Assembly (NCBI GenBank): GCA_040752395.1
Contig: JBFMHD010000004.1
Coordinates: 1-34,931, forward strand
Length of the DNA stretch: 34,931 nt
Source: Candidatus Hydrogenedentota bacterium
GTDB taxonomy: Bacteria > JBFMHD01
Reading direction: 5' to 3'
Shown here: positions 1-34,931 of the stretch, in pieces
Position numbering within the stretch: the first letter of the stretch is position 1
Layout of the letters: each line of letters begins with the position of its first letter
Program-made: the position numbers and the translations under genes
The notes under the pieces: generated by a model
Database searches by the model: none
The model's input: the letters and a program-made list of their open reading frames with translations, nothing else
Told to the model about the DNA's origin: nothing

Positions 1-2
1 AG

Positions 3-86
3 GGGATGGCATATGGATATAAAGATATCGAATATTTTAAATTAAAGATTCATCGTCGACAAAAAAAAATGAGAAAAAAGACTTGA
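3..86 (+). mobile_element. C-terminal fragment of ISL3-family transposase (runs off window edge)
   Basis: Frame from nt 3 reads GMAYGYKDIEYFKLKIH...*, matching the ISL3 C-terminal R-x-A-Y-G-[YF]-[RK]-x-x-x-[YF]-x-L-K-I motif; only 27 codons visible. Confidence 0.6.
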
Positions 87-111
87 AAAATATATTAGAA
101 TGATATAGAAT
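83..111 (+). promoter_or_regulatory. sigma70-type promoter of TA operon
   Basis: TTGAAA(83-88)-17 nt-TAGAAT(106-111); SD AAGGAGG at 129-135. Confidence 0.55.
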
Positions 112-145
112 ATAATTGAAATCAGAAGAAGGAGGATAAATCAAA

Positions 146-388
146 ATGCATAAAACAATCACATTGCGATTAAATGATGAAATATATAATAAATTTCTTA
201 TCGCAGCAGAAGCAGATAACAGATCAATATCTAACCTGATAGAGACATTGGCTTTAAAGAAATTACAAGAGGATATGTTTGTTGAAGATTATGAGATGGA
301 AGAGATTTTAGGAAATAAAGAGTTAATAAAAAAGTTAAAAAAAGGTAGTGAAGATGCGAGAAGAAAGAGAGGACGGTTAGTTGGATAG
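146..388 (+). CDS. CopG/ribbon-helix-helix antitoxin
   Basis: 80 aa, KTITLRLNDE...NRSISNLIE RHH pattern; overlaps the downstream toxin. Confidence 0.8.
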   Translation: MHKTITLRLNDEIYNKFLIAAEADNRSISNLIETLALKKLQEDMFVEDYEMEEILGNKELIKKLKKGSEDARRKRGRLVG

Positions 389-656
389 TTACGAAATATT
401 TGAAACTAATGAATACATTAAAAATATAGAAAAAATTGAATGCTCTGGAAAAAAGATAAAAAATAAGATCGTAACTTATGTATATCCGCAATTAAGGAAT
501 AATCCTTATTATGGAAAGAACATAAAAAAATTAAGAGACTATAAACCAGACACATGGAGATATAGAATAGGCGGATACCGTTTATTTTATGAGATAAGTG
601 AAAAAGAACGATTAGTTTATATGACTGTGGCAGATACAAGAAGTAGCAGTTATTGA
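381..656 (+). CDS. relE: RelE/ParE-family type II toxin
   Basis: 91 aa, NIKKL...WRYRIGGYRLFYEI signature. Confidence 0.85.
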   Translation: MDSYEIFETNEYIKNIEKIECSGKKIKNKIVTYVYPQLRNNPYYGKNIKKLRDYKPDTWRYRIGGYRLFYEISEKERLVYMTVADTRSSSY

Positions 657-675
657 AATTACGAAGAGATGTATC

Positions 676-700
676 ACCTGTGGACATCATGGCCACAGGT
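676..700 (+). terminator. Hairpin after toxin, possible terminator
   Basis: ACCTGTGG(676-683)/CCACAGGT(693-700) perfect 8-bp stem; weak U-tract. Confidence 0.35.
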
Positions 701-717
701 AATATTTTGGTACAGTC

Positions 718-796
718 CTCTAACTGCCTGCTCCCTGTCAAGACAGCCGCCTCGTCTGCCCCGCAGTAGTGGGTCGGGAAGGGGTGTTCGTTAGGC
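718..796 (+). mobile_element. Degenerate attC-like site
   Basis: 79-bp GC-rich island bounded by CTCTAAC and GTTAGGC downstream of a TA pair; L-box pairing is poor. Confidence 0.35.
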
Positions 797-1054
797 AACA
801 TCACTTTTAGATAATAGTAAATTTGATTTCGAACATACCCGACCTATTAATATATTGTAGTAAAAATCTTGGAAAAAGGTCAGTAGTCAATTATAAATTC
901 CCCATCCAGCTATAAAAATAGCGAAATTCAGGTTTTAAAAAATAAAAATCAAATATAAAAAATAGCCGGGCACTATTTTATCAAGGAAGGAAAGGTTTGA
1001 TAAATTGTTGCAAAACAGATAGCAGTTTACGGGACCAAAGTCGAAATATTAACC

Positions 1055-1083
1055 TTTACGGAGCGCTAATCTTGTGGCATAAT
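1055..1083 (+). promoter_or_regulatory. sigma70-type promoter with extended -10
   Basis: TTTACG-17 nt-CATAAT, preceded by TGn. Confidence 0.45.
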
Positions 1084-1089
1084 AGAAAT

Positions 1090-1255
1090 AACAAATAACG
1101 ACTCGGCAAGTGTAGGTGCGAGAAATTTAATAGTCAATTTCACGCAACCGAACATTTGCCTAAAATCTGACCAGTGAAAGGTCAGAAACAAAAGCAGCGT
1201 ATTGAAACCTGTTATTAAAAGTAGCAGGAGATTTAAGCATGCTGCTTTTTCTTTT
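1090..1255 (+). ncRNA. Candidate three-hairpin structured RNA
   Basis: Stems 1105-1160, 1166-1186 and 1190-1249, followed by a U-rich tail; promoter upstream; no credible ORF. Confidence 0.4.
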
Positions 1256-1326
1256 GAGTAGCTATGTTTTGAATGGCACAATGATATACTGCTCCCCATT
1301 AAGATGAGACACTTTAAAGGAGAGGA

Positions 1327-1573
1327 AAAGAGGCACAAAGGCACAAAGGATGGAAAACTAAAGATGATATGAAAAGAGCCGTGAGTCAAAACAGGACTCA
1401 GGACTCAAGACTCAAGACTTTTCAGCAGGCTCTGGGCTTTTGGCTCCAGCCGGCTGTAGTCCGTAGCCTGTAGCCTGTAGCCTGTCCTGATACCTCTCAC
1501 TTCTTCCGTTATCTTGCTTCTTGCTTCTTGCTTCTACTTGATATCATTAGAGTTACAGCGTTTTTCAGAGGAG
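1327..1573 (+). repeat. Modular heptamer-hairpin repeat, copy A
   Basis: aaaactaaagatgatat, (gactcaa)n, cagccggctg, (tagcctg)n and (cttcttg)n blocks shared with copies B, C, E, F. Confidence 0.95.
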
Positions 1574-1690
1574 AAAGTGTATATTTTCGCTTTTCGGTTC
1601 GATCGGTGAATAATCTTCTCTCGAGAGGATACATCGTATAAAATTTTATTACAATAAACTTAAAAAATTACCGAAATCTTAAATGATGGC

Positions 1691-1719
1691 TTGACAGCTA
1701 ATTAAAAAAAGTTTATAAA
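1691..1719 (+). promoter_or_regulatory. sigma70 promoter for transglycosylase operon
   Basis: TTGACA-17 nt-TATAAA. Confidence 0.65.
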
Positions 1720-1733
1720 AAACTGAACTTATC

Positions 1734-2046
1734 AACTTTTTCGAAGGAGTCGTCATGAGCGCGGTTTGCGCTCTACACTATTGGGTTATTGGGTTATTGC
1801 GTTTTTGCACTCTACACAAAGGATGAAAAACTAAAGATGATATAAAAAGAGTCGTGAGTCGCAAGTCGTGAGTCAAAACAGGACTCAAGACTCAAGACTC
1901 AAGACTTTTCAGCAGGCTTTTGGCTTTTTGCTCCAGCCGGCTGTAGTCCGTAGCCTGTAGCCTGTCCTGATACCTCTCACTTCTTCCGTTATCTTGCTTC
2001 TTGCTTCTACTTGATATTATTATAGTTACAAAGTTTTTCAGAGGAG
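1734..2046 (+). repeat. Modular heptamer-hairpin repeat, copy B
   Basis: Near-identical to copy A over about 220 nt, plus a 5' module gagcgcggtttgcgctc shared with E and F. Confidence 0.95.
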
Positions 2047-2053
2047 CAATTAT

Positions 2054-2728
2054 TTGAAAAAGATTATTCTTTTGTGCATTCTATCTTCATTTGTAGCTGA
2101 GGTTTGTTTTGCTGAAATTTATGCGTACAGGGATAGTAAAGGCAGAATTCATATAACTAATGTCCCGGTTGCAAATATAAAAACAACTCAACTCCAGCCC
2201 GGTGAAGCCCTTGAAAAAAAATCGAATATGAAAGATAGCAAAGAAAGTGATTATACTAAATACATATATCAATACAGTAAAACGTATAAAGTTGATCCGA
2301 ATATGGTTAGAGCCATTATTAAAGTGGAATCAAATTATAATCGCTGGGCTATATCTCATAAAGGAGCCAGGGGTTTAATGCAACTTATGCCCCAGACTGC
2401 AAAGGATATGGGTGTTAAAAACATTTTTCATCCTGCTGAAAATATTGAAGGTGGTGTAAAATATTTTAAAATGCTTCTTGATAAGTTTAACAATAACGTC
2501 TATCTTGCGCTTGCAGGATATAATGCAGGACCAGAAGCTGTAATTAAATATAATGGTATCCCGCGATACAGAGAAACGCAGAAATATGTAAGAGACGTTA
2601 TAAGTTATTATAAATTATATAAAAGCGAGAGTGCAGATTTAAGTAAATCAGGCAAAGTAACTACTTATAAAGATTCTAATGGTAGAATTCATTTAACTAA
2701 TATAGCAACCCATATAACAGAAGATTAA
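2054..2728 (+). CDS. Lytic transglycosylase (SLT domain), secreted
   Basis: Signal peptide; AIIKVESNYN, SHKGARGLMQLMP and ALAGYNAGP motifs. Confidence 0.92.
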   Translation: MKKIILLCILSSFVAEVCFAEIYAYRDSKGRIHITNVPVANIKTTQLQPGEALEKKSNMKDSKESDYTKYIYQYSKTYKVDPNMVRAIIKVESNYNRWAISHKGARGLMQLMPQTAKDMGVKNIFHPAENIEGGVKYFKMLLDKFNNNVYLALAGYNAGPEAVIKYNGIPRYRETQKYVRDVISYYKLYKSESADLSKSGKVTTYKDSNGRIHLTNIATHITED

Positions 2729-2733
2729 AGAAC

Positions 2734-3435
2734 GTGATTGTTTCAATCCACCAACCACATTATTTCCCATACCCGGGATTCTTTCATAAAATATTACAAA
2801 GCGATGCTTTTATTTTTTTGGACTCTGTTCAGTACGTTAAAAACGAATGGATTAATAGAAATGTATTAAAAGGACCAAATGGTAAAGTCTTTATAACGAT
2901 ACCTGTTCATTACAAATTTCCGCAGAAGATAAACGATGTTCTAATTGATAATAGAACGGAATGGATAAAAAAGCATATTAATACTATAAAGACTTGTTAT
3001 GGTAGAGCAAAGTATTTTAGTAAATATTTTGATATTTTAAAAGAATCATTAAATATAAACGAAACTAATTTATCTCTATTTCTAATAAAACACCTATTAA
3101 TTCTTTTTGAGAGATTGAATATTAAGATACCTTATTTTACAGCTTCGGACATAGGTGTTTATACTTTTAACCCTACACTTCGAATAATCGAATTGTGTAA
3201 AAATGTAGGCGGAGATATGTATCTTTCGGGACCCGCGGGTAAAGATTATCTTGAAGAAGATTTATTTAAAAAACATAATATAGAACTTATTTATCAAGAA
3301 TATAGCCCTGTAAAATATAACCAGAATTTTGAAAAATTAGGTTTTATCGAAAATTTATCTGTGATTGACCTGCTTATGAATACAGATGATACCATCATTA
3401 ACTCATATAAAGATAGGAGCTCCAGGATAAGATGA
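2734..3435 (+). CDS. WbqC-family protein
   Basis: IHQPHYFPYPGFFHKI...FLDSVQY...WINRN and NLSVIDLLMN. Confidence 0.9.
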   Translation: MIVSIHQPHYFPYPGFFHKILQSDAFIFLDSVQYVKNEWINRNVLKGPNGKVFITIPVHYKFPQKINDVLIDNRTEWIKKHINTIKTCYGRAKYFSKYFDILKESLNINETNLSLFLIKHLLILFERLNIKIPYFTASDIGVYTFNPTLRIIELCKNVGGDMYLSGPAGKDYLEEDLFKKHNIELIYQEYSPVKYNQNFEKLGFIENLSVIDLLMNTDDTIINSYKDRSSRIR

Positions 3436-4469
3436 TCCCGCATTCAAGACCATCAATAACAAAAAAAGAAAAAGATATAATAGCAAAAGTGCTAAAAACT
3501 AAAAATTTATCTCAATCAACGTATACTGAATTATTTGAAAAAAGATTATGTGAATATATCGGGTCTAACCATTCGATCGCGGTCTCATCAGGTACATCTG
3601 CTATATTTCTTTTACTTAAAGCTCTGGAATTAAAAAAGGGTGATAAGGTTATTATTCCCAATTATGTTTGTTCATCTGTTTATTATGCTGTTTTATGGGC
3701 TGGTTGTAGACCCGTAAGCTGCGAGGTAGATAGAAACGGCATAATTGATGAAGAAAAACTGAATGAATTAATTGATGATAAAACAGCTGCAATTATAGGT
3801 GTAAACCTTTTTGGCAAATTATTTACTTTGAGAAATAATTACAAAATACCGATTATTGATGATGCCGCACAATCAATAGGTGGATATGATAAGAGTGGTA
3901 AATCAGGTATCAGAACTGGTATGGGTATCTGCTCATTTTATGCAACAAAAGTAATAACCTCTCTCGGTAACGGTGGCGCGGTCTTTATTAATGATTCGTC
4001 ATTATATCAAAAAATTATTAATATGAGAAAAAATGACATTTCAAAAACTGATAAATTCGAGCATTTCCAATTAAGACTCTCTGATGTTAATGCAGGTTTC
4101 GGAATAATCCAGCTTAAAAGAATCAATGAACTTTTAAAAAGAAGAAGAAATATCTACAATTATTATGTAGCTGAATTAAAAAGATACGAGATTGAGTTGC
4201 CGATATTCAAAGCCAACGAGACAATATTCAGGTTCATTATAAAATTGAAAAAACCTGATAAATTTACCGATTTTATGTTAAAGCAAGGGGTTGAATGTAA
4301 AAGACCAGTAGCTTTACCTGTGCATAAAATTATGAATATTACTGAAAATAAATTCCCTGTCTCTAATGAATTATTAAAAAGTTCTGTTTCTATCCCTTTA
4401 TATCCTGATTTAAGAAGTAGCGAAATAGAATTTATTATAAAAAGTATAAAAAAATATTTTAATAAATAA
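3432..4469 (+). CDS. DegT/DnrJ/EryC1/StrS PLP-dependent sugar aminotransferase
   Basis: VSSGTSA, IIDDAAQSIG, SFYATK, SIPLYP motifs. Confidence 0.9.
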   Translation: MIPHSRPSITKKEKDIIAKVLKTKNLSQSTYTELFEKRLCEYIGSNHSIAVSSGTSAIFLLLKALELKKGDKVIIPNYVCSSVYYAVLWAGCRPVSCEVDRNGIIDEEKLNELIDDKTAAIIGVNLFGKLFTLRNNYKIPIIDDAAQSIGGYDKSGKSGIRTGMGICSFYATKVITSLGNGGAVFINDSSLYQKIINMRKNDISKTDKFEHFQLRLSDVNAGFGIIQLKRINELLKRRRNIYNYYVAELKRYEIELPIFKANETIFRFIIKLKKPDKFTDFMLKQGVECKRPVALPVHKIMNITENKFPVSNELLKSSVSIPLYPDLRSSEIEFIIKSIKKYFNK

Positions 4470-4480
4470 AGGTAAAAATC

Positions 4481-4509
4481 TTGACATTAAATAAATATAA
4501 TGTTAAAAT
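4481..4509 (+). promoter_or_regulatory. sigma70 promoter of nucleoside-salvage cluster
   Basis: TTGACA-17 nt-TAAAAT with TGn extension; favours the ATG at 4539 over 4512. Confidence 0.7.
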
Positions 4510-4538
4510 GAATGATTTTGGAATTTGGAACACAAAAG

Positions 4539-5360
4539 ATGAATAGTAATTTTATATGGGATGCTGTAAATAAAATAAGAGAAAAAACAAAATTTAAACC
4601 TGAGATCGCATTGATCTTAGGTTCAGGACTCGGTGAACTCGCTGACGAGATCGAAAAAGTCGCAATAATACCATATAATAAAATACCACATTTTAAAGTC
4701 TCTACTATTAAAGGACATAAAAGTAACCTTGTTTTGGGGCTTTTAAGTAATAAAAAAGTTATAGCTATGCAGGGAAGGATACATTTTTATGAAGGTTATT
4801 CTATGTTTGACGTTACATTCCCCCTTAGAGTAATGAACAGGTTAGGTGCTAAAGTTCTTATTGTTACCAATGCTGCTGGTGGCATAAATAAAAAATTCGC
4901 TGCTGGTGATTTAATGATTATAACCGACCATATCAACTGGAGCAGCACTAATCCGCTTTTAGGTATTGATTTTGAATGGGGTGAACGATTTATTGATATG
5001 ACTTTTACCTATGATAAAGAATTACAAAGAATAGCGAAAGCAGCTGCTAAAGATACAGGAATAAAAATAAGAGAGGGTATCTATGCTTTTAGCTTAGGTC
5101 CTACTTATGAGACACCTGCTGAGGTAAGAATGCTTAAAAGACTTGGGGCTGATTCTTGCGGAATGTCAACTGTTCCTGAGGTTATCGTCGCAAGACAGCT
5201 CGGGATGAGAATACTCGGTATCTCCTGCATCTCAAATATGGCTGCTGGCATACTTAATCAACCACTCTCTCACAAGGAAGTCATTGAAACTACGAATAAG
5301 GTTAAAGAAAATTTTAAAAGATTTATTAAAACTTTTTTAACAAATTTACAGGAGTTCTAA
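4539..5360 (+). CDS. punA: Purine-nucleoside phosphorylase (trimeric type)
   Basis: ILGSGLG, MQGRIHFYEG, TNAAGG, GPTYETPAE, GMSTVPEV. Confidence 0.95.
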   Translation: MNSNFIWDAVNKIREKTKFKPEIALILGSGLGELADEIEKVAIIPYNKIPHFKVSTIKGHKSNLVLGLLSNKKVIAMQGRIHFYEGYSMFDVTFPLRVMNRLGAKVLIVTNAAGGINKKFAAGDLMIITDHINWSSTNPLLGIDFEWGERFIDMTFTYDKELQRIAKAAAKDTGIKIREGIYAFSLGPTYETPAEVRMLKRLGADSCGMSTVPEVIVARQLGMRILGISCISNMAAGILNQPLSHKEVIETTNKVKENFKRFIKTFLTNLQEF

Positions 5361-5427
5361 GTCATTAACTGAAGAGCTATCCATTGTGTTCTGCTACTTC
5401 TTACTTCTTACTTCTTCAGAGGGAGCT

Positions 5428-6744
5428 ATGCCTGATTTTATACCCTATGAACTGATAATGAAAAAAAGAGATGGAGCCGAACATACAAAAGATGAGATTG
5501 AATATCTTATTAGAGAATATACAAAAGGAAATCTACCTGATTATCAGATGTCAGCTTGGCTTATGGCTGTATATTTTAGAAAGATGACCTCAAAAGAAAG
5601 AGCTTATCTTACAATGGCTATGGCTAAATCAGGTGATATGATAGATTTAAGTTTCATAAAGAAAAAGAAGGTTGATAAACATTCAACAGGTGGTGTTGGT
5701 GACAAAGTATCTATACCACTGGCTCCGCTTGTGGCTTCTTATGGCGTATCGGTTCCTATGATGAGCGGCCGTGGGCTTGGCCACACCGGTGGCACGCTTG
5801 ATAAATTAGAATCTATCCCTGGTTTTAGAACGAATCTAAGTGAAACTGAATACAAAGAGATTGTATCAAGGATAGGGGTTGCTATAATCAGTCAAACCGA
5901 GAGAGTGGCACCTGCAGATAAAAAAATGTATGCTTTAAGAGACGTTACAGCAACAGTTGATAATCTTGATTTAATCACTGCGAGTATACTTTCAAAGAAA
6001 CTCGCAGCTGGACCTGATGCGATTGTTCTTGATGTAAAGACAGGTAGCGGCGCTTTTATGCAAAGATTCGAGGACTCAAAAGCGCTTGCTATAGCAATGG
6101 TTGATATCTGTAAAAATGCAGGTAAAGATGTTGTAGCTTTAATTACTGATATGGACCAGCCTCTCGGGGAAAAAATCGGTAACGCACTTGAAATAGAAGA
6201 ATCAATTGAAGTTTTAAAAGACCAGGGACCACCTGACGTTGTAGAGATAGTTCTTGAGCTCGGAGGCTGGATGCTTGTTCTCGGGGAAAAGGCTGGATCA
6301 CTTAAAGAAGGAAGAGAAATGATTAAAAAAGCTATCGCAAACAGCCAGGGATTAAAAAAATTTGAGAGTATGGTCAAAGCTCAAGGAGGCGACCCTTTAG
6401 TTGTTAGGGATTTATCTATTCTTCCTAAAAGCTCGGTATCTAAAGAGGTTCTCGCATCTAAAAGCGGCATTATTGTAAAAATGGATGCCCGCGAAATAGG
6501 TATCTCCGCGTTACTTCTTGGCGCAGGCAGGGAAACAAAAGATTCAAAACTTGATTTAGGTGCCGGCATCGTTTTACACAAAAAAGTCGGAGATAGACTG
6601 AAAAAAGAAGAGAGTATCGCAACATTATACTCAGCAAACAATGAAAAGCTCGAAAAAGCAAAAGAACGATTTATAAAAGCGATTGAAATACGAGATAAGC
6701 CACCACAAAAAAGACCACTTATCTTCGAAACCATCAAAATGTAA
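5428..6744 (+). CDS. pdp: Pyrimidine-nucleoside/thymidine phosphorylase
   Basis: VDKHSTGGVGDK, MSGRGLGHTGGTLDKLESIPG; SD GGAG before the ATG at 5428. Confidence 0.95.
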   Translation: MPDFIPYELIMKKRDGAEHTKDEIEYLIREYTKGNLPDYQMSAWLMAVYFRKMTSKERAYLTMAMAKSGDMIDLSFIKKKKVDKHSTGGVGDKVSIPLAPLVASYGVSVPMMSGRGLGHTGGTLDKLESIPGFRTNLSETEYKEIVSRIGVAIISQTERVAPADKKMYALRDVTATVDNLDLITASILSKKLAAGPDAIVLDVKTGSGAFMQRFEDSKALAIAMVDICKNAGKDVVALITDMDQPLGEKIGNALEIEESIEVLKDQGPPDVVEIVLELGGWMLVLGEKAGSLKEGREMIKKAIANSQGLKKFESMVKAQGGDPLVVRDLSILPKSSVSKEVLASKSGIIVKMDAREIGISALLLGAGRETKDSKLDLGAGIVLHKKVGDRLKKEESIATLYSANNEKLEKAKERFIKAIEIRDKPPQKRPLIFETIKM

Positions 6745-6749
6745 CTGCT

Positions 6750-8519
6750 ATGCAAATAAAGATTAAATCGGATAATTTTGATAAAAGCCTGATTAATGAC
6801 TTAAGTAAAAAATTTAATATCTCTCAACTCATAACAAAAATTATTTTATCACGTGGGCTTAAAACAGAAAAAGAAATCGATGAATTCTTAAACCAATCTA
6901 TCTCCAGGCTCCATAACCCCTTCTCTTTTAAAGATATGAAAAAAGCAGTTGATCGAATAAGAAATGCTATTCTTATGAAAGAAAAGATACTTATCTATGG
7001 AGACAGAGATGTTGATGGTATCTGCGCAGTTGTAATATTATTTACAATTCTAAAAGATTTAGGTGCAGAGGAGATTTATCATTATATCTCTGACTCTTGC
7101 GGATATGGGTTACATAAACATATTATAGATATATATATAAAAAAAGGTGTTTCTCTTATTATTACCACTGACTGCGGAATAAGAGACGTAGAAGCTGTTA
7201 ATTATGCTAATAGTTTTAATATCGATTGCATAATAACTGACCATCACGAACCAGCTGAAGTCTTACCTGAAGCATATGCTTTAATCTGTTCAAAAATAAA
7301 AGACGATACCTATCCAGACCATTCTATATGTGGGGCTACCATATCTTATAAATTAGCTCAAGCTTTGATAAAAAAAGAGACAGATGTAGTTTCTATTGAT
7401 AGATTGCCAGCTAAAACCGAGTTTATAAAATCGATACATAATAAAAATACGAAAATAATACAGGCAAAACTCAAGGATTTATTGATACTATCAGGTATAG
7501 CAACTATAGCAGATGTCGTACCGTTAATCGGTGAGAATAGAATTATCTCAAAATTTTGTCTCTCTAATATATGTGAGACTGAGATACCGGGATTACAGCT
7601 GATACTTAAGAAGTTGTTAAATAATAAAGATTATATTACTGTTCGGGATATAGCTTTTAAAATAGCACCGCTTTTAAACTCACCCGGTCGATTTGAAAAC
7701 TCGGAACTAACATTTAAACTTCTGACCTGTACCTCTACTGATGCTTTAGAATCTATCAAAAAAGTATTAAAATTTGATAAATTAAGAAAAGAGGTTACGC
7801 TTGAAAATTCTCTGATTATTAACAAATTATTAGAAGAGCAGGTTGATAAAGAGAACGACAATATTTTTCTTCTGATAGCTAATAAAATGCGGCATGGTGT
7901 AACAGGTATCGTTGCAAACCGTATATTAGCTGGGTATTCAAAACCAGTTATTATTTTAATTAATGATGGAAGAGAAATTATCGGTGCAGGTAGATCTAAT
8001 GAAGATGTTGATTTAATAGAAATTCTTAAGCAATGCCAGGATTGTCTTAAAAAATACGGCGGTCATTCACAAGCTGTTGGTCTGACTCTTAAAAGAGAAA
8101 AACTACAGGAATTTAAACGGAGAGTCAAGGAGATAGCAAAAAAATTAATACTAACTAAAAATTATTTAGATATTGATATGTGTTTAAACATTCAAGATAT
8201 CTCGTTTAAATTCGCAAGTGAACTCTCTTTACTTGAGCCTTTTGGTTGCGGAAACCCGGAACCTCTATTTCTACTTAAAGATATGAAGATATCTGAGGAT
8301 AAACAAGTAGGTAAAAATAAAGAACATATAAAGATTAAAGCCCAAGACAATCTCTCATCAATAAACATGGTCTATTTTAACGGTAAAGATAAATTTTATG
8401 AAACAATAGATAAATCAGCGAGATTTGATATAATAGTCAGACTCTATATCGATGAGTATCTTGGCATCAAAAGAGTAAACACCGTTATCGAAGAAATATA
8501 TCCATCAAATTCAAGATAA
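6750..8519 (+). CDS. recJ: ssDNA 5'-3' exonuclease RecJ
   Basis: IYGDRDVDG, TTDCG, ITDHH, TIADVVPL, GGHSQAVG, LEPFGCGNPEP. Confidence 0.93.
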   Translation: MQIKIKSDNFDKSLINDLSKKFNISQLITKIILSRGLKTEKEIDEFLNQSISRLHNPFSFKDMKKAVDRIRNAILMKEKILIYGDRDVDGICAVVILFTILKDLGAEEIYHYISDSCGYGLHKHIIDIYIKKGVSLIITTDCGIRDVEAVNYANSFNIDCIITDHHEPAEVLPEAYALICSKIKDDTYPDHSICGATISYKLAQALIKKETDVVSIDRLPAKTEFIKSIHNKNTKIIQAKLKDLLILSGIATIADVVPLIGENRIISKFCLSNICETEIPGLQLILKKLLNNKDYITVRDIAFKIAPLLNSPGRFENSELTFKLLTCTSTDALESIKKVLKFDKLRKEVTLENSLIINKLLEEQVDKENDNIFLLIANKMRHGVTGIVANRILAGYSKPVIILINDGREIIGAGRSNEDVDLIEILKQCQDCLKKYGGHSQAVGLTLKREKLQEFKRRVKEIAKKLILTKNYLDIDMCLNIQDISFKFASELSLLEPFGCGNPEPLFLLKDMKISEDKQVGKNKEHIKIKAQDNLSSINMVYFNGKDKFYETIDKSARFDIIVRLYIDEYLGIKRVNTVIEEIYPSNSR

Positions 8520-8879
8520 CAAAAGAAGCAAGAGGCAAGAGGTAAGATAACGGAAAGAAAGATAACGAAAGAGGCACAAAGGCACAACGTATGAAAAACT
8601 AAAGATGATATGAAAAGAGTCGTGAGTCAAAACAGGACTCAAGACTCAAGACTTTTCAGCTGGCTTTGGGCTTTTGGCTCCAGCCGGCTGTAGTCCGTAG
8701 CCTGTAGCCCGAATTATTAGAGTTACAGCGTTTTTCAGAGGATAGGAGTTAGGAGTTCGTAATAATAGATCCGAGCTCCGAGCTCCAAACTCCGAACTCC
8801 GAAGAAGTGGTGAGGGTCACAAGACCCGTAGCAGGCAAATAAATTTGCAATTTGCAATTTACAATGGAGCGAAGCGACC
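8512..8879 (+). repeat. Modular heptamer-hairpin repeat, copy C
   Basis: (gcaagag)n purine tract, core shared with A and B, extra (aggagtt)/(ctccgaa) hairpin, (tttgcaa)n, atggagcgaagcgac. Confidence 0.93.
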
Positions 8880-8882
8880 ATA

Positions 8883-10064
8883 ATGGATGATAACGAATTA
8901 AAGATTCATACAAAAACACCTGAGTTACTCCTCAAACTTGCCTCTAAATATAATCTTGATAATCTTAAAAAAATTGTTAATAACGACAATTCAATCCTTT
9001 TTAAAAAAGACATTTATATCTGCCTAAAAAATATTGTAGAAGCTTACGAAAGAGGTGGTAATATTTTTGAGAATCTAAAACAAGCGAAAAATATCTATAA
9101 TGTTAATATCTTTGCCATTAAAGGTAAAAATGATTATCTAATAAAGAATCTGCCTGATTTTGACAAGGCCATCCAGGAAATGAAAAAATACAGCAATTAT
9201 TTTAGACTCAACGCATATAGTATCGTTAACGCTTTTACAACTATCATAGAAGCTCAAATAACCGGTTTTGATTTAGAAAAATTTTTAAAAAAAGGTCGAA
9301 AACATTTAAAAGACTCAATAAAAGATGGATTAAAAACCAATCCTAACTGGAATAAAAAAACGCTTATAAATAAAAGACCGATTTTAATTATGCCTATCGG
9401 CGCTGCAGGCTGCGGTAAATCAACCCTCTATCGAGAATTATCTAATGTTATCAATATCTCCTGCGATAATATACGTTATCTTTTATTTAAAGATTTCGGA
9501 CCGAGTTTCAGTTCCTTTGAAAATTGTATCTCCTGGTGGATTGTTAACCAGCTTACAGATGAATACCTCAATAAAGGCTATAATGTATTTTATAATGGTG
9601 TTAATACTGATATCGAATACAGGTCCCCTTTAACAATGGAAGACCCTGACACATTATATGAGGGTATCCCATATCGTATTAAAATAGTCTATTTCGAGCC
9701 GTCTGTTAAACTTAATGCTGAGGAACTATCAGAATTAAAAAATATAAACCTGTGGAAAACACCGCTCAATGATATAGATATTAACTCTCTATCAATTAAC
9801 GTTGCCAAGATTATTAACCTGATTAAAATTAATTATAAAAGAACACTGGAAAGAACAGAAGAGATAGCTCAAGGTAAACAAGAACAGAACCCGTATGACG
9901 TTGTGTATGCAGTACCACCAGGTATTATTAAACTCTTTGTCGAACAATCTTTTGTGAAGCCAAAAGGACCTAATGTTATAACGATACCACGTAGAGAGAT
10001 ACAGAATGAAAAGCAAATGAAAGAATTCTATCATCGGTACGCAGAACAGATATTGAGTCAGTAA
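8883..10064 (+). CDS. P-loop NTPase, AAA_33/nucleotide-kinase-like, with unknown N-terminal domain
   Basis: LIMPIGAAGCGKST Walker A followed by ISCDNIR, typical of kinase-fold P-loops. Confidence 0.65.
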   Translation: MDDNELKIHTKTPELLLKLASKYNLDNLKKIVNNDNSILFKKDIYICLKNIVEAYERGGNIFENLKQAKNIYNVNIFAIKGKNDYLIKNLPDFDKAIQEMKKYSNYFRLNAYSIVNAFTTIIEAQITGFDLEKFLKKGRKHLKDSIKDGLKTNPNWNKKTLINKRPILIMPIGAAGCGKSTLYRELSNVINISCDNIRYLLFKDFGPSFSSFENCISWWIVNQLTDEYLNKGYNVFYNGVNTDIEYRSPLTMEDPDTLYEGIPYRIKIVYFEPSVKLNAEELSELKNINLWKTPLNDIDINSLSINVAKIINLIKINYKRTLERTEEIAQGKQEQNPYDVVYAVPPGIIKLFVEQSFVKPKGPNVITIPRREIQNEKQMKEFYHRYAEQILSQ

Positions 10065-10072
10065 GCCATCAA

Positions 10073-10145
10073 TTATCTTGCTTCTTGCTTCTTTCGTTAT
10101 CTTGCTTCTAACTAAAGGCACAAAGGGAGACAGGAGACAGGAGAG
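10073..10145 (+). repeat. Heptamer repeat module, copy D
   Basis: (cttcttg)n, ggcacaaa, (aggagac)n; 10076-10104 is the reverse complement of 8512-8540 at 27/29 nt. Confidence 0.88.
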
Positions 10146-10155
10146 GGTACGATTT

Positions 10156-11160
10156 ATGGATACTAAAACGATTATTAAAAAACTACCAAAGGTTGATCTC
10201 CATTTACATCTTGACGGCTCACTCAGAGTTGAAACTATCAGGGATCTGGCTATCTCCCATAAATTTAAACTTCCAACAGAAGACCCAGAAAAACTCGCTA
10301 AATATTGTCACGTTTCAAAAAACTGTAAAAGTCTCGCTGAATTTTTAGATGCTTTTGAATTCTTTTATCCTTTTTTAAAATTTCCAGACTCTGTTTTTAG
10401 AATGGCTTATGAGTTATGTGAGGATATGGCAAAAGATAATGTTGTATATTTTGAAACAAGGTTTGCTCCACATCTTCAAGCTACATCTAAAATGTCTGCC
10501 AGGGATGTTGTAAAATATGCACTTAACGGCCTTAAAAAAGGAAGTAAAGATTTTGGGGTTGAGTTTGGTGCTATACTTTGTTGCTATCGGCCTCTACCAC
10601 CTGAAACATCTTATGAAACCGTACTAATAGCTGAGAAATTTCTTGGTGACGGTGTTGTAGGTATTGATTTAGCAGGCGATGAATCTAAATATAAATTAGA
10701 GATCCATAAAAAAGCACTGACCAGAGCAAGAGAGATAGGTATTCCGATAACGGTCCATGCTGGTGAGGCTGCCCCAAGCTGGAGCGTCTGGGACGCTCTG
10801 AATGCAGGTGCTAAAAGAATCGGACACGGTGTAAGAATCAGAGAAGATAAAAAATTATATCAAAAAATTATTAAAGAAAAGATACCACTTGAAATCTGCC
10901 TTACAAGCAATGTTCAAACACGTGCAGTAGAGTCCTACGAAAAACATCCATTCCCAGAATATTACAAAAACGGTATTGTTACTGTGCTTAATACAGACGA
11001 TCCCGGTGTAAGCAACATAGACCTTAGTTATGAATATACCATAGCCTGTAAAAAGTATAGATTAAGTATAGATGATTTGAAAAAGATAGTAAACTATGGT
11101 ATTCAAAGTGCATTTTGTTCTGATTCTATTAAGGTTGAGTTAAGCAAAGGGATATCTTAA
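10156..11160 (+). CDS. add: Adenosine deaminase
   Basis: PKVDLHLHLDGS, GIDLAGDE, TVHAGE, RIGHG, CLTSN, NTDDP. Confidence 0.95.
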   Translation: MDTKTIIKKLPKVDLHLHLDGSLRVETIRDLAISHKFKLPTEDPEKLAKYCHVSKNCKSLAEFLDAFEFFYPFLKFPDSVFRMAYELCEDMAKDNVVYFETRFAPHLQATSKMSARDVVKYALNGLKKGSKDFGVEFGAILCCYRPLPPETSYETVLIAEKFLGDGVVGIDLAGDESKYKLEIHKKALTRAREIGIPITVHAGEAAPSWSVWDALNAGAKRIGHGVRIREDKKLYQKIIKEKIPLEICLTSNVQTRAVESYEKHPFPEYYKNGIVTVLNTDDPGVSNIDLSYEYTIACKKYRLSIDDLKKIVNYGIQSAFCSDSIKVELSKGIS

Positions 11161-11179
11161 AAATATCGACGAAAAATTA

Positions 11180-11208
11180 TTGACAAACAAAAAAAATCGA
11201 CATATAAA
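11180..11208 (+). promoter_or_regulatory. sigma70 promoter, probably giving a leaderless mRNA
   Basis: TTGACA-17 nt-TATAAA ending 5 nt before the ATG at 11214; no SD. Confidence 0.6.
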
Positions 11209-11213
11209 AGAGT

Positions 11214-12389
11214 ATGCTAATTAAAAGACAAGTGCAGTTACCTAAAAATAAAAATTTCTTTTTGTTCGGCCCTCGGCAGACCGGTAAAAGCACACTCTTG
11301 AAACATACTTTTTCAAATAAAAGACCTCTTTACTATGATATTTTAAAATCCGAGATATTTAGAAAATTAGCTGCTAATCCAGAAGTACTTCGAAGCGAGA
11401 TACAAGCTGTGATGCTGACTAAAAAAATTACTCATGTTATCATCGATGAAGTTCAGAAAATCCCGGGTATAATGGATGAATTGCAATCGCTTATTGATTC
11501 AAAAATACCATGCAACTTCATCATAAGCGGTTCCAGTCCGCGTAAATTGAAAAGAGCTCATGCAAATATGCTTGCGGGCCGGGCATGGACATTCCATTTA
11601 TACCCATTTACCTATTTTGAAATAAAAGATACATTTGAATTAAATCGTGTTCTTCAATTCGGTTCCATTCCACCTATATATTGTGCTTCTTCTGATACAG
11701 AGAGATATGAAATCCTTAACTCATATGTGGATACTTATATCAAAGAAGAAGTTGAGATAGAAGCCGATATAAGAAATATAGGTGGGTTCCTGCGTTTTTT
11801 ACCTATGGCTGCCTCTCAAAACGGTGAAGTACTTAATTTTTCAAATATAGCCCGTGAAACAGGAGTGAAATATAATTCAGTTAGAGAATATTATAAAATT
11901 CTGGAAGACACTTTAATAGGGTTTTATCTCCTGCCTTATGGAAGATCGATACGAAAAAAAATGACCCGACATCCAAAGTTTTATCTGTTTGATACAGGTA
12001 TTGTTAACGCATTGAATAAAAGATTACAAGTCACTTTGGAACAGAATAGTTATGAGTTTGGCAGGTTATTTGAGCAATTTCTCGTATGTGAAATAATCAG
12101 AATGAATAATTACAGACGTGCTGACTTTACTATCTCATTTTATCGGACAGAACGAGGGGTAGAAGTTGATTGCATTATCGAAACACCAAAAGGTAAAATT
12201 GTAGCGCTCGAAATCAAATCAACCCGAAATCCAGATACAACTCACTGTTCAGGCTTGATCTCTTTTAAGGAAAAGGTCAAAGAAGCAGAACTTATCCTCG
12301 CCTGTAGAATAGATATTCCAAGAAAATTAGATAAAGTATTAGCTTATCCCTGGGAGACTGCATTAGAATATATCTCAACCATTGATTAA
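11214..12389 (+). CDS. AAA_14 ATPase with DUF4143 and nuclease-like C-terminus
   Basis: GPRQTGKS, IIDEVQK, SGSS, PKFYLFDTG, EVDCII...LEIK. Confidence 0.9.
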   Translation: MLIKRQVQLPKNKNFFLFGPRQTGKSTLLKHTFSNKRPLYYDILKSEIFRKLAANPEVLRSEIQAVMLTKKITHVIIDEVQKIPGIMDELQSLIDSKIPCNFIISGSSPRKLKRAHANMLAGRAWTFHLYPFTYFEIKDTFELNRVLQFGSIPPIYCASSDTERYEILNSYVDTYIKEEVEIEADIRNIGGFLRFLPMAASQNGEVLNFSNIARETGVKYNSVREYYKILEDTLIGFYLLPYGRSIRKKMTRHPKFYLFDTGIVNALNKRLQVTLEQNSYEFGRLFEQFLVCEIIRMNNYRRADFTISFYRTERGVEVDCIIETPKGKIVALEIKSTRNPDTTHCSGLISFKEKVKEAELILACRIDIPRKLDKVLAYPWETALEYISTID

Positions 12390-12585
12390 TTTGTAATTTG
12401 TTAATTGGGAACGGTTATGATTTAGAAGTAAGAAGTATCAAATGTATTTATTGAATTAAAAAGAATGGCTGAATAGGAATAAATTTTGCTAAATTAACAC
12501 TATATTGTTTTGGTATTGATTATTTTTATTGAAATTATATACTATGTAAGTGTTAAAAAATCGACGTAAAAAAAGAAAAAGTGTT

Positions 12586-15500
12586 ATGGTAACTTCAAAT
12601 TATATTTATACTAAAAGAATTAGTTTAATAGTGTCATTGATTTTAATATTAGTCATAGTTACGTCAAACTCATTAATCGCAGCTCCATGGTGGTGGGTCC
12701 ATTTTACTAAAGGCGATGATGTCTCTGATGCACTCTCTAATTATGAGAAATGGATGGCTTTTGCTATAAATGATGCTTCGACATCGGAAACTGTGTATGT
12801 TGCTTCATATACCTGGGGCACTGGGAACCTTGACCCGATTAGTGGGTTAGATGGAGGTAATGATGTCGGCGTAAATGCTGTCGCAGCTGCAAAAAACGAT
12901 GTTTTTGACCCGAATAATTATATAATAGATGATGGAGGAGGTGAACCTGATCTTGCTCAACTCTCAGCTGATGCAAACAATGTTCAGGTAACAGAAGCAG
13001 GCGCAAATATTCATCACAATAAATTAGTTGTCATCCCTGGTCGCAGAGTAATAACAGGCTCTGCCAATTTTACAGCAGGCGCTTATTCTTCTCAACCTAA
13101 TAATATGCTTGTTATAAAATCAAGTATGTCTGATGTTATAAATCGTTATGTTAGCCAGTGTGAAGAGTTACGTGATAGTACTTTTCATGATAATACTCAG
13201 ACCGGGCCGCCTTATTATTTTAACTCTCCGAATGGTGATACAATAGAGGTTTATTTTTCGCCTGATGACCATGGCTGGATACCAAAAGGTAATGGCCCGG
13301 GATATTCTGACCCTGACGTAAATGCTGATAGTGATGTAGAAGCAGTTGTTATGCGGGTTATTAAAGAAGCCAGAGAAAGTATCTTTTATATAATAAATTT
13401 CAGCAATATGCAATACGGCAGTTTTTCCCCAAATGTTATTGAAAAGTTAGTAGATTCGACCAGATTTGTAGAGGGTGTGTTTCATAGCGGTACTGGTTTT
13501 GGTTCTTTACAAAACGACCACACCTGTCGTGATTCAGATGCCTGGTTTAATGATGGTCTGAACTCTGATGATGAGATACATCATAAAGTATATATAATAG
13601 ACCAGGAAGTCATTATTACTGGTTCTGCTAATACAACCTCAACATCTCTGTCTAATCCCTCTGGAAATGATGAAAATATAGTTGTTGTTCATGATTTCAG
13701 GCTTGGTCGCAGGTTCACTCAAGAGTATCGCAGATTAATGGCTCTTTTATCGCCAGAAAATATCGGTCAGGCAGACTCGTTTGAAACATCACCGCCGCAG
13801 CCTGTTTCTGGATTAACCGTCACTCCTGGCTCAACAAATTTTACCTTGAGATGGAATAAATCAAATGCAACTGATTTCTCGCGATATTATATCTTTATAT
13901 CAACCTATCCTATTTATACTAATGCCCAGTTAGGCGATAGTGTTGATCAGGATAATGATGGTTATTACAACGAAGACCCGCGAGGCGATGCTGATGGTTT
14001 CGCATCAGGTCAGACTTTAGCATCTGCGCAAAGCGCTAATGATGATGCTGATGCTTTGATCGATGAGGATACCTGGCTCTGGCCAGAAGCTCAAATAAAA
14101 GATGTTAATGATACAGATATCGTATTAACTACTTATAATGTAGGTGATGCCCTTGTTTCTGGTATCGACTACTGGTTTGCAGTTGTTGGTGTTGATACTC
14201 ACGGCAATGAATCAATTGCTGATACTGAAGGACCCTACCAGTTAAGCTCATCAGTGACATATTACTTAAATGTAACCAAAATAGCTGATGTCACTGATAC
14301 TCCAGTGATGCAGGGTGATACACCTGTAACAGTATTCTTTCTTAATATTGATTCTGACACTGATAATGACACCCTTAAAACTTTTAAAATAAAAAATCTT
14401 GGGAGCGCTGATACTAATGACATTCGAGAGGTTGCATTATATCATGATGTTAACAGAGACAGTCATCTTACCTCAGGTGATACCCTTGTAGCAATTTTAA
14501 GTTATAGTTCAGGCTACTTTCAGAATACTTCTTTTGCTGACTCGATACCCGATGCAGGCGATTCGTATATCGTTGTTATCTGGCTATACGATACAGCTGG
14601 GATAGGTGATACTTTACAGTTTCAGATCCCTGCTTATGGTGTTGAATCAATCAAAGCTGATTCAGGCCCATCCTCTGCTTTAACAAACAATACTATCCTG
14701 GTCATACAGAGTGTAAATCAGATTGATGTTGATACTCGTGGTGATTATGCGAGTAATTCTTCTGTTACAAAAGGTGATACTATTCTTGTTATGGCTTTGC
14801 GTATCTCTGTTACTCAGTCGAACGATACTTTAACCGCATTCGCTATCACGAACCTCGGCACAATGACTACCTCTGATATCGATTACATCTCTGTTTACCA
14901 CGACGCTTTTTCAGACTCACAGCTCACATCTGCTGATACTTTTATAAAGACTCTGACTTTTACAGGCAGTTCTACCTGGAAAGATACACAAATTAGTTAT
15001 ATCTTCTATGGTACAACACTTGATGTAATAGTTGCTGTTAAAACCTTGACTTCTGCAACTGGTGGCAACACTTTTCAGGGTAGAATCCCTAGCCGAACAG
15101 TTGACTCACAGAAAGGCGACTCCGGGCCACTATCTAATCTTCAGACAACTGCTCTCTTTACTATCGCTTCTGATACCTCGCCTGATACTGCTATTGTTTT
15201 AAATGAATATATCCCTGACCCCAGCGGACAGGACCACGATTATGACGGTACCCAGTTAGATGCTGATGAGGAATTTATTGAGTTATATAATAACTCAGAT
15301 GGCAGTGTTGATATAGGGAACTGGAAATTAGATGATGATTTCTCACCAGGTGATATAACCATACCAGCAGGTGTAATATTAGGGCCACGCCAATTCTTTA
15401 TAGCCTATGCTGCAACTGATTCTGCAGGCCGAAGCTTTTATATTTATGATACAACTGGTAGAATTATATTAGACTCAGGTGCTTGGTCAGGTACCTGGAA

Positions 15501-16854
15501 CGGGCTTAATAATAGCCAGGATTCAGTGGCTGTCTCTAATGCTTCTAATACATTAATTGATACAGTATATTACACTGCTTATACAGCAGGCAAATCTAAT
15601 TGTCGTTTAATTGATGCCTGGTCAACGTGGAATACAGATATGAATGTTACGCCTGGGAAAAACAGTGATCCCACAGCTACCCAGAACAGACCCTCACCGA
15701 ATGGTTATATCTCAGTTTTAGCAGCCCCGGACTCGATTACTTCAGGTGACACAACACTTTTAACTATGATAGTAAAAGATTCTAATGATGATACAGTTAC
15801 TGCTTTTACATATCAATGTAATATTTCTATCTCTACGGGTAATATTTCTCCATCTCAAACCTCTAATTTTGTTAATGGTTCTGGCACCCAGACTGTTACT
15901 GTTTCCAACATTAATGAAGGCGGCACCACAATCATAACAATATCTTACAATACTACGACTTATGGGACAAAAGCTATTTGGCTTAGTCCGCCGGCACCAG
16001 CAGATTATGATGGTTCTGGCACAATGTCGATATTTCAATATGGTGTTGTTGTTACTTCTGATACCGAGGGAGATACTGCTCAATACGATATTATATTTTA
16101 TGCAACAGAGAATCTTGCTTCTGGCACTGTCACTTTTATCATACCGCAATCCTGGAGCGATTTAAACAACACCTATTATCTGCCTGGCTATTTTACTGTG
16201 AGTTCATCTCAAGCAATTGCTGACTCGTATCTCATCTCTGAGACAATGGTAAAGATCAGGCTCGGTGCTATTTTCAATACTGGTGATACTGTCGCTATAA
16301 AATACGGGGCAGGTGTTGGTACAGGTGCTATTATTGGCAGTGGTAACCCGGCAGTTTTCTATGTTTATTCTGCTGATTCGAATACCACACAGGGCGGCGA
16401 AGAGTTTGCTGATAGTGTACCTATAACTATTTACTCACCTATAAATGTTTCAGGCACTGTTACTTTTGAAGGAAGAACTACCCATTACGGTGCTATTATT
16501 GAAATTTATAACGGCACTGATACTTATCAAGCAACAAGCGATACCTCAGGTACTTTTGTTGTACAGGTCTGGACAAGTGGTCTCTATAATATAGAAGTTA
16601 AAGAATTCAGATCCCTTGCTAAAAGATTGTATAATTATAATATCACAACTGATACAAACATAGGAACGATCGGGCCTCTTTTAATTGGCGATTCAAGAGA
16701 AGATAATATGATAAATCTGCTTGATGCTTCATTTGTAAAGATTTATACAGGTACAACATCAGATACCAGAGCAGATGTAAATAACTCAGGTGGCCCTGTT
16801 GATAGTACTGATATGAGTTATATAAGAAAGAATTTCGGTCGTATAGGCGAGTAG
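12586..16854 (+). CDS. Secreted PLD-superfamily (nuclease-like) protein with FN3-like, Ig-like, lamin-tail and C-terminal dockerin-like domains (P1)
   Basis: Hydrophobic leader; HNKLVVIP..GSANFT and HHKVYIID..GSANTT; IVLNEYIPDP..EEFIELYN; GDSREDNMINLLD..ADVNNSGGPVDSTD; start uncertain (12550 or 12586). Confidence 0.8.
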   Translation: MVTSNYIYTKRISLIVSLILILVIVTSNSLIAAPWWWVHFTKGDDVSDALSNYEKWMAFAINDASTSETVYVASYTWGTGNLDPISGLDGGNDVGVNAVAAAKNDVFDPNNYIIDDGGGEPDLAQLSADANNVQVTEAGANIHHNKLVVIPGRRVITGSANFTAGAYSSQPNNMLVIKSSMSDVINRYVSQCEELRDSTFHDNTQTGPPYYFNSPNGDTIEVYFSPDDHGWIPKGNGPGYSDPDVNADSDVEAVVMRVIKEARESIFYIINFSNMQYGSFSPNVIEKLVDSTRFVEGVFHSGTGFGSLQNDHTCRDSDAWFNDGLNSDDEIHHKVYIIDQEVIITGSANTTSTSLSNPSGNDENIVVVHDFRLGRRFTQEYRRLMALLSPENIGQADSFETSPPQPVSGLTVTPGSTNFTLRWNKSNATDFSRYYIFISTYPIYTNAQLGDSVDQDNDGYYNEDPRGDADGFASGQTLASAQSANDDADALIDEDTWLWPEAQIKDVNDTDIVLTTYNVGDALVSGIDYWFAVVGVDTHGNESIADTEGPYQLSSSVTYYLNVTKIADVTDTPVMQGDTPVTVFFLNIDSDTDNDTLKTFKIKNLGSADTNDIREVALYHDVNRDSHLTSGDTLVAILSYSSGYFQNTSFADSIPDAGDSYIVVIWLYDTAGIGDTLQFQIPAYGVESIKADSGPSSALTNNTILVIQSVNQIDVDTRGDYASNSSVTKGDTILVMALRISVTQSNDTLTAFAITNLGTMTTSDIDYISVYHDAFSDSQLTSADTFIKTLTFTGSSTWKDTQISYIFYGTTLDVIVAVKTLTSATGGNTFQGRIPSRTVDSQKGDSGPLSNLQTTALFTIASDTSPDTAIVLNEYIPDPSGQDHDYDGTQLDADEEFIELYNNSDGSVDIGNWKLDDDFSPGDITIPAGVILGPRQFFIAYAATDSAGRSFYIYDTTGRIILDSGAWSGTWNGLNNSQDSVAVSNASNTLIDTVYYTAYTAGKSNCRLIDAWSTWNTDMNVTPGKNSDPTATQNRPSPNGYISVLAAPDSITSGDTTLLTMIVKDSNDDTVTAFTYQCNISISTGNISPSQTSNFVNGSGTQTVTVSNINEGGTTIITISYNTTTYGTKAIWLSPPAPADYDGSGTMSIFQYGVVVTSDTEGDTAQYDIIFYATENLASGTVTFIIPQSWSDLNNTYYLPGYFTVSSSQAIADSYLISETMVKIRLGAIFNTGDTVAIKYGAGVGTGAIIGSGNPAVFYVYSADSNTTQGGEEFADSVPITIYSPINVSGTVTFEGRTTHYGAIIEIYNGTDTYQATSDTSGTFVVQVWTSGLYNIEVKEFRSLAKRLYNYNITTDTNIGTIGPLLIGDSREDNMINLLDASFVKIYTGTTSDTRADVNNSGGPVDSTDMSYIRKNFGRIGE

Positions 16855-16867
16855 ACTGTAATCCCTG

Positions 16868-17095
16868 CTCCGAACTCCGAACTTTTTCGAAGGAGTACTC
16901 ATGAGCGCGGTTTGCGCTCTACACAATATATGAAAAACTAAAGATGATATAAAAAGAGTCGTGAGTCGCAAGTCGTGAGTCAAAACAGGACTCGAGACTC
17001 AAGACTCAAGACTTTTCAGCTGGCTCCGGGCTTCGGGCTCCAGCCGGCTGTAGCCCGTAGCCCGTAGCCTGAGTTTTACAATGGAGCAAAGCGAC
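16868..17095 (+). repeat. Modular heptamer-hairpin repeat, copy E (5' part)
   Basis: Matches copy B from ctttttcgaaggag to the (tagcccg)n tract; ends with the atggagcaaagcgac module. Confidence 0.95.
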
Positions 17096-17139
17096 AAGGG
17101 GCCACATAAGAGAAAATAGTAAGGAATGGTACACATTTA

Positions 17140-17454
17140 ATGAGATGGTTTAAGGATGTTTATAATCGACGGGTTCGATTGACGGATGAACGACAAGAAC
17201 ATCTTGAAATTGATCATCCTGAAATGGCAGGGCAAATTAATAAAATAGAAGAGACCTTGTTAAGTCCTGATCAGGTAGTCAAATCAAAAACAGATCCAAA
17301 TGTTGAATTATTTTATCGACGTTATGATATCACACCAGTCACTGAGAAGTATATATGTGTTATAATTAAGGTATCGATGGGAGACTTATTTATTATAACA
17401 GCATATTTCACGAATACAATAAAGACAGGAGAAATATTATGGAAAAAACAATAA
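17140..17454 (+). CDS. Putative BECR/RelE-like toxin (PBECR2/DUF4258-like)
   Basis: VRLTDERQEH..HPEM..IEETL..PD..ITAY; overlaps a DUF2283-like partner. Confidence 0.65.
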   Translation: MRWFKDVYNRRVRLTDERQEHLEIDHPEMAGQINKIEETLLSPDQVVKSKTDPNVELFYRRYDITPVTEKYICVIIKVSMGDLFIITAYFTNTIKTGEILWKKQ

Positions 17455-17642
17455 AAATTTGGTATGATCCAGAGGGCGATTATTTAGAGGTAATTTTTGA
17501 ACGGAAAACTGGTTACTTTAAAGAAACTGAAAATGATGCAATAATGGAAAAAGTCGATGGAGCAGGAAACATTATTGGTTTTTCCATTCTAAAATTGAGT
17601 ACACTCAAAGACCAGAAACCACTTTCAGTAAGTTTGCGATAA
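17439..17642 (+). CDS. DUF2283-family putative antitoxin
   Basis: IWYDPEGDYLEV..VDGAGNIIGFSIL; SD AGGAG. Confidence 0.8.
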   Translation: MEKTIKIWYDPEGDYLEVIFERKTGYFKETENDAIMEKVDGAGNIIGFSILKLSTLKDQKPLSVSLR

Positions 17643-17698
17643 AATGTCATGTCCAAATTATTAGACCCAAACTACGGAGACACACGACTTTTTTACTC

Positions 17699-17850
17699 TA
17701 GTCCGTAGTTGGTAGCCCGTCCTGATACCTCTCACTTCTTCCGTTATCTTGCTTCTTGCCTCTTGTTTCTACTTGAAATTATTAGAGTTACGAAGTTTTT
17801 CGAAGGAGTCGTCATAAGCGCGTTTGCGCTCTACACAACGTATGAAAAAC
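17699..17850 (+). repeat. Modular heptamer-hairpin repeat, copy F (3' part running into 5' module)
   Basis: tagtccgtag..gtcctgatacctctcacttcttccgttatcttgc.., then ttttcgaaggagtcgtcat..gcgctctacacaa. Confidence 0.93.
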
Positions 17851-17901
17851 AGGTTTTTTTCCTTACTTTTAACTTTTAACTTGTCAAAGGGAGATTCTAA
17901 A

Positions 17902-20900
17902 ATGATTAAAAGAACAATTTTTATTCTCGGATTTTTACTTTTATATCCACACCTCGGTTATGCATCAACTCTTCGTATCGTTAGCCCTTCAGATACCGAT
18001 GTATTCGATACATACGGAACAATCGTTGATGATTCAGGTATGGTTGATGACTATATAACTTTAGAGGTCTGGGTTAATGCTCTTGATACTGATATTAACG
18101 GTGTCGAAATCCATTTAAGTTATGACCCTGCGATACTTCAACTTCAGGATGTAGGTGGTGACAGTTTCCCGGCCGATAGCCCTGGTATTCAAATATGGGA
18201 AGACCACTCCCAACTCGGTGATATTTTAGTAAATATCTCTTCTGGCGATACTATAGATTATTCGAGCCTGACCAATGCTGACTCGATTAAATTAGATGTT
18301 CGTGTCTGCACGATGTTATTTAAAATCCTGAGCTATACAGAAACAACTGTTATAGGCTGGGATTTTGATGAAGCAAATAACCGTGTCTCAAGGGTAACCG
18401 AAGCTGATAGCGGGTCTAATGTCTTAACAGCTGTTGATTCTGGTATCATAACTATTCAGCAAAACAATACCGGTGACTCACATCTCCTTATCAGTGAAAT
18501 ATTATATGATGGTGTCGGTTCACCTGATGAAGAATATATTGAAATATACAACCCGCGTAATGATACAGTTATTCTAACTAATTATTACTTAAGTGATGCA
18601 ATGGATACATATTTCAGTTTACCAGAAGATACCCCAACTGTATCATCTGGTGATTTTATAGTTAGATTTCCACAATCAACATTTATTGCTCCGAGAGATA
18701 CAATATTAATTGCTATAAATAGTAGTGATTTTAATACAGTCTATCCTGGGCTTCATCCGGACTTTGAAATAAACCAGGACGGTAACAGCGATAATGTAAG
18801 CGATATGGTCATTATAGAATCCAGTGGAACGATAAGCTTATCAAACACAGGTGAAGGTGTGGTGATGTTTTACTGGAATGGAGTAACTGATTTAGTTTAT
18901 GATGTTGATATAGTTGTCTTTGAAGATATAACTTATGTTCCTGATAAAACAGGTTATTCTCAGGATGGCCCTGATATAGGAACAGAAACCTCAACGTATA
19001 AAACAGATGATACCAGTGCTTATACTCTCGCTTCTAATTCTGCAACCGGCCAATCCCAGACACGCATCGATGTCAATGAAGATAATGAAACGCGATTAAA
19101 TGGTAATGGTATCACAGGTAATGACGAGACAACTGAAAAATTGAGCCTATCATTTAATGGTACCGCATCCCCTACACCATATCATGACGATTTAATAGCT
19201 TATAAAACAGGTGATTATTCTGGCTATTTTACTGATGGTGAAACAAGTGTTGAGGTACTTCAATTTTATCTTGCGCCTGCAAGCTTTATAGATGATACAC
19301 TTGTACAATTAACCCTGCGAAACCTTGGAAATATGGATGATACTGATGTTGATACTGTCTCTTTGTATATCGATGCAGATAAAAGTCTTACGCTATCTTC
19401 ACCAGATACTTTTCTTGGATACCTTACATGGAATCAAGGTAGTAGTGTCTGGGAGACAACATCTGCAAGTATTTATATACCCCAATCAGGTGAAACAATA
19501 CTTGTTATATTAGACATCTCTGATTCGGTCTCGAATGCTGATACATTCAGAGCGCAAATAGATACCTGGGCGTTACGTATGACCACATCTGATAGTGGCC
19601 CCTTTGTGGCGATAACCAATGCCAATGATTTAACAGCTGTTGTAGGTCAATTACTTGTCTCGAAGAATACAGATGTACCTATAAATTATTTTATTCCAGG
19701 CTCAACTAACATAACTATAGCCTCGCTTTATATTCGTGGCAGCACATCAGGTGACACTTTAACTAAATTCACCATTAGAAACATCGCTAATCTTGATACC
19801 CAATATATAACAGCTGTAAAACTCTATGCTGATGCTGATGCAAGTTATACTTATTCAGCACCTGACACATTCGTAGCACTACTACTCTATGATACTTTTA
19901 ATCTCTGGTTCGATACTGACACAATCCAGTATCCGCTTGCTGGAGCTGGCAGTAATTTTGTTGTTACAATAGATGTCTCAATCTCTGCTATCTATGAGCG
20001 AGACTCATTTGTAGCACAGGTCGTAGCTAATGAGTGCTCCGGCGTTATAGCAACTCCGGGCCCAAATACTAATGTGACCAATGCCTATGGCCAAATACTT
20101 GTTAACCCACCAGGCATAGCTACGCACCCGGTAATAAGCCAGGTATATCCTAATGATGCCACTGGTAATAATAATGGCTTATTTATTGAATTGTATAATC
20201 CCACAGATACTGCAGTGGACATATCAGGTTGGACCATACGTGAAGATAATAATAACCTTGTCTTCACAATAGGTAACGTTACCTTACAACCAGGTCAATA
20301 TTATCTTATAGGTGACAGGGATTATGTAACTGAGAGTGATAACAGCCAGTGGCCTGCAGCTGATACCCTGACTTCCACTACTATTGGCTGGAGTGTTACA
20401 AATGATGGTATCTACCTTGCTGATACAACTAAGAGGATAATCGATGCTGTTGGCTGGGGCTCACCAGCAAGTAGTAATAATTATGAATCCGATCCAGCGA
20501 CAGCAGGAAATGGTGTCTCTATTATGCGGCGATCAGCTTATGGTGCCACATCTACTGAGATGCTTATTGGTGGCAGGCGATGGGTTCAGGGGCGTGGCTA
20601 TGATTCATTTAATAATGCCTATGATTTCCTGAGTATCTCAGACACAACGCTTATCGAACCTAAAAATTCATCCTATCGCCGTGAGTTCCCTGACTCATGG
20701 ATTGTTACTGTTACTAAAACAGCTGACCCAGGACCTGCAACAATATATTCAAATGATACAAAAGTCACTGTTATGGCTATAGGCATAACTGGTGATACTG
20801 ATAATGATAATCTCACTATATTTAGTGTGAAAAATATCGGTAGCGCTGATACTCAATCTATTAGTAAAGTTGAAGTATGGAAAGATAATAATTTAAATAA

Positions 20901-23900
20901 TAGCTGGGATAGTAGTGATTCATTTGTAGCTGTGCTTATCTATAACGCATCTGATACTCGATGGGATACTAATACTATCTCGTTCCAGTTCAATGGTATC
21001 AGTGATACTTTTATTGTTACTGTAGATGCTACTTCTACACCAGATGATAACGATACTCTGCAATTCAGTATTACTGTTTATACAGTTGATGCTATAGATG
21101 CCGAATCAGGTCCTGCAATAGCAGTAACCAATAACAATTATTTTTCGTTCTCAAGTTTACAGCCTTTGCAGGTCTCTAAAAATGAAGAGATAGATTCGAG
21201 CCTTGTTGGCAGAAATGATACTAATATAACAGTTATAGCTATCCGTATAACAAGCCCTGTTGGACCTGATACACTCACATATTTTACAATCTTAAACCTT
21301 GGCAATATGGATAACGGCGATGTTGATACAGTTACCTTATGGATAGATGCGAATAGTGATTCGAGATGGAGCTCTTCTGACACTTTTGTAGCAAACCTTT
21401 CTTATACCTCACCGGATACCTGGTCAAGCGTTGTAGATGTATATATGTCAGCTGGTAGTATGGATTTTGTTGTAACTATCTCAACGAGTGATACCGCAGA
21501 TTTTGGTGATACGTTCCAGGCTCAAATACCTATTAATGGCTGTGGTGCATCGCTCGCTGATAGTGGACCACTTACTACCGCTGTCACCAGCCTCGGTATC
21601 ATAACACTTGATACTTATGCTAATATCTCTTTACTTATAACTGAGGTGATAATCGATGGTAATGATGCAGTTGAGATTTATTGTCTTGATGACGGGAATA
21701 GCGGACTGGGAGCTGATATCTCAGGTTGGTTCATTAATGATATGGACGGTGGTGTGGATAAAGTTATAGGAGATACTGATAATAATGAAAGTAAAGACAC
21801 CCAGGTTATTATCAAAACTGGAGAATTTTTAGTTATTGATGGTTTAACTGGTACAGATGAAAGCGTAGCAGGACCCGATGGTATAATTTCTCTTCACAAT
21901 GCCGGGAACTGGGTCACTGATGGTGATGACCAGGTCGTGTTATATTCGCCTGATACAGCTATTAAAGACGCTGTATGCTTCTCTACAAGAGGTGGTTCTC
22001 TAGCATCAGGTGAAGATAATGATATGAATACGCTTTTTGCTAATAATCAATGGTCACCTTCTTATGCAACAGAAAACAATTGTGTCAACCCGATTAACAC
22101 CTCTGATTTCCCTGCTGATTATTCAATAGCTCGAGCATGGCCTCCATCTGATACAGCCAATACCCGCGATGAATGGTCGGTTGATGCAACCCCAAGCACA
22201 GGCGCCATTAATACCGCAGAAAATCCTATAACTATCCCTGCTGATGTTGTGATGTTGGACATAGCTGATGTCCCTGATGATCTTGGCGGCAATCTAATAA
22301 TAACATGGACACCTGATACCAGTTATCCTGATTTTGACCACTATAATATTTATGTAAGTACCGCAGCAATAACTGACATCCGTAACTCGGTTATAATACC
22401 TTCCTCTACACAAACCGATTCTTCAGTGGGCGAATATACTGCCTCAGGCCTTACTAATGGTGATTCTTATTATGCTGCTGTCACAATCGTGGATATTTAT
22501 GGGCACGAGGATAGAGTGGTTACAGATACAGGGCCTGCTGCACCAATTAAAAATGTTGTTGACACACCTATTATACTGATTACAGAAATAATGGCATGGA
22601 ACACTGGTGGTTATGATACAATCGAGCTCCTTGTTATCTATGATGGTAACCCATCAGGCGGCTTAAATCTATCCGGATATCGGTTATATGAAGATAATTA
22701 TATAAAAACATTTGGAAACAGCACAGTACATGACAGCGTTTATATCCTTGTGCAGTTAAATGTTTCTGCTACTGATGATTCTGACACATCAGGTGATAAT
22801 ATATTAAATGTTTATTCAACCGAGGCTGGTTTAACAGGAACAGATGAATCTATGTTTTTATTTGATCCGGCTGGCAGAATAGTAGATTTTGTCTGGTGGG
22901 CTAATAGAAGTGGCTCGGTCACCTCACTTGAACAGTCTGATATCCAGATGGCAATTGATTCTGGTGCCTGGAAAGGCCTGGTACGAGAAAATAACGCAGT
23001 GAATCCTATTTCTGGTTCATCATTCCCTGACTCGTGTTCCCTGACACGGCGAGCTGGTGGTGCTTTTGATTCTGACTCTTATGTGGATTGGGTTGTTGAT
23101 ACAACCCCGACACCTGGCTATGCTTCAGATGTACCTGAACAAGCGTTCACACCACCATCACCAATAACTAACATAAACGCCTATGATGTGATACTTGACC
23201 AGGGTTCGAACATATTACTTAAGTGGGATACTGTCACTATATCTGGTTTTGACCATTACAATATTTATGTTTCAACCGCGGCTTTTACAAATATCACAAA
23301 TACTGACTCAGTACCATTTGACACAGTAGATACTTATACCCAGGGCTGGTACAGGGTCTATGGTCTTAACCCGAGTTTAAACTATTATTTTGCTGTTTCA
23401 GCTGTTAATATCTACGGTGCTGAGGACAATAATCTTTCTTCCACCGGACCCACATCACCAATCGATAATATTCCAGGAACAATTAAAGTAATAATTAATG
23501 AGGTTGCGTTCAATGGTGGTGGTGGTGGTTTCGCTGATGACTGGATCGAGCTTTTTATACTTGATGATGGTAATAACAATCAAGGTTGCAATCTTGCAGG
23601 CTGGTATATTGGCAATAACGGACATACCAGCGGTTCTATCTTCAAAGCATTTGGCAGTAATGAGAATGCGTCTGCAATAGTTGATTCAGGTTGTTATGTT
23701 TTGATCCATTTCAATTCGAGTACTATTGATGAAGAAGATACGATGGATGGTGATGCAGATGGTGTGCTTGAGGTCTATACCACCTCGAGCGGTTTACCAG
23801 GAGGCGGGAGTACTGATGATAATTTATCACTCTATGGTGATTCCAGCGCTATCGAAGACTTTGTCTGTTATGGTGATACAGGAACTTTCAGTTCAGGTGA

Positions 23901-24531
23901 AGATGATGATTTACAAAACTACGGCATAAATACAGGAAATTGGAATGATTATGCACCAGCAGGCGCAGATACTACTGACCTCGTTTTTACTCTATATATA
24001 GGTTCAAGCCAATCAATCGCACGCATACCTAACGCCTCGGATACAGATGATAAAGCTAACTGGCAGATAGATTCTACACCAACACCTGGAGCATTAAACC
24101 AGATTACTGTGACTTATAATGTTTCTGGTTATGTTATACTTGAGGCTCGGGCTTATGGCTCTGATACAGGTTGTACTGTATGGGTTACAACAGGTTCTGA
24201 AACATATATCGCAACTACCAATGCTTATGGCACTTTCACCATAACAGGCGTACCTGCTAATACCTATACCTTATATGCAAAAGAATCTCATCATTTAAGA
24301 AGGATTAAACTCAATGTAGTTGTCAATTCTGATACAGACATAGGACTTGTCGGTACATTGCTCGCTGGTGATGCTAATAACGATAATTACATCAATTTAC
24401 TCGATGGTTCTATAATAAAGATTGGTATGAGTACAGGTTACAGAGCTGATGCTGATATAGATGGTGATAATGATAATGATCAGTCAGACTTGCAATGGGT
24501 GCGTAGAAACTTTGGTGACATAGGACAATAA
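17902..24531 (+). CDS. Giant secreted protein: cohesin-like, five lamin-tail domains, Ig/FN3-like repeats, dockerin-like (P2)
   Basis: SD GGGAG and signal peptide; ITLEVWVN..INGVEIHLSYDPAILQL; five LTD starts (LLISEI, PVISQV, LLITEV, ILITEI, VIINEV); GDANNDNYINLLD..ADIDGDNDNDQSD. Confidence 0.8.
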   Translation: MIKRTIFILGFLLLYPHLGYASTLRIVSPSDTDVFDTYGTIVDDSGMVDDYITLEVWVNALDTDINGVEIHLSYDPAILQLQDVGGDSFPADSPGIQIWEDHSQLGDILVNISSGDTIDYSSLTNADSIKLDVRVCTMLFKILSYTETTVIGWDFDEANNRVSRVTEADSGSNVLTAVDSGIITIQQNNTGDSHLLISEILYDGVGSPDEEYIEIYNPRNDTVILTNYYLSDAMDTYFSLPEDTPTVSSGDFIVRFPQSTFIAPRDTILIAINSSDFNTVYPGLHPDFEINQDGNSDNVSDMVIIESSGTISLSNTGEGVVMFYWNGVTDLVYDVDIVVFEDITYVPDKTGYSQDGPDIGTETSTYKTDDTSAYTLASNSATGQSQTRIDVNEDNETRLNGNGITGNDETTEKLSLSFNGTASPTPYHDDLIAYKTGDYSGYFTDGETSVEVLQFYLAPASFIDDTLVQLTLRNLGNMDDTDVDTVSLYIDADKSLTLSSPDTFLGYLTWNQGSSVWETTSASIYIPQSGETILVILDISDSVSNADTFRAQIDTWALRMTTSDSGPFVAITNANDLTAVVGQLLVSKNTDVPINYFIPGSTNITIASLYIRGSTSGDTLTKFTIRNIANLDTQYITAVKLYADADASYTYSAPDTFVALLLYDTFNLWFDTDTIQYPLAGAGSNFVVTIDVSISAIYERDSFVAQVVANECSGVIATPGPNTNVTNAYGQILVNPPGIATHPVISQVYPNDATGNNNGLFIELYNPTDTAVDISGWTIREDNNNLVFTIGNVTLQPGQYYLIGDRDYVTESDNSQWPAADTLTSTTIGWSVTNDGIYLADTTKRIIDAVGWGSPASSNNYESDPATAGNGVSIMRRSAYGATSTEMLIGGRRWVQGRGYDSFNNAYDFLSISDTTLIEPKNSSYRREFPDSWIVTVTKTADPGPATIYSNDTKVTVMAIGITGDTDNDNLTIFSVKNIGSADTQSISKVEVWKDNNLNNSWDSSDSFVAVLIYNASDTRWDTNTISFQFNGISDTFIVTVDATSTPDDNDTLQFSITVYTVDAIDAESGPAIAVTNNNYFSFSSLQPLQVSKNEEIDSSLVGRNDTNITVIAIRITSPVGPDTLTYFTILNLGNMDNGDVDTVTLWIDANSDSRWSSSDTFVANLSYTSPDTWSSVVDVYMSAGSMDFVVTISTSDTADFGDTFQAQIPINGCGASLADSGPLTTAVTSLGIITLDTYANISLLITEVIIDGNDAVEIYCLDDGNSGLGADISGWFINDMDGGVDKVIGDTDNNESKDTQVIIKTGEFLVIDGLTGTDESVAGPDGIISLHNAGNWVTDGDDQVVLYSPDTAIKDAVCFSTRGGSLASGEDNDMNTLFANNQWSPSYATENNCVNPINTSDFPADYSIARAWPPSDTANTRDEWSVDATPSTGAINTAENPITIPADVVMLDIADVPDDLGGNLIITWTPDTSYPDFDHYNIYVSTAAITDIRNSVIIPSSTQTDSSVGEYTASGLTNGDSYYAAVTIVDIYGHEDRVVTDTGPAAPIKNVVDTPIILITEIMAWNTGGYDTIELLVIYDGNPSGGLNLSGYRLYEDNYIKTFGNSTVHDSVYILVQLNVSATDDSDTSGDNILNVYSTEAGLTGTDESMFLFDPAGRIVDFVWWANRSGSVTSLEQSDIQMAIDSGAWKGLVRENNAVNPISGSSFPDSCSLTRRAGGAFDSDSYVDWVVDTTPTPGYASDVPEQAFTPPSPITNINAYDVILDQGSNILLKWDTVTISGFDHYNIYVSTAAFTNITNTDSVPFDTVDTYTQGWYRVYGLNPSLNYYFAVSAVNIYGAEDNNLSSTGPTSPIDNIPGTIKVIINEVAFNGGGGGFADDWIELFILDDGNNNQGCNLAGWYIGNNGHTSGSIFKAFGSNENASAIVDSGCYVLIHFNSSTIDEEDTMDGDADGVLEVYTTSSGLPGGGSTDDNLSLYGDSSAIEDFVCYGDTGTFSSGEDDDLQNYGINTGNWNDYAPAGADTTDLVFTLYIGSSQSIARIPNASDTDDKANWQIDSTPTPGALNQITVTYNVSGYVILEARAYGSDTGCTVWVTTGSETYIATTNAYGTFTITGVPANTYTLYAKESHHLRRIKLNVVVNSDTDIGLVGTLLAGDANNDNYINLLDGSIIKIGMSTGYRADADIDGDNDNDQSDLQWVRRNFGDIGQ

Positions 24532-24562
24532 GAGTCGTGAGTCGTGAGTCAATGGAAAGATA

Positions 24563-24823
24563 ATGAACATAACAAAGTTTGAAGAAATTAAAGCATGGCA
24601 GATAGCAAGAAATATAGTGAATACAATTTACAAAATAACTCACAGCTATCATTTTGATAAGGATTTTACTCTTCGTGAGCAAATAAGGCGTGCCGGCATA
24701 TCAGTTATGTCAAATATTGCAGAAGGTTTTGATCGTGGCAGCGACAAAGAATTCGTTCATTTCTTATTTATTGCCCGTGGATCTATATCAGAAATTAAAT
24801 CTCAAGACTCAAGACTCTTATAG
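24563..24823 (+). pseudogene. Four-helix-bundle (IVP/TIGR02436-like) protein, C-terminally truncated
   Basis: FEEIKAWQ..QIRRAGISVMSNIAEGF..FLFIARGS.SEIKSQ, then runs into a gactcaa tract and stops at 86 aa, without the last helix. Confidence 0.8.
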
Positions 24824-24828
24824 AATTT

Positions 24829-27800
24829 ATGAAACGAGAAACATGGTATAAACTTTTTTCTATATTATTTCTTTTAGTGATTGGATTCTTTCTTGTTAAT
24901 GACAGAGACCTTGAGGCTGTTAGAGAAATCCGGATAGTCGCAGAGACCGATACCGCAGGCGCTAATATACTTGATAAATGGGTTCGAGCCGGCGATACTT
25001 TTACGCTTGAACTCTGGATTGAAACAGATACAAATATTAACGGTGTGGCAGCATATCTACTCTACGAAGCTAATAAATTGAATTTAATAGGTACCGGTTT
25101 TACAAAAGACACTACAATCTTCGGAGATACTGCTTTATTAGACACCGGGTTTGATTATGGTGGTTCTTCGGATACAATGATCTATGCGATATTAACCACT
25201 GCTGATTCGCTTGCTATGAATTCATCTGCAAGGGTTTGTACTTTAACTCTTGCAGCAACTTTTAATGAAGATACAGGGATAATCGGGTTCAATCTTGATT
25301 ATACTAATAACAAAGCCTCAATGATAGCGAGTATATATGCAACAGATGTTCTGAATTCTCTTGATTCTGGTGTTATACGTATCGATGCAACACCACCTAA
25401 AGATACTTTTATATTAATATCACCAATAGATGGCGAAACACGAGTCCAGGGTAGTATCCAGTTTGTATGGCAAACAACTTATGATACTGGTTCCGGGCTC
25501 TCTCACTGGGTTTTAGAATATGATACTGATTTAACTGATTCGTTTAACCCGTCGCTTTATCGTGTCTATACCTCTGATTCGGTCTGTACTTATACGCCTG
25601 CTATTAATTTTACTATCGGCACCTGGGTCTGGCGGGCCGCGGCAGTTGATGAGGTCGGGAATACCTCATCCTGGTCACTGCCTGAAACCTTTGTGGTAAT
25701 ATTACCAACAACACCACAGGTCTATATTGATTCACCTACTGGCTATGTCCCTACTAATGATACACCGTTTTATGTTGCTGGCAGTACCTTAAATACCCAG
25801 GCTGGTGATACTGTGAGAATCAGAGTAAATGGGATAATACAGGATACAAAAATTTTGAGTATTGCAAATGATACGTTCGCTTTTGATACTGTCTCATTAA
25901 GTCCCGGTTATGACACGATTATTGTCGAGTTAATAGACTCCCAGGGTGTTGTAATTGACTCGGACTATGTTGTTGTTGAATACAATGATTCTGTCTATGT
26001 GATAATTCAGATACCGGTTCCATCAGGCTTTAGTTATGATACGAATTATTGTACTGTTACTATCTCTGGCACTGCTGGCGATGTAGAGAATGGCGACTCT
26101 ATCTATCTTTATCGTAACAATATTATTCAAAACACTTACTCTCTCACAGGGAATAGTTGGTCAGGCACTGTGACTTTATCAGGTTTAGGTGATTCGATTG
26201 TCGTAAAAGTGAAAGATAGATTTGGTAACATTGATTATGATACCATAACAATAAATTACGATACACTTGCTTCTATAGAAATATTATCACCAATTAACCC
26301 TGATACCAGAATTGATACAGTGATAATATCCGGAACAGTTGCGGATGTTCTGCCAGGTGATACTGTCTGGTTATATGTAAATGGGGTTCTTACTGATTCA
26401 AAAGTATTAACAGATACTACCTGGAGTTGCACAGCTTATCTTAAAGGTATGGGTGATTCTGTGGTTGCAAAACTTACTGATAGATATGGCAACATTGCAT
26501 GGGATACAATTACTCTTAATTTAGATACAACACCGCCTACGACTGTAACACTTTTATCTCCACCAGATGCAACTGAGACAAGGTTTACTGCTATTACTTT
26601 TATCTGGGTTACCTCAATTGACACGCAATCAGGTCTTTTTGAGCATCGACTCCAGGTCGATACACTTGGAACATTTGCTTATTTTATCTATGATTCATCT
26701 GCTGGCACAGGAACAAGCGGGATTTTAACTTTAGCTGCAAATGATACCTTCTACTGGCGTGTATTAGCAATAGATGATGCAGGCAATACCTCTGTAAGTA
26801 ATACAAGAACGATACTTATAGATACTATCATTCCCCCAAAACCCACTATTATATCACCTGCAAATAATACAGAGACCAGAGCTCAACCTGTGTATTTTGA
26901 TTGGACTGACATTATTGATACAACCTCAGGTTTAAACAGGTATCATATCCAGATAGAGATAAGCGGAGTAGTTGTAGTTGATTCTGATGTGACAACCTCG
27001 GATACAAGCATTACCTTAAATGAAGAGACTTATTACTGGCGAGTGGTTGCGATAGATGATGCAGGCAATACCTCGGGATACACTGATTCATCGCTCGTTA
27101 TTATTGATAGAACAGCACCTGTTATTTGGGTCGTATTAATCGAAACATCAGATTCGCGTTATTTTACTGATAGCGGTGGTATAGATACAACTCTTTTAAG
27201 TGATACTGTATATTTTAACAACACAGGTGCTGGTGATGGTCAGCGTGATACAGTTCAATTGACTGTTAGTGGCGCTGATACAGTTATATTCGAGGAGCAT
27301 TTTGGTGATACAACTTTTTATGATACCCAGACACCATATCTCTATGCTTATACTATTGAAATAGGATACGCCGATACAATGATGATTATAATCGCTCGTG
27401 ATAACGCAGGGAATGAAGATTCTGTAACAATCTGTTGGATACGCGATATTACGCCGCCACCACCTGTCTCTTTAGTTACACCATTAGATGGCCAGATAAC
27501 CGGCGACACTACCCCTTCCTTCACCTGGAACCAAACAACAGATACTCAATCAGGAACAAAAGTATATTTAATCGAAATAGCTACTGATAATCTATTTACT
27601 AATAATATAGAAACCTCATTTATATATACGACATCTTATACTTCTTCGGGTCTTGATAGTGGGACGTATTACTGGCGAGTTATCGCTTATGATACGGTCT
27701 CAAATTATGATACGCTATCTTGCGAAACAAGGACATTAAGAATCGATACAAGTTTCCCGTATATAACAGCGATTACTATAATATCTTCAGTCCCATCATA

Positions 27801-30800
27801 TTTTTATGATGATACACCTATTCAACCCTCGATACTCGGCGATACTGTTTATTTTAACCCTACGTATCTTGGTGCAAACCAGATGAATACAATCACTGTT
27901 TATGTTTATGATGATAATGAAGATACTGTTACTGGTTCATCTGCATTTATTGTTATTGCCGGGATTGACACAGGCTTGAATGAAGATTCGTATACACTGG
28001 TTTATCAAATCCCTCAGGATACAATCTCACAGAGCATAACTATTGTAGCATTGGACCTATTAGGTTACTCAGATACAGTTGTTGTATTCTTTGTAAAAGA
28101 TACTTCTCCACCGCTGGAACCACAAAGAATATCCCCTTCAAGTGGGGTTGAAACAAATGCGGTTAATATCACTTTTAGCTGGACAACATCATCAGATACA
28201 GGTGCGGGTTTATCAAGATACAGGTTACAGATTGATACTGCAGGAACTTTTGTAAATAATTTAGTTGATTCGTATAACGGACTGCTTACATCAACAAGTG
28301 TATTACTTCCACCTAATGACACCTATTACTGGCGAGTTATAGCTATAGATTTAGTCTCTAATACTGGTGCGATGCTAACAGATTCTGTGATTATAGATAC
28401 CTCGTTCCCTGATACACCACGACTTCTATTACCAATTCTGGGATATGAAACAAACGTTGTGGCTATTACTTTCAGATGGGATACTGCTTGTGATTCTGTT
28501 TCTGGTTTATCCGGTTATAGAATCCAGATAGACACTTCAAACACGTTTGCATCACTTAAAATAGATACCTATCTTGGGAATAGAACAGATACAACACTTT
28601 CTTTAATCCCGAATGATACTTATTACTGGCGGATTATTGCAATAGATGATGTTGGTAACACTTCAGTCTCTTCTGATTCGTACCTAATTATTGACACTTT
28701 ATCACCAACCGTACCTTCTCTGGTTTCGCCAGCGAGCAGTCTCTGTACTAATGCGATAGCTGTAACTTTTGACTGGGACACATCTTATGATACAGGTTCA
28801 GGGCTTTCTTATTACAAGATACAGATTGATACCTCAGGTAATTTTACTACTTTAATATTTGATACACAGATTATAACCAGAACCGATACAACCTTGAGTT
28901 TACAGCCAAATGATACCTATTACTGGCGCATCATTGCTTTTGATGATGTGGGTAACACAAGCTCAAGCCAAACAAGGTTTATAATAATCGATACCCAGCC
29001 GCCGACAACTGTTACTTTACTTAATCCACCTGATCCTACAGAGACCACACAAACCACAATAAATTTTACCTGGACAGCATCAGCTGATACTATCTCCGGG
29101 TTGGCCGGATATTATTTACAGATAGATAGCTCTGGTAATTTTATCAGTCCGGATACAAGTATATTCACAATTTCAACCACGGGTACGTATACTTTTACAG
29201 TCTATGATACTTATTACTGGCGTGTCTTATCAATAGACACAGCTTCTAATATATCGATCTCATCAACATCTACTCTAATCATTTCTGTTCCTGATACAGC
29301 GCCGCCTGAGACACCTGTCTTAATCTCTCCAATCGGCTCTACCGAGACAAATGTTATACCTGTATTATTTATCTGGTCAGACACAGCAGCATCTGAACCT
29401 GATTTTGACCATTATACTATTCAAATCGATACTGCTTCGAATTTTATAAATTTAGTTTTCAGTGGTGACACTAATAACTCTGAGACATCCTATATTTTAG
29501 TTTATAGTGATACTTATTACTGGCGGGTAATAGCCTATGATTCCTCAAATAATGCAAGCACATCAACAATAGGGGTCTTTATTTTTGATAGAACCGCACC
29601 GAATATCCCGCAATTATTCAGTCCCAGTAATGGGGCAAACACTACTACACTTGTCATTACTTTTGACTGGAATGATGTATATGACACTCACTCGGGTCTA
29701 AAAAACTATGTTTTATACATTGATAATGATTCAGGTTTTGCTGTGCCTGATTTTGTAGATACCGAAACTCAATCAGGGACCACAATAACTTTCGGGACTG
29801 CTGATACTTATTACTGGAAGGTCTATGCTTATGATGACCTGAATAATACTTCTGTCTCTGCTGTTTATTCATTTGCTATTACTACTGTTGATACCCAGGC
29901 ACCGACAGCGTTTACTCTGACATCACCTGCAAATGGTATTGAAACCAGAATATTAACAATAACTTTTAGCTGGCAGAACTCATTTGATGATACAAGTCCA
30001 CCAGTAACGTATAGATTGCAGATAGATACAGAGCCAACTTTTACCGATTTACTCGTTGATACCTACTGGCTTACTGAAACATATACCACCTACAATTTTA
30101 CAGGTAGCGATACTTTATACTGGCGTGTTATCGCAAGAGATAATGTAGGTAATACAACTGTTTCTACCGAAACAAGATATTTAATAGTAGACACACTCGC
30201 ACCAGCAATACCACAACTTTTTTCACCGATTAATAACGCAGGAACAAGTGTGTTTATAATAACATTTGATTGGAGTGATGTATCTGATAGTCATTCTGGT
30301 TTTGCGTTTTATGTATTATATGTTGACAATGACTCGACTTTTGCATCACCGACTTTTGTAGGAACCGGAACAATATCAGGAACCACTGTATCATTTGGAA
30401 CTTCTGATACTTATTACTGGAAAGTCTATGCTTATGATGATTTAAACAATACCTCTGTCTCAATTGTAGAAACTTTTTCTATAACGATAACTGATACAAC
30501 ACCGCCATCAGCATTTAGTCTGCTCATCCCGTCTAACGGTTATATAACAAAAAATCCGTTAGTAGTTTTTACCTGGTGGCCTTCTACTGATGATACAAGC
30601 CCTCCAGTCTCTTACCGAGTCCAGATAGATACTGAAAATACATTTAATGGCTTGCTTCTTGATACTTACTGGCTGTCAGCCAATAATCTGAATTATACAT
30701 TTTCAAGCAGTGACACATTATACTGGCGTGTCATAGCAAAAGATAATGTTGGTAACACAACCCCATCCAATGAAACGTGGTATCTAATTGTAGATATAAC

Positions 30801-33009
30801 AAAACCTGATAAACCTGCTCTTATAACCCCAACTGCTGGTGAAAATACTTCTACTTTACAGATAAAATTTGATTGGCAGGATTGTATCGACTCTCATACA
30901 GGTGTCGGTACATACGTTATTTATATAGATACCTCACAATCGTTTTCTAACACTTATAAAATAATTGATACAATCACAATATCAGAAACCACTGTTACGT
31001 TAACATATGCTGATACCTATTACTGGGTGGTCTTTGCAATAGATAAAGTGGGTAATATAAGTGATACATCTAATACAGAATCTGTTGTTATACTTGGCGG
31101 TGTGAATTCATTCCTTGTTTATGCACCCTCGGTTGTAACAGTTGGCAGCAACTTTAATATTACTATAACAGCAAAAGATGTGCTTGGTAGCGTTATGACA
31201 AATTATAGCGGTACCGTGAATCTGATCATAACCGCAGGCACTATCTCACCGCAAACACTGACCGGATTTGTTAATGGTATAAAAACAGCTGCAGTATCAA
31301 TAAATACAACAGGAACAACAGTATTAACAGTTAATGATTCTGTAAACAACGATGCTTATGGTACAGTGTTAATATTAGTAAAAGCTGATACAGTATCAAG
31401 ATATATAGTCGACGCACCATCGCAGGTTAGCCGTGGCATAGGATTTAATTTAACAATAACAGCGATTGACCAGTTCGGTAACGTGGTTGATTACTATACA
31501 GGTACAGTAGCATTAAGTGCTGATGCATCGTTTACACCAGAAACAACACCCTGTTTTGTTAATGGTGTTATAACTCTTAGTGTAACCTTTACTCAGACAG
31601 GCGCTGGTATAACAATAACAGCAAACGATGGCACGCATACAGGTACGGATTATATAACTATAATCAATGGTATTGACAGATACGTTATATCCGCACCATC
31701 AACTGTAAGCTCAGGTCAAAGTTTTACTATCGATATCATTGCACGAGATGCTTTAAACAATGTCGTGAGCGGGTTTAATGATACAGTATCTTTTTTTGTA
31801 TCTTCAGGAATTGTATCACCAGCTTTCTCAGATAGTTTTACAAATGGTATCTTAATGAACCAGAATATGCAAATAACAGGCATCGGAAATATCACACTAA
31901 CAGCAACAGATAATACAGCTTATGGTACAGCTTTGATTGCTGTAGCATCTGTCCTGAGTATAGGCTCTGTTCAATCAGTTGATCTCTCTTTTAATGATTT
32001 AGGAAATACGCTGGCGGTTGAACTGAGACTTATAGATTCAAATGGTGATACAATGATTGTATTCCCATTTCCTGTTGCTTTGATTGTGCCAAGTCAGGAT
32101 CCGATATCAGGAAAGACAATAACTGATACCTATTATACCCAATTTACAGCAACAGGTACTGCAAGCGCTCAGATACCTGACTTGGGTTTTCCATTTGAGA
32201 TAACTGTTCTTCTTGATACTGTAAATGCTTTTAGAAACACAACACTTGACAGCGGCTCAAGAACCCTGAATCAAACAGATTATACAAGTGTGATAATACC
32301 CCAGGGCTCTTTAGGTGCAACAAATGTAAATAATGCAAAAATAATTATAAAAACAGAACCTGATACTACAATTCAGAACGATATAAGTGCTATAAACCAG
32401 TTGATAAATACAAACAGCCAATTAAAACTAATAGATTCTGCATTGCGTAATTTTACAATACTTGTAAATAATGTAGAATACAGCATATTTGATAACTATA
32501 TAACTATCCGGTTGCCATGGAGTGATACTAATCCAGAAGATGGTTATGTTGATAATGAGCAGTATGTTCATGAATCCACCTTAAGGGTATATCATTTTAA
32601 TGAAAATTCTAAATTATGGGACTTGGTACCAGATGCTACATTTGATTATGATGTGAATGTAGCGACAGTCAGGGTTAAAGAATTCTCTTCTTATATTTTA
32701 ATGGGTATACCCGGGCTCAATAATATCTCAGCTGTAACAAGCTACCCAAATCCATTCAGACCAAGACAGACGCCAAAAGTTGTGATAGATACTTTTACAA
32801 GAAATCATACCTATTTATTTGTGAGGATATACACAGTTACAGGTGATTTAGTGCGAGTCATTCAGGGGAATGACGTGGATTGCGCAAATGGTGTAGCGTA
32901 CTGGGATGGCTTAAATGGAAACAGAAAAGAAGTAGCACCAGGATTATATATCTATGTAGTAGAATCAAGCTTTGGCAAAGCAGTCGGTAAGATGACAGTG
33001 ATAAGATAG
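24829..33009 (+). CDS. Giant secreted protein: cohesin-like, 14 FN3/Ig-like YYWRV repeats, FlgD-Ig/T9SS-type C-terminal sorting domain (P3)
   Basis: Signal peptide; GDTFTLELWI..INGVAAYLLYE; 14 (D)TYYWRV..D..GN-type motifs; SYPNPF..IYTVTGDLVR..WDG..VAPGLYIY. Confidence 0.82.
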   Translation: MKRETWYKLFSILFLLVIGFFLVNDRDLEAVREIRIVAETDTAGANILDKWVRAGDTFTLELWIETDTNINGVAAYLLYEANKLNLIGTGFTKDTTIFGDTALLDTGFDYGGSSDTMIYAILTTADSLAMNSSARVCTLTLAATFNEDTGIIGFNLDYTNNKASMIASIYATDVLNSLDSGVIRIDATPPKDTFILISPIDGETRVQGSIQFVWQTTYDTGSGLSHWVLEYDTDLTDSFNPSLYRVYTSDSVCTYTPAINFTIGTWVWRAAAVDEVGNTSSWSLPETFVVILPTTPQVYIDSPTGYVPTNDTPFYVAGSTLNTQAGDTVRIRVNGIIQDTKILSIANDTFAFDTVSLSPGYDTIIVELIDSQGVVIDSDYVVVEYNDSVYVIIQIPVPSGFSYDTNYCTVTISGTAGDVENGDSIYLYRNNIIQNTYSLTGNSWSGTVTLSGLGDSIVVKVKDRFGNIDYDTITINYDTLASIEILSPINPDTRIDTVIISGTVADVLPGDTVWLYVNGVLTDSKVLTDTTWSCTAYLKGMGDSVVAKLTDRYGNIAWDTITLNLDTTPPTTVTLLSPPDATETRFTAITFIWVTSIDTQSGLFEHRLQVDTLGTFAYFIYDSSAGTGTSGILTLAANDTFYWRVLAIDDAGNTSVSNTRTILIDTIIPPKPTIISPANNTETRAQPVYFDWTDIIDTTSGLNRYHIQIEISGVVVVDSDVTTSDTSITLNEETYYWRVVAIDDAGNTSGYTDSSLVIIDRTAPVIWVVLIETSDSRYFTDSGGIDTTLLSDTVYFNNTGAGDGQRDTVQLTVSGADTVIFEEHFGDTTFYDTQTPYLYAYTIEIGYADTMMIIIARDNAGNEDSVTICWIRDITPPPPVSLVTPLDGQITGDTTPSFTWNQTTDTQSGTKVYLIEIATDNLFTNNIETSFIYTTSYTSSGLDSGTYYWRVIAYDTVSNYDTLSCETRTLRIDTSFPYITAITIISSVPSYFYDDTPIQPSILGDTVYFNPTYLGANQMNTITVYVYDDNEDTVTGSSAFIVIAGIDTGLNEDSYTLVYQIPQDTISQSITIVALDLLGYSDTVVVFFVKDTSPPLEPQRISPSSGVETNAVNITFSWTTSSDTGAGLSRYRLQIDTAGTFVNNLVDSYNGLLTSTSVLLPPNDTYYWRVIAIDLVSNTGAMLTDSVIIDTSFPDTPRLLLPILGYETNVVAITFRWDTACDSVSGLSGYRIQIDTSNTFASLKIDTYLGNRTDTTLSLIPNDTYYWRIIAIDDVGNTSVSSDSYLIIDTLSPTVPSLVSPASSLCTNAIAVTFDWDTSYDTGSGLSYYKIQIDTSGNFTTLIFDTQIITRTDTTLSLQPNDTYYWRIIAFDDVGNTSSSQTRFIIIDTQPPTTVTLLNPPDPTETTQTTINFTWTASADTISGLAGYYLQIDSSGNFISPDTSIFTISTTGTYTFTVYDTYYWRVLSIDTASNISISSTSTLIISVPDTAPPETPVLISPIGSTETNVIPVLFIWSDTAASEPDFDHYTIQIDTASNFINLVFSGDTNNSETSYILVYSDTYYWRVIAYDSSNNASTSTIGVFIFDRTAPNIPQLFSPSNGANTTTLVITFDWNDVYDTHSGLKNYVLYIDNDSGFAVPDFVDTETQSGTTITFGTADTYYWKVYAYDDLNNTSVSAVYSFAITTVDTQAPTAFTLTSPANGIETRILTITFSWQNSFDDTSPPVTYRLQIDTEPTFTDLLVDTYWLTETYTTYNFTGSDTLYWRVIARDNVGNTTVSTETRYLIVDTLAPAIPQLFSPINNAGTSVFIITFDWSDVSDSHSGFAFYVLYVDNDSTFASPTFVGTGTISGTTVSFGTSDTYYWKVYAYDDLNNTSVSIVETFSITITDTTPPSAFSLLIPSNGYITKNPLVVFTWWPSTDDTSPPVSYRVQIDTENTFNGLLLDTYWLSANNLNYTFSSSDTLYWRVIAKDNVGNTTPSNETWYLIVDITKPDKPALITPTAGENTSTLQIKFDWQDCIDSHTGVGTYVIYIDTSQSFSNTYKIIDTITISETTVTLTYADTYYWVVFAIDKVGNISDTSNTESVVILGGVNSFLVYAPSVVTVGSNFNITITAKDVLGSVMTNYSGTVNLIITAGTISPQTLTGFVNGIKTAAVSINTTGTTVLTVNDSVNNDAYGTVLILVKADTVSRYIVDAPSQVSRGIGFNLTITAIDQFGNVVDYYTGTVALSADASFTPETTPCFVNGVITLSVTFTQTGAGITITANDGTHTGTDYITIINGIDRYVISAPSTVSSGQSFTIDIIARDALNNVVSGFNDTVSFFVSSGIVSPAFSDSFTNGILMNQNMQITGIGNITLTATDNTAYGTALIAVASVLSIGSVQSVDLSFNDLGNTLAVELRLIDSNGDTMIVFPFPVALIVPSQDPISGKTITDTYYTQFTATGTASAQIPDLGFPFEITVLLDTVNAFRNTTLDSGSRTLNQTDYTSVIIPQGSLGATNVNNAKIIIKTEPDTTIQNDISAINQLINTNSQLKLIDSALRNFTILVNNVEYSIFDNYITIRLPWSDTNPEDGYVDNEQYVHESTLRVYHFNENSKLWDLVPDATFDYDVNVATVRVKEFSSYILMGIPGLNNISAVTSYPNPFRPRQTPKVVIDTFTRNHTYLFVRIYTVTGDLVRVIQGNDVDCANGVAYWDGLNGNRKEVAPGLYIYVVESSFGKAVGKMTVIR

Positions 33010-33013
33010 AATT

Positions 33014-33076
33014 AAGATAACGAAAGAAGCAAGAGGCAAGAGGCAAGATAACGGAAAAGAAAGATAACGAAAGAAG
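33014..33076 (+). repeat. Heptamer repeat module, copy H
   Basis: aagataacgaaagaagcaagaggcaagaggcaagataacgg, as at the start of copy C; inverse of the pyrimidine tracts in A, B, D, F. Confidence 0.88.
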
Positions 33077-33107
33077 TAAAAAATTGAAAAGATAAGGAAA
33101 AGAAAAA

Positions 33108-34532
33108 ATGGGTCTTGATAGCAGAAAACAAAATGTTAAAAACCTATCTGTATTATCTAAATCTCTGTATTCTAAATTCCTTAGTACATCATACTTTGCT
33201 TTTTCTTCTTTATATTGCTTCTTACTTCTTGCTTCTCCAACATATGCTAAGCAATACGCTGGTACAACAGGTGCCCCGTTTCTGTTGATTACACCTGATG
33301 CAAGGAGTAGCGCGATGGCTGGCTGCGGGGTATCGTTCCTGGATGATGCAGCTGGTTTATCACTAAACCCAGCATTACTCGGATTAAGACACAAGAGCCA
33401 TATCCAGGCGCTATATTCAGAGCGGTTTGCTGATATAAAGTATAATTATCTTGGTGTAGCTATGCCTGTGTTTGAACGCGGAAACGCAGGAGTAAATTTA
33501 GTAAGTTTACGAGCAGAAGATACAAGAAGAGAGGCACCTGGCATAATAATGGGAACCTTTGATGTAACTGACCTCGCGTTTACAACCGGTTACTCGCATT
33601 ACATACTGGATAATCTGATACTTGGCGGTGATGTAAAGATCATACGCCGGGAGATAGAGAGTGTTACAGCAAACGCTTTTGCACTCGATGCCGGGGTTCT
33701 GTATAAAGATGTGGTAAATGGACTTAATTTCGGCTGTAGTTTGCAGAATTTAGGCACTGATATCGAGTTCGAACAAGCTGATTTTGACTTGCCATTGACA
33801 CTTCGCTTTGGTGGATCCCTACAGACTAAGTACCTAAACTTCGCAATGGATTTTGATAAAAGCAAAGAGAGATCATTAAGAATGAACATCGGGGCAGAAT
33901 TCAAGCTCGGTGAGGTATTGAGACTGCGAACCGGATACAAGATAGGAAACGACTATAGTGGTATAGATGATTGGACATTAGGGTTCGGGATAAAATATGG
34001 TATATGGTCATTAGATTATTCGTATGAACAGTTTGAGGACTTAGGAGACGTTCATAGATTCCAGACAGGTATAGAGTGGGGTAAAGTAAGAGACGAGATA
34101 AAGCCTGAAGAGATACCAATCGAAGAATTGAAATTTACACCAACAGAGAAACAGGTCTCTCAATTAGAATTGAGACCAAAAATAATATTCCCACTCTATC
34201 ACAAAGGGACATTCTGTATAATAAAAGGCGAAGAAAAAGACTGGATCAGAGAATCAATCGAGAGGGTATTTATCTCAGGGATGGAGAAACATAGGTTTGT
34301 GAAATATATTAACCTCGAAAATGAAGCTGTATTAATAACTGAATTAAAGTATATAGAGTCAGATGGAGATATCAAGGTAGTTGGTTATGTTTGGGATATA
34401 GAGAAGGCTGATGCTATACTCAGAGTTGAGCGTCAAGGAAAGACCGAAGAGATAGTAAATATAGTTTCAGATATAGCCTCTGAAATCTCTTCTACTCTTT
34501 TCGGCCCATTAGCAAAACCCTCCAACCACTGA
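33108..34532 (+). CDS. PorV/PorQ (UPF0164)-like outer-membrane beta-barrel with C-terminal extension
   Basis: GTTGAPFLLITPDARSSAMA..NPA..DAGVLY..QNLG..LPLTLRFG..LRTGY..DYSY..LGDVHRF. Confidence 0.85.
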   Translation: MGLDSRKQNVKNLSVLSKSLYSKFLSTSYFAFSSLYCFLLLASPTYAKQYAGTTGAPFLLITPDARSSAMAGCGVSFLDDAAGLSLNPALLGLRHKSHIQALYSERFADIKYNYLGVAMPVFERGNAGVNLVSLRAEDTRREAPGIIMGTFDVTDLAFTTGYSHYILDNLILGGDVKIIRREIESVTANAFALDAGVLYKDVVNGLNFGCSLQNLGTDIEFEQADFDLPLTLRFGGSLQTKYLNFAMDFDKSKERSLRMNIGAEFKLGEVLRLRTGYKIGNDYSGIDDWTLGFGIKYGIWSLDYSYEQFEDLGDVHRFQTGIEWGKVRDEIKPEEIPIEELKFTPTEKQVSQLELRPKIIFPLYHKGTFCIIKGEEKDWIRESIERVFISGMEKHRFVKYINLENEAVLITELKYIESDGDIKVVGYVWDIEKADAILRVERQGKTEEIVNIVSDIASEISSTLFGPLAKPSNH

Positions 34533-34728
34533 TACTAATTCAGGTTCATTCATAAAAAAAGTTGGTAAAAGAGCCTTGGAATAATAGTATAATTACAATA
34601 ATATAAAGAAAAAAGTCATCGTATTAGGCGAAGTGGCGCTTCGCCACGAAGCCTAACTGCGGGGCGAAGCCCCGCGTCCCGTTAAGCAAAATGTGAACGC
34701 CGAAGGCGTTCAAGCGAAGCGACATTTT

Positions 34729-34808
34729 GCTTAACGTTTTACGGATAAAAGAAGTTGCCGAAGGCAATTTGGGCGAAACGCAGTGTAGCCTTTTATCCGC
34801 TGTTAGGC
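34729..34808 (-). mobile_element. Integron attC site
   Basis: Minus strand GCCTAAC(RYYYAAC)...GTTAAGC(GTTRRRY), 80 bp, with a 10-bp inner stem CGGATAAAAG/CTTTTATCCG, 18 nt after the hicA stop. Confidence 0.7.
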
Positions 34809-34826
34809 GATGTTGGGCTTTCTTTC

Positions 34827-34931
34827 TCATTTCATTGCAGATAAAAACTCTTCCACTGTCATACCAGCACGAGTAATGAGTGACCTCAAAGTTCCTCTTG
34901 CCACTTCACGATGATCAGGGACAGACAGGGT
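34827..34931 (-). CDS. hicA: HicA-family toxin, 3' end (partial)
   Basis: Minus frame TLSVPDHREVARGTLRSLITRAGMTVEEFLSAMK*; VPxH..GTL..I...G motif; absent from the ORF track. Confidence 0.85.
   Translation of the reverse strand, partial: TLSVPDHREVARGTLRSLITRAGMTVEEFLSAMK

Follow-up and report, generated by a model that had tools for sequence, protein, structure and literature searches.

Period-7 intergenic mosaics with a polar GGAG end in a Hydrogenedentota genome, and the units they have in common with four-helix-bundle gene cassettes

Tandem heptamer arrays are common in some bacteria, where the review in the consulted part of PMC4679880 puts them down to slippage. Among the closest systems, as described in the accessible parts of their sources, the TAACTGA repeats of Beggiatoaceae are intergenic, gene-oriented, of period 7 and variable in steps of 7 (PMC4679880); the period-7 intergenic GGGAATC repeat of Xanthomonas has a single unit type (PMC4692102); and the P6b hairpin of the Nostoc tRNA-Leu intron is a hairpin of degenerate heptamers (PMC3488679). 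All are mirror pairs or hairpins of degenerate heptamers. The Coxiella 23S rRNA intervening sequence (IVS) carries an ORF of the S23p/PF05635 family, with complementary ends and a variable run of heptamers before the start codon (PMC4990558, in part). Such four-helix-bundle genes are merely listed in the portions consulted of PMC5524665 and PMC8700078. Apart from the single unit type, these traits recur in the DNA described here.

The window is the whole stretch that was analysed: 34,931 nucleotides of a Candidatus Hydrogenedentota bacterium (assembly GCA_040752395.1, contig JBFMHD010000004.1, positions 1 to 34,931, forward strand). The initial annotation described at least seven repeat loci, A to F and H, and all seven of these are present; the window also holds locus I, a weak locus J and an armed gene, G (24532-24817):

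1283..1573 (+): locus A; an end that we take to be IS-like (1283-1319), 8-mer tract, mini-ORF module, hairpin 1 (1371-1424), hairpin 2 (1425-1484), pyrimidine arm and tail; GGAG at 1570-1573, with no host start codon after it.
1737..2046 (+): locus B, a near-complete main path; internal GGAG (1746-1749), GTAG-tagged REP-like hairpin (1757-1778; tag on the - strand), 8-mer tract, mini-ORFs, hairpin 1 (1844-1911), hairpin 2 (1912-1964), pyrimidine arm and tail; terminal GGAG 7 nt upstream of the TTG (2054) of a lytic transglycosylase gene.
5389..5425 (+): locus I; (TACTTCT)n arm, then a short tail whose terminal GGAG lies 2 nt upstream of ATG 5428 (pyrimidine-nucleoside phosphorylase).
8512..8878 (+): locus C; purine arm over the recJ stop codon, 8-mer tract, hairpins 1 and 2, tail into hairpin 3 (8744-8803), small hairpin (8812-8827) and AATTTGC tract; next ATG at 8883.
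10070..10144 (+): locus D; pyrimidine arm, 8-mer unit and GGAGACA tract; adenosine deaminase gene downstream (ATG 10156).
12386..12434 (+): locus J; weak, degenerate heptamer tracts downstream of an AAA/DUF4143 gene; no further copies by blastn.
16866..17095 (+): locus E; hairpin-3 right arm, internal GGAG, REP-like hairpin, mini-ORFs, hairpin 1 (16951-17018) and the best-paired hairpin 2 (17019-17071).
17140..17642 (+): two small genes between E and F, a PBECR2-like nuclease (below the Pfam cut-off) and DUF2283.
17699..17882 (+): locus F; hairpin-2 right arm resumed, pyrimidine arm and tail, GGAG at 17805-17808, then a second REP-like module and an ACTTTTA tract.
24532..24550 (+): left arm of the cassette, (GAGTCGT)n, directly after the upstream stop codon; its unit is the hairpin-1 left-arm unit.
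24563..24823 (+): four-helix-bundle gene (TIGR02436 / PF05635), 86 aa.
24801..24821 (+): right arm of the cassette, (GACTCAA)n, the hairpin-1 right-arm unit; its outer 9 bases pair with 24528-24536.
33005..33080 (+): locus H; purine arm (AGAAGCA/AGAGGCA) beginning at the upstream stop codon.

At 17140..17642, between loci E and F, the main path is interrupted within the hairpin-2 right arm, and the two small genes appear to have been inserted into it. Pyrimidine units complementary to the purine arm of locus H lie at 33218-33236, inside the beginning of the next gene. A consensus scan of positions 1000-2200 gave no + strand promoter-like site within A or B, and blastn of locus B against plasmids and phages returned only repeat matches of 28-31 nt.

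Genome-wide, exact tandem runs number 1132 at period 7 and 404 at period 8, as against 26-82 at periods 3-6 and 9-13. Gene cores make up 71% of the genome, though they hold only 53 of 1130 period-7 arrays. The core hairpin has about 220 copies, and non-repetitive linkers are common to hundreds of loci. The annotated change of length in whole heptamers is confirmed (in 132 of 133 copies the length spanned by hairpin 1 divides evenly by 7), as is conservation of period without conservation of sequence. The tract ggttatt had been taken for a heptamer; it and ggcacaaa form 8-mer tracts. Six pairs plus one mismatch per unit correctly describes hairpin 3, the hairpin-2 form of copy E and, in hairpin 1, the inner unit, but not the common hairpin-2 form (about 5/7, with G-U) or the outer hairpin-1 units, which are often 3x3 loops. 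Fold z-scores are -6.3 for copy E and -3.5 for copy B, with a median of -4.4 over 40 copies. Rfam covariance models gave no match in the window at E <= 1 and none in 10 loci at gathering score. A generic gene-less GAGTC/GACTC hairpin occurs 227 times here and in only 3 of 400 other genomes (1-4 matches each), where reversed-pattern controls gave 1 and 4 matches in two genomes.

The polar GGAG end is the strongest feature of the family and is absent from the initial annotation. GGAG terminates 351 of 545 elements; conservation falls from 0.95 to 0.48 one base past it (312 rows), and to the right of GGAG sharing is near the shuffled level, duplicated contig ends aside. A start codon follows within 16 nt in 199 of 322 tails (background 80/328). 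Two copies terminate on the first four bases of tRNA genes (2/4 tRNAs that start with GGAG against 0/39 others, p = 0.007, two events in all), so the junction GGAG looks like the target's own sequence. Such junctions tell mechanism apart from selection: GGAG is joined at sites with and without use by a ribosome, and a repeat donating ribosome-binding sites may therefore be the wrong reading. The GGAG-to-ATG spacer is shorter at docked than at native genes (n = 172 vs 336, p = 2e-7), a difference not predicted by pure docking. At the other end, 24 of 31 junctions between the start module and unique DNA fall at GGAG, and only nine units have GGAG on both sides. The absence of terminal repeats with target duplication, as first reported, stands: the shared repeat averages 4.39 nt against 4.26 nt permuted (n = 180), and general target duplication is rejected.

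The modules are ordered and not, as first described, shuffled: 457 paths among the 545 elements fit a funnel-shaped polar graph, in which the path returns from tail to start module 46 times. Orientations are mixed in only 6 of 392 multi-module loci; with these and six hairpin-2 centres as the only cases, frequent inversion or palindrome correction is rejected. Elements lie 145:5 in favour of the transcribed strand, a bias beyond the availability of targets (123:22, p = 0.0004).

Among 215 copies, 67 of 74 site pairs have all four gametes, near linkage equilibrium, and mean r2 falls from 0.149 at <20 nt to 0.015 at 50-100 nt; contig overlaps peak at 127 nt (k = 127), so linkage over <127 nt is supported by reads. 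The mean number of partners declines with distance upstream of GGAG (179 at 20 nt, 40 at 100 nt, 0.6 at 300 nt), and of 446 stretches covering the last 120 nt, 442 are distinct. The number of units in the left arm shows no correlation with that in the right (rho -0.02, n = 135; -0.04, n = 112), double-sided changes in core columns are never seen among copies, and swapping arms between hairpins leaves folding as good as in the real ones (-21.56 swapped vs -21.57 real; -24.43 vs -24.25 kcal/mol). An element recognised by its structure had been proposed; these three results leave selection on structure among this genome's copies unsupported, and compensatory changes between arms, the test set beforehand for that proposal, are nil within the family. 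Near linkage equilibrium together with non-covarying arms is what short-patch recombination would give, and does not suit a master element that is copied. Of the spreading mechanism first suggested, spread without a recognisable transposase holds, but a dedicated mechanism finds no support, the linkage pattern fitting patchwise recombination. With near-free recombination among ~200 dispersed copies in ribosomal and ATP-synthase operons, concerted evolution of bacterial leaders is seen here with unusual clarity.

The four-helix-bundle gene in the window matches its family at E 1.5e-24 and 3.6e-26 and is truncated, with about 35 C-terminal residues lost where the frame enters the right arm. Its cassette is flanked by two protein genes and is not within an rRNA helix, excision by RNase III being a trait of the 23S IVS. 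The genome has five such genes (three broken, two intact) and >1000 repeat loci. Complementary periodic arms flank four of the five, the fifth stopping at a contig edge, and three of the four arm-bearing cassettes are built from top-ranked units of the family; the unit of the C146 cassette shows no spread, with 8 occurrences. Gene-less hairpins with cassette units exceed the genes about 40-fold. The suspected association with four-helix-bundle genes is upheld, cassette arms and hairpin 1 having units in common. Across bacteria, period 7 is the best period upstream of the PF05635-type gene in 64 of 107 loci and in 1 of 107 control genes, and a cassette's own downstream arm ranks first in 19/28 and 19/29 loci against 4/107 controls. 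The structural claim accordingly survives between cassette arms across bacteria but not among the copies in this genome. AGARG arms lie upstream of 24 of 79 relatives of the C347 gene and 0 of 29 relatives of the window gene, so the AGARG type of arm moves together with its gene. Arms of the strict GAGTC pattern are on both sides of 0 of 29 window-gene relatives, with related cores by eye in about five. Against a 132-locus cassette panel, the top 25 units gave 5 exact matches (shuffled mean 1.65, maximum 6) and 15 with <=1 mismatch (shuffled mean 13.3). An origin of all modules from cassette arms is unsupported, most units being untraceable to arms in that panel.

No report was found of PF05635 genes tied to inverted heptamer arms outside rRNA, or of repeat docking on GGAG, in literature covered thinly for subscription journals. 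The window joins two old puzzles, namely why 7-base repeats are over-represented in bacteria and what the PF05635 family does, and filled and empty forms with the same units lie 7 kb apart, leaving the link open to experimental testing.

The explanation that we favour, at a little better than an even chance, is that the elements are genome-specific intergenic mosaics, grown and homogenised by short-patch copying between the genome's own loci under guidance of homology or microhomology, and not by transposition of a fixed unit. Some blocks would be inverted 7-/8-mer arms of four-helix-bundle cassettes, the units being observed in both and the direction presumed; gene loss would leave a closed hairpin such as hairpin 1, and other blocks would be captured pieces (the GTAG-tagged REP-like hairpin, the IS-like end, old gene starts). 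Units are gained or lost as whole repeats and independently in the two arms, as the counts show and as slippage predicts. Copies would trade patches with crossovers every few tens of bases, a pattern seen in the linkage data, by an enzyme that can only be presumed. The downstream junction is seen at GGAG, apparently the target's own, mostly a Shine-Dalgarno site and also tRNA starts and untranslated sites, and the upstream one is ragged or again GGAG. Template switching or recombination may carry the tail to new genes, anchored at one end by existing arm homology and at the other by a 2-7 base GGAG match, and selection would purge gene-breaking and antisense copies. Effects on mRNA (operon hairpins, predicted anti-Shine-Dalgarno pairing, mini-ORFs) are probably tolerated by-products. 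MutS is encoded, and the ComEC-family matches in the genome are in keeping with this explanation. Weighing against it are the strand bias in excess of target availability, the short spacers at docked genes, the many units untraceable to cassette arms, the lack of strict GAGTC arms around relatives of the window gene, the unspread C146 unit, a tRNA contrast of two events and an assembly that may lack a mobilising gene.

The genome has no relative below domain level, the element was matched in 0 of 30 other genomes, and a search of metagenomes with the exact core pattern gave a single match, in an unrelated coding region, so empty sites cannot be set against filled ones.

It is also conceivable, though unlikely, that the four-helix-bundle protein acts in trans as an Avd-like pentamer that binds 7-periodic arms (ssDNA or RNA) and promotes annealing and transfer, with gene-bearing cassettes autonomous and the mosaics non-autonomous passengers aimed at GGAG. 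The protein matches the bAvd profile (E 3.6e-11) and the five-chain PDB entries 2RLD and 2GSC; Avd is a positively charged pentamer, and an RNA stem-loop is touched by all five protomers, according to the consulted part of its report (10.1101/2023.10.23.563531). The covariation of arms around the gene, the two intact genes and the density of period-7 arrays (39.7 per 100 kb here, against 4.6 in samples from 20 genomes that have the gene and 0.8 in samples from 20 that lack it) favour it as well. A catalytic partner is, however, neither known nor found, the few gene copies contrast with the number of repeat loci, structure is not conserved among copies, and gene-rich genomes mostly have few arrays in the sampled stretches, 8 of 17 arrays coming from one region. 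As a speculative extension, PF05635 proteins might be strand-transfer factors of a transposase-free mobile system whose substrate is a 7-periodic imperfect duplex rather than a sequence, with emptied arms joining GGAG, possibly by pyrimidine-arm pairing with the target. If so, this genome would be a runaway non-autonomous form that recasts the translation-start context of about one-tenth of its genes; heptamers as the commonest long simple repeats in bacteria would be explained, and a widespread protein family would gain a function.

A tetranucleotide fixed end, a variable other end and no target duplication resemble one-ended rolling-circle transposition or target-primed reverse transcription. 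That the family is a non-autonomous element of a lost or unassembled HUH (Y1/Y2) transposase or reverse transcriptase is nevertheless improbable. The fixed and ragged ends (spread 30-400 nt), the GTAG-tagged hairpin module (295 tag matches, 6-bp stem), tail-to-start cycling, the GGAG-bracketed units, a 34-residue Y2 transposase remnant and better folding of the sense strand in 67 of 77 copies are in its favour, but the REP-like hairpin lies away from the fixed end, and linkage equilibrium without identical copies speaks against bursts from master copies. Profile searches of the assembly gave no RVT_1, Y1 transposase, TnpB, rve or RecT, rve being the DDE family that was covered; RAYT (Y1, PF01797) had 0 matches, its control being positive in 6 of 14 genomes. 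The assembly is 94% complete and 215 of 698 contig ends lie within repeats, so a mobilising gene could be missing. IS110 is rejected as mobiliser, the single copy having no DNA in common with the family. Three tyrosine-recombinase matches and a GIY-YIG match in a 617-aa frame show no link to the family, and the genome has no GxxExxY genes. PF00078 (reverse transcriptase) had 0 matches, whereas a diversity-generating retroelement has such an enzyme beside Avd. Of terminal inverted repeats (15-30 bp), general target-site duplication and a cognate transposase sharing ends, as in MITEs, none was found; the inverted repeats are internal, between a fixed and a ragged end. One module alone has the form of a GTAG REP palindrome (20-40 bp, GTAG tag).

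Selected post-transcriptional control, with a leader common to many genes that makes translation uniform, gates it or directs the processing of mRNA (e.g. by RNase III), is a rather poor prospect. The tail lies ahead of the start codon in 238 of 2176 genes (about 1/9), including ribosomal-protein, EF-Ts and ATP-synthase operons, and folding predictions place docked GGAG in pairs (probability of being unpaired 0.18 vs 0.44, with a control unmatched for Shine-Dalgarno strength). RNase III is encoded and, in the consulted text on Coxiella, cleaves the IVS at its first heptamer (PMC4990558); a translational role was proposed by MacGregor for TAACTGA repeats, as given in part of PMC4679880. Against this, docking of the tail extends to tRNA starts, to the trailer of a tRNA in antisense and to sites ahead of promoters, almost every copy differs, and copies do not covary.

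That slippage acting separately locus by locus, or a few repeats chimerically assembled, made an apparent family has very little chance: heptamer arrays elsewhere are ascribed to slippage and the assembly is fragmented at repeats, but the shared linkers, the k = 127 overlaps and gene order kept across elements (S8-L6-L18-S5, S2-EF-Ts, ATP synthase a-c and gamma-beta, S6-SSB-S18) largely refute it, and chimeric assembly is rejected.

Among known dispersed repeats, compared here through the available parts of the sources, Neisseria REP2 and Borrelia IR-A/IR-B (Delihas 2011, PMC3184786) likewise have no terminal inverted repeats, carry two internal stem-loops and lie directly upstream of genes with a ribosome-binding-site end. 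REP2 comprises 23-26 copies of 120-150 bp with promoter and ATG included (PMC3184786), whereas this family comprises hundreds of variable 7/8-mer mosaics in which ATG and spacer are unshared and tRNA genes are also joined. Mycobacterial MIRU also lie within polycistronic operons, with mini-ORFs overlapping their neighbours, but are fixed units with 4-bp direct repeats on both sides; Neisseria NIME, compared by description, form recombination-linked mosaic arrays as here (both via PMC3184786). REP/BIME with RAYT (Di Nocera 2013, PMC3733652) have a GTAG-tagged 6-bp hairpin module and mosaic intergenic clusters in common with this family, in which the REP-like piece is one internal module, doublets are direct and the bulk is tandem heptamers. 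TAACTGA repeats are mostly without a Shine-Dalgarno site (PMC4679880), and in the sections consulted TAACTGA, GGGAATC and P6b have single unit types, with no tie to PF05635, ordered multi-module paths or a GGAG junction. In comparison with the Coxiella IVS, the cassette here stands between protein genes, its gene is truncated, and gene-less hairpins are by far the commoner form.

Period-7 repeats pervade the host genome. The seven repeat loci claimed in the window by the initial annotation are all present, together with three further ones. The host assembly (2.84 Mb, 35% GC, 349 contigs, 94% complete, the window being one contig) holds 1132 exact period-7 arrays, against 26-82 at periods 3-6 and 9-13; period 8 contributes 404. 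The core of hairpin 1, built from (GAGTCGT)n left and (GACTCAA)n right units, occurs 218 times, and a k-mer mask marks 1123 repeat loci covering 141 kb, a total that includes some unrelated repeats. Period-7 arrays reach 39.7 per 100 kb in the host, compared with 4.6 in samples from 20 genomes that carry four-helix-bundle genes and 0.8 in 20 genomes without a match. Only one sampled region is as dense as the host genome (L164, G026:C38:100000-119999, eight arrays in 20 kb), and it is a candidate second case. Among the genomes compared, none is related to the host below domain level. The search of Rfam for a known family gave nothing relevant; plasmid and phage searches likewise.

Free shuffling of modules, as first proposed, did not hold up. 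Modules lie along a directed path: a start module with a GTAG-tagged hairpin, an 8-mer tract, mini-ORFs, hairpin 1, hairpin 2, a pyrimidine arm, the tail and finally GGAG. Entries are many and the main exit is single (351 of 545 polar elements end at the GGAG exit, over 457 distinct paths). At the start of this path the window has a mini-ORF chain (1755-1845 and 16901-16952), whose first two members overlap by ATGA. At 1283-1319, and at 16 loci in all, the mosaic is fused to one end of a short IS-like element, whose two-ended form occurs in the host genome at G000:C79:11375-11461. A PBECR2-like and DUF2283 gene pair (window 17071-17699) breaks the path within the hairpin-2 arm, which suggests that mosaics can take in cargo. 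At 33108-33250 and in about a dozen other genes, in-frame translation of pyrimidine heptamer arrays gives hydrophobic stretches at the N-terminus (CFLLLAS, SYFLLL); these resemble signal-peptide cores, with 14 candidates, a few doubtful.

The GGAG seems to be part of the target and not of the mosaic. A single base beyond GGAG, conservation has dropped from 0.95 to 0.48, and what follows on the right is common to copies at barely more than the chance level (257 tails, duplicated contig ends excluded). Two elements terminate on bases 1-4 of tRNA genes, one tRNA-Ser and one tRNA-Tyr; tails sit on 2/4 GGAG-starting tRNA genes versus 0/39 others (p = 0.007; 43 tRNA calls, two of which look questionable). 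In a third case the junction is with an antisense GGAG lying behind a tRNA-Arg gene. About ten host tRNA genes have repeat modules within a few bases downstream. Likewise, in 24 of 31 cases GGAG is where the start module meets unique DNA. The reported lack of target duplication stands as a general rule, despite nine units with GGAG on both sides.

Copies recombine with one another. Nearly all are unique: 442/446 are distinct over their final 120 nt, and no two share an identical end longer than 126 nt. All four allele combinations occur in 67 of 74 site pairs with enough data (215 copies), although recurrent slippage may contribute at repeat sites, and r2 decays within ~20 nt. The hairpins themselves are real by folding, with the sense strand more stable in 67/77 copies; the proposed recognition of their structure fared worse, since pairing shows no sign of copy-by-copy maintenance. 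Left and right arm lengths are uncorrelated, two-sided changes are never seen at core pairs, and arm-swapped hairpins fold as well as real ones.

A suspected association with four-helix-bundle paralogues is supported, in the window by one gene:

24563-24823, truncated TIGR02436/PF05635 gene; its arms are both units of hairpin 1

Complementary arms flank four of the five such genes in the host, and every one of the four has a unit of its own. Three of the units rank among the family's most frequent, and the fourth has not spread. Elsewhere, period 7 was the best period upstream at 64 and downstream at 56 of 107 loci (7/2140 in shuffles; two of 109 loci were excluded because their flanks were short or their matches partial, and the 79 relatives of one host gene are mutually non-independent). 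The inverted-alignment score has a median of 51.5 for own arm pairs, while cross pairs average 27.5, and with unrelated genomes the own partner arm ranked first at 19/28 loci versus 4/107 control genes. For one gene the arm type is closely tied to protein subfamily; for the window gene the tie is loose. Most other module units could be traced to no cassette arm. At L154 (in genome G267) and L126, a close relative (58%) of the window gene has similar arms, and 8.5 kb away from it stands a GAGTC/GACTC hairpin that encloses no gene.

On balance, the family probably derives from emptied cassettes. Its building blocks would be arms that lost their gene, plus captured fragments; the arms would lengthen through slippage, and patchwise recombination would spread the blocks, with GGAG as the usual downstream crossover. 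For the enzymology of the spread, which we infer, existing models can be invoked (template switching, one-ended transposition and target-primed reverse transcription). That the four-helix-bundle protein is instead a dedicated transfer factor is possible but doubtful; the intact host proteins do show matches to bAvd and to two structures of five chains each. An HUH transposase or reverse transcriptase, now lost, is unlikely, and a leader regulon under selection slightly less likely still. The host retains a Y2 remnant of 34 residues; no cognate transposase is evident, as first noted, with Y1 transposase, TnpB, rve, RVT_1, RecT and GxxExxY all unmatched in the 94%-complete assembly. It does carry RNase III, MutS and ComEC families, one IS110 unrelated to the family and three tyrosine recombinases. 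One tyrosine-recombinase match (G000:C304:1196-1747, minus strand) has an internal stop and resembles an integron integrase remnant.

Between co-directional genes, tails lie on the coding strand in 145 cases and the opposite in 5. A start codon follows within 16 nt in 199 of 322 tails, against a background of 80/328. Of the rest, 61 continue into a further module, 4 are cut off at a contig end, and 58 show neither a start codon nor a following module. Tails precede 238 of 2176 genes (gene counts are approximate, as a simple ORF caller supplied them). Upstream, the elements have a ragged edge, which in 54/160 falls no more than 15 nt from the stop codon of the preceding gene. Against pure docking, in which the mosaic end joins a GGAG already in the target, spacers are shorter at docked than at native genes and strand bias exceeds target availability, which means that selection, or a step involving RNA, is at work as well. 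Artefact or independent slippage is very improbable: chimeric assembly is ruled out because elements of 80-320 bp sit within conserved operons with gene order intact and contig overlaps peak at 127 nt.

The window otherwise carries housekeeping genes, toxin-antitoxin pairs and three very large secreted proteins (PLD-like plus lamin-tail domains; lamin-tail plus Fn3; Ig-like repeats) that, with a following PorV-family gene, occupy 12550-33009 in a genome alone in its lineage. An RHH and ParE/RelE-type pair (146-656) precedes a GC-rich stretch (715-800); the latter was suspected as an attC site and folds no better than shuffles. Stacked long hairpins (34648-34812 and 34824-34931, minus strand; z about -6) lie immediately beyond a HicA-like ORF (Pfam E 9e-4, short of the cut-off), and by eye we take them to look like integron attC sites.

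For intergenic heptamer repeats, comparison is offered by the available parts of PMC4679880 (citing Mrazek 2007), PMC4692102 and PMC3488679; PF05635-type genes are listed in those of PMC5524665 and PMC8700078, and Avd is compared from that of 10.1101/2023.10.23.563531. By the criteria applied, the host mosaic qualifies as neither a MITE nor a DGR. As far as the accessible descriptions go, the cassette is not an IVS but is like the rRNA intervening sequences (PMC4990558), and the mosaic, while not a REP-RAYT member, is like BIMEs (PMC3733652) and NIMEs (PMC3184786) in its mosaic build. Although it falls outside REP2/Borrelia IR as the available portion of PMC3184786 presents it, the mosaic is alike in position.

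Follow-up and report, generated by a model that had tools for sequence, protein, structure and literature searches.

A four-gene locus of a Candidatus Hydrogenedentota bacterium probably encodes a cohesin–dockerin surface chain with a phosphodiesterase at its tip

Introduction

Do four adjacent genes of a Candidatus Hydrogenedentota bacterium encode surface proteins that plug into one another in the manner of a cellulosome? The question is raised by a 34,931-nt stretch of contig JBFMHD010000004.1 (assembly GCA_040752395.1), analyzed whole and called the window here. A preliminary description read three large proteins (P1, P2 and P3) as a cohesin–dockerin chain bearing an enzyme, with a barrel gene (P4) beside the last. 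Our analysis supports that interpretation. The four genes probably build a long plug-and-socket surface chain with a phosphodiesterase at the tip, a non-cellulose variant of the cellulosome principle. The host is an uncultured, deeply branching diderm outside the Bacteroidota, and its genome is 94% complete.

Results

All four ORFs lie on the + strand, at the positions first described. The features of P1 and of the spacer behind it are:

12586-16854, + strand: P1, a secreted enzyme of the PLD superfamily that ends in a dockerin (1422 aa, ATG start at 12586)
12679-13809, + strand: P1 catalytic region with two HxK...GSxN (HKD-type) motifs (PLDc_2, PLDc)
14287-15147, + strand: two copies of an unnamed ~135-aa beta module (local HMM iteration)
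15178-15591, + strand: P1 lamin-tail domain, LTD (PF00932, 64.5 bits; local HMM)
16444-16851, + strand: P1 C-terminal cassette, CarboxypepD_reg-like beta-sandwich plus dockerin (dockerin about 16669-16851)
17140-17454, + strand: small ORF of 104 aa in the 1-kb P1–P2 spacer (weak PBECR2 match, PF18810 25.5 bits, below the cut-off of 27.1)

The P1 ORF is open from a GTG at 12550, and database protein P0145 uses the ATG-12586 start. The HKD-type motifs fall at 13015-13068 and 13579-13632, with D replaced by P in motif 1; Pfam scores are 67.2 bits for PLDc_2 (cut-off 27) and 30.3 bits for PLDc. Both HxK...GSxN motifs are kept, with conserved H, K and GSxN residues, in all seven P1-family members. 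A profile of the catalytic region matched Zucchini/MitoPLD (4ggj, E 1.1e-9) and Nuc (1byr, E 5.1e-8) in the PDB; judged by sequence, the enzyme may be a nuclease rather than a phospholipase. An AF2 model of the PLD domain was unsuccessful (pLDDT 39). The unnamed beta module (two copies in P1, four in P2) has a weak BNR_assoc_N as its only Pfam match, at 21 bits. The small spacer ORF is probably outside the system.

As first described, P1 ends in a dockerin-like module. Scanned by themselves, its last 68 aa reach 24.4 bits against PF00404, whose cut-off is 22.9; the genome search gives 23.2 bits. The cassette sits at the C-terminus of six of the seven P1-family proteins. The two larger proteins that follow comprise:

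17902-24531, + strand: P2, adaptor protein (2209 aa, ATG start at 17902)
17962-18474, + strand: P2 N-terminal cohesin-like module (sub-threshold PF00963; homology to the P3 N-terminus; profile matches to cohesins)
18487-23889, + strand: P2 spacer region with five LTDs (PF00932, 136.8 bits in five stretches; local HMM)
18487-18729, 20131-20475, 21634-21999, 22576-22917 and 23491-23889, + strand: the P2 LTDs (PF00932)
24118-24528, + strand: P2 C-terminal cassette, CarboxypepD_reg-like beta-sandwich plus dockerin (dockerin about 24349-24528)
24829-33009, + strand: P3, anchoring protein of 2726 aa, with a signal peptide, then a cohesin-like module, a long Ig-like stalk and the CTD
24916-25404, + strand: P3 N-terminal cohesin-fold module (AF2, Foldseek, profile against the PDB)
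25435-31098, + strand: P3 stalk, 14 copies of a ~87-aa Ig/fn3-like repeat with interspersed beta modules (local HMM)
32743-33006, + strand: P3 C-terminal sorting/anchoring domain, a T9SS-type CTD (sub-threshold models; genome family)

The P2 ORF is open from 17824; database protein P0007 starts at ATG 17902. P2 consists of a signal peptide, a cohesin-like module, the five LTDs, four unnamed beta modules, an fn3 domain and the beta-sandwich plus dockerin.

Cohesin-like modules had been proposed at the starts of both P2 and P3. The N-terminal 171 aa of P2 reach 22.1 bits against PF00963 (Cohesin; cut-off 24.1), over profile positions 5-53 only, and the P3 N-terminus scanned alone had no Pfam match. 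The two are nonetheless homologous (37% identity, E 2.4e-14), and an AF2 model of the P3 module (pLDDT 84.1, pTM 0.83) hit cohesins in all 37 of the Foldseek matches listed from the PDB (best E 1.1e-7; TM 0.67-0.78). A search of 1.84 billion representatives with a three-sequence profile gave 139 proteins at E<=1e-3. Of these, 27 were scanned with Pfam (P0006, P0008-P0032 and P0035, excluding P0003 and P0007 from the window itself), and 17 had PF00963 over cut-off. With 15 sequences, the profile gave cohesins in 22 of 25 PDB matches, the best being the type II cohesin dyad 3l8q (E 1.8e-8). By profiles and fold model, the two N-termini belong to a divergent cohesin subfamily, and both are nearly invisible to Pfam.

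The C-terminus of P2, also described as dockerin-like, stays below the PF00404 cut-off of 22.9 (20.4 bits alone, 19.4 in the genome search); its cassette is 37% identical to that of P1 over 140 aa. A third dockerin protein, P0005, is encoded outside the window on contig C112 and combines Peptidase_M6 and GH18 with the same cassette (27.3 bits against PF00404 in the genome search, 22.7 in a full-length scan). The earlier remark that there is no recognisable glycoside hydrolase is therefore right for the window and wrong for the genome. When a 12-sequence dockerin profile was run against the PDB, the best nine matches were cellulosomal dockerins, headed by the X-module/type II dockerin of CipA (2b59_B, E 9.5e-7), with which the INLLD segment is common. 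Repeat 1 reads DNxINLLD in all three proteins, so that the LL at loop positions 10-11, noted before in P1 and P2, extends to P0005; the second repeats carry ST, QS and YL at the equivalent positions. The genome holds three dockerins and two cohesins of this subfamily. In sum, the termini bear out the proposed folds, by cohesin fold and homology at the N-termini and by dockerin homology at the C-termini.

Complex modelling, suggested in the preliminary description, covered one pairing, the P3 cohesin with the P2 dockerin and two Ca. It scored 0.83 against 0.02 for the best of three controls, past a mark that 116 of 157 solved complexes attain, as against 2 of 215 mismatched pairs; because many cohesin–dockerin complexes have been solved, this pass may reflect memory of those structures, and it signals likeness rather than binding. 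At least 95% of contacts were common to the runs, with partner pLDDT of at least 80. On the dockerin side, the contacts with the lowest predicted error are made by residues 97-98 (the LL pair) and 101. The P2 and P3 cohesins are identical at 10 of the 24 predicted contact residues, and the INLLD helix-1 face is common to all three dockerins. By sequence, then, the modules appear neither to fix nor to exclude the proposed order P1 -> P2 -> P3.

Gene order bears on the same point. On metagenome contig L007, a P1 orthologue with the same cassette (40% identity over 1155 aa) is followed directly by a P2-type cohesin-N/LTD/fn3 protein. On contig C64 of genome G254, the order is a dockerin-cassette protein, a transposase, a cohesin+LTD+fn3+cassette protein, a cohesin+fn3+CTD protein and a PorV-like gene, whose product, in the position equivalent to P4, is 28% identical to it (E 4e-33). 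The arrangement thus recurs in two unrelated organisms, whole in G254 and in part in L007, in keeping with co-occurrence of the genes. Counting the window's own, three unrelated genomes have a dockerin-ending gene next to a cohesin-starting one. The idea that gene order mirrors an assembly P1 -> P2 -> P3 -> membrane gains from the recurrence in G254, but the common INLLD face leaves that order unreadable from the modules.

P3 was further said to end in a FlgD/CTD-type sorting domain, the sole one in the window, and this was borne out: P1 and P2 have no CTD. The domain gives sub-threshold matches (FlgD_ig 18.9 bits, CHU_C 16.6, Por_Secre_tail 16.2, TIGR04183 18.9) and stays under threshold for both the type A and the type B model. 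It belongs to a family of 20 ORFs in the genome, at the extreme C-terminus in all of them. The stalk before it matches Ig_Rha78A_N (71.1 bits) and SusE (55.5 bits) in Pfam. Behind P3 lies the last gene of the locus:

33108-34532, + strand: P4, PorV/PorQ-family outer-membrane barrel (barrel 33264-34073; ~150-aa C-terminal extension)

P4 scores 167.7 bits against the PorV/PorQ family model NF033709 (cut-off 90) and 13.4 bits against TIGR03519 (PorP/SprF; cut-off 90.55). Genome-wide, NF033709 has 23 matches, 18 over cut-off, and 15 of the 20 CTD ORFs have a PorV-like ORF directly downstream on the same strand (14 pairs flagged by script, the C196 pair read from coordinates); three of the five unpaired CTD ORFs end <200 bases from a contig end. 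The gene was first called PorV-like. That holds for the family, but because P4 is one of ~15 cargo-plus-own-barrel pairs, it is probably a dedicated, cargo-specific anchor or shuttle rather than a general PorV.

The T9SS itself was detected in part only. The genome has a SprA-like ORF of 1917 aa (SprA_N 29.7 bits, cut-off 27) and five secretin genes. GldK was not detected in this 94%-complete genome; nor were GldL and GldM, a weak negative because control searches for both matched nowhere.

Discussion

We favor, with fair confidence, the reading that P1–P4 form a modular surface assembly joined by type-II-like cohesin/X-dockerin pairs and running from outer tip to membrane. The assembly that we infer, in its binding, order and stoichiometry, would be as follows. 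P3 would be the anchoring protein, crossing the outer membrane by a T9SS-like route by virtue of its CTD, which would then stay bound to P4, its own barrel from the adjacent gene; the stalk (~2,400 residues) would keep the single N-terminal cohesin distant from the cell. As adaptor, P2 would dock its beta-sandwich+dockerin cassette in that cohesin, in a calcium-dependent manner, and offer its own N-terminal cohesin as the next socket, its five LTDs probably being substrate- or surface-binding modules. P1, a fused two-HKD phosphodiesterase with an LTD, would dock through an equivalent cassette, and the unlinked M6-peptidase/GH18 protein P0005 could do likewise, so that enzymes would be placed at the chain tip. 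Candidate substrates of P1 are nucleic acid, phospholipid or another phosphodiester polymer. For P1 and P2, the five secretin genes suggest a possible T2SS-type export route.

Gene order need not reflect assembly order. In a promiscuous network, which we regard as possible though doubtful, any of the P1, P2 and P0005 dockerins would bind either cohesin and P2 would bind P2, giving mixed P3-(P2)n-enzyme filaments of variable length with gene order uncoupled from assembly. The LL pair shared by all three DNxINLLD repeats at the predicted interface centre fits such a network, as do the count of three dockerins for two cohesins and the presence of both module types in P2. Yet 14 of the 24 predicted contact residues are not the same in the two cohesins, and genes in distal-to-proximal order are found again in G254 and partly in L007. 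The second dockerin repeats are also unlike one another, which leaves room for some specificity. It is unlikely, in our estimate, that the modules never pair and that P1–P3 are three independent secreted proteins with common modules, the N-terminal beta-sandwich serving as a tip for adhesion or carbohydrate binding and the EF-hand module giving calcium-dependent stability. This would suit the sub-threshold Pfam scores of both cohesins, and the occurrence of the same module outside such an operon: on a C11 peptidase without visible partner in G013 and G182, and in a giant protein without an adjoining dockerin gene in G094. Non-cellulosomal cohesins and dockerins are widespread, as Peer et al. 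reportedly described in 2009. By profile and fold, the modules nevertheless group with cohesins and dockerins, and the modelled interface runs through the canonical recognition positions and outscores its controls. A dockerin-ending gene also adjoins a cohesin-starting one in the window, L007 and G254.

The role of P4 also admits another reading, to us an improbable one: P4 could be an ordinary PorV-type shuttle rather than an anchor, and P3 a standard type A cargo whose CTD is cleaved by a sortase, leaving P3 attached to lipopolysaccharide or released. P4 does match the PorV models NF033710 (73.2 bits) and PF19572 (27.7 bits), and there is a weak match of the P3 CTD to TIGR04183, the model for type A. 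The first of these scores, however, is far under the equivalog cut-off of 250, and most of the 23 family matches lie directly downstream of one CTD gene each. Moreover, the catalytic part of PorU was not found in the genome, all 12 NF033707 matches falling within model positions 956-1094, PorU's own CTD, and within NCBIfam the P3 CTD comes closest to the C-termini of PorZ (5.1e-9) and PorU (3.1e-6), which stay uncleaved and are retained.

The modular chain that we favor resembles type II cellulosome systems in its three tiers: enzyme, adaptor with cohesin plus dockerin, and anchoring protein. In Clostridium thermocellum, a type II cohesin/X-module-dockerin pair anchors the scaffoldin CipA to SdbA-type surface proteins (PDB 2b59, 3kcp, 4fl4); ScaB of Acetivibrio cellulolyticus (3l8q) is an adaptor scaffoldin. 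Like the X-dockerin of CipA, the P1 and P2 dockerins follow a beta-sandwich module, and the cohesins have the ScaB dyad as best PDB match. In contrast to the clostridial systems, this one belongs to a diderm host and has a T9SS-type CTD with an outer-membrane barrel as its anchor instead of SLH domains or a sortase. Each protein has one cohesin without tandem copies, the cohesins fall below the Pfam threshold, and a PLD/Nuc-like phosphodiesterase and an M6-peptidase/GH18 protein take the place of cellulases as cargo. No CBM was found in this system.

Each catalytic half of P1 aligns to one monomer of the single-HKD nucleases Nuc (Salmonella, 1byr) and Zucchini/MitoPLD (4ggj), whereas P1 is a fused two-HKD chain of ~360 residues within a 1,422-aa dockerin protein. 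In the extracellular nuclease ExeM, an LTD lies beside the catalytic part, as in P1, but the nuclease domains belong to other superfamilies (PMC6085458).

Excerpts of two reports on Bacteroidota T9SS (PMC9143113, PMC12618676) offer precedents for CTD cargo held by a barrel: SprB-SprF, PG1035-PorP (type B), PorZ-PorQ and PorU-PorV. As in these systems, the gene for the CTD protein adjoins that of its own FadL-like barrel, the proposed surface holder; P3 would remain on P4 as PorZ does on PorQ and type B cargo on its PorP/SprF partner. Here the barrels are of the PorV/PorQ family (NF033709), not PorP/SprF (TIGR03519), and PorU, GldK and (weakly) GldL and GldM went undetected. As with the 12 type B substrates of F. 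johnsoniae in the same excerpts, the pairing is repeated within one genome, with ~15 pairs here.

A similar CTD-anchored cohesin system has already been published, from the Cloacimonadota. For Ca. Stygibacter, likewise a Gram-negative uncultured lineage, Williams et al. (2021; PMC8542988, as excerpted) inferred a cellulosome-like complex in which non-cellulolytic enzymes, among them peptidases and a GH18 chitinase homologue, bear dockerins, and in which a cohesin protein with a conserved T9SS-type CTD is proposed to fix the complex to the organism's own cell surface. That excerpt describes one 3,755-aa scaffoldin with tandem cohesins plus CBM2/CBM3, and no adaptor tier; in the present locus, by contrast, adaptor and anchor carry one cohesin each, the conserved cargo is a PLD enzyme, and the anchor gene has a dedicated barrel gene of the PorV family beside it.

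Gene order and genomic context

ORF calling placed P1–P4 on one strand, where they fill the 3' two thirds of the window.

4512–11160, forward strand: nucleoside/nucleic-acid salvage run (purine nucleoside phosphorylase, pyrimidine nucleoside phosphorylase, RecJ, AAA_33-like, adenosine deaminase)
12550 or 12586–16854, forward strand: P1, PLD enzyme with a C-terminal dockerin
17140–17454: 104-aa ORF within the 1-kb P1–P2 spacer (16855–17901), with a sub-threshold PBECR2 nuclease-like match
17824 or 17902–24531, forward strand: P2, adaptor with an N-terminal cohesin-like module and a C-terminal dockerin
24829–33009, forward strand: P3, anchoring protein with an N-terminal cohesin-like module, a stalk and a T9SS-type C-terminal domain (CTD)
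33108–34532, forward strand: P4, barrel of the PorV/PorQ family

The genes 5' of P1 are ordinary, encoding an SLT transglycosylase, WbqC, a DegT aminotransferase, the purine and pyrimidine nucleoside phosphorylases and, further, RecJ, adenosine deaminase and an AAA_14/DUF4143 ATPase. No forward-strand terminator-like site was found in the P1–P2, P2–P3 or P3–P4 gaps, and promoter and terminator scans of the spacers gave nothing decisive. The genome (2.84 Mb in 349 contigs, the window being C284; 94% complete) is matched by none of ∼200,000 species genomes at phylum rank or any rank below; all the relatives offered share its domain only.

Three dockerins share a C-terminal cassette

A PF00404 search of the genome, confirmed with our own profile, identified three dockerins: those of P1 and P2, and one in P0005, encoded on contig C112.

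L004 (stretch of C112) 12293–19336, reverse strand: P0005, 2347 aa; Peptidase_M6, GH18, fn3, three large repeats, CarboxypepD_reg and dockerin

This gene is unlinked to the window and adjoins TonB-receptor and CobN genes. Against the PF00404 cut-off of 22.9 bits, the last 68 residues of P1 scored 24.4 alone and 23.2 in the genome search, while P0005 scored 27.3 in the genome search versus 22.7 in a full-length scan. P2 reached 20.4 and 19.4 bits, below the cut-off. The preliminary description had assigned dockerin-like modules to the ends of both P1 and P2; by Pfam score this is upheld for P1 and not for P2.

Dockerins are modules of ∼60–70 residues at a protein terminus, with two EF-hand-like calcium loops and a helix after each. 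Two such loops are evident in a 12-sequence alignment, the first repeat having the consensus D-x-N/D-x-D-N-x-I-N-L-L-D. The LL pair at loop positions 10–11 of this repeat, previously noticed in P1 and P2, is indeed present, and in P0005 as well. In repeat 2, the loop is longer by 1–2 residues in P1 and P2, and the three dockerins differ at equivalent positions (ST, QS and YL). Common to all three proteins, at 37–39% identity, is a cassette composed of a CarboxypepD_reg-like beta-sandwich plus the dockerin. When the 12-sequence profile was compared with the PDB, the nine best matches were cellulosomal dockerins, headed by the CipA X-module/type II dockerin (2b59_B, E 9.5e-7), with which it has an INLLD segment in common.

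The N-termini of P2 and P3 are divergent cohesin-like modules

P2 and P3 have homologous N-termini (37% identity, E 2.4e-14), a level that no other pair in the genome reaches. The PF00963 threshold is 24.1 bits; the P2 N-terminus gave 21.1 and 22.1 bits, the latter over the first third of the model only, and that of P3 gave no PF00963 match in the Pfam scan. A profile of three sequences (the P2 and P3 modules and one relative) was run against 1.84 billion representatives and retrieved 139 proteins at E ≤1e-3. Pfam scanning covered 27 of these (P0006, P0008–P0032 and P0035), and 17 of the 27 carry PF00963 over the cut-off; many of the 17 have it in tandem copies, and several also bear T9SS CTDs. 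The other ten, with no PF00963 over the cut-off, are the closest relatives and make up the divergent cohesin subfamily itself. With a 15-sequence profile of the module, 22 of 25 PDB matches were cohesins, the best being a type II cohesin dyad (3l8q, E 1.8e-8). Both results place the module, at profile level, among the homologs of accepted cohesins.

Structure prediction agrees. Using the AF2 model of P3 residues 30–192 (pLDDT 84.1, pTM 0.83), Foldseek returned 80 PDB matches at E ≤0.001, and all 37 among the matches listed were cohesins (best E 1.1e-7). The P3 module thus has a predicted cohesin fold, and the 37% identity suggests the same fold for P2. Taken together, the profile matches and the AF2/Foldseek result make it a sound reading that both N-termini are cohesins, from a subfamily that standard domain models miss, even though membership by Pfam score is lacking. 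The earlier assignment of these termini held at the level of predicted structure (P3 30–192) and failed at that of PF00963 score (P2 22.1 bits, P3 none). A word-indexed search with the P2 module gave no match among proteins of 301–2000 aa, a size range in which relatives as large as P2 and P3 could not appear. Run against genome contigs, the 3-sequence alignment found only the already known contig of genome G013. Since the module matches type II cohesins and the dockerin matches an X-module/type II dockerin, the two together resemble a type II pair in which the CarboxypepD_reg-like module apparently stands where the X module would be.

The P3 cohesin and P2 dockerin are predicted to form a complex

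The modelled complex comprised the P3 cohesin (15-sequence alignment), two calcium ions and the 69 C-terminal residues of P2 (5-sequence alignment). It scored 0.83, compared with 0.02 for the best of three controls. Runs agreed in at least 95% of contacts, and partner pLDDT was at least 80. In a calibration done without a riding ligand or own alignments, 116 of 157 solved complexes came up to this mark, as did 2 of 215 mismatched pairs. On the dockerin side, the contacts predicted with least error fall on residues 97 and 98 (the LL pair) and 101. Ten of the 24 predicted contact residues of the P3 cohesin are identical in the P2 cohesin, versus 36% identity overall. Because many cohesin–dockerin complexes have been solved, the high score may come from the predictor's memory of them, and we take it as likeness, not binding.

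The P3 gene is followed by a PorV/PorQ-family barrel gene

The last ∼87 residues of P3 fall under all CTD cut-offs (TIGR04183, 18.9 versus 23 bits; PF18962, 16.2 versus 27; PF13585, 16.6 versus 27; FlgD_ig, 18.9 versus 27). An HMM iterated within the genome found this CTD in 20 ORFs, each copy ending 1–15 residues from the stop codon. It is a beta-sandwich of ∼80–90 aa at the extreme C-terminus, shared widely among the secreted proteins encoded here. Among NCBIfam models, the P3 copy best matches the C-terminal ends of PorZ and PorU, the two CTDs that stay uncleaved, on PorQ and PorV.

P4 scores well over the cut-off of the PorV/PorQ family (NF033709, 167.7 versus 90 bits) and below those of the PorV equivalog (NF033710, 73.2 versus 250) and the PorQ equivalog (99.8 versus 220), so that it belongs to the family without being PorV or PorQ in the strict sense. 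Residues 323–474 of P4 (window 34074–34529) form a ∼150-aa C-terminal extension past the barrel, with no family match. Among the paralogous barrels of the genome (ORFs of 308–899 aa), extensions vary widely in length, and one carries TPR repeats.

NF033709 gave 23 matches, 18 over the cut-off, in this 2.8-Mb genome. A PorV/PorQ-family gene lies directly 3', on the same strand, of 15 of the 20 CTD ORFs (14 by automatic flag, plus one on C196 from coordinates). Three of the remaining five end ≤200 bases from a contig end; the other two have space for a barrel gene, and none is there. Example pairs are:

C317: 14548–30371
C235: 1555–10104
C336: 382–10519
C282: 6806–12999

This pairing pattern, together with the PorZ/PorU-like CTD matches, leads us to read P4 as the probable dedicated shuttle or anchor of P3.

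Genome-wide, the pairs look like one-cargo-one-barrel sorting outside Bacteroidota. The pattern resembles that of type B cargo with cognate PorP/SprF, and that of PorZ–PorQ (PMC9143113, PMC12618676). Our search of the literature outside subscription journals found no paper on PorV-family barrels one-to-one with CTD cargo outside Bacteroidota.

As for the secretion machinery, an SprA-like ORF of 1917 aa lies on C85. It matches TIGR04189 in three pieces (91, 67.6 and 21.9 bits, each below the cut-off of 200) and Pfam SprA_N over the cut-off (29.7 versus 27 bits). The catalytic part of PorU was not found in the genome, NF033707 matching only at the CTD end, and GldK, GldL and GldM (TIGR03525, TIGR03517 and TIGR03513) gave no match in this 94% complete assembly. 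The GldM and GldL control searches matched in no control genome and are therefore uninformative; given this and the completeness, absence of these T9SS parts is not established.

P1 resembles single-HKD nucleases

In Pfam scans, P1 matches PLDc_2 in two stretches (67.2 bits, cut-off 27), PLDc, a lamin-tail domain (LTD, 64.5 bits) and, weakly, dockerin. Two HKD-type motifs, of the form HxK(x)4D(x)6GSxN, together with PLDc_2 over its cut-off place it in the PLD superfamily. P1 belongs to a small metagenomic family (35–52% identity), of which all seven members keep both HxK...GSxN motifs and six end in the cassette; in the first motif, P replaces D across most of the family. The best solved relatives of the family profile are single-HKD nucleases: Zucchini/MitoPLD (4ggj, E 1.1e-9) against the second half of the catalytic region, and Nuc (1byr, E 5.1e-8) against the first. 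Classical phospholipases D appear at E 0.007 or worse. As each half matches single-HKD nucleases, the catalytic region is read as a fused Nuc-like pseudo-dimer. The AF2 model of the PLD region (7-sequence alignment) had a pLDDT of 39, so this assignment comes from sequence profiles. In the ESM Atlas, the region fell with generic PLDc_2 clusters at 0.87, under the 0.9 level, which is a lead only.

P1 and P2 also contain a repeat module of ∼135 aa:

P1: window 14287–15147, two copies
P2: residues 464–599, 617–753, 968–1103 and 1122–1256, four copies

Its consensus features are DTLT.F.I.NLG ... DSGP, and it occurs too in the tip protein of a related locus (genome G254, below). No Pfam family matched it over threshold, and a BNR_assoc_N match was weak. 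Literature searches outside subscription journals turned up no report of a PLD enzyme with a dockerin tag.

LTDs accompany phosphoesterases, the nuclease ExeM included (PMC6085458). This association and the nucleoside-catabolism genes upstream both fit DNA scavenging, making DNA a candidate substrate. The notion that the upstream genes prove a DNA substrate was rejected: on metagenome contig L007, the counterpart position, upstream of the P1 ortholog, holds a GDSL lipase gene. Neighborhood evidence on the substrate is consequently mixed. The salvage genes at 4512–11160, just 5' of P1, could fit a DNA-scavenging, Nuc-like P1 or be there by coincidence.

The gene order recurs with varying cargo

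Profile A4 matched 7 of 401 genomes across bacteria, the genome studied here included. The whole order is seen on contig C64 of G254:

Gene 1: 5'-truncated protein with the cassette at its end
Gene 2: transposase
Gene 3: cohesin-like, LTD, fn3 and cassette protein, broken by an assembly gap
Gene 4: 764 aa, cohesin-like, fn3 and CTD
Gene 5: P4 homolog (28% identity, E 4e-33)

The 11.3-kb contig L007 encodes a P1 ortholog (40% identity over 1155 aa, same motifs and cassette), then a protein with a cohesin-like N-terminus, beta-helix, LTD and fn3 that runs off the contig. The synteny that the preliminary description proposed to look for is thus found, in whole on G254:C64 and, for a PLD-dockerin gene followed by a cohesin-like protein, on L007. 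The G254 tip protein and P1 have only spacer modules and the cassette in common, which indicates that cargo varies as the chain design is kept. Database relatives supply further pieces: P0011, with the architecture of the second L007 protein, and P0013 end in the dockerin cassette; P0014 (4467 aa) is P3-like, with a cohesin-like N-terminus, Ig repeats and a CTD; and P0028 (453 aa) consists of cohesin-like module and CTD only.

The cohesin-like module is not confined to such operons, as other contexts show. In G094 it is the N-terminal part of a giant protein whose gene has no dockerin neighbor, and in G013 and G182 it heads a peptidase:

L002/L006 (G013:C342) and L010 (G182:C336): clostripain-type (C11) peptidase with an N-terminal divergent cohesin-like module

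G013 and G182 are high-GC genomes of one family, in which the socket is on an enzyme, not a scaffold.

A putative second plug-and-socket set, repeating the design of dockerin protein, cohesin plus CTD, and barrel, lies on contig C302 of the genome studied here (L011: 241–5999, reverse strand):

Gene 1: large protein, C-terminus dockerin-like by eye, no Pfam support
Gene 2: 298 aa, weak cohesin (PF00963 21.3 bits; own profile E 6.5e-4) and CTD (FlgD_ig 28.1 bits)
Gene 3: PorV-like barrel fused to TPR repeats
Gene 4: 260-aa beta-barrel protein

A secretin gene is found at C302: 11401–11904, ∼6 kb beyond this set.

A proposed model of the chain and its export

Module identities, fold, synteny and pairing statistics were computed; for the chain itself, we infer binding, order, stoichiometry, substrate and export route. 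From tip to membrane, the order would be PLD...Doc, Coh...Doc, Coh...stalk...CTD and barrel. Read from distal to proximal, this agrees with the way the genes are arranged in the window and on G254:C64. With sockets N-terminal and plugs C-terminal in each protein, the catalytic domain of P1 would sit at the far tip.

How P1, P2 and P0005, which lack a CTD, leave the cell could be explained in two ways. The five secretin genes of the genome suggest a possible T2SS-type route. A bolder reading makes the dockerin a trans-acting export tag and the chain an extracellular-DNA harvesting device, a combination that we consider quite improbable. In that case, all three proteins would assemble with P3 through cohesin–dockerin pairing in the calcium-containing periplasm and cross the wide SprA-like translocon as passengers on the single CTD of P3. 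A chain of ∼6,300 residues would thus leave the cell and be held on it by a single sorting domain with one dedicated barrel. The Nuc-like tip enzyme, the LTD-rich adaptor and the neighboring nucleoside-catabolism genes would serve the harvesting of DNA.

Implications and comparison with known systems

The ∼15 cargo–barrel pairs without detectable PorU or PorK/L/M bear on T9SS-like sorting outside Bacteroidota, and on the question of whether barrels of the PorV family serve as general anchors. The small, single-copy cohesin and dockerin modules of this locus can be tested directly in vitro and, should they prove specific, would supply new orthogonal plug-and-socket pairs with which to display proteins on Gram-negative cells.

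Cohesin–dockerin assembly is best known from the cellulosomes of Gram-positive bacteria. A cellulosome in the strict sense has a multi-cohesin scaffoldin with a cellulose-binding module, which recruits dockerin-tagged plant-cell-wall hydrolases. Here, by contrast, there is one cohesin per protein, Pfam scans found no cellulose-binding module at the locus, and a PLD enzyme and an M6/GH18 protein serve as cargo. By analogy, the system would work like a cellulosome, but it is not one.

For Ca. Stygibacter, a 2021 study (PMC8542988) inferred a cohesin scaffold anchored by a CTD, with non-cellulolytic enzymes that carry dockerin tags. In the literature outside subscription journals, this was the only comparable report on cohesin–dockerin modules with type IX secretion. 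New here are an adaptor tier with a single cohesin, a PLD/Nuc-like cargo that is conserved, a cohesin subfamily invisible to Pfam and a dedicated barrel of the PorV family, the genome having ∼15 such pairs and PorU and PorK/L/M not being detected in it. The locus adds a compact, three-tier cohesin–dockerin version in a diderm whose phylum has no other member among the genomes searched, a version that combines Pfam-missed cohesins, conserved non-glycosidic cargo, an adaptor with both plug and socket, and anchoring by a CTD with its own PorV-family barrel.

Follow-up and report, generated by a model that had tools for sequence, protein, structure and literature searches.

A truncated four-helix-bundle gene between complementary heptamer arms: a probable decaying insertion cassette at a gene junction of a Hydrogenedentota bacterium

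In a 34,931-nucleotide stretch of a Candidatus Hydrogenedentota genome (contig JBFMHD010000004.1), referred to here as the window, a small four-helix-bundle gene lies between two large surface-protein genes, P2 and P3, and is enclosed by two arrays of heptamer repeats that can pair with each other (Table 1). This raises the question of what such an arrangement represents: an intervening sequence (IVS) within an mRNA, as the first-pass annotation had proposed, a regulator, an ordinary gene between abundant repeats, or a copy of an insertion unit. The annotation had described 18 of 20 pairs between 24529-24548 and 24801-24820, and both arms were recovered at exactly these positions; the additional pair 24528:24821 extends the stem (24528-24548 with 24801-24821) to 19 of 21 pairs, and the two G-A mismatches described as 7 nt apart are located at 24537:24812 and 24544:24805. 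In a 550-nt context, a pairing probability of at least 0.9 is predicted for 19 of 19 stem pairs, with a fold z-score of -2.3 for the whole region. The complementarity score of 16 was reached in none of 1000 shuffles of the bases of the downstream flank and is attained by 2 of the 999 scored small ORFs (up to 150 aa) of the genome, both of which belong to the TIGR02436/PF05635 family, while flank stems of at least 16 are present at 22 of its 2738 ORFs. No Rfam match was obtained in the window, and a promoter and terminator scan of 24300-25000 gave no terminators and two promoter-like sites, with 2.6 expected.

Table 1. Position and character of the features discussed, numbered from the first base of the window.
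Feature	Position	Strand	Remarks
Empty hairpin A	1374..1421	+	loop 1388-1394; part of mosaic repeat
Empty hairpin B	1847..1908	+	loop 1875-1881; part of mosaic repeat
Empty hairpin C	8614..8656	+	loop 8629-8635; part of mosaic repeat
Empty hairpin E	16954..17016	+	loop 16982-16988; part of mosaic repeat
P2, upstream host gene	17824..24531	+	lamin-tail, fn3; weak cohesin-like N-terminus, weak dockerin-like C-terminus
5' arm	24528..24550	+	three heptamer units with GAGTC; cores 24532, 24539, 24546; 24528-24548 paired in predicted stem
Truncated four-helix-bundle ORF	24563..24823	+	TIGR02436/PF05635, 86 aa; profile matches and homologue alignment
3' arm	24801..24821	+	GACTCAA-type heptamer units
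Inferred deletion junction, CTCAA	24801..24805	+	five bases common to Ser-Gln codons and 3' heptamer unit
P3, downstream host gene	24829..33009	+	2726 aa; Ig/fn3-like repeats; weak secretion-tail match

The family named for the enclosed gene was upheld by profile searches, with E-values of 3.6e-26 for PF05635 and 1.5e-24 for TIGR02436 and scores over the curated cut-offs (91.9 bits against 33.8 and 86.3 against 24). The ORF covers only profile positions 1-75 of 106, and its 86 aa compare with 120-146 aa in 38 of 38 homologues. A complete four-helix bundle of about 120 aa is not encoded: about 35-40 C-terminal residues are absent, so that helix 3 lacks its end and helix 4 is missing altogether. 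Homology ends at Gln81 (24805), the last five residues are translated from the 3' arm, and this arm lies wholly inside the reading frame. Since the ORF is cut where the Ser-Gln codons meet the 3' repeat arm, the gene appears to be a deletion relic, a truncated member of TIGR02436/PF05635, and this copy is probably dead. The frame is open and 16 of 16 invariant alignment residues are retained, which counts against decay and may indicate a residual role of the remnant. A PDB sequence search returned 2GSC and, weakly, 2RLD; Avd was absent from the results.

The annotation had named family members without complementary flanks as evidence against an IVS-like unit, and such flanks were found to be widespread: they are present in 39 of 46 loci at a flank score of at least 10 (1 of 86 shifted windows), in 23 of 28 one-per-family loci at a score of at least 12 (0 of 98 control windows) and in 22 of 26 homologues of a further scoring. 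In unrelated genomes, homologues are flanked by complementary arms particular to each locus, arms of different loci matching in only 20 of 224 pairs, and the four scorable paralogues of this genome each show a separate arm type, three of the five family matches in the genome being damaged. The intact cassette is exemplified by locus L207 (one of 14 pattern matches), which has GAGTC-type arms and a full ORF whose stop precedes the 3' arm. Sequence comparison thus presents the arm-gene-arm layout as general in the TIGR02436 family, and the anatomy of an IVS-like unit, complementary arms around a sense ORF, agrees with that of ORF-bearing IVSs; as in the S23p-ORF IVS, the terminal inverted repeats make up a long stem. 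A use of the 5' arms as translation stops in all frames was considered and rejected: stop triplets occupy 96 (5' arms) versus 51 (3' arms) of 1129 positions, but three arm types of this genome contain none.

Insertion at the P2-P3 site is inferred from other loci, because 40 other genomes, all related at the level of the same domain only, yielded no orthologue of the P2-P3 junction, nor did 115 candidates from a metagenome search with the P3 N-terminus. The orthologous trpE-trpG junction was compared in 69 genomes of another family. Repeat-free alleles were found at 15 of the 69 junctions and filled alleles at 12, the latter with three arm/protein types and stems that all score at least 11.5; one junction carries a decayed allele, and ORF-less hairpins with the same arms as the filled alleles reach a score of at least 10 in 7 of 13 inspected cases. 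These states are interspersed along the host tree. Read by eye, no consistent target duplication or fixed end is seen, the ends being blurred by array slippage. The coexistence of filled, ORF-less and repeat-free alleles identifies arm-ORF-arm as an insertion unit; the empty hairpins look like collapse products of the filled cassette, and the evidence points to a direction from filled to empty. Some of the patchy distribution could be due to recurrent loss from an old filled state, but the three different protein types at one site could not.

That the locus functions as an intervening sequence of an mRNA, in which the fold, an RNase III cut or the crossing of ribosomes at its base controls or couples P2-P3 expression, appears improbable. 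It would suit the stable predicted 21-bp stem, the one RNase III gene of the genome and the cut that RNase III is reported to make at the first heptamer in the S23p IVS of Coxiella (PMC4990558). The geometry is also favourable, as the TAA stop of P2 (24529-24531) lies within the 5' arm, the stem base is 7 nt from the P3 ATG, which has no SD-like motif, and 20 of 38 homologues have an upstream stop no more than 20 nt from the stem. However, only 8 of 35 homologous loci have the stop as well as the start close to the stem, SD-like motifs precede just 449 of 1105 long ORFs of this genome, and the remnant's own TAG stands 5 nt before the P3 ATG, so that ordinary coupling from this stop accounts for the P3 start; the functional role proposed for a P2 stop folded beside the P3 start is thus not borne out. 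P2 itself probably starts near 17903. A role of the fold at the mRNA level likewise finds no support, as there is no sign of selection for mRNA-strand pairing: the mismatch types comprise 36 G-U on the sense versus 45 on the antisense strand, giving no wobble bias, stability favours the sense duplex at 2 of 16, 0 of 7 and 13 of 23 loci, and among orthologous cassettes no arm co-variation was found, the pairing of a cassette's own arms exceeding expectation in only 6 of 16 and 1 of 7. Excision in particular is disfavoured because removal of the loop would take the TrpG start, which lies within it in 15 of 16 type-1 cassettes.

The annotation had further regarded the locus as the filled form of the empty intergenic hairpins. 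The 7-nt loop between the same two arm types was found as described in copies A, B, C and E, and 227 such hairpin cores occur genome-wide, 218 of them with the same loop; among the 227, only the arms at 24528-24821 enclose a gene. A longer mosaic repeat contains the empty hairpins as one of its modules, and about 1,200 period-7 arrays are present in the 2.84-Mb genome. The arms at the locus match the hairpin module of the mosaic and come without its other modules. A shared ancestry of the arms can be maintained, but the empty copies have a constant loop and flanks of their own, and the simple equation of filled and empty forms does not hold. The idea that the mosaic retains the opening codons which follow the GGCACA arm of a paralogue was scored, and 36 of 1490 ORF starts equalled or beat that score.

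A domesticated regulator, whose intact pentamer would bind heptamer stems including the empty hairpins and tune transcript stability or translation, this copy being redundant and its function lost, is less probable still. Its fold relative Avd (PMC10053308) is reported to bind an 11-bp RNA stem-loop via all five protomers (10.1101/2023.10.23.563531). Of the 227 empty hairpins, 192 point the same way as the genes next to them and 16 the opposite way. Most of this orientation is, however, explained by the SD-bearing module of the mosaic that follows 148 of the 227 hairpins; protein similarity and arm compatibility showed no correlation over 35 loci (Mantel rho 0.03, p 0.32), and the assembly has a single gene between such arms, the truncated one. 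The least probable reading, in which the abundant host repeat came first and two copies flanked an ordinary small gene or converted its flanks, the stem being incidental, would fit the many period-7 arrays, the 22 ORFs with long flank stems and the match to the hairpin module, but the confinement of score 16 among the 999 small ORFs to the TIGR02436 family, the lack of other mosaic modules here and the separate arms of homologues in unrelated genomes speak against it, and for the class it is largely refuted.

Among known systems, the ORF-bearing 23S rRNA IVSs of Coxiella burnetii and Leptospira are similar: in the text of Warrier et al. (2016, PMC4990558), the same family lies in sense orientation in the loop of a terminal stem, with heptamer repeats in the 5' part, ORF decay and changes in repeat number. 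Heptamers together with an S23p gene are known there from one rRNA IVS, and IVS mobility is proposed without demonstration. Unlike the IVSs described in that text, the present locus lies between two protein genes and not in a 23S or 16S rRNA helix, repeat arrays make up the two arms, the truncated gene runs into the 3' arm, and the same arms recur in hundreds of empty hairpins of the genome. Dispersed heptamers are represented by the intergenic GGGAATC repeats of Xanthomonas, often close inverted pairs, with 70 and 75 cases in two genomes (Rehm et al. 2015, PMC4692102), and by the TAACTGA arrays of Beggiatoaceae, Cyanobacteria and Bacteroidetes (MacGregor 2015, PMC4679880); their origin is left open in both texts. 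They share with the repeats described here the intergenic tandem heptamers, often in inverted pairs, but the main text of these papers draws no tie to the four-helix family, and the ORF-filled form and collapse stages are seen here. The DGR accessory protein Avd is a related pentameric four-helix barrel that binds an RNA stem-loop (PMC10053308; 10.1101/2023.10.23.563531); in contrast to DGRs, no reverse transcriptase was found in this genome, and the kinship is one of fold, as stated in the text of those papers.

No account of the general cassette turned up in the largely open-access main texts searched. MITEs and REP/BIME elements with their autonomous partners comprise numerous short empty copies and few with a gene, with identical inverted ends. 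The cassette resembles them in its numerous empty and few gene-bearing copies with inverted ends in common, but has no transposase fold and no clear target duplication, and its ends consist of tandem arrays whose length changes in whole units. In the 93.8%-complete genome, neither a reverse transcriptase (PF00078, 0 matches, and thus no DGR reverse transcriptase near the locus) nor a Y1 transposase (PF01797) was matched, the GxxExxY family (PF13366) and a 23S rRNA gene were not found in the assembly, and a profile search identified the cassette ORF as no transposase. Only one related locus was present in a viral collection.

We therefore consider it likely that the locus is a decaying copy of an insertion cassette consisting of a repeat arm, a four-helix gene and an inverted arm. 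Such a unit would enter tight junctions of co-oriented genes in the sense direction and ride on the host transcript, as is seen for the class, and the host would tolerate it by means of cassette-ORF translation, which re-couples the next gene, and not via RNA splicing. At the P2-P3 junction, a deletion between the five bases common to the ORF and the 3' arm would have cost the ORF about 110-135 nt at its end and left a stub of three helices with its stop close to the P3 start. Further deletions would yield ORF-less hairpins, as seen at trpE-trpG, and these are the likely source of the module amplified about 227 times in the mosaic repeat. On this preferred reading the stem at 24528-24821 has no dedicated RNA function, and its cutting by RNase III may be a by-product. 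As to the mode of spread, we tentatively conjecture DNA-level recombination using the arms, in which the intact pentamer would serve as a nucleic-acid chaperone and host enzymes would carry out the reactions.

A wider reading, which we regard as speculative and rather unlikely, is that TIGR02436 genes and their repeat arms form an unrecognised class of transposase-free mobile elements, in which the Avd-like pentamer holds its own periodic stem and brings in a polymerase, from the host or acting in trans, that copies the unit into gene junctions; the rRNA IVSs would be those members that inserted into rRNA, and the unexplained dispersed heptamer hairpins found across many bacteria, with the 227 of this genome among them, would be non-autonomous descendants. 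If this were true, the locus would be an intermediate caught between filled and empty. As the locus shows, RNA processing does not necessarily follow from a tidy placing of stop and start in a predicted hairpin, and the main value of this copy is as a snapshot of cassette collapse, connecting the TIGR02436 family, which is large and of solved structure but has no assigned function, with abundant intergenic heptamer repeats.

The short four-helix-bundle gene between the surface-protein genes P2 and P3 scores above the cut-off for both PF05635 and TIGR02436, yet spans only positions 1-75 of the 106 in the profile. Its 38 homologues all have lengths of 120-146 aa, and in an alignment with 19 homologues its homology ends at Gln81, where the relatives run on for about 40 residues. 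The closest solved structure to the remnant protein is 2GSC. The break coincides with five bases that serve both in the Ser-Gln codons and in the repeat unit of the 3' arm; a microhomology deletion would have removed about 110-135 nt, a size gauged from two homologues with 120 and 135 nt between the equivalent point and the stop. One of 14 matches of a metagenome pattern search (L207) carries an intact gene between similar GAGTC arms, the 3' arm lying directly past the stop. Of the five family matches in the own genome, two are intact, each enclosed by its own arm type, and three are damaged, including the remnant gene. The most likely reading of the window copy is that of a dead intermediate. 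The coordinates of the features are compiled in the table.

Features of the window and damaged family members elsewhere in the genome (window positions unless a contig is named)
Feature	Coordinates	Remarks
Remnant gene	24563-24823	
Stem arms	24528-24548 and 24801-24821	
Mosaic repeat in window	1320-1575, 1734-2050, 8512-8745, 16880-17071 with 17699-17830	also genome-wide
Interval splitting mosaic copy E	17072-17698	inside the GTAGCC-type array of copy E
PBECR2-like gene	17140-17454	
DUF2283 gene	17439-17642	
RHH-type and RelE/ParE-type small genes	146-656	
Three giant surface proteins (P1-P3)	12550-33009	in series
PorV/PorQ-family gene	33108-34532	next after P3
L005, damaged family member	G000:C92:3632-3760	internal deletion between intact 8-mer arms
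L004, degenerate family member	G000:C92:6-260	cut by contig end

The arms around the remnant gene, with three full repeat units on the 5' side and two on the 3' side, pair at 19 of 21 positions, leaving two G-A mismatches spaced 7 nt apart, and for all other pairs the prediction in sequence context gives a probability of 0.9 or more. The first-pass annotation had described these complementary arms, as well as the recurrence of their types in the empty hairpins of copies A, B, C and E, where the loop measures 7 nt, and the sequence reads as claimed in both respects. The complementarity score of 16 was equalled by none of 1000 shuffles; in the genome it is reached by 2 of 999 ORFs of up to 150 aa, namely the remnant gene and its paralogue on contig C146, and by 22 of 2738 scored ORFs of all sizes. 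The stem around the gene is real.

It is also general in the family. A genome scan yielded 48 loci, heavy in sibling Chryseobacterium, of which 46 were scorable; flanks scored at least 10 as complements at 39 of these vs 1 of 86 shifted windows, compared with 7/46 in direct orientation and 51/276 cross-locus pairs. In a broader set, the family was found in 46 of 121 genomes and 30 loci were fetched; after exclusion of the own-genome copy and one contig-edge locus, 23/28 scored at least 12 vs 0/98 control windows, and 20/224 cross-locus pairs reached 10. In a third set, from seven genomes of one phylum that are not independent, complementary flanks were found at 22 of 26 loci (4/30 loci gave no hit). 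Most other family members scored do carry the flanks whose possible absence had been raised. The repeat units differ from locus to locus (mainly 7-mers, some 8-mers, few 6- or 9-mers), arm sequence does not follow the similarity of the proteins, and G exceeds C in the 5' arm at 36/42 loci. One related locus was present in the viral collection. No description of the general cassette was found in literature of limited coverage, and it apparently has been undescribed until now.

The cassette is an insertion unit, as seen at the trpE-trpG junction. Of 151 genomes in the bacterial family containing the Chryseobacterium loci, 142 gave a TrpG match; the 70 junctions highest in TrpG similarity were examined, among them the filled locus of the query itself, and a junction without trpE was left out of the tally of 69. 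Fifteen are repeat-free with stop and start overlapping, 12 hold a family gene (type 1, n = 4; type 2, n = 7; type 3, n = 1), one a decayed type-1 gene, and one an unrelated gene lacking arms; the other 40 have shorter or different spacers. Stem scores are at least 11.5 at all 12 filled junctions, and each type has its own arm unit and its own protein (types 1 vs 2 about 26% identical), so that repeated gain or exchange at this one site is needed. Among 13 spacers inspected, seven form a hairpin that scores at least 10, has the arm types of the filled forms and encloses no ORF; five score lower, mostly with a single arm left, and one is the decayed gene. Filled and unfilled states are intermixed on the host tree, with filled/unfilled sister pairs. 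No consistent target duplication is visible at these junctions. At L070, L074, L075, L079, L084 and L102, the 3' arm is a translated N-terminal extension of TrpG that was retained after loss of the cassette gene. Repeats of other kinds, with no relation to the heptamer arms, sit in the spacers of L091, L105, L112, L113, L120, L121, L123 and L136, and the junction seems to be an insertion hot spot.

Our own scan of the genome counted 1,218 period-7 arrays and 227 empty hairpin cores, 218 with one loop sequence and two within ORFs; since a core lies within 300 nt of 118 of the 698 contig ends, these counts are approximate and more cassette genes may be unassembled. Genome-wide, arms of this kind enclose a gene only at the window locus. 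The empty hairpins make up one of the ordered 7- and 8-mer modules from which a longer mosaic is built; its last piece bears a Shine-Dalgarno-like (SD) motif (448 matches, with a start codon 5 nt further on in 118), and three of its arm types also flank four-helix-bundle paralogues in this genome, a different paralogue for each type. The hairpins are oriented as their neighbouring genes in 192 cases and opposite in 16, which is largely explained by the SD-bearing end that follows 148 of them; of 30 lacking it, 21 run with their neighbours and 6 against them. The filled copy has been regarded as the filled form of this hairpin. It has the arms in common with the empties, G-A register included, but differs in loop and flanks, so that shared ancestry of the arms stands, whereas filled and empty alleles of one site do not. 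An ORF-less hairpin with a loop of about 60 nt and two heptamer arms nearly identical to those of the window occurs on an unrelated GC-rich metagenome contig (L211).

The stem could alternatively act in the host transcript. Tests of this proposal, which are indirect and draw on related loci that are not independent, went against it: stem mismatches show no sense-strand bias (G-U 36 on the sense vs 45 on the antisense strand), the sense duplex is more stable at 2/16 type-1, 0/7 type-2 and 13/23 diverse loci, and pairing between a cassette's own arms exceeds the level predicted from other copies in 6/16 and 1/7 cassettes, the 16 type-1 loci including 12 from the genome scan. The upstream stop lies within 20 nt of the stem at 20/38 loci and the downstream start at 14/38, both being within 25 nt at 8/35. 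The loop contains the TrpG start in 15 of 16 type-1 cassettes, with translation running through the 3' arm, so that excision would take the start away. The SD-less start of P3 needs no special account, since just 449 of 1105 long ORFs in the genome have an SD-like motif and the remnant TAG stands 5 nt ahead of the P3 ATG. In favour of a role in RNA, the genome has an RNase III gene and the window stem is about as long as the substrate of this enzyme, so that passive cutting is possible.

The PBECR2-like and DUF2283 genes, a probable toxin-antitoxin pair, divide the array of mosaic copy E, whose halves continue on either side; the RHH-type and RelE/ParE-type genes are another probable pair. P1 and P2 have dockerin-like C-terminal domains, and weak matches indicate a cohesin-like domain at the P2 start and a secretion tail at the P3 end. 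Together with the PorV/PorQ-family gene, they have the look of an assembly based on cohesin and dockerin, outside a cellulosome and with a type IX-like anchor.

In anatomy, the window unit resembles ORF-bearing rRNA intervening sequences (IVSs). In Coxiella, the S23p IVS has heptamer repeats at its 5' end and is cut by RNase III at the first repeat, its ORF decays, and an older idea held that this ORF served mobility (Warrier et al., 2016; PMC4990558). The window unit is not itself such an IVS, since it lies outside rRNA. Dispersed heptamers are described, in the portions available, without an S23p-family gene (Rehm et al., 2015, PMC4692102; MacGregor, 2015, PMC4679880), and the link of the four-helix family to the DGR accessory protein Avd is likewise reported (PMC10053308; bioRxiv 10.1101/2023.10.23.563531).

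Filled, collapsed and repeat-free alleles exist at other loci, and at the P2-P3 site a cassette would have inserted, its ORF coupling translation to the next gene, before losing its 3' part; the empty hairpins may descend from such cassettes. Neither a reverse transcriptase nor a Y1 transposase was found in the 93.8%-complete genome. We favour, as a tentative conjecture, that the family's cassettes spread by arm-based recombination at the DNA level, in which the intact protein may help as a pentamer.
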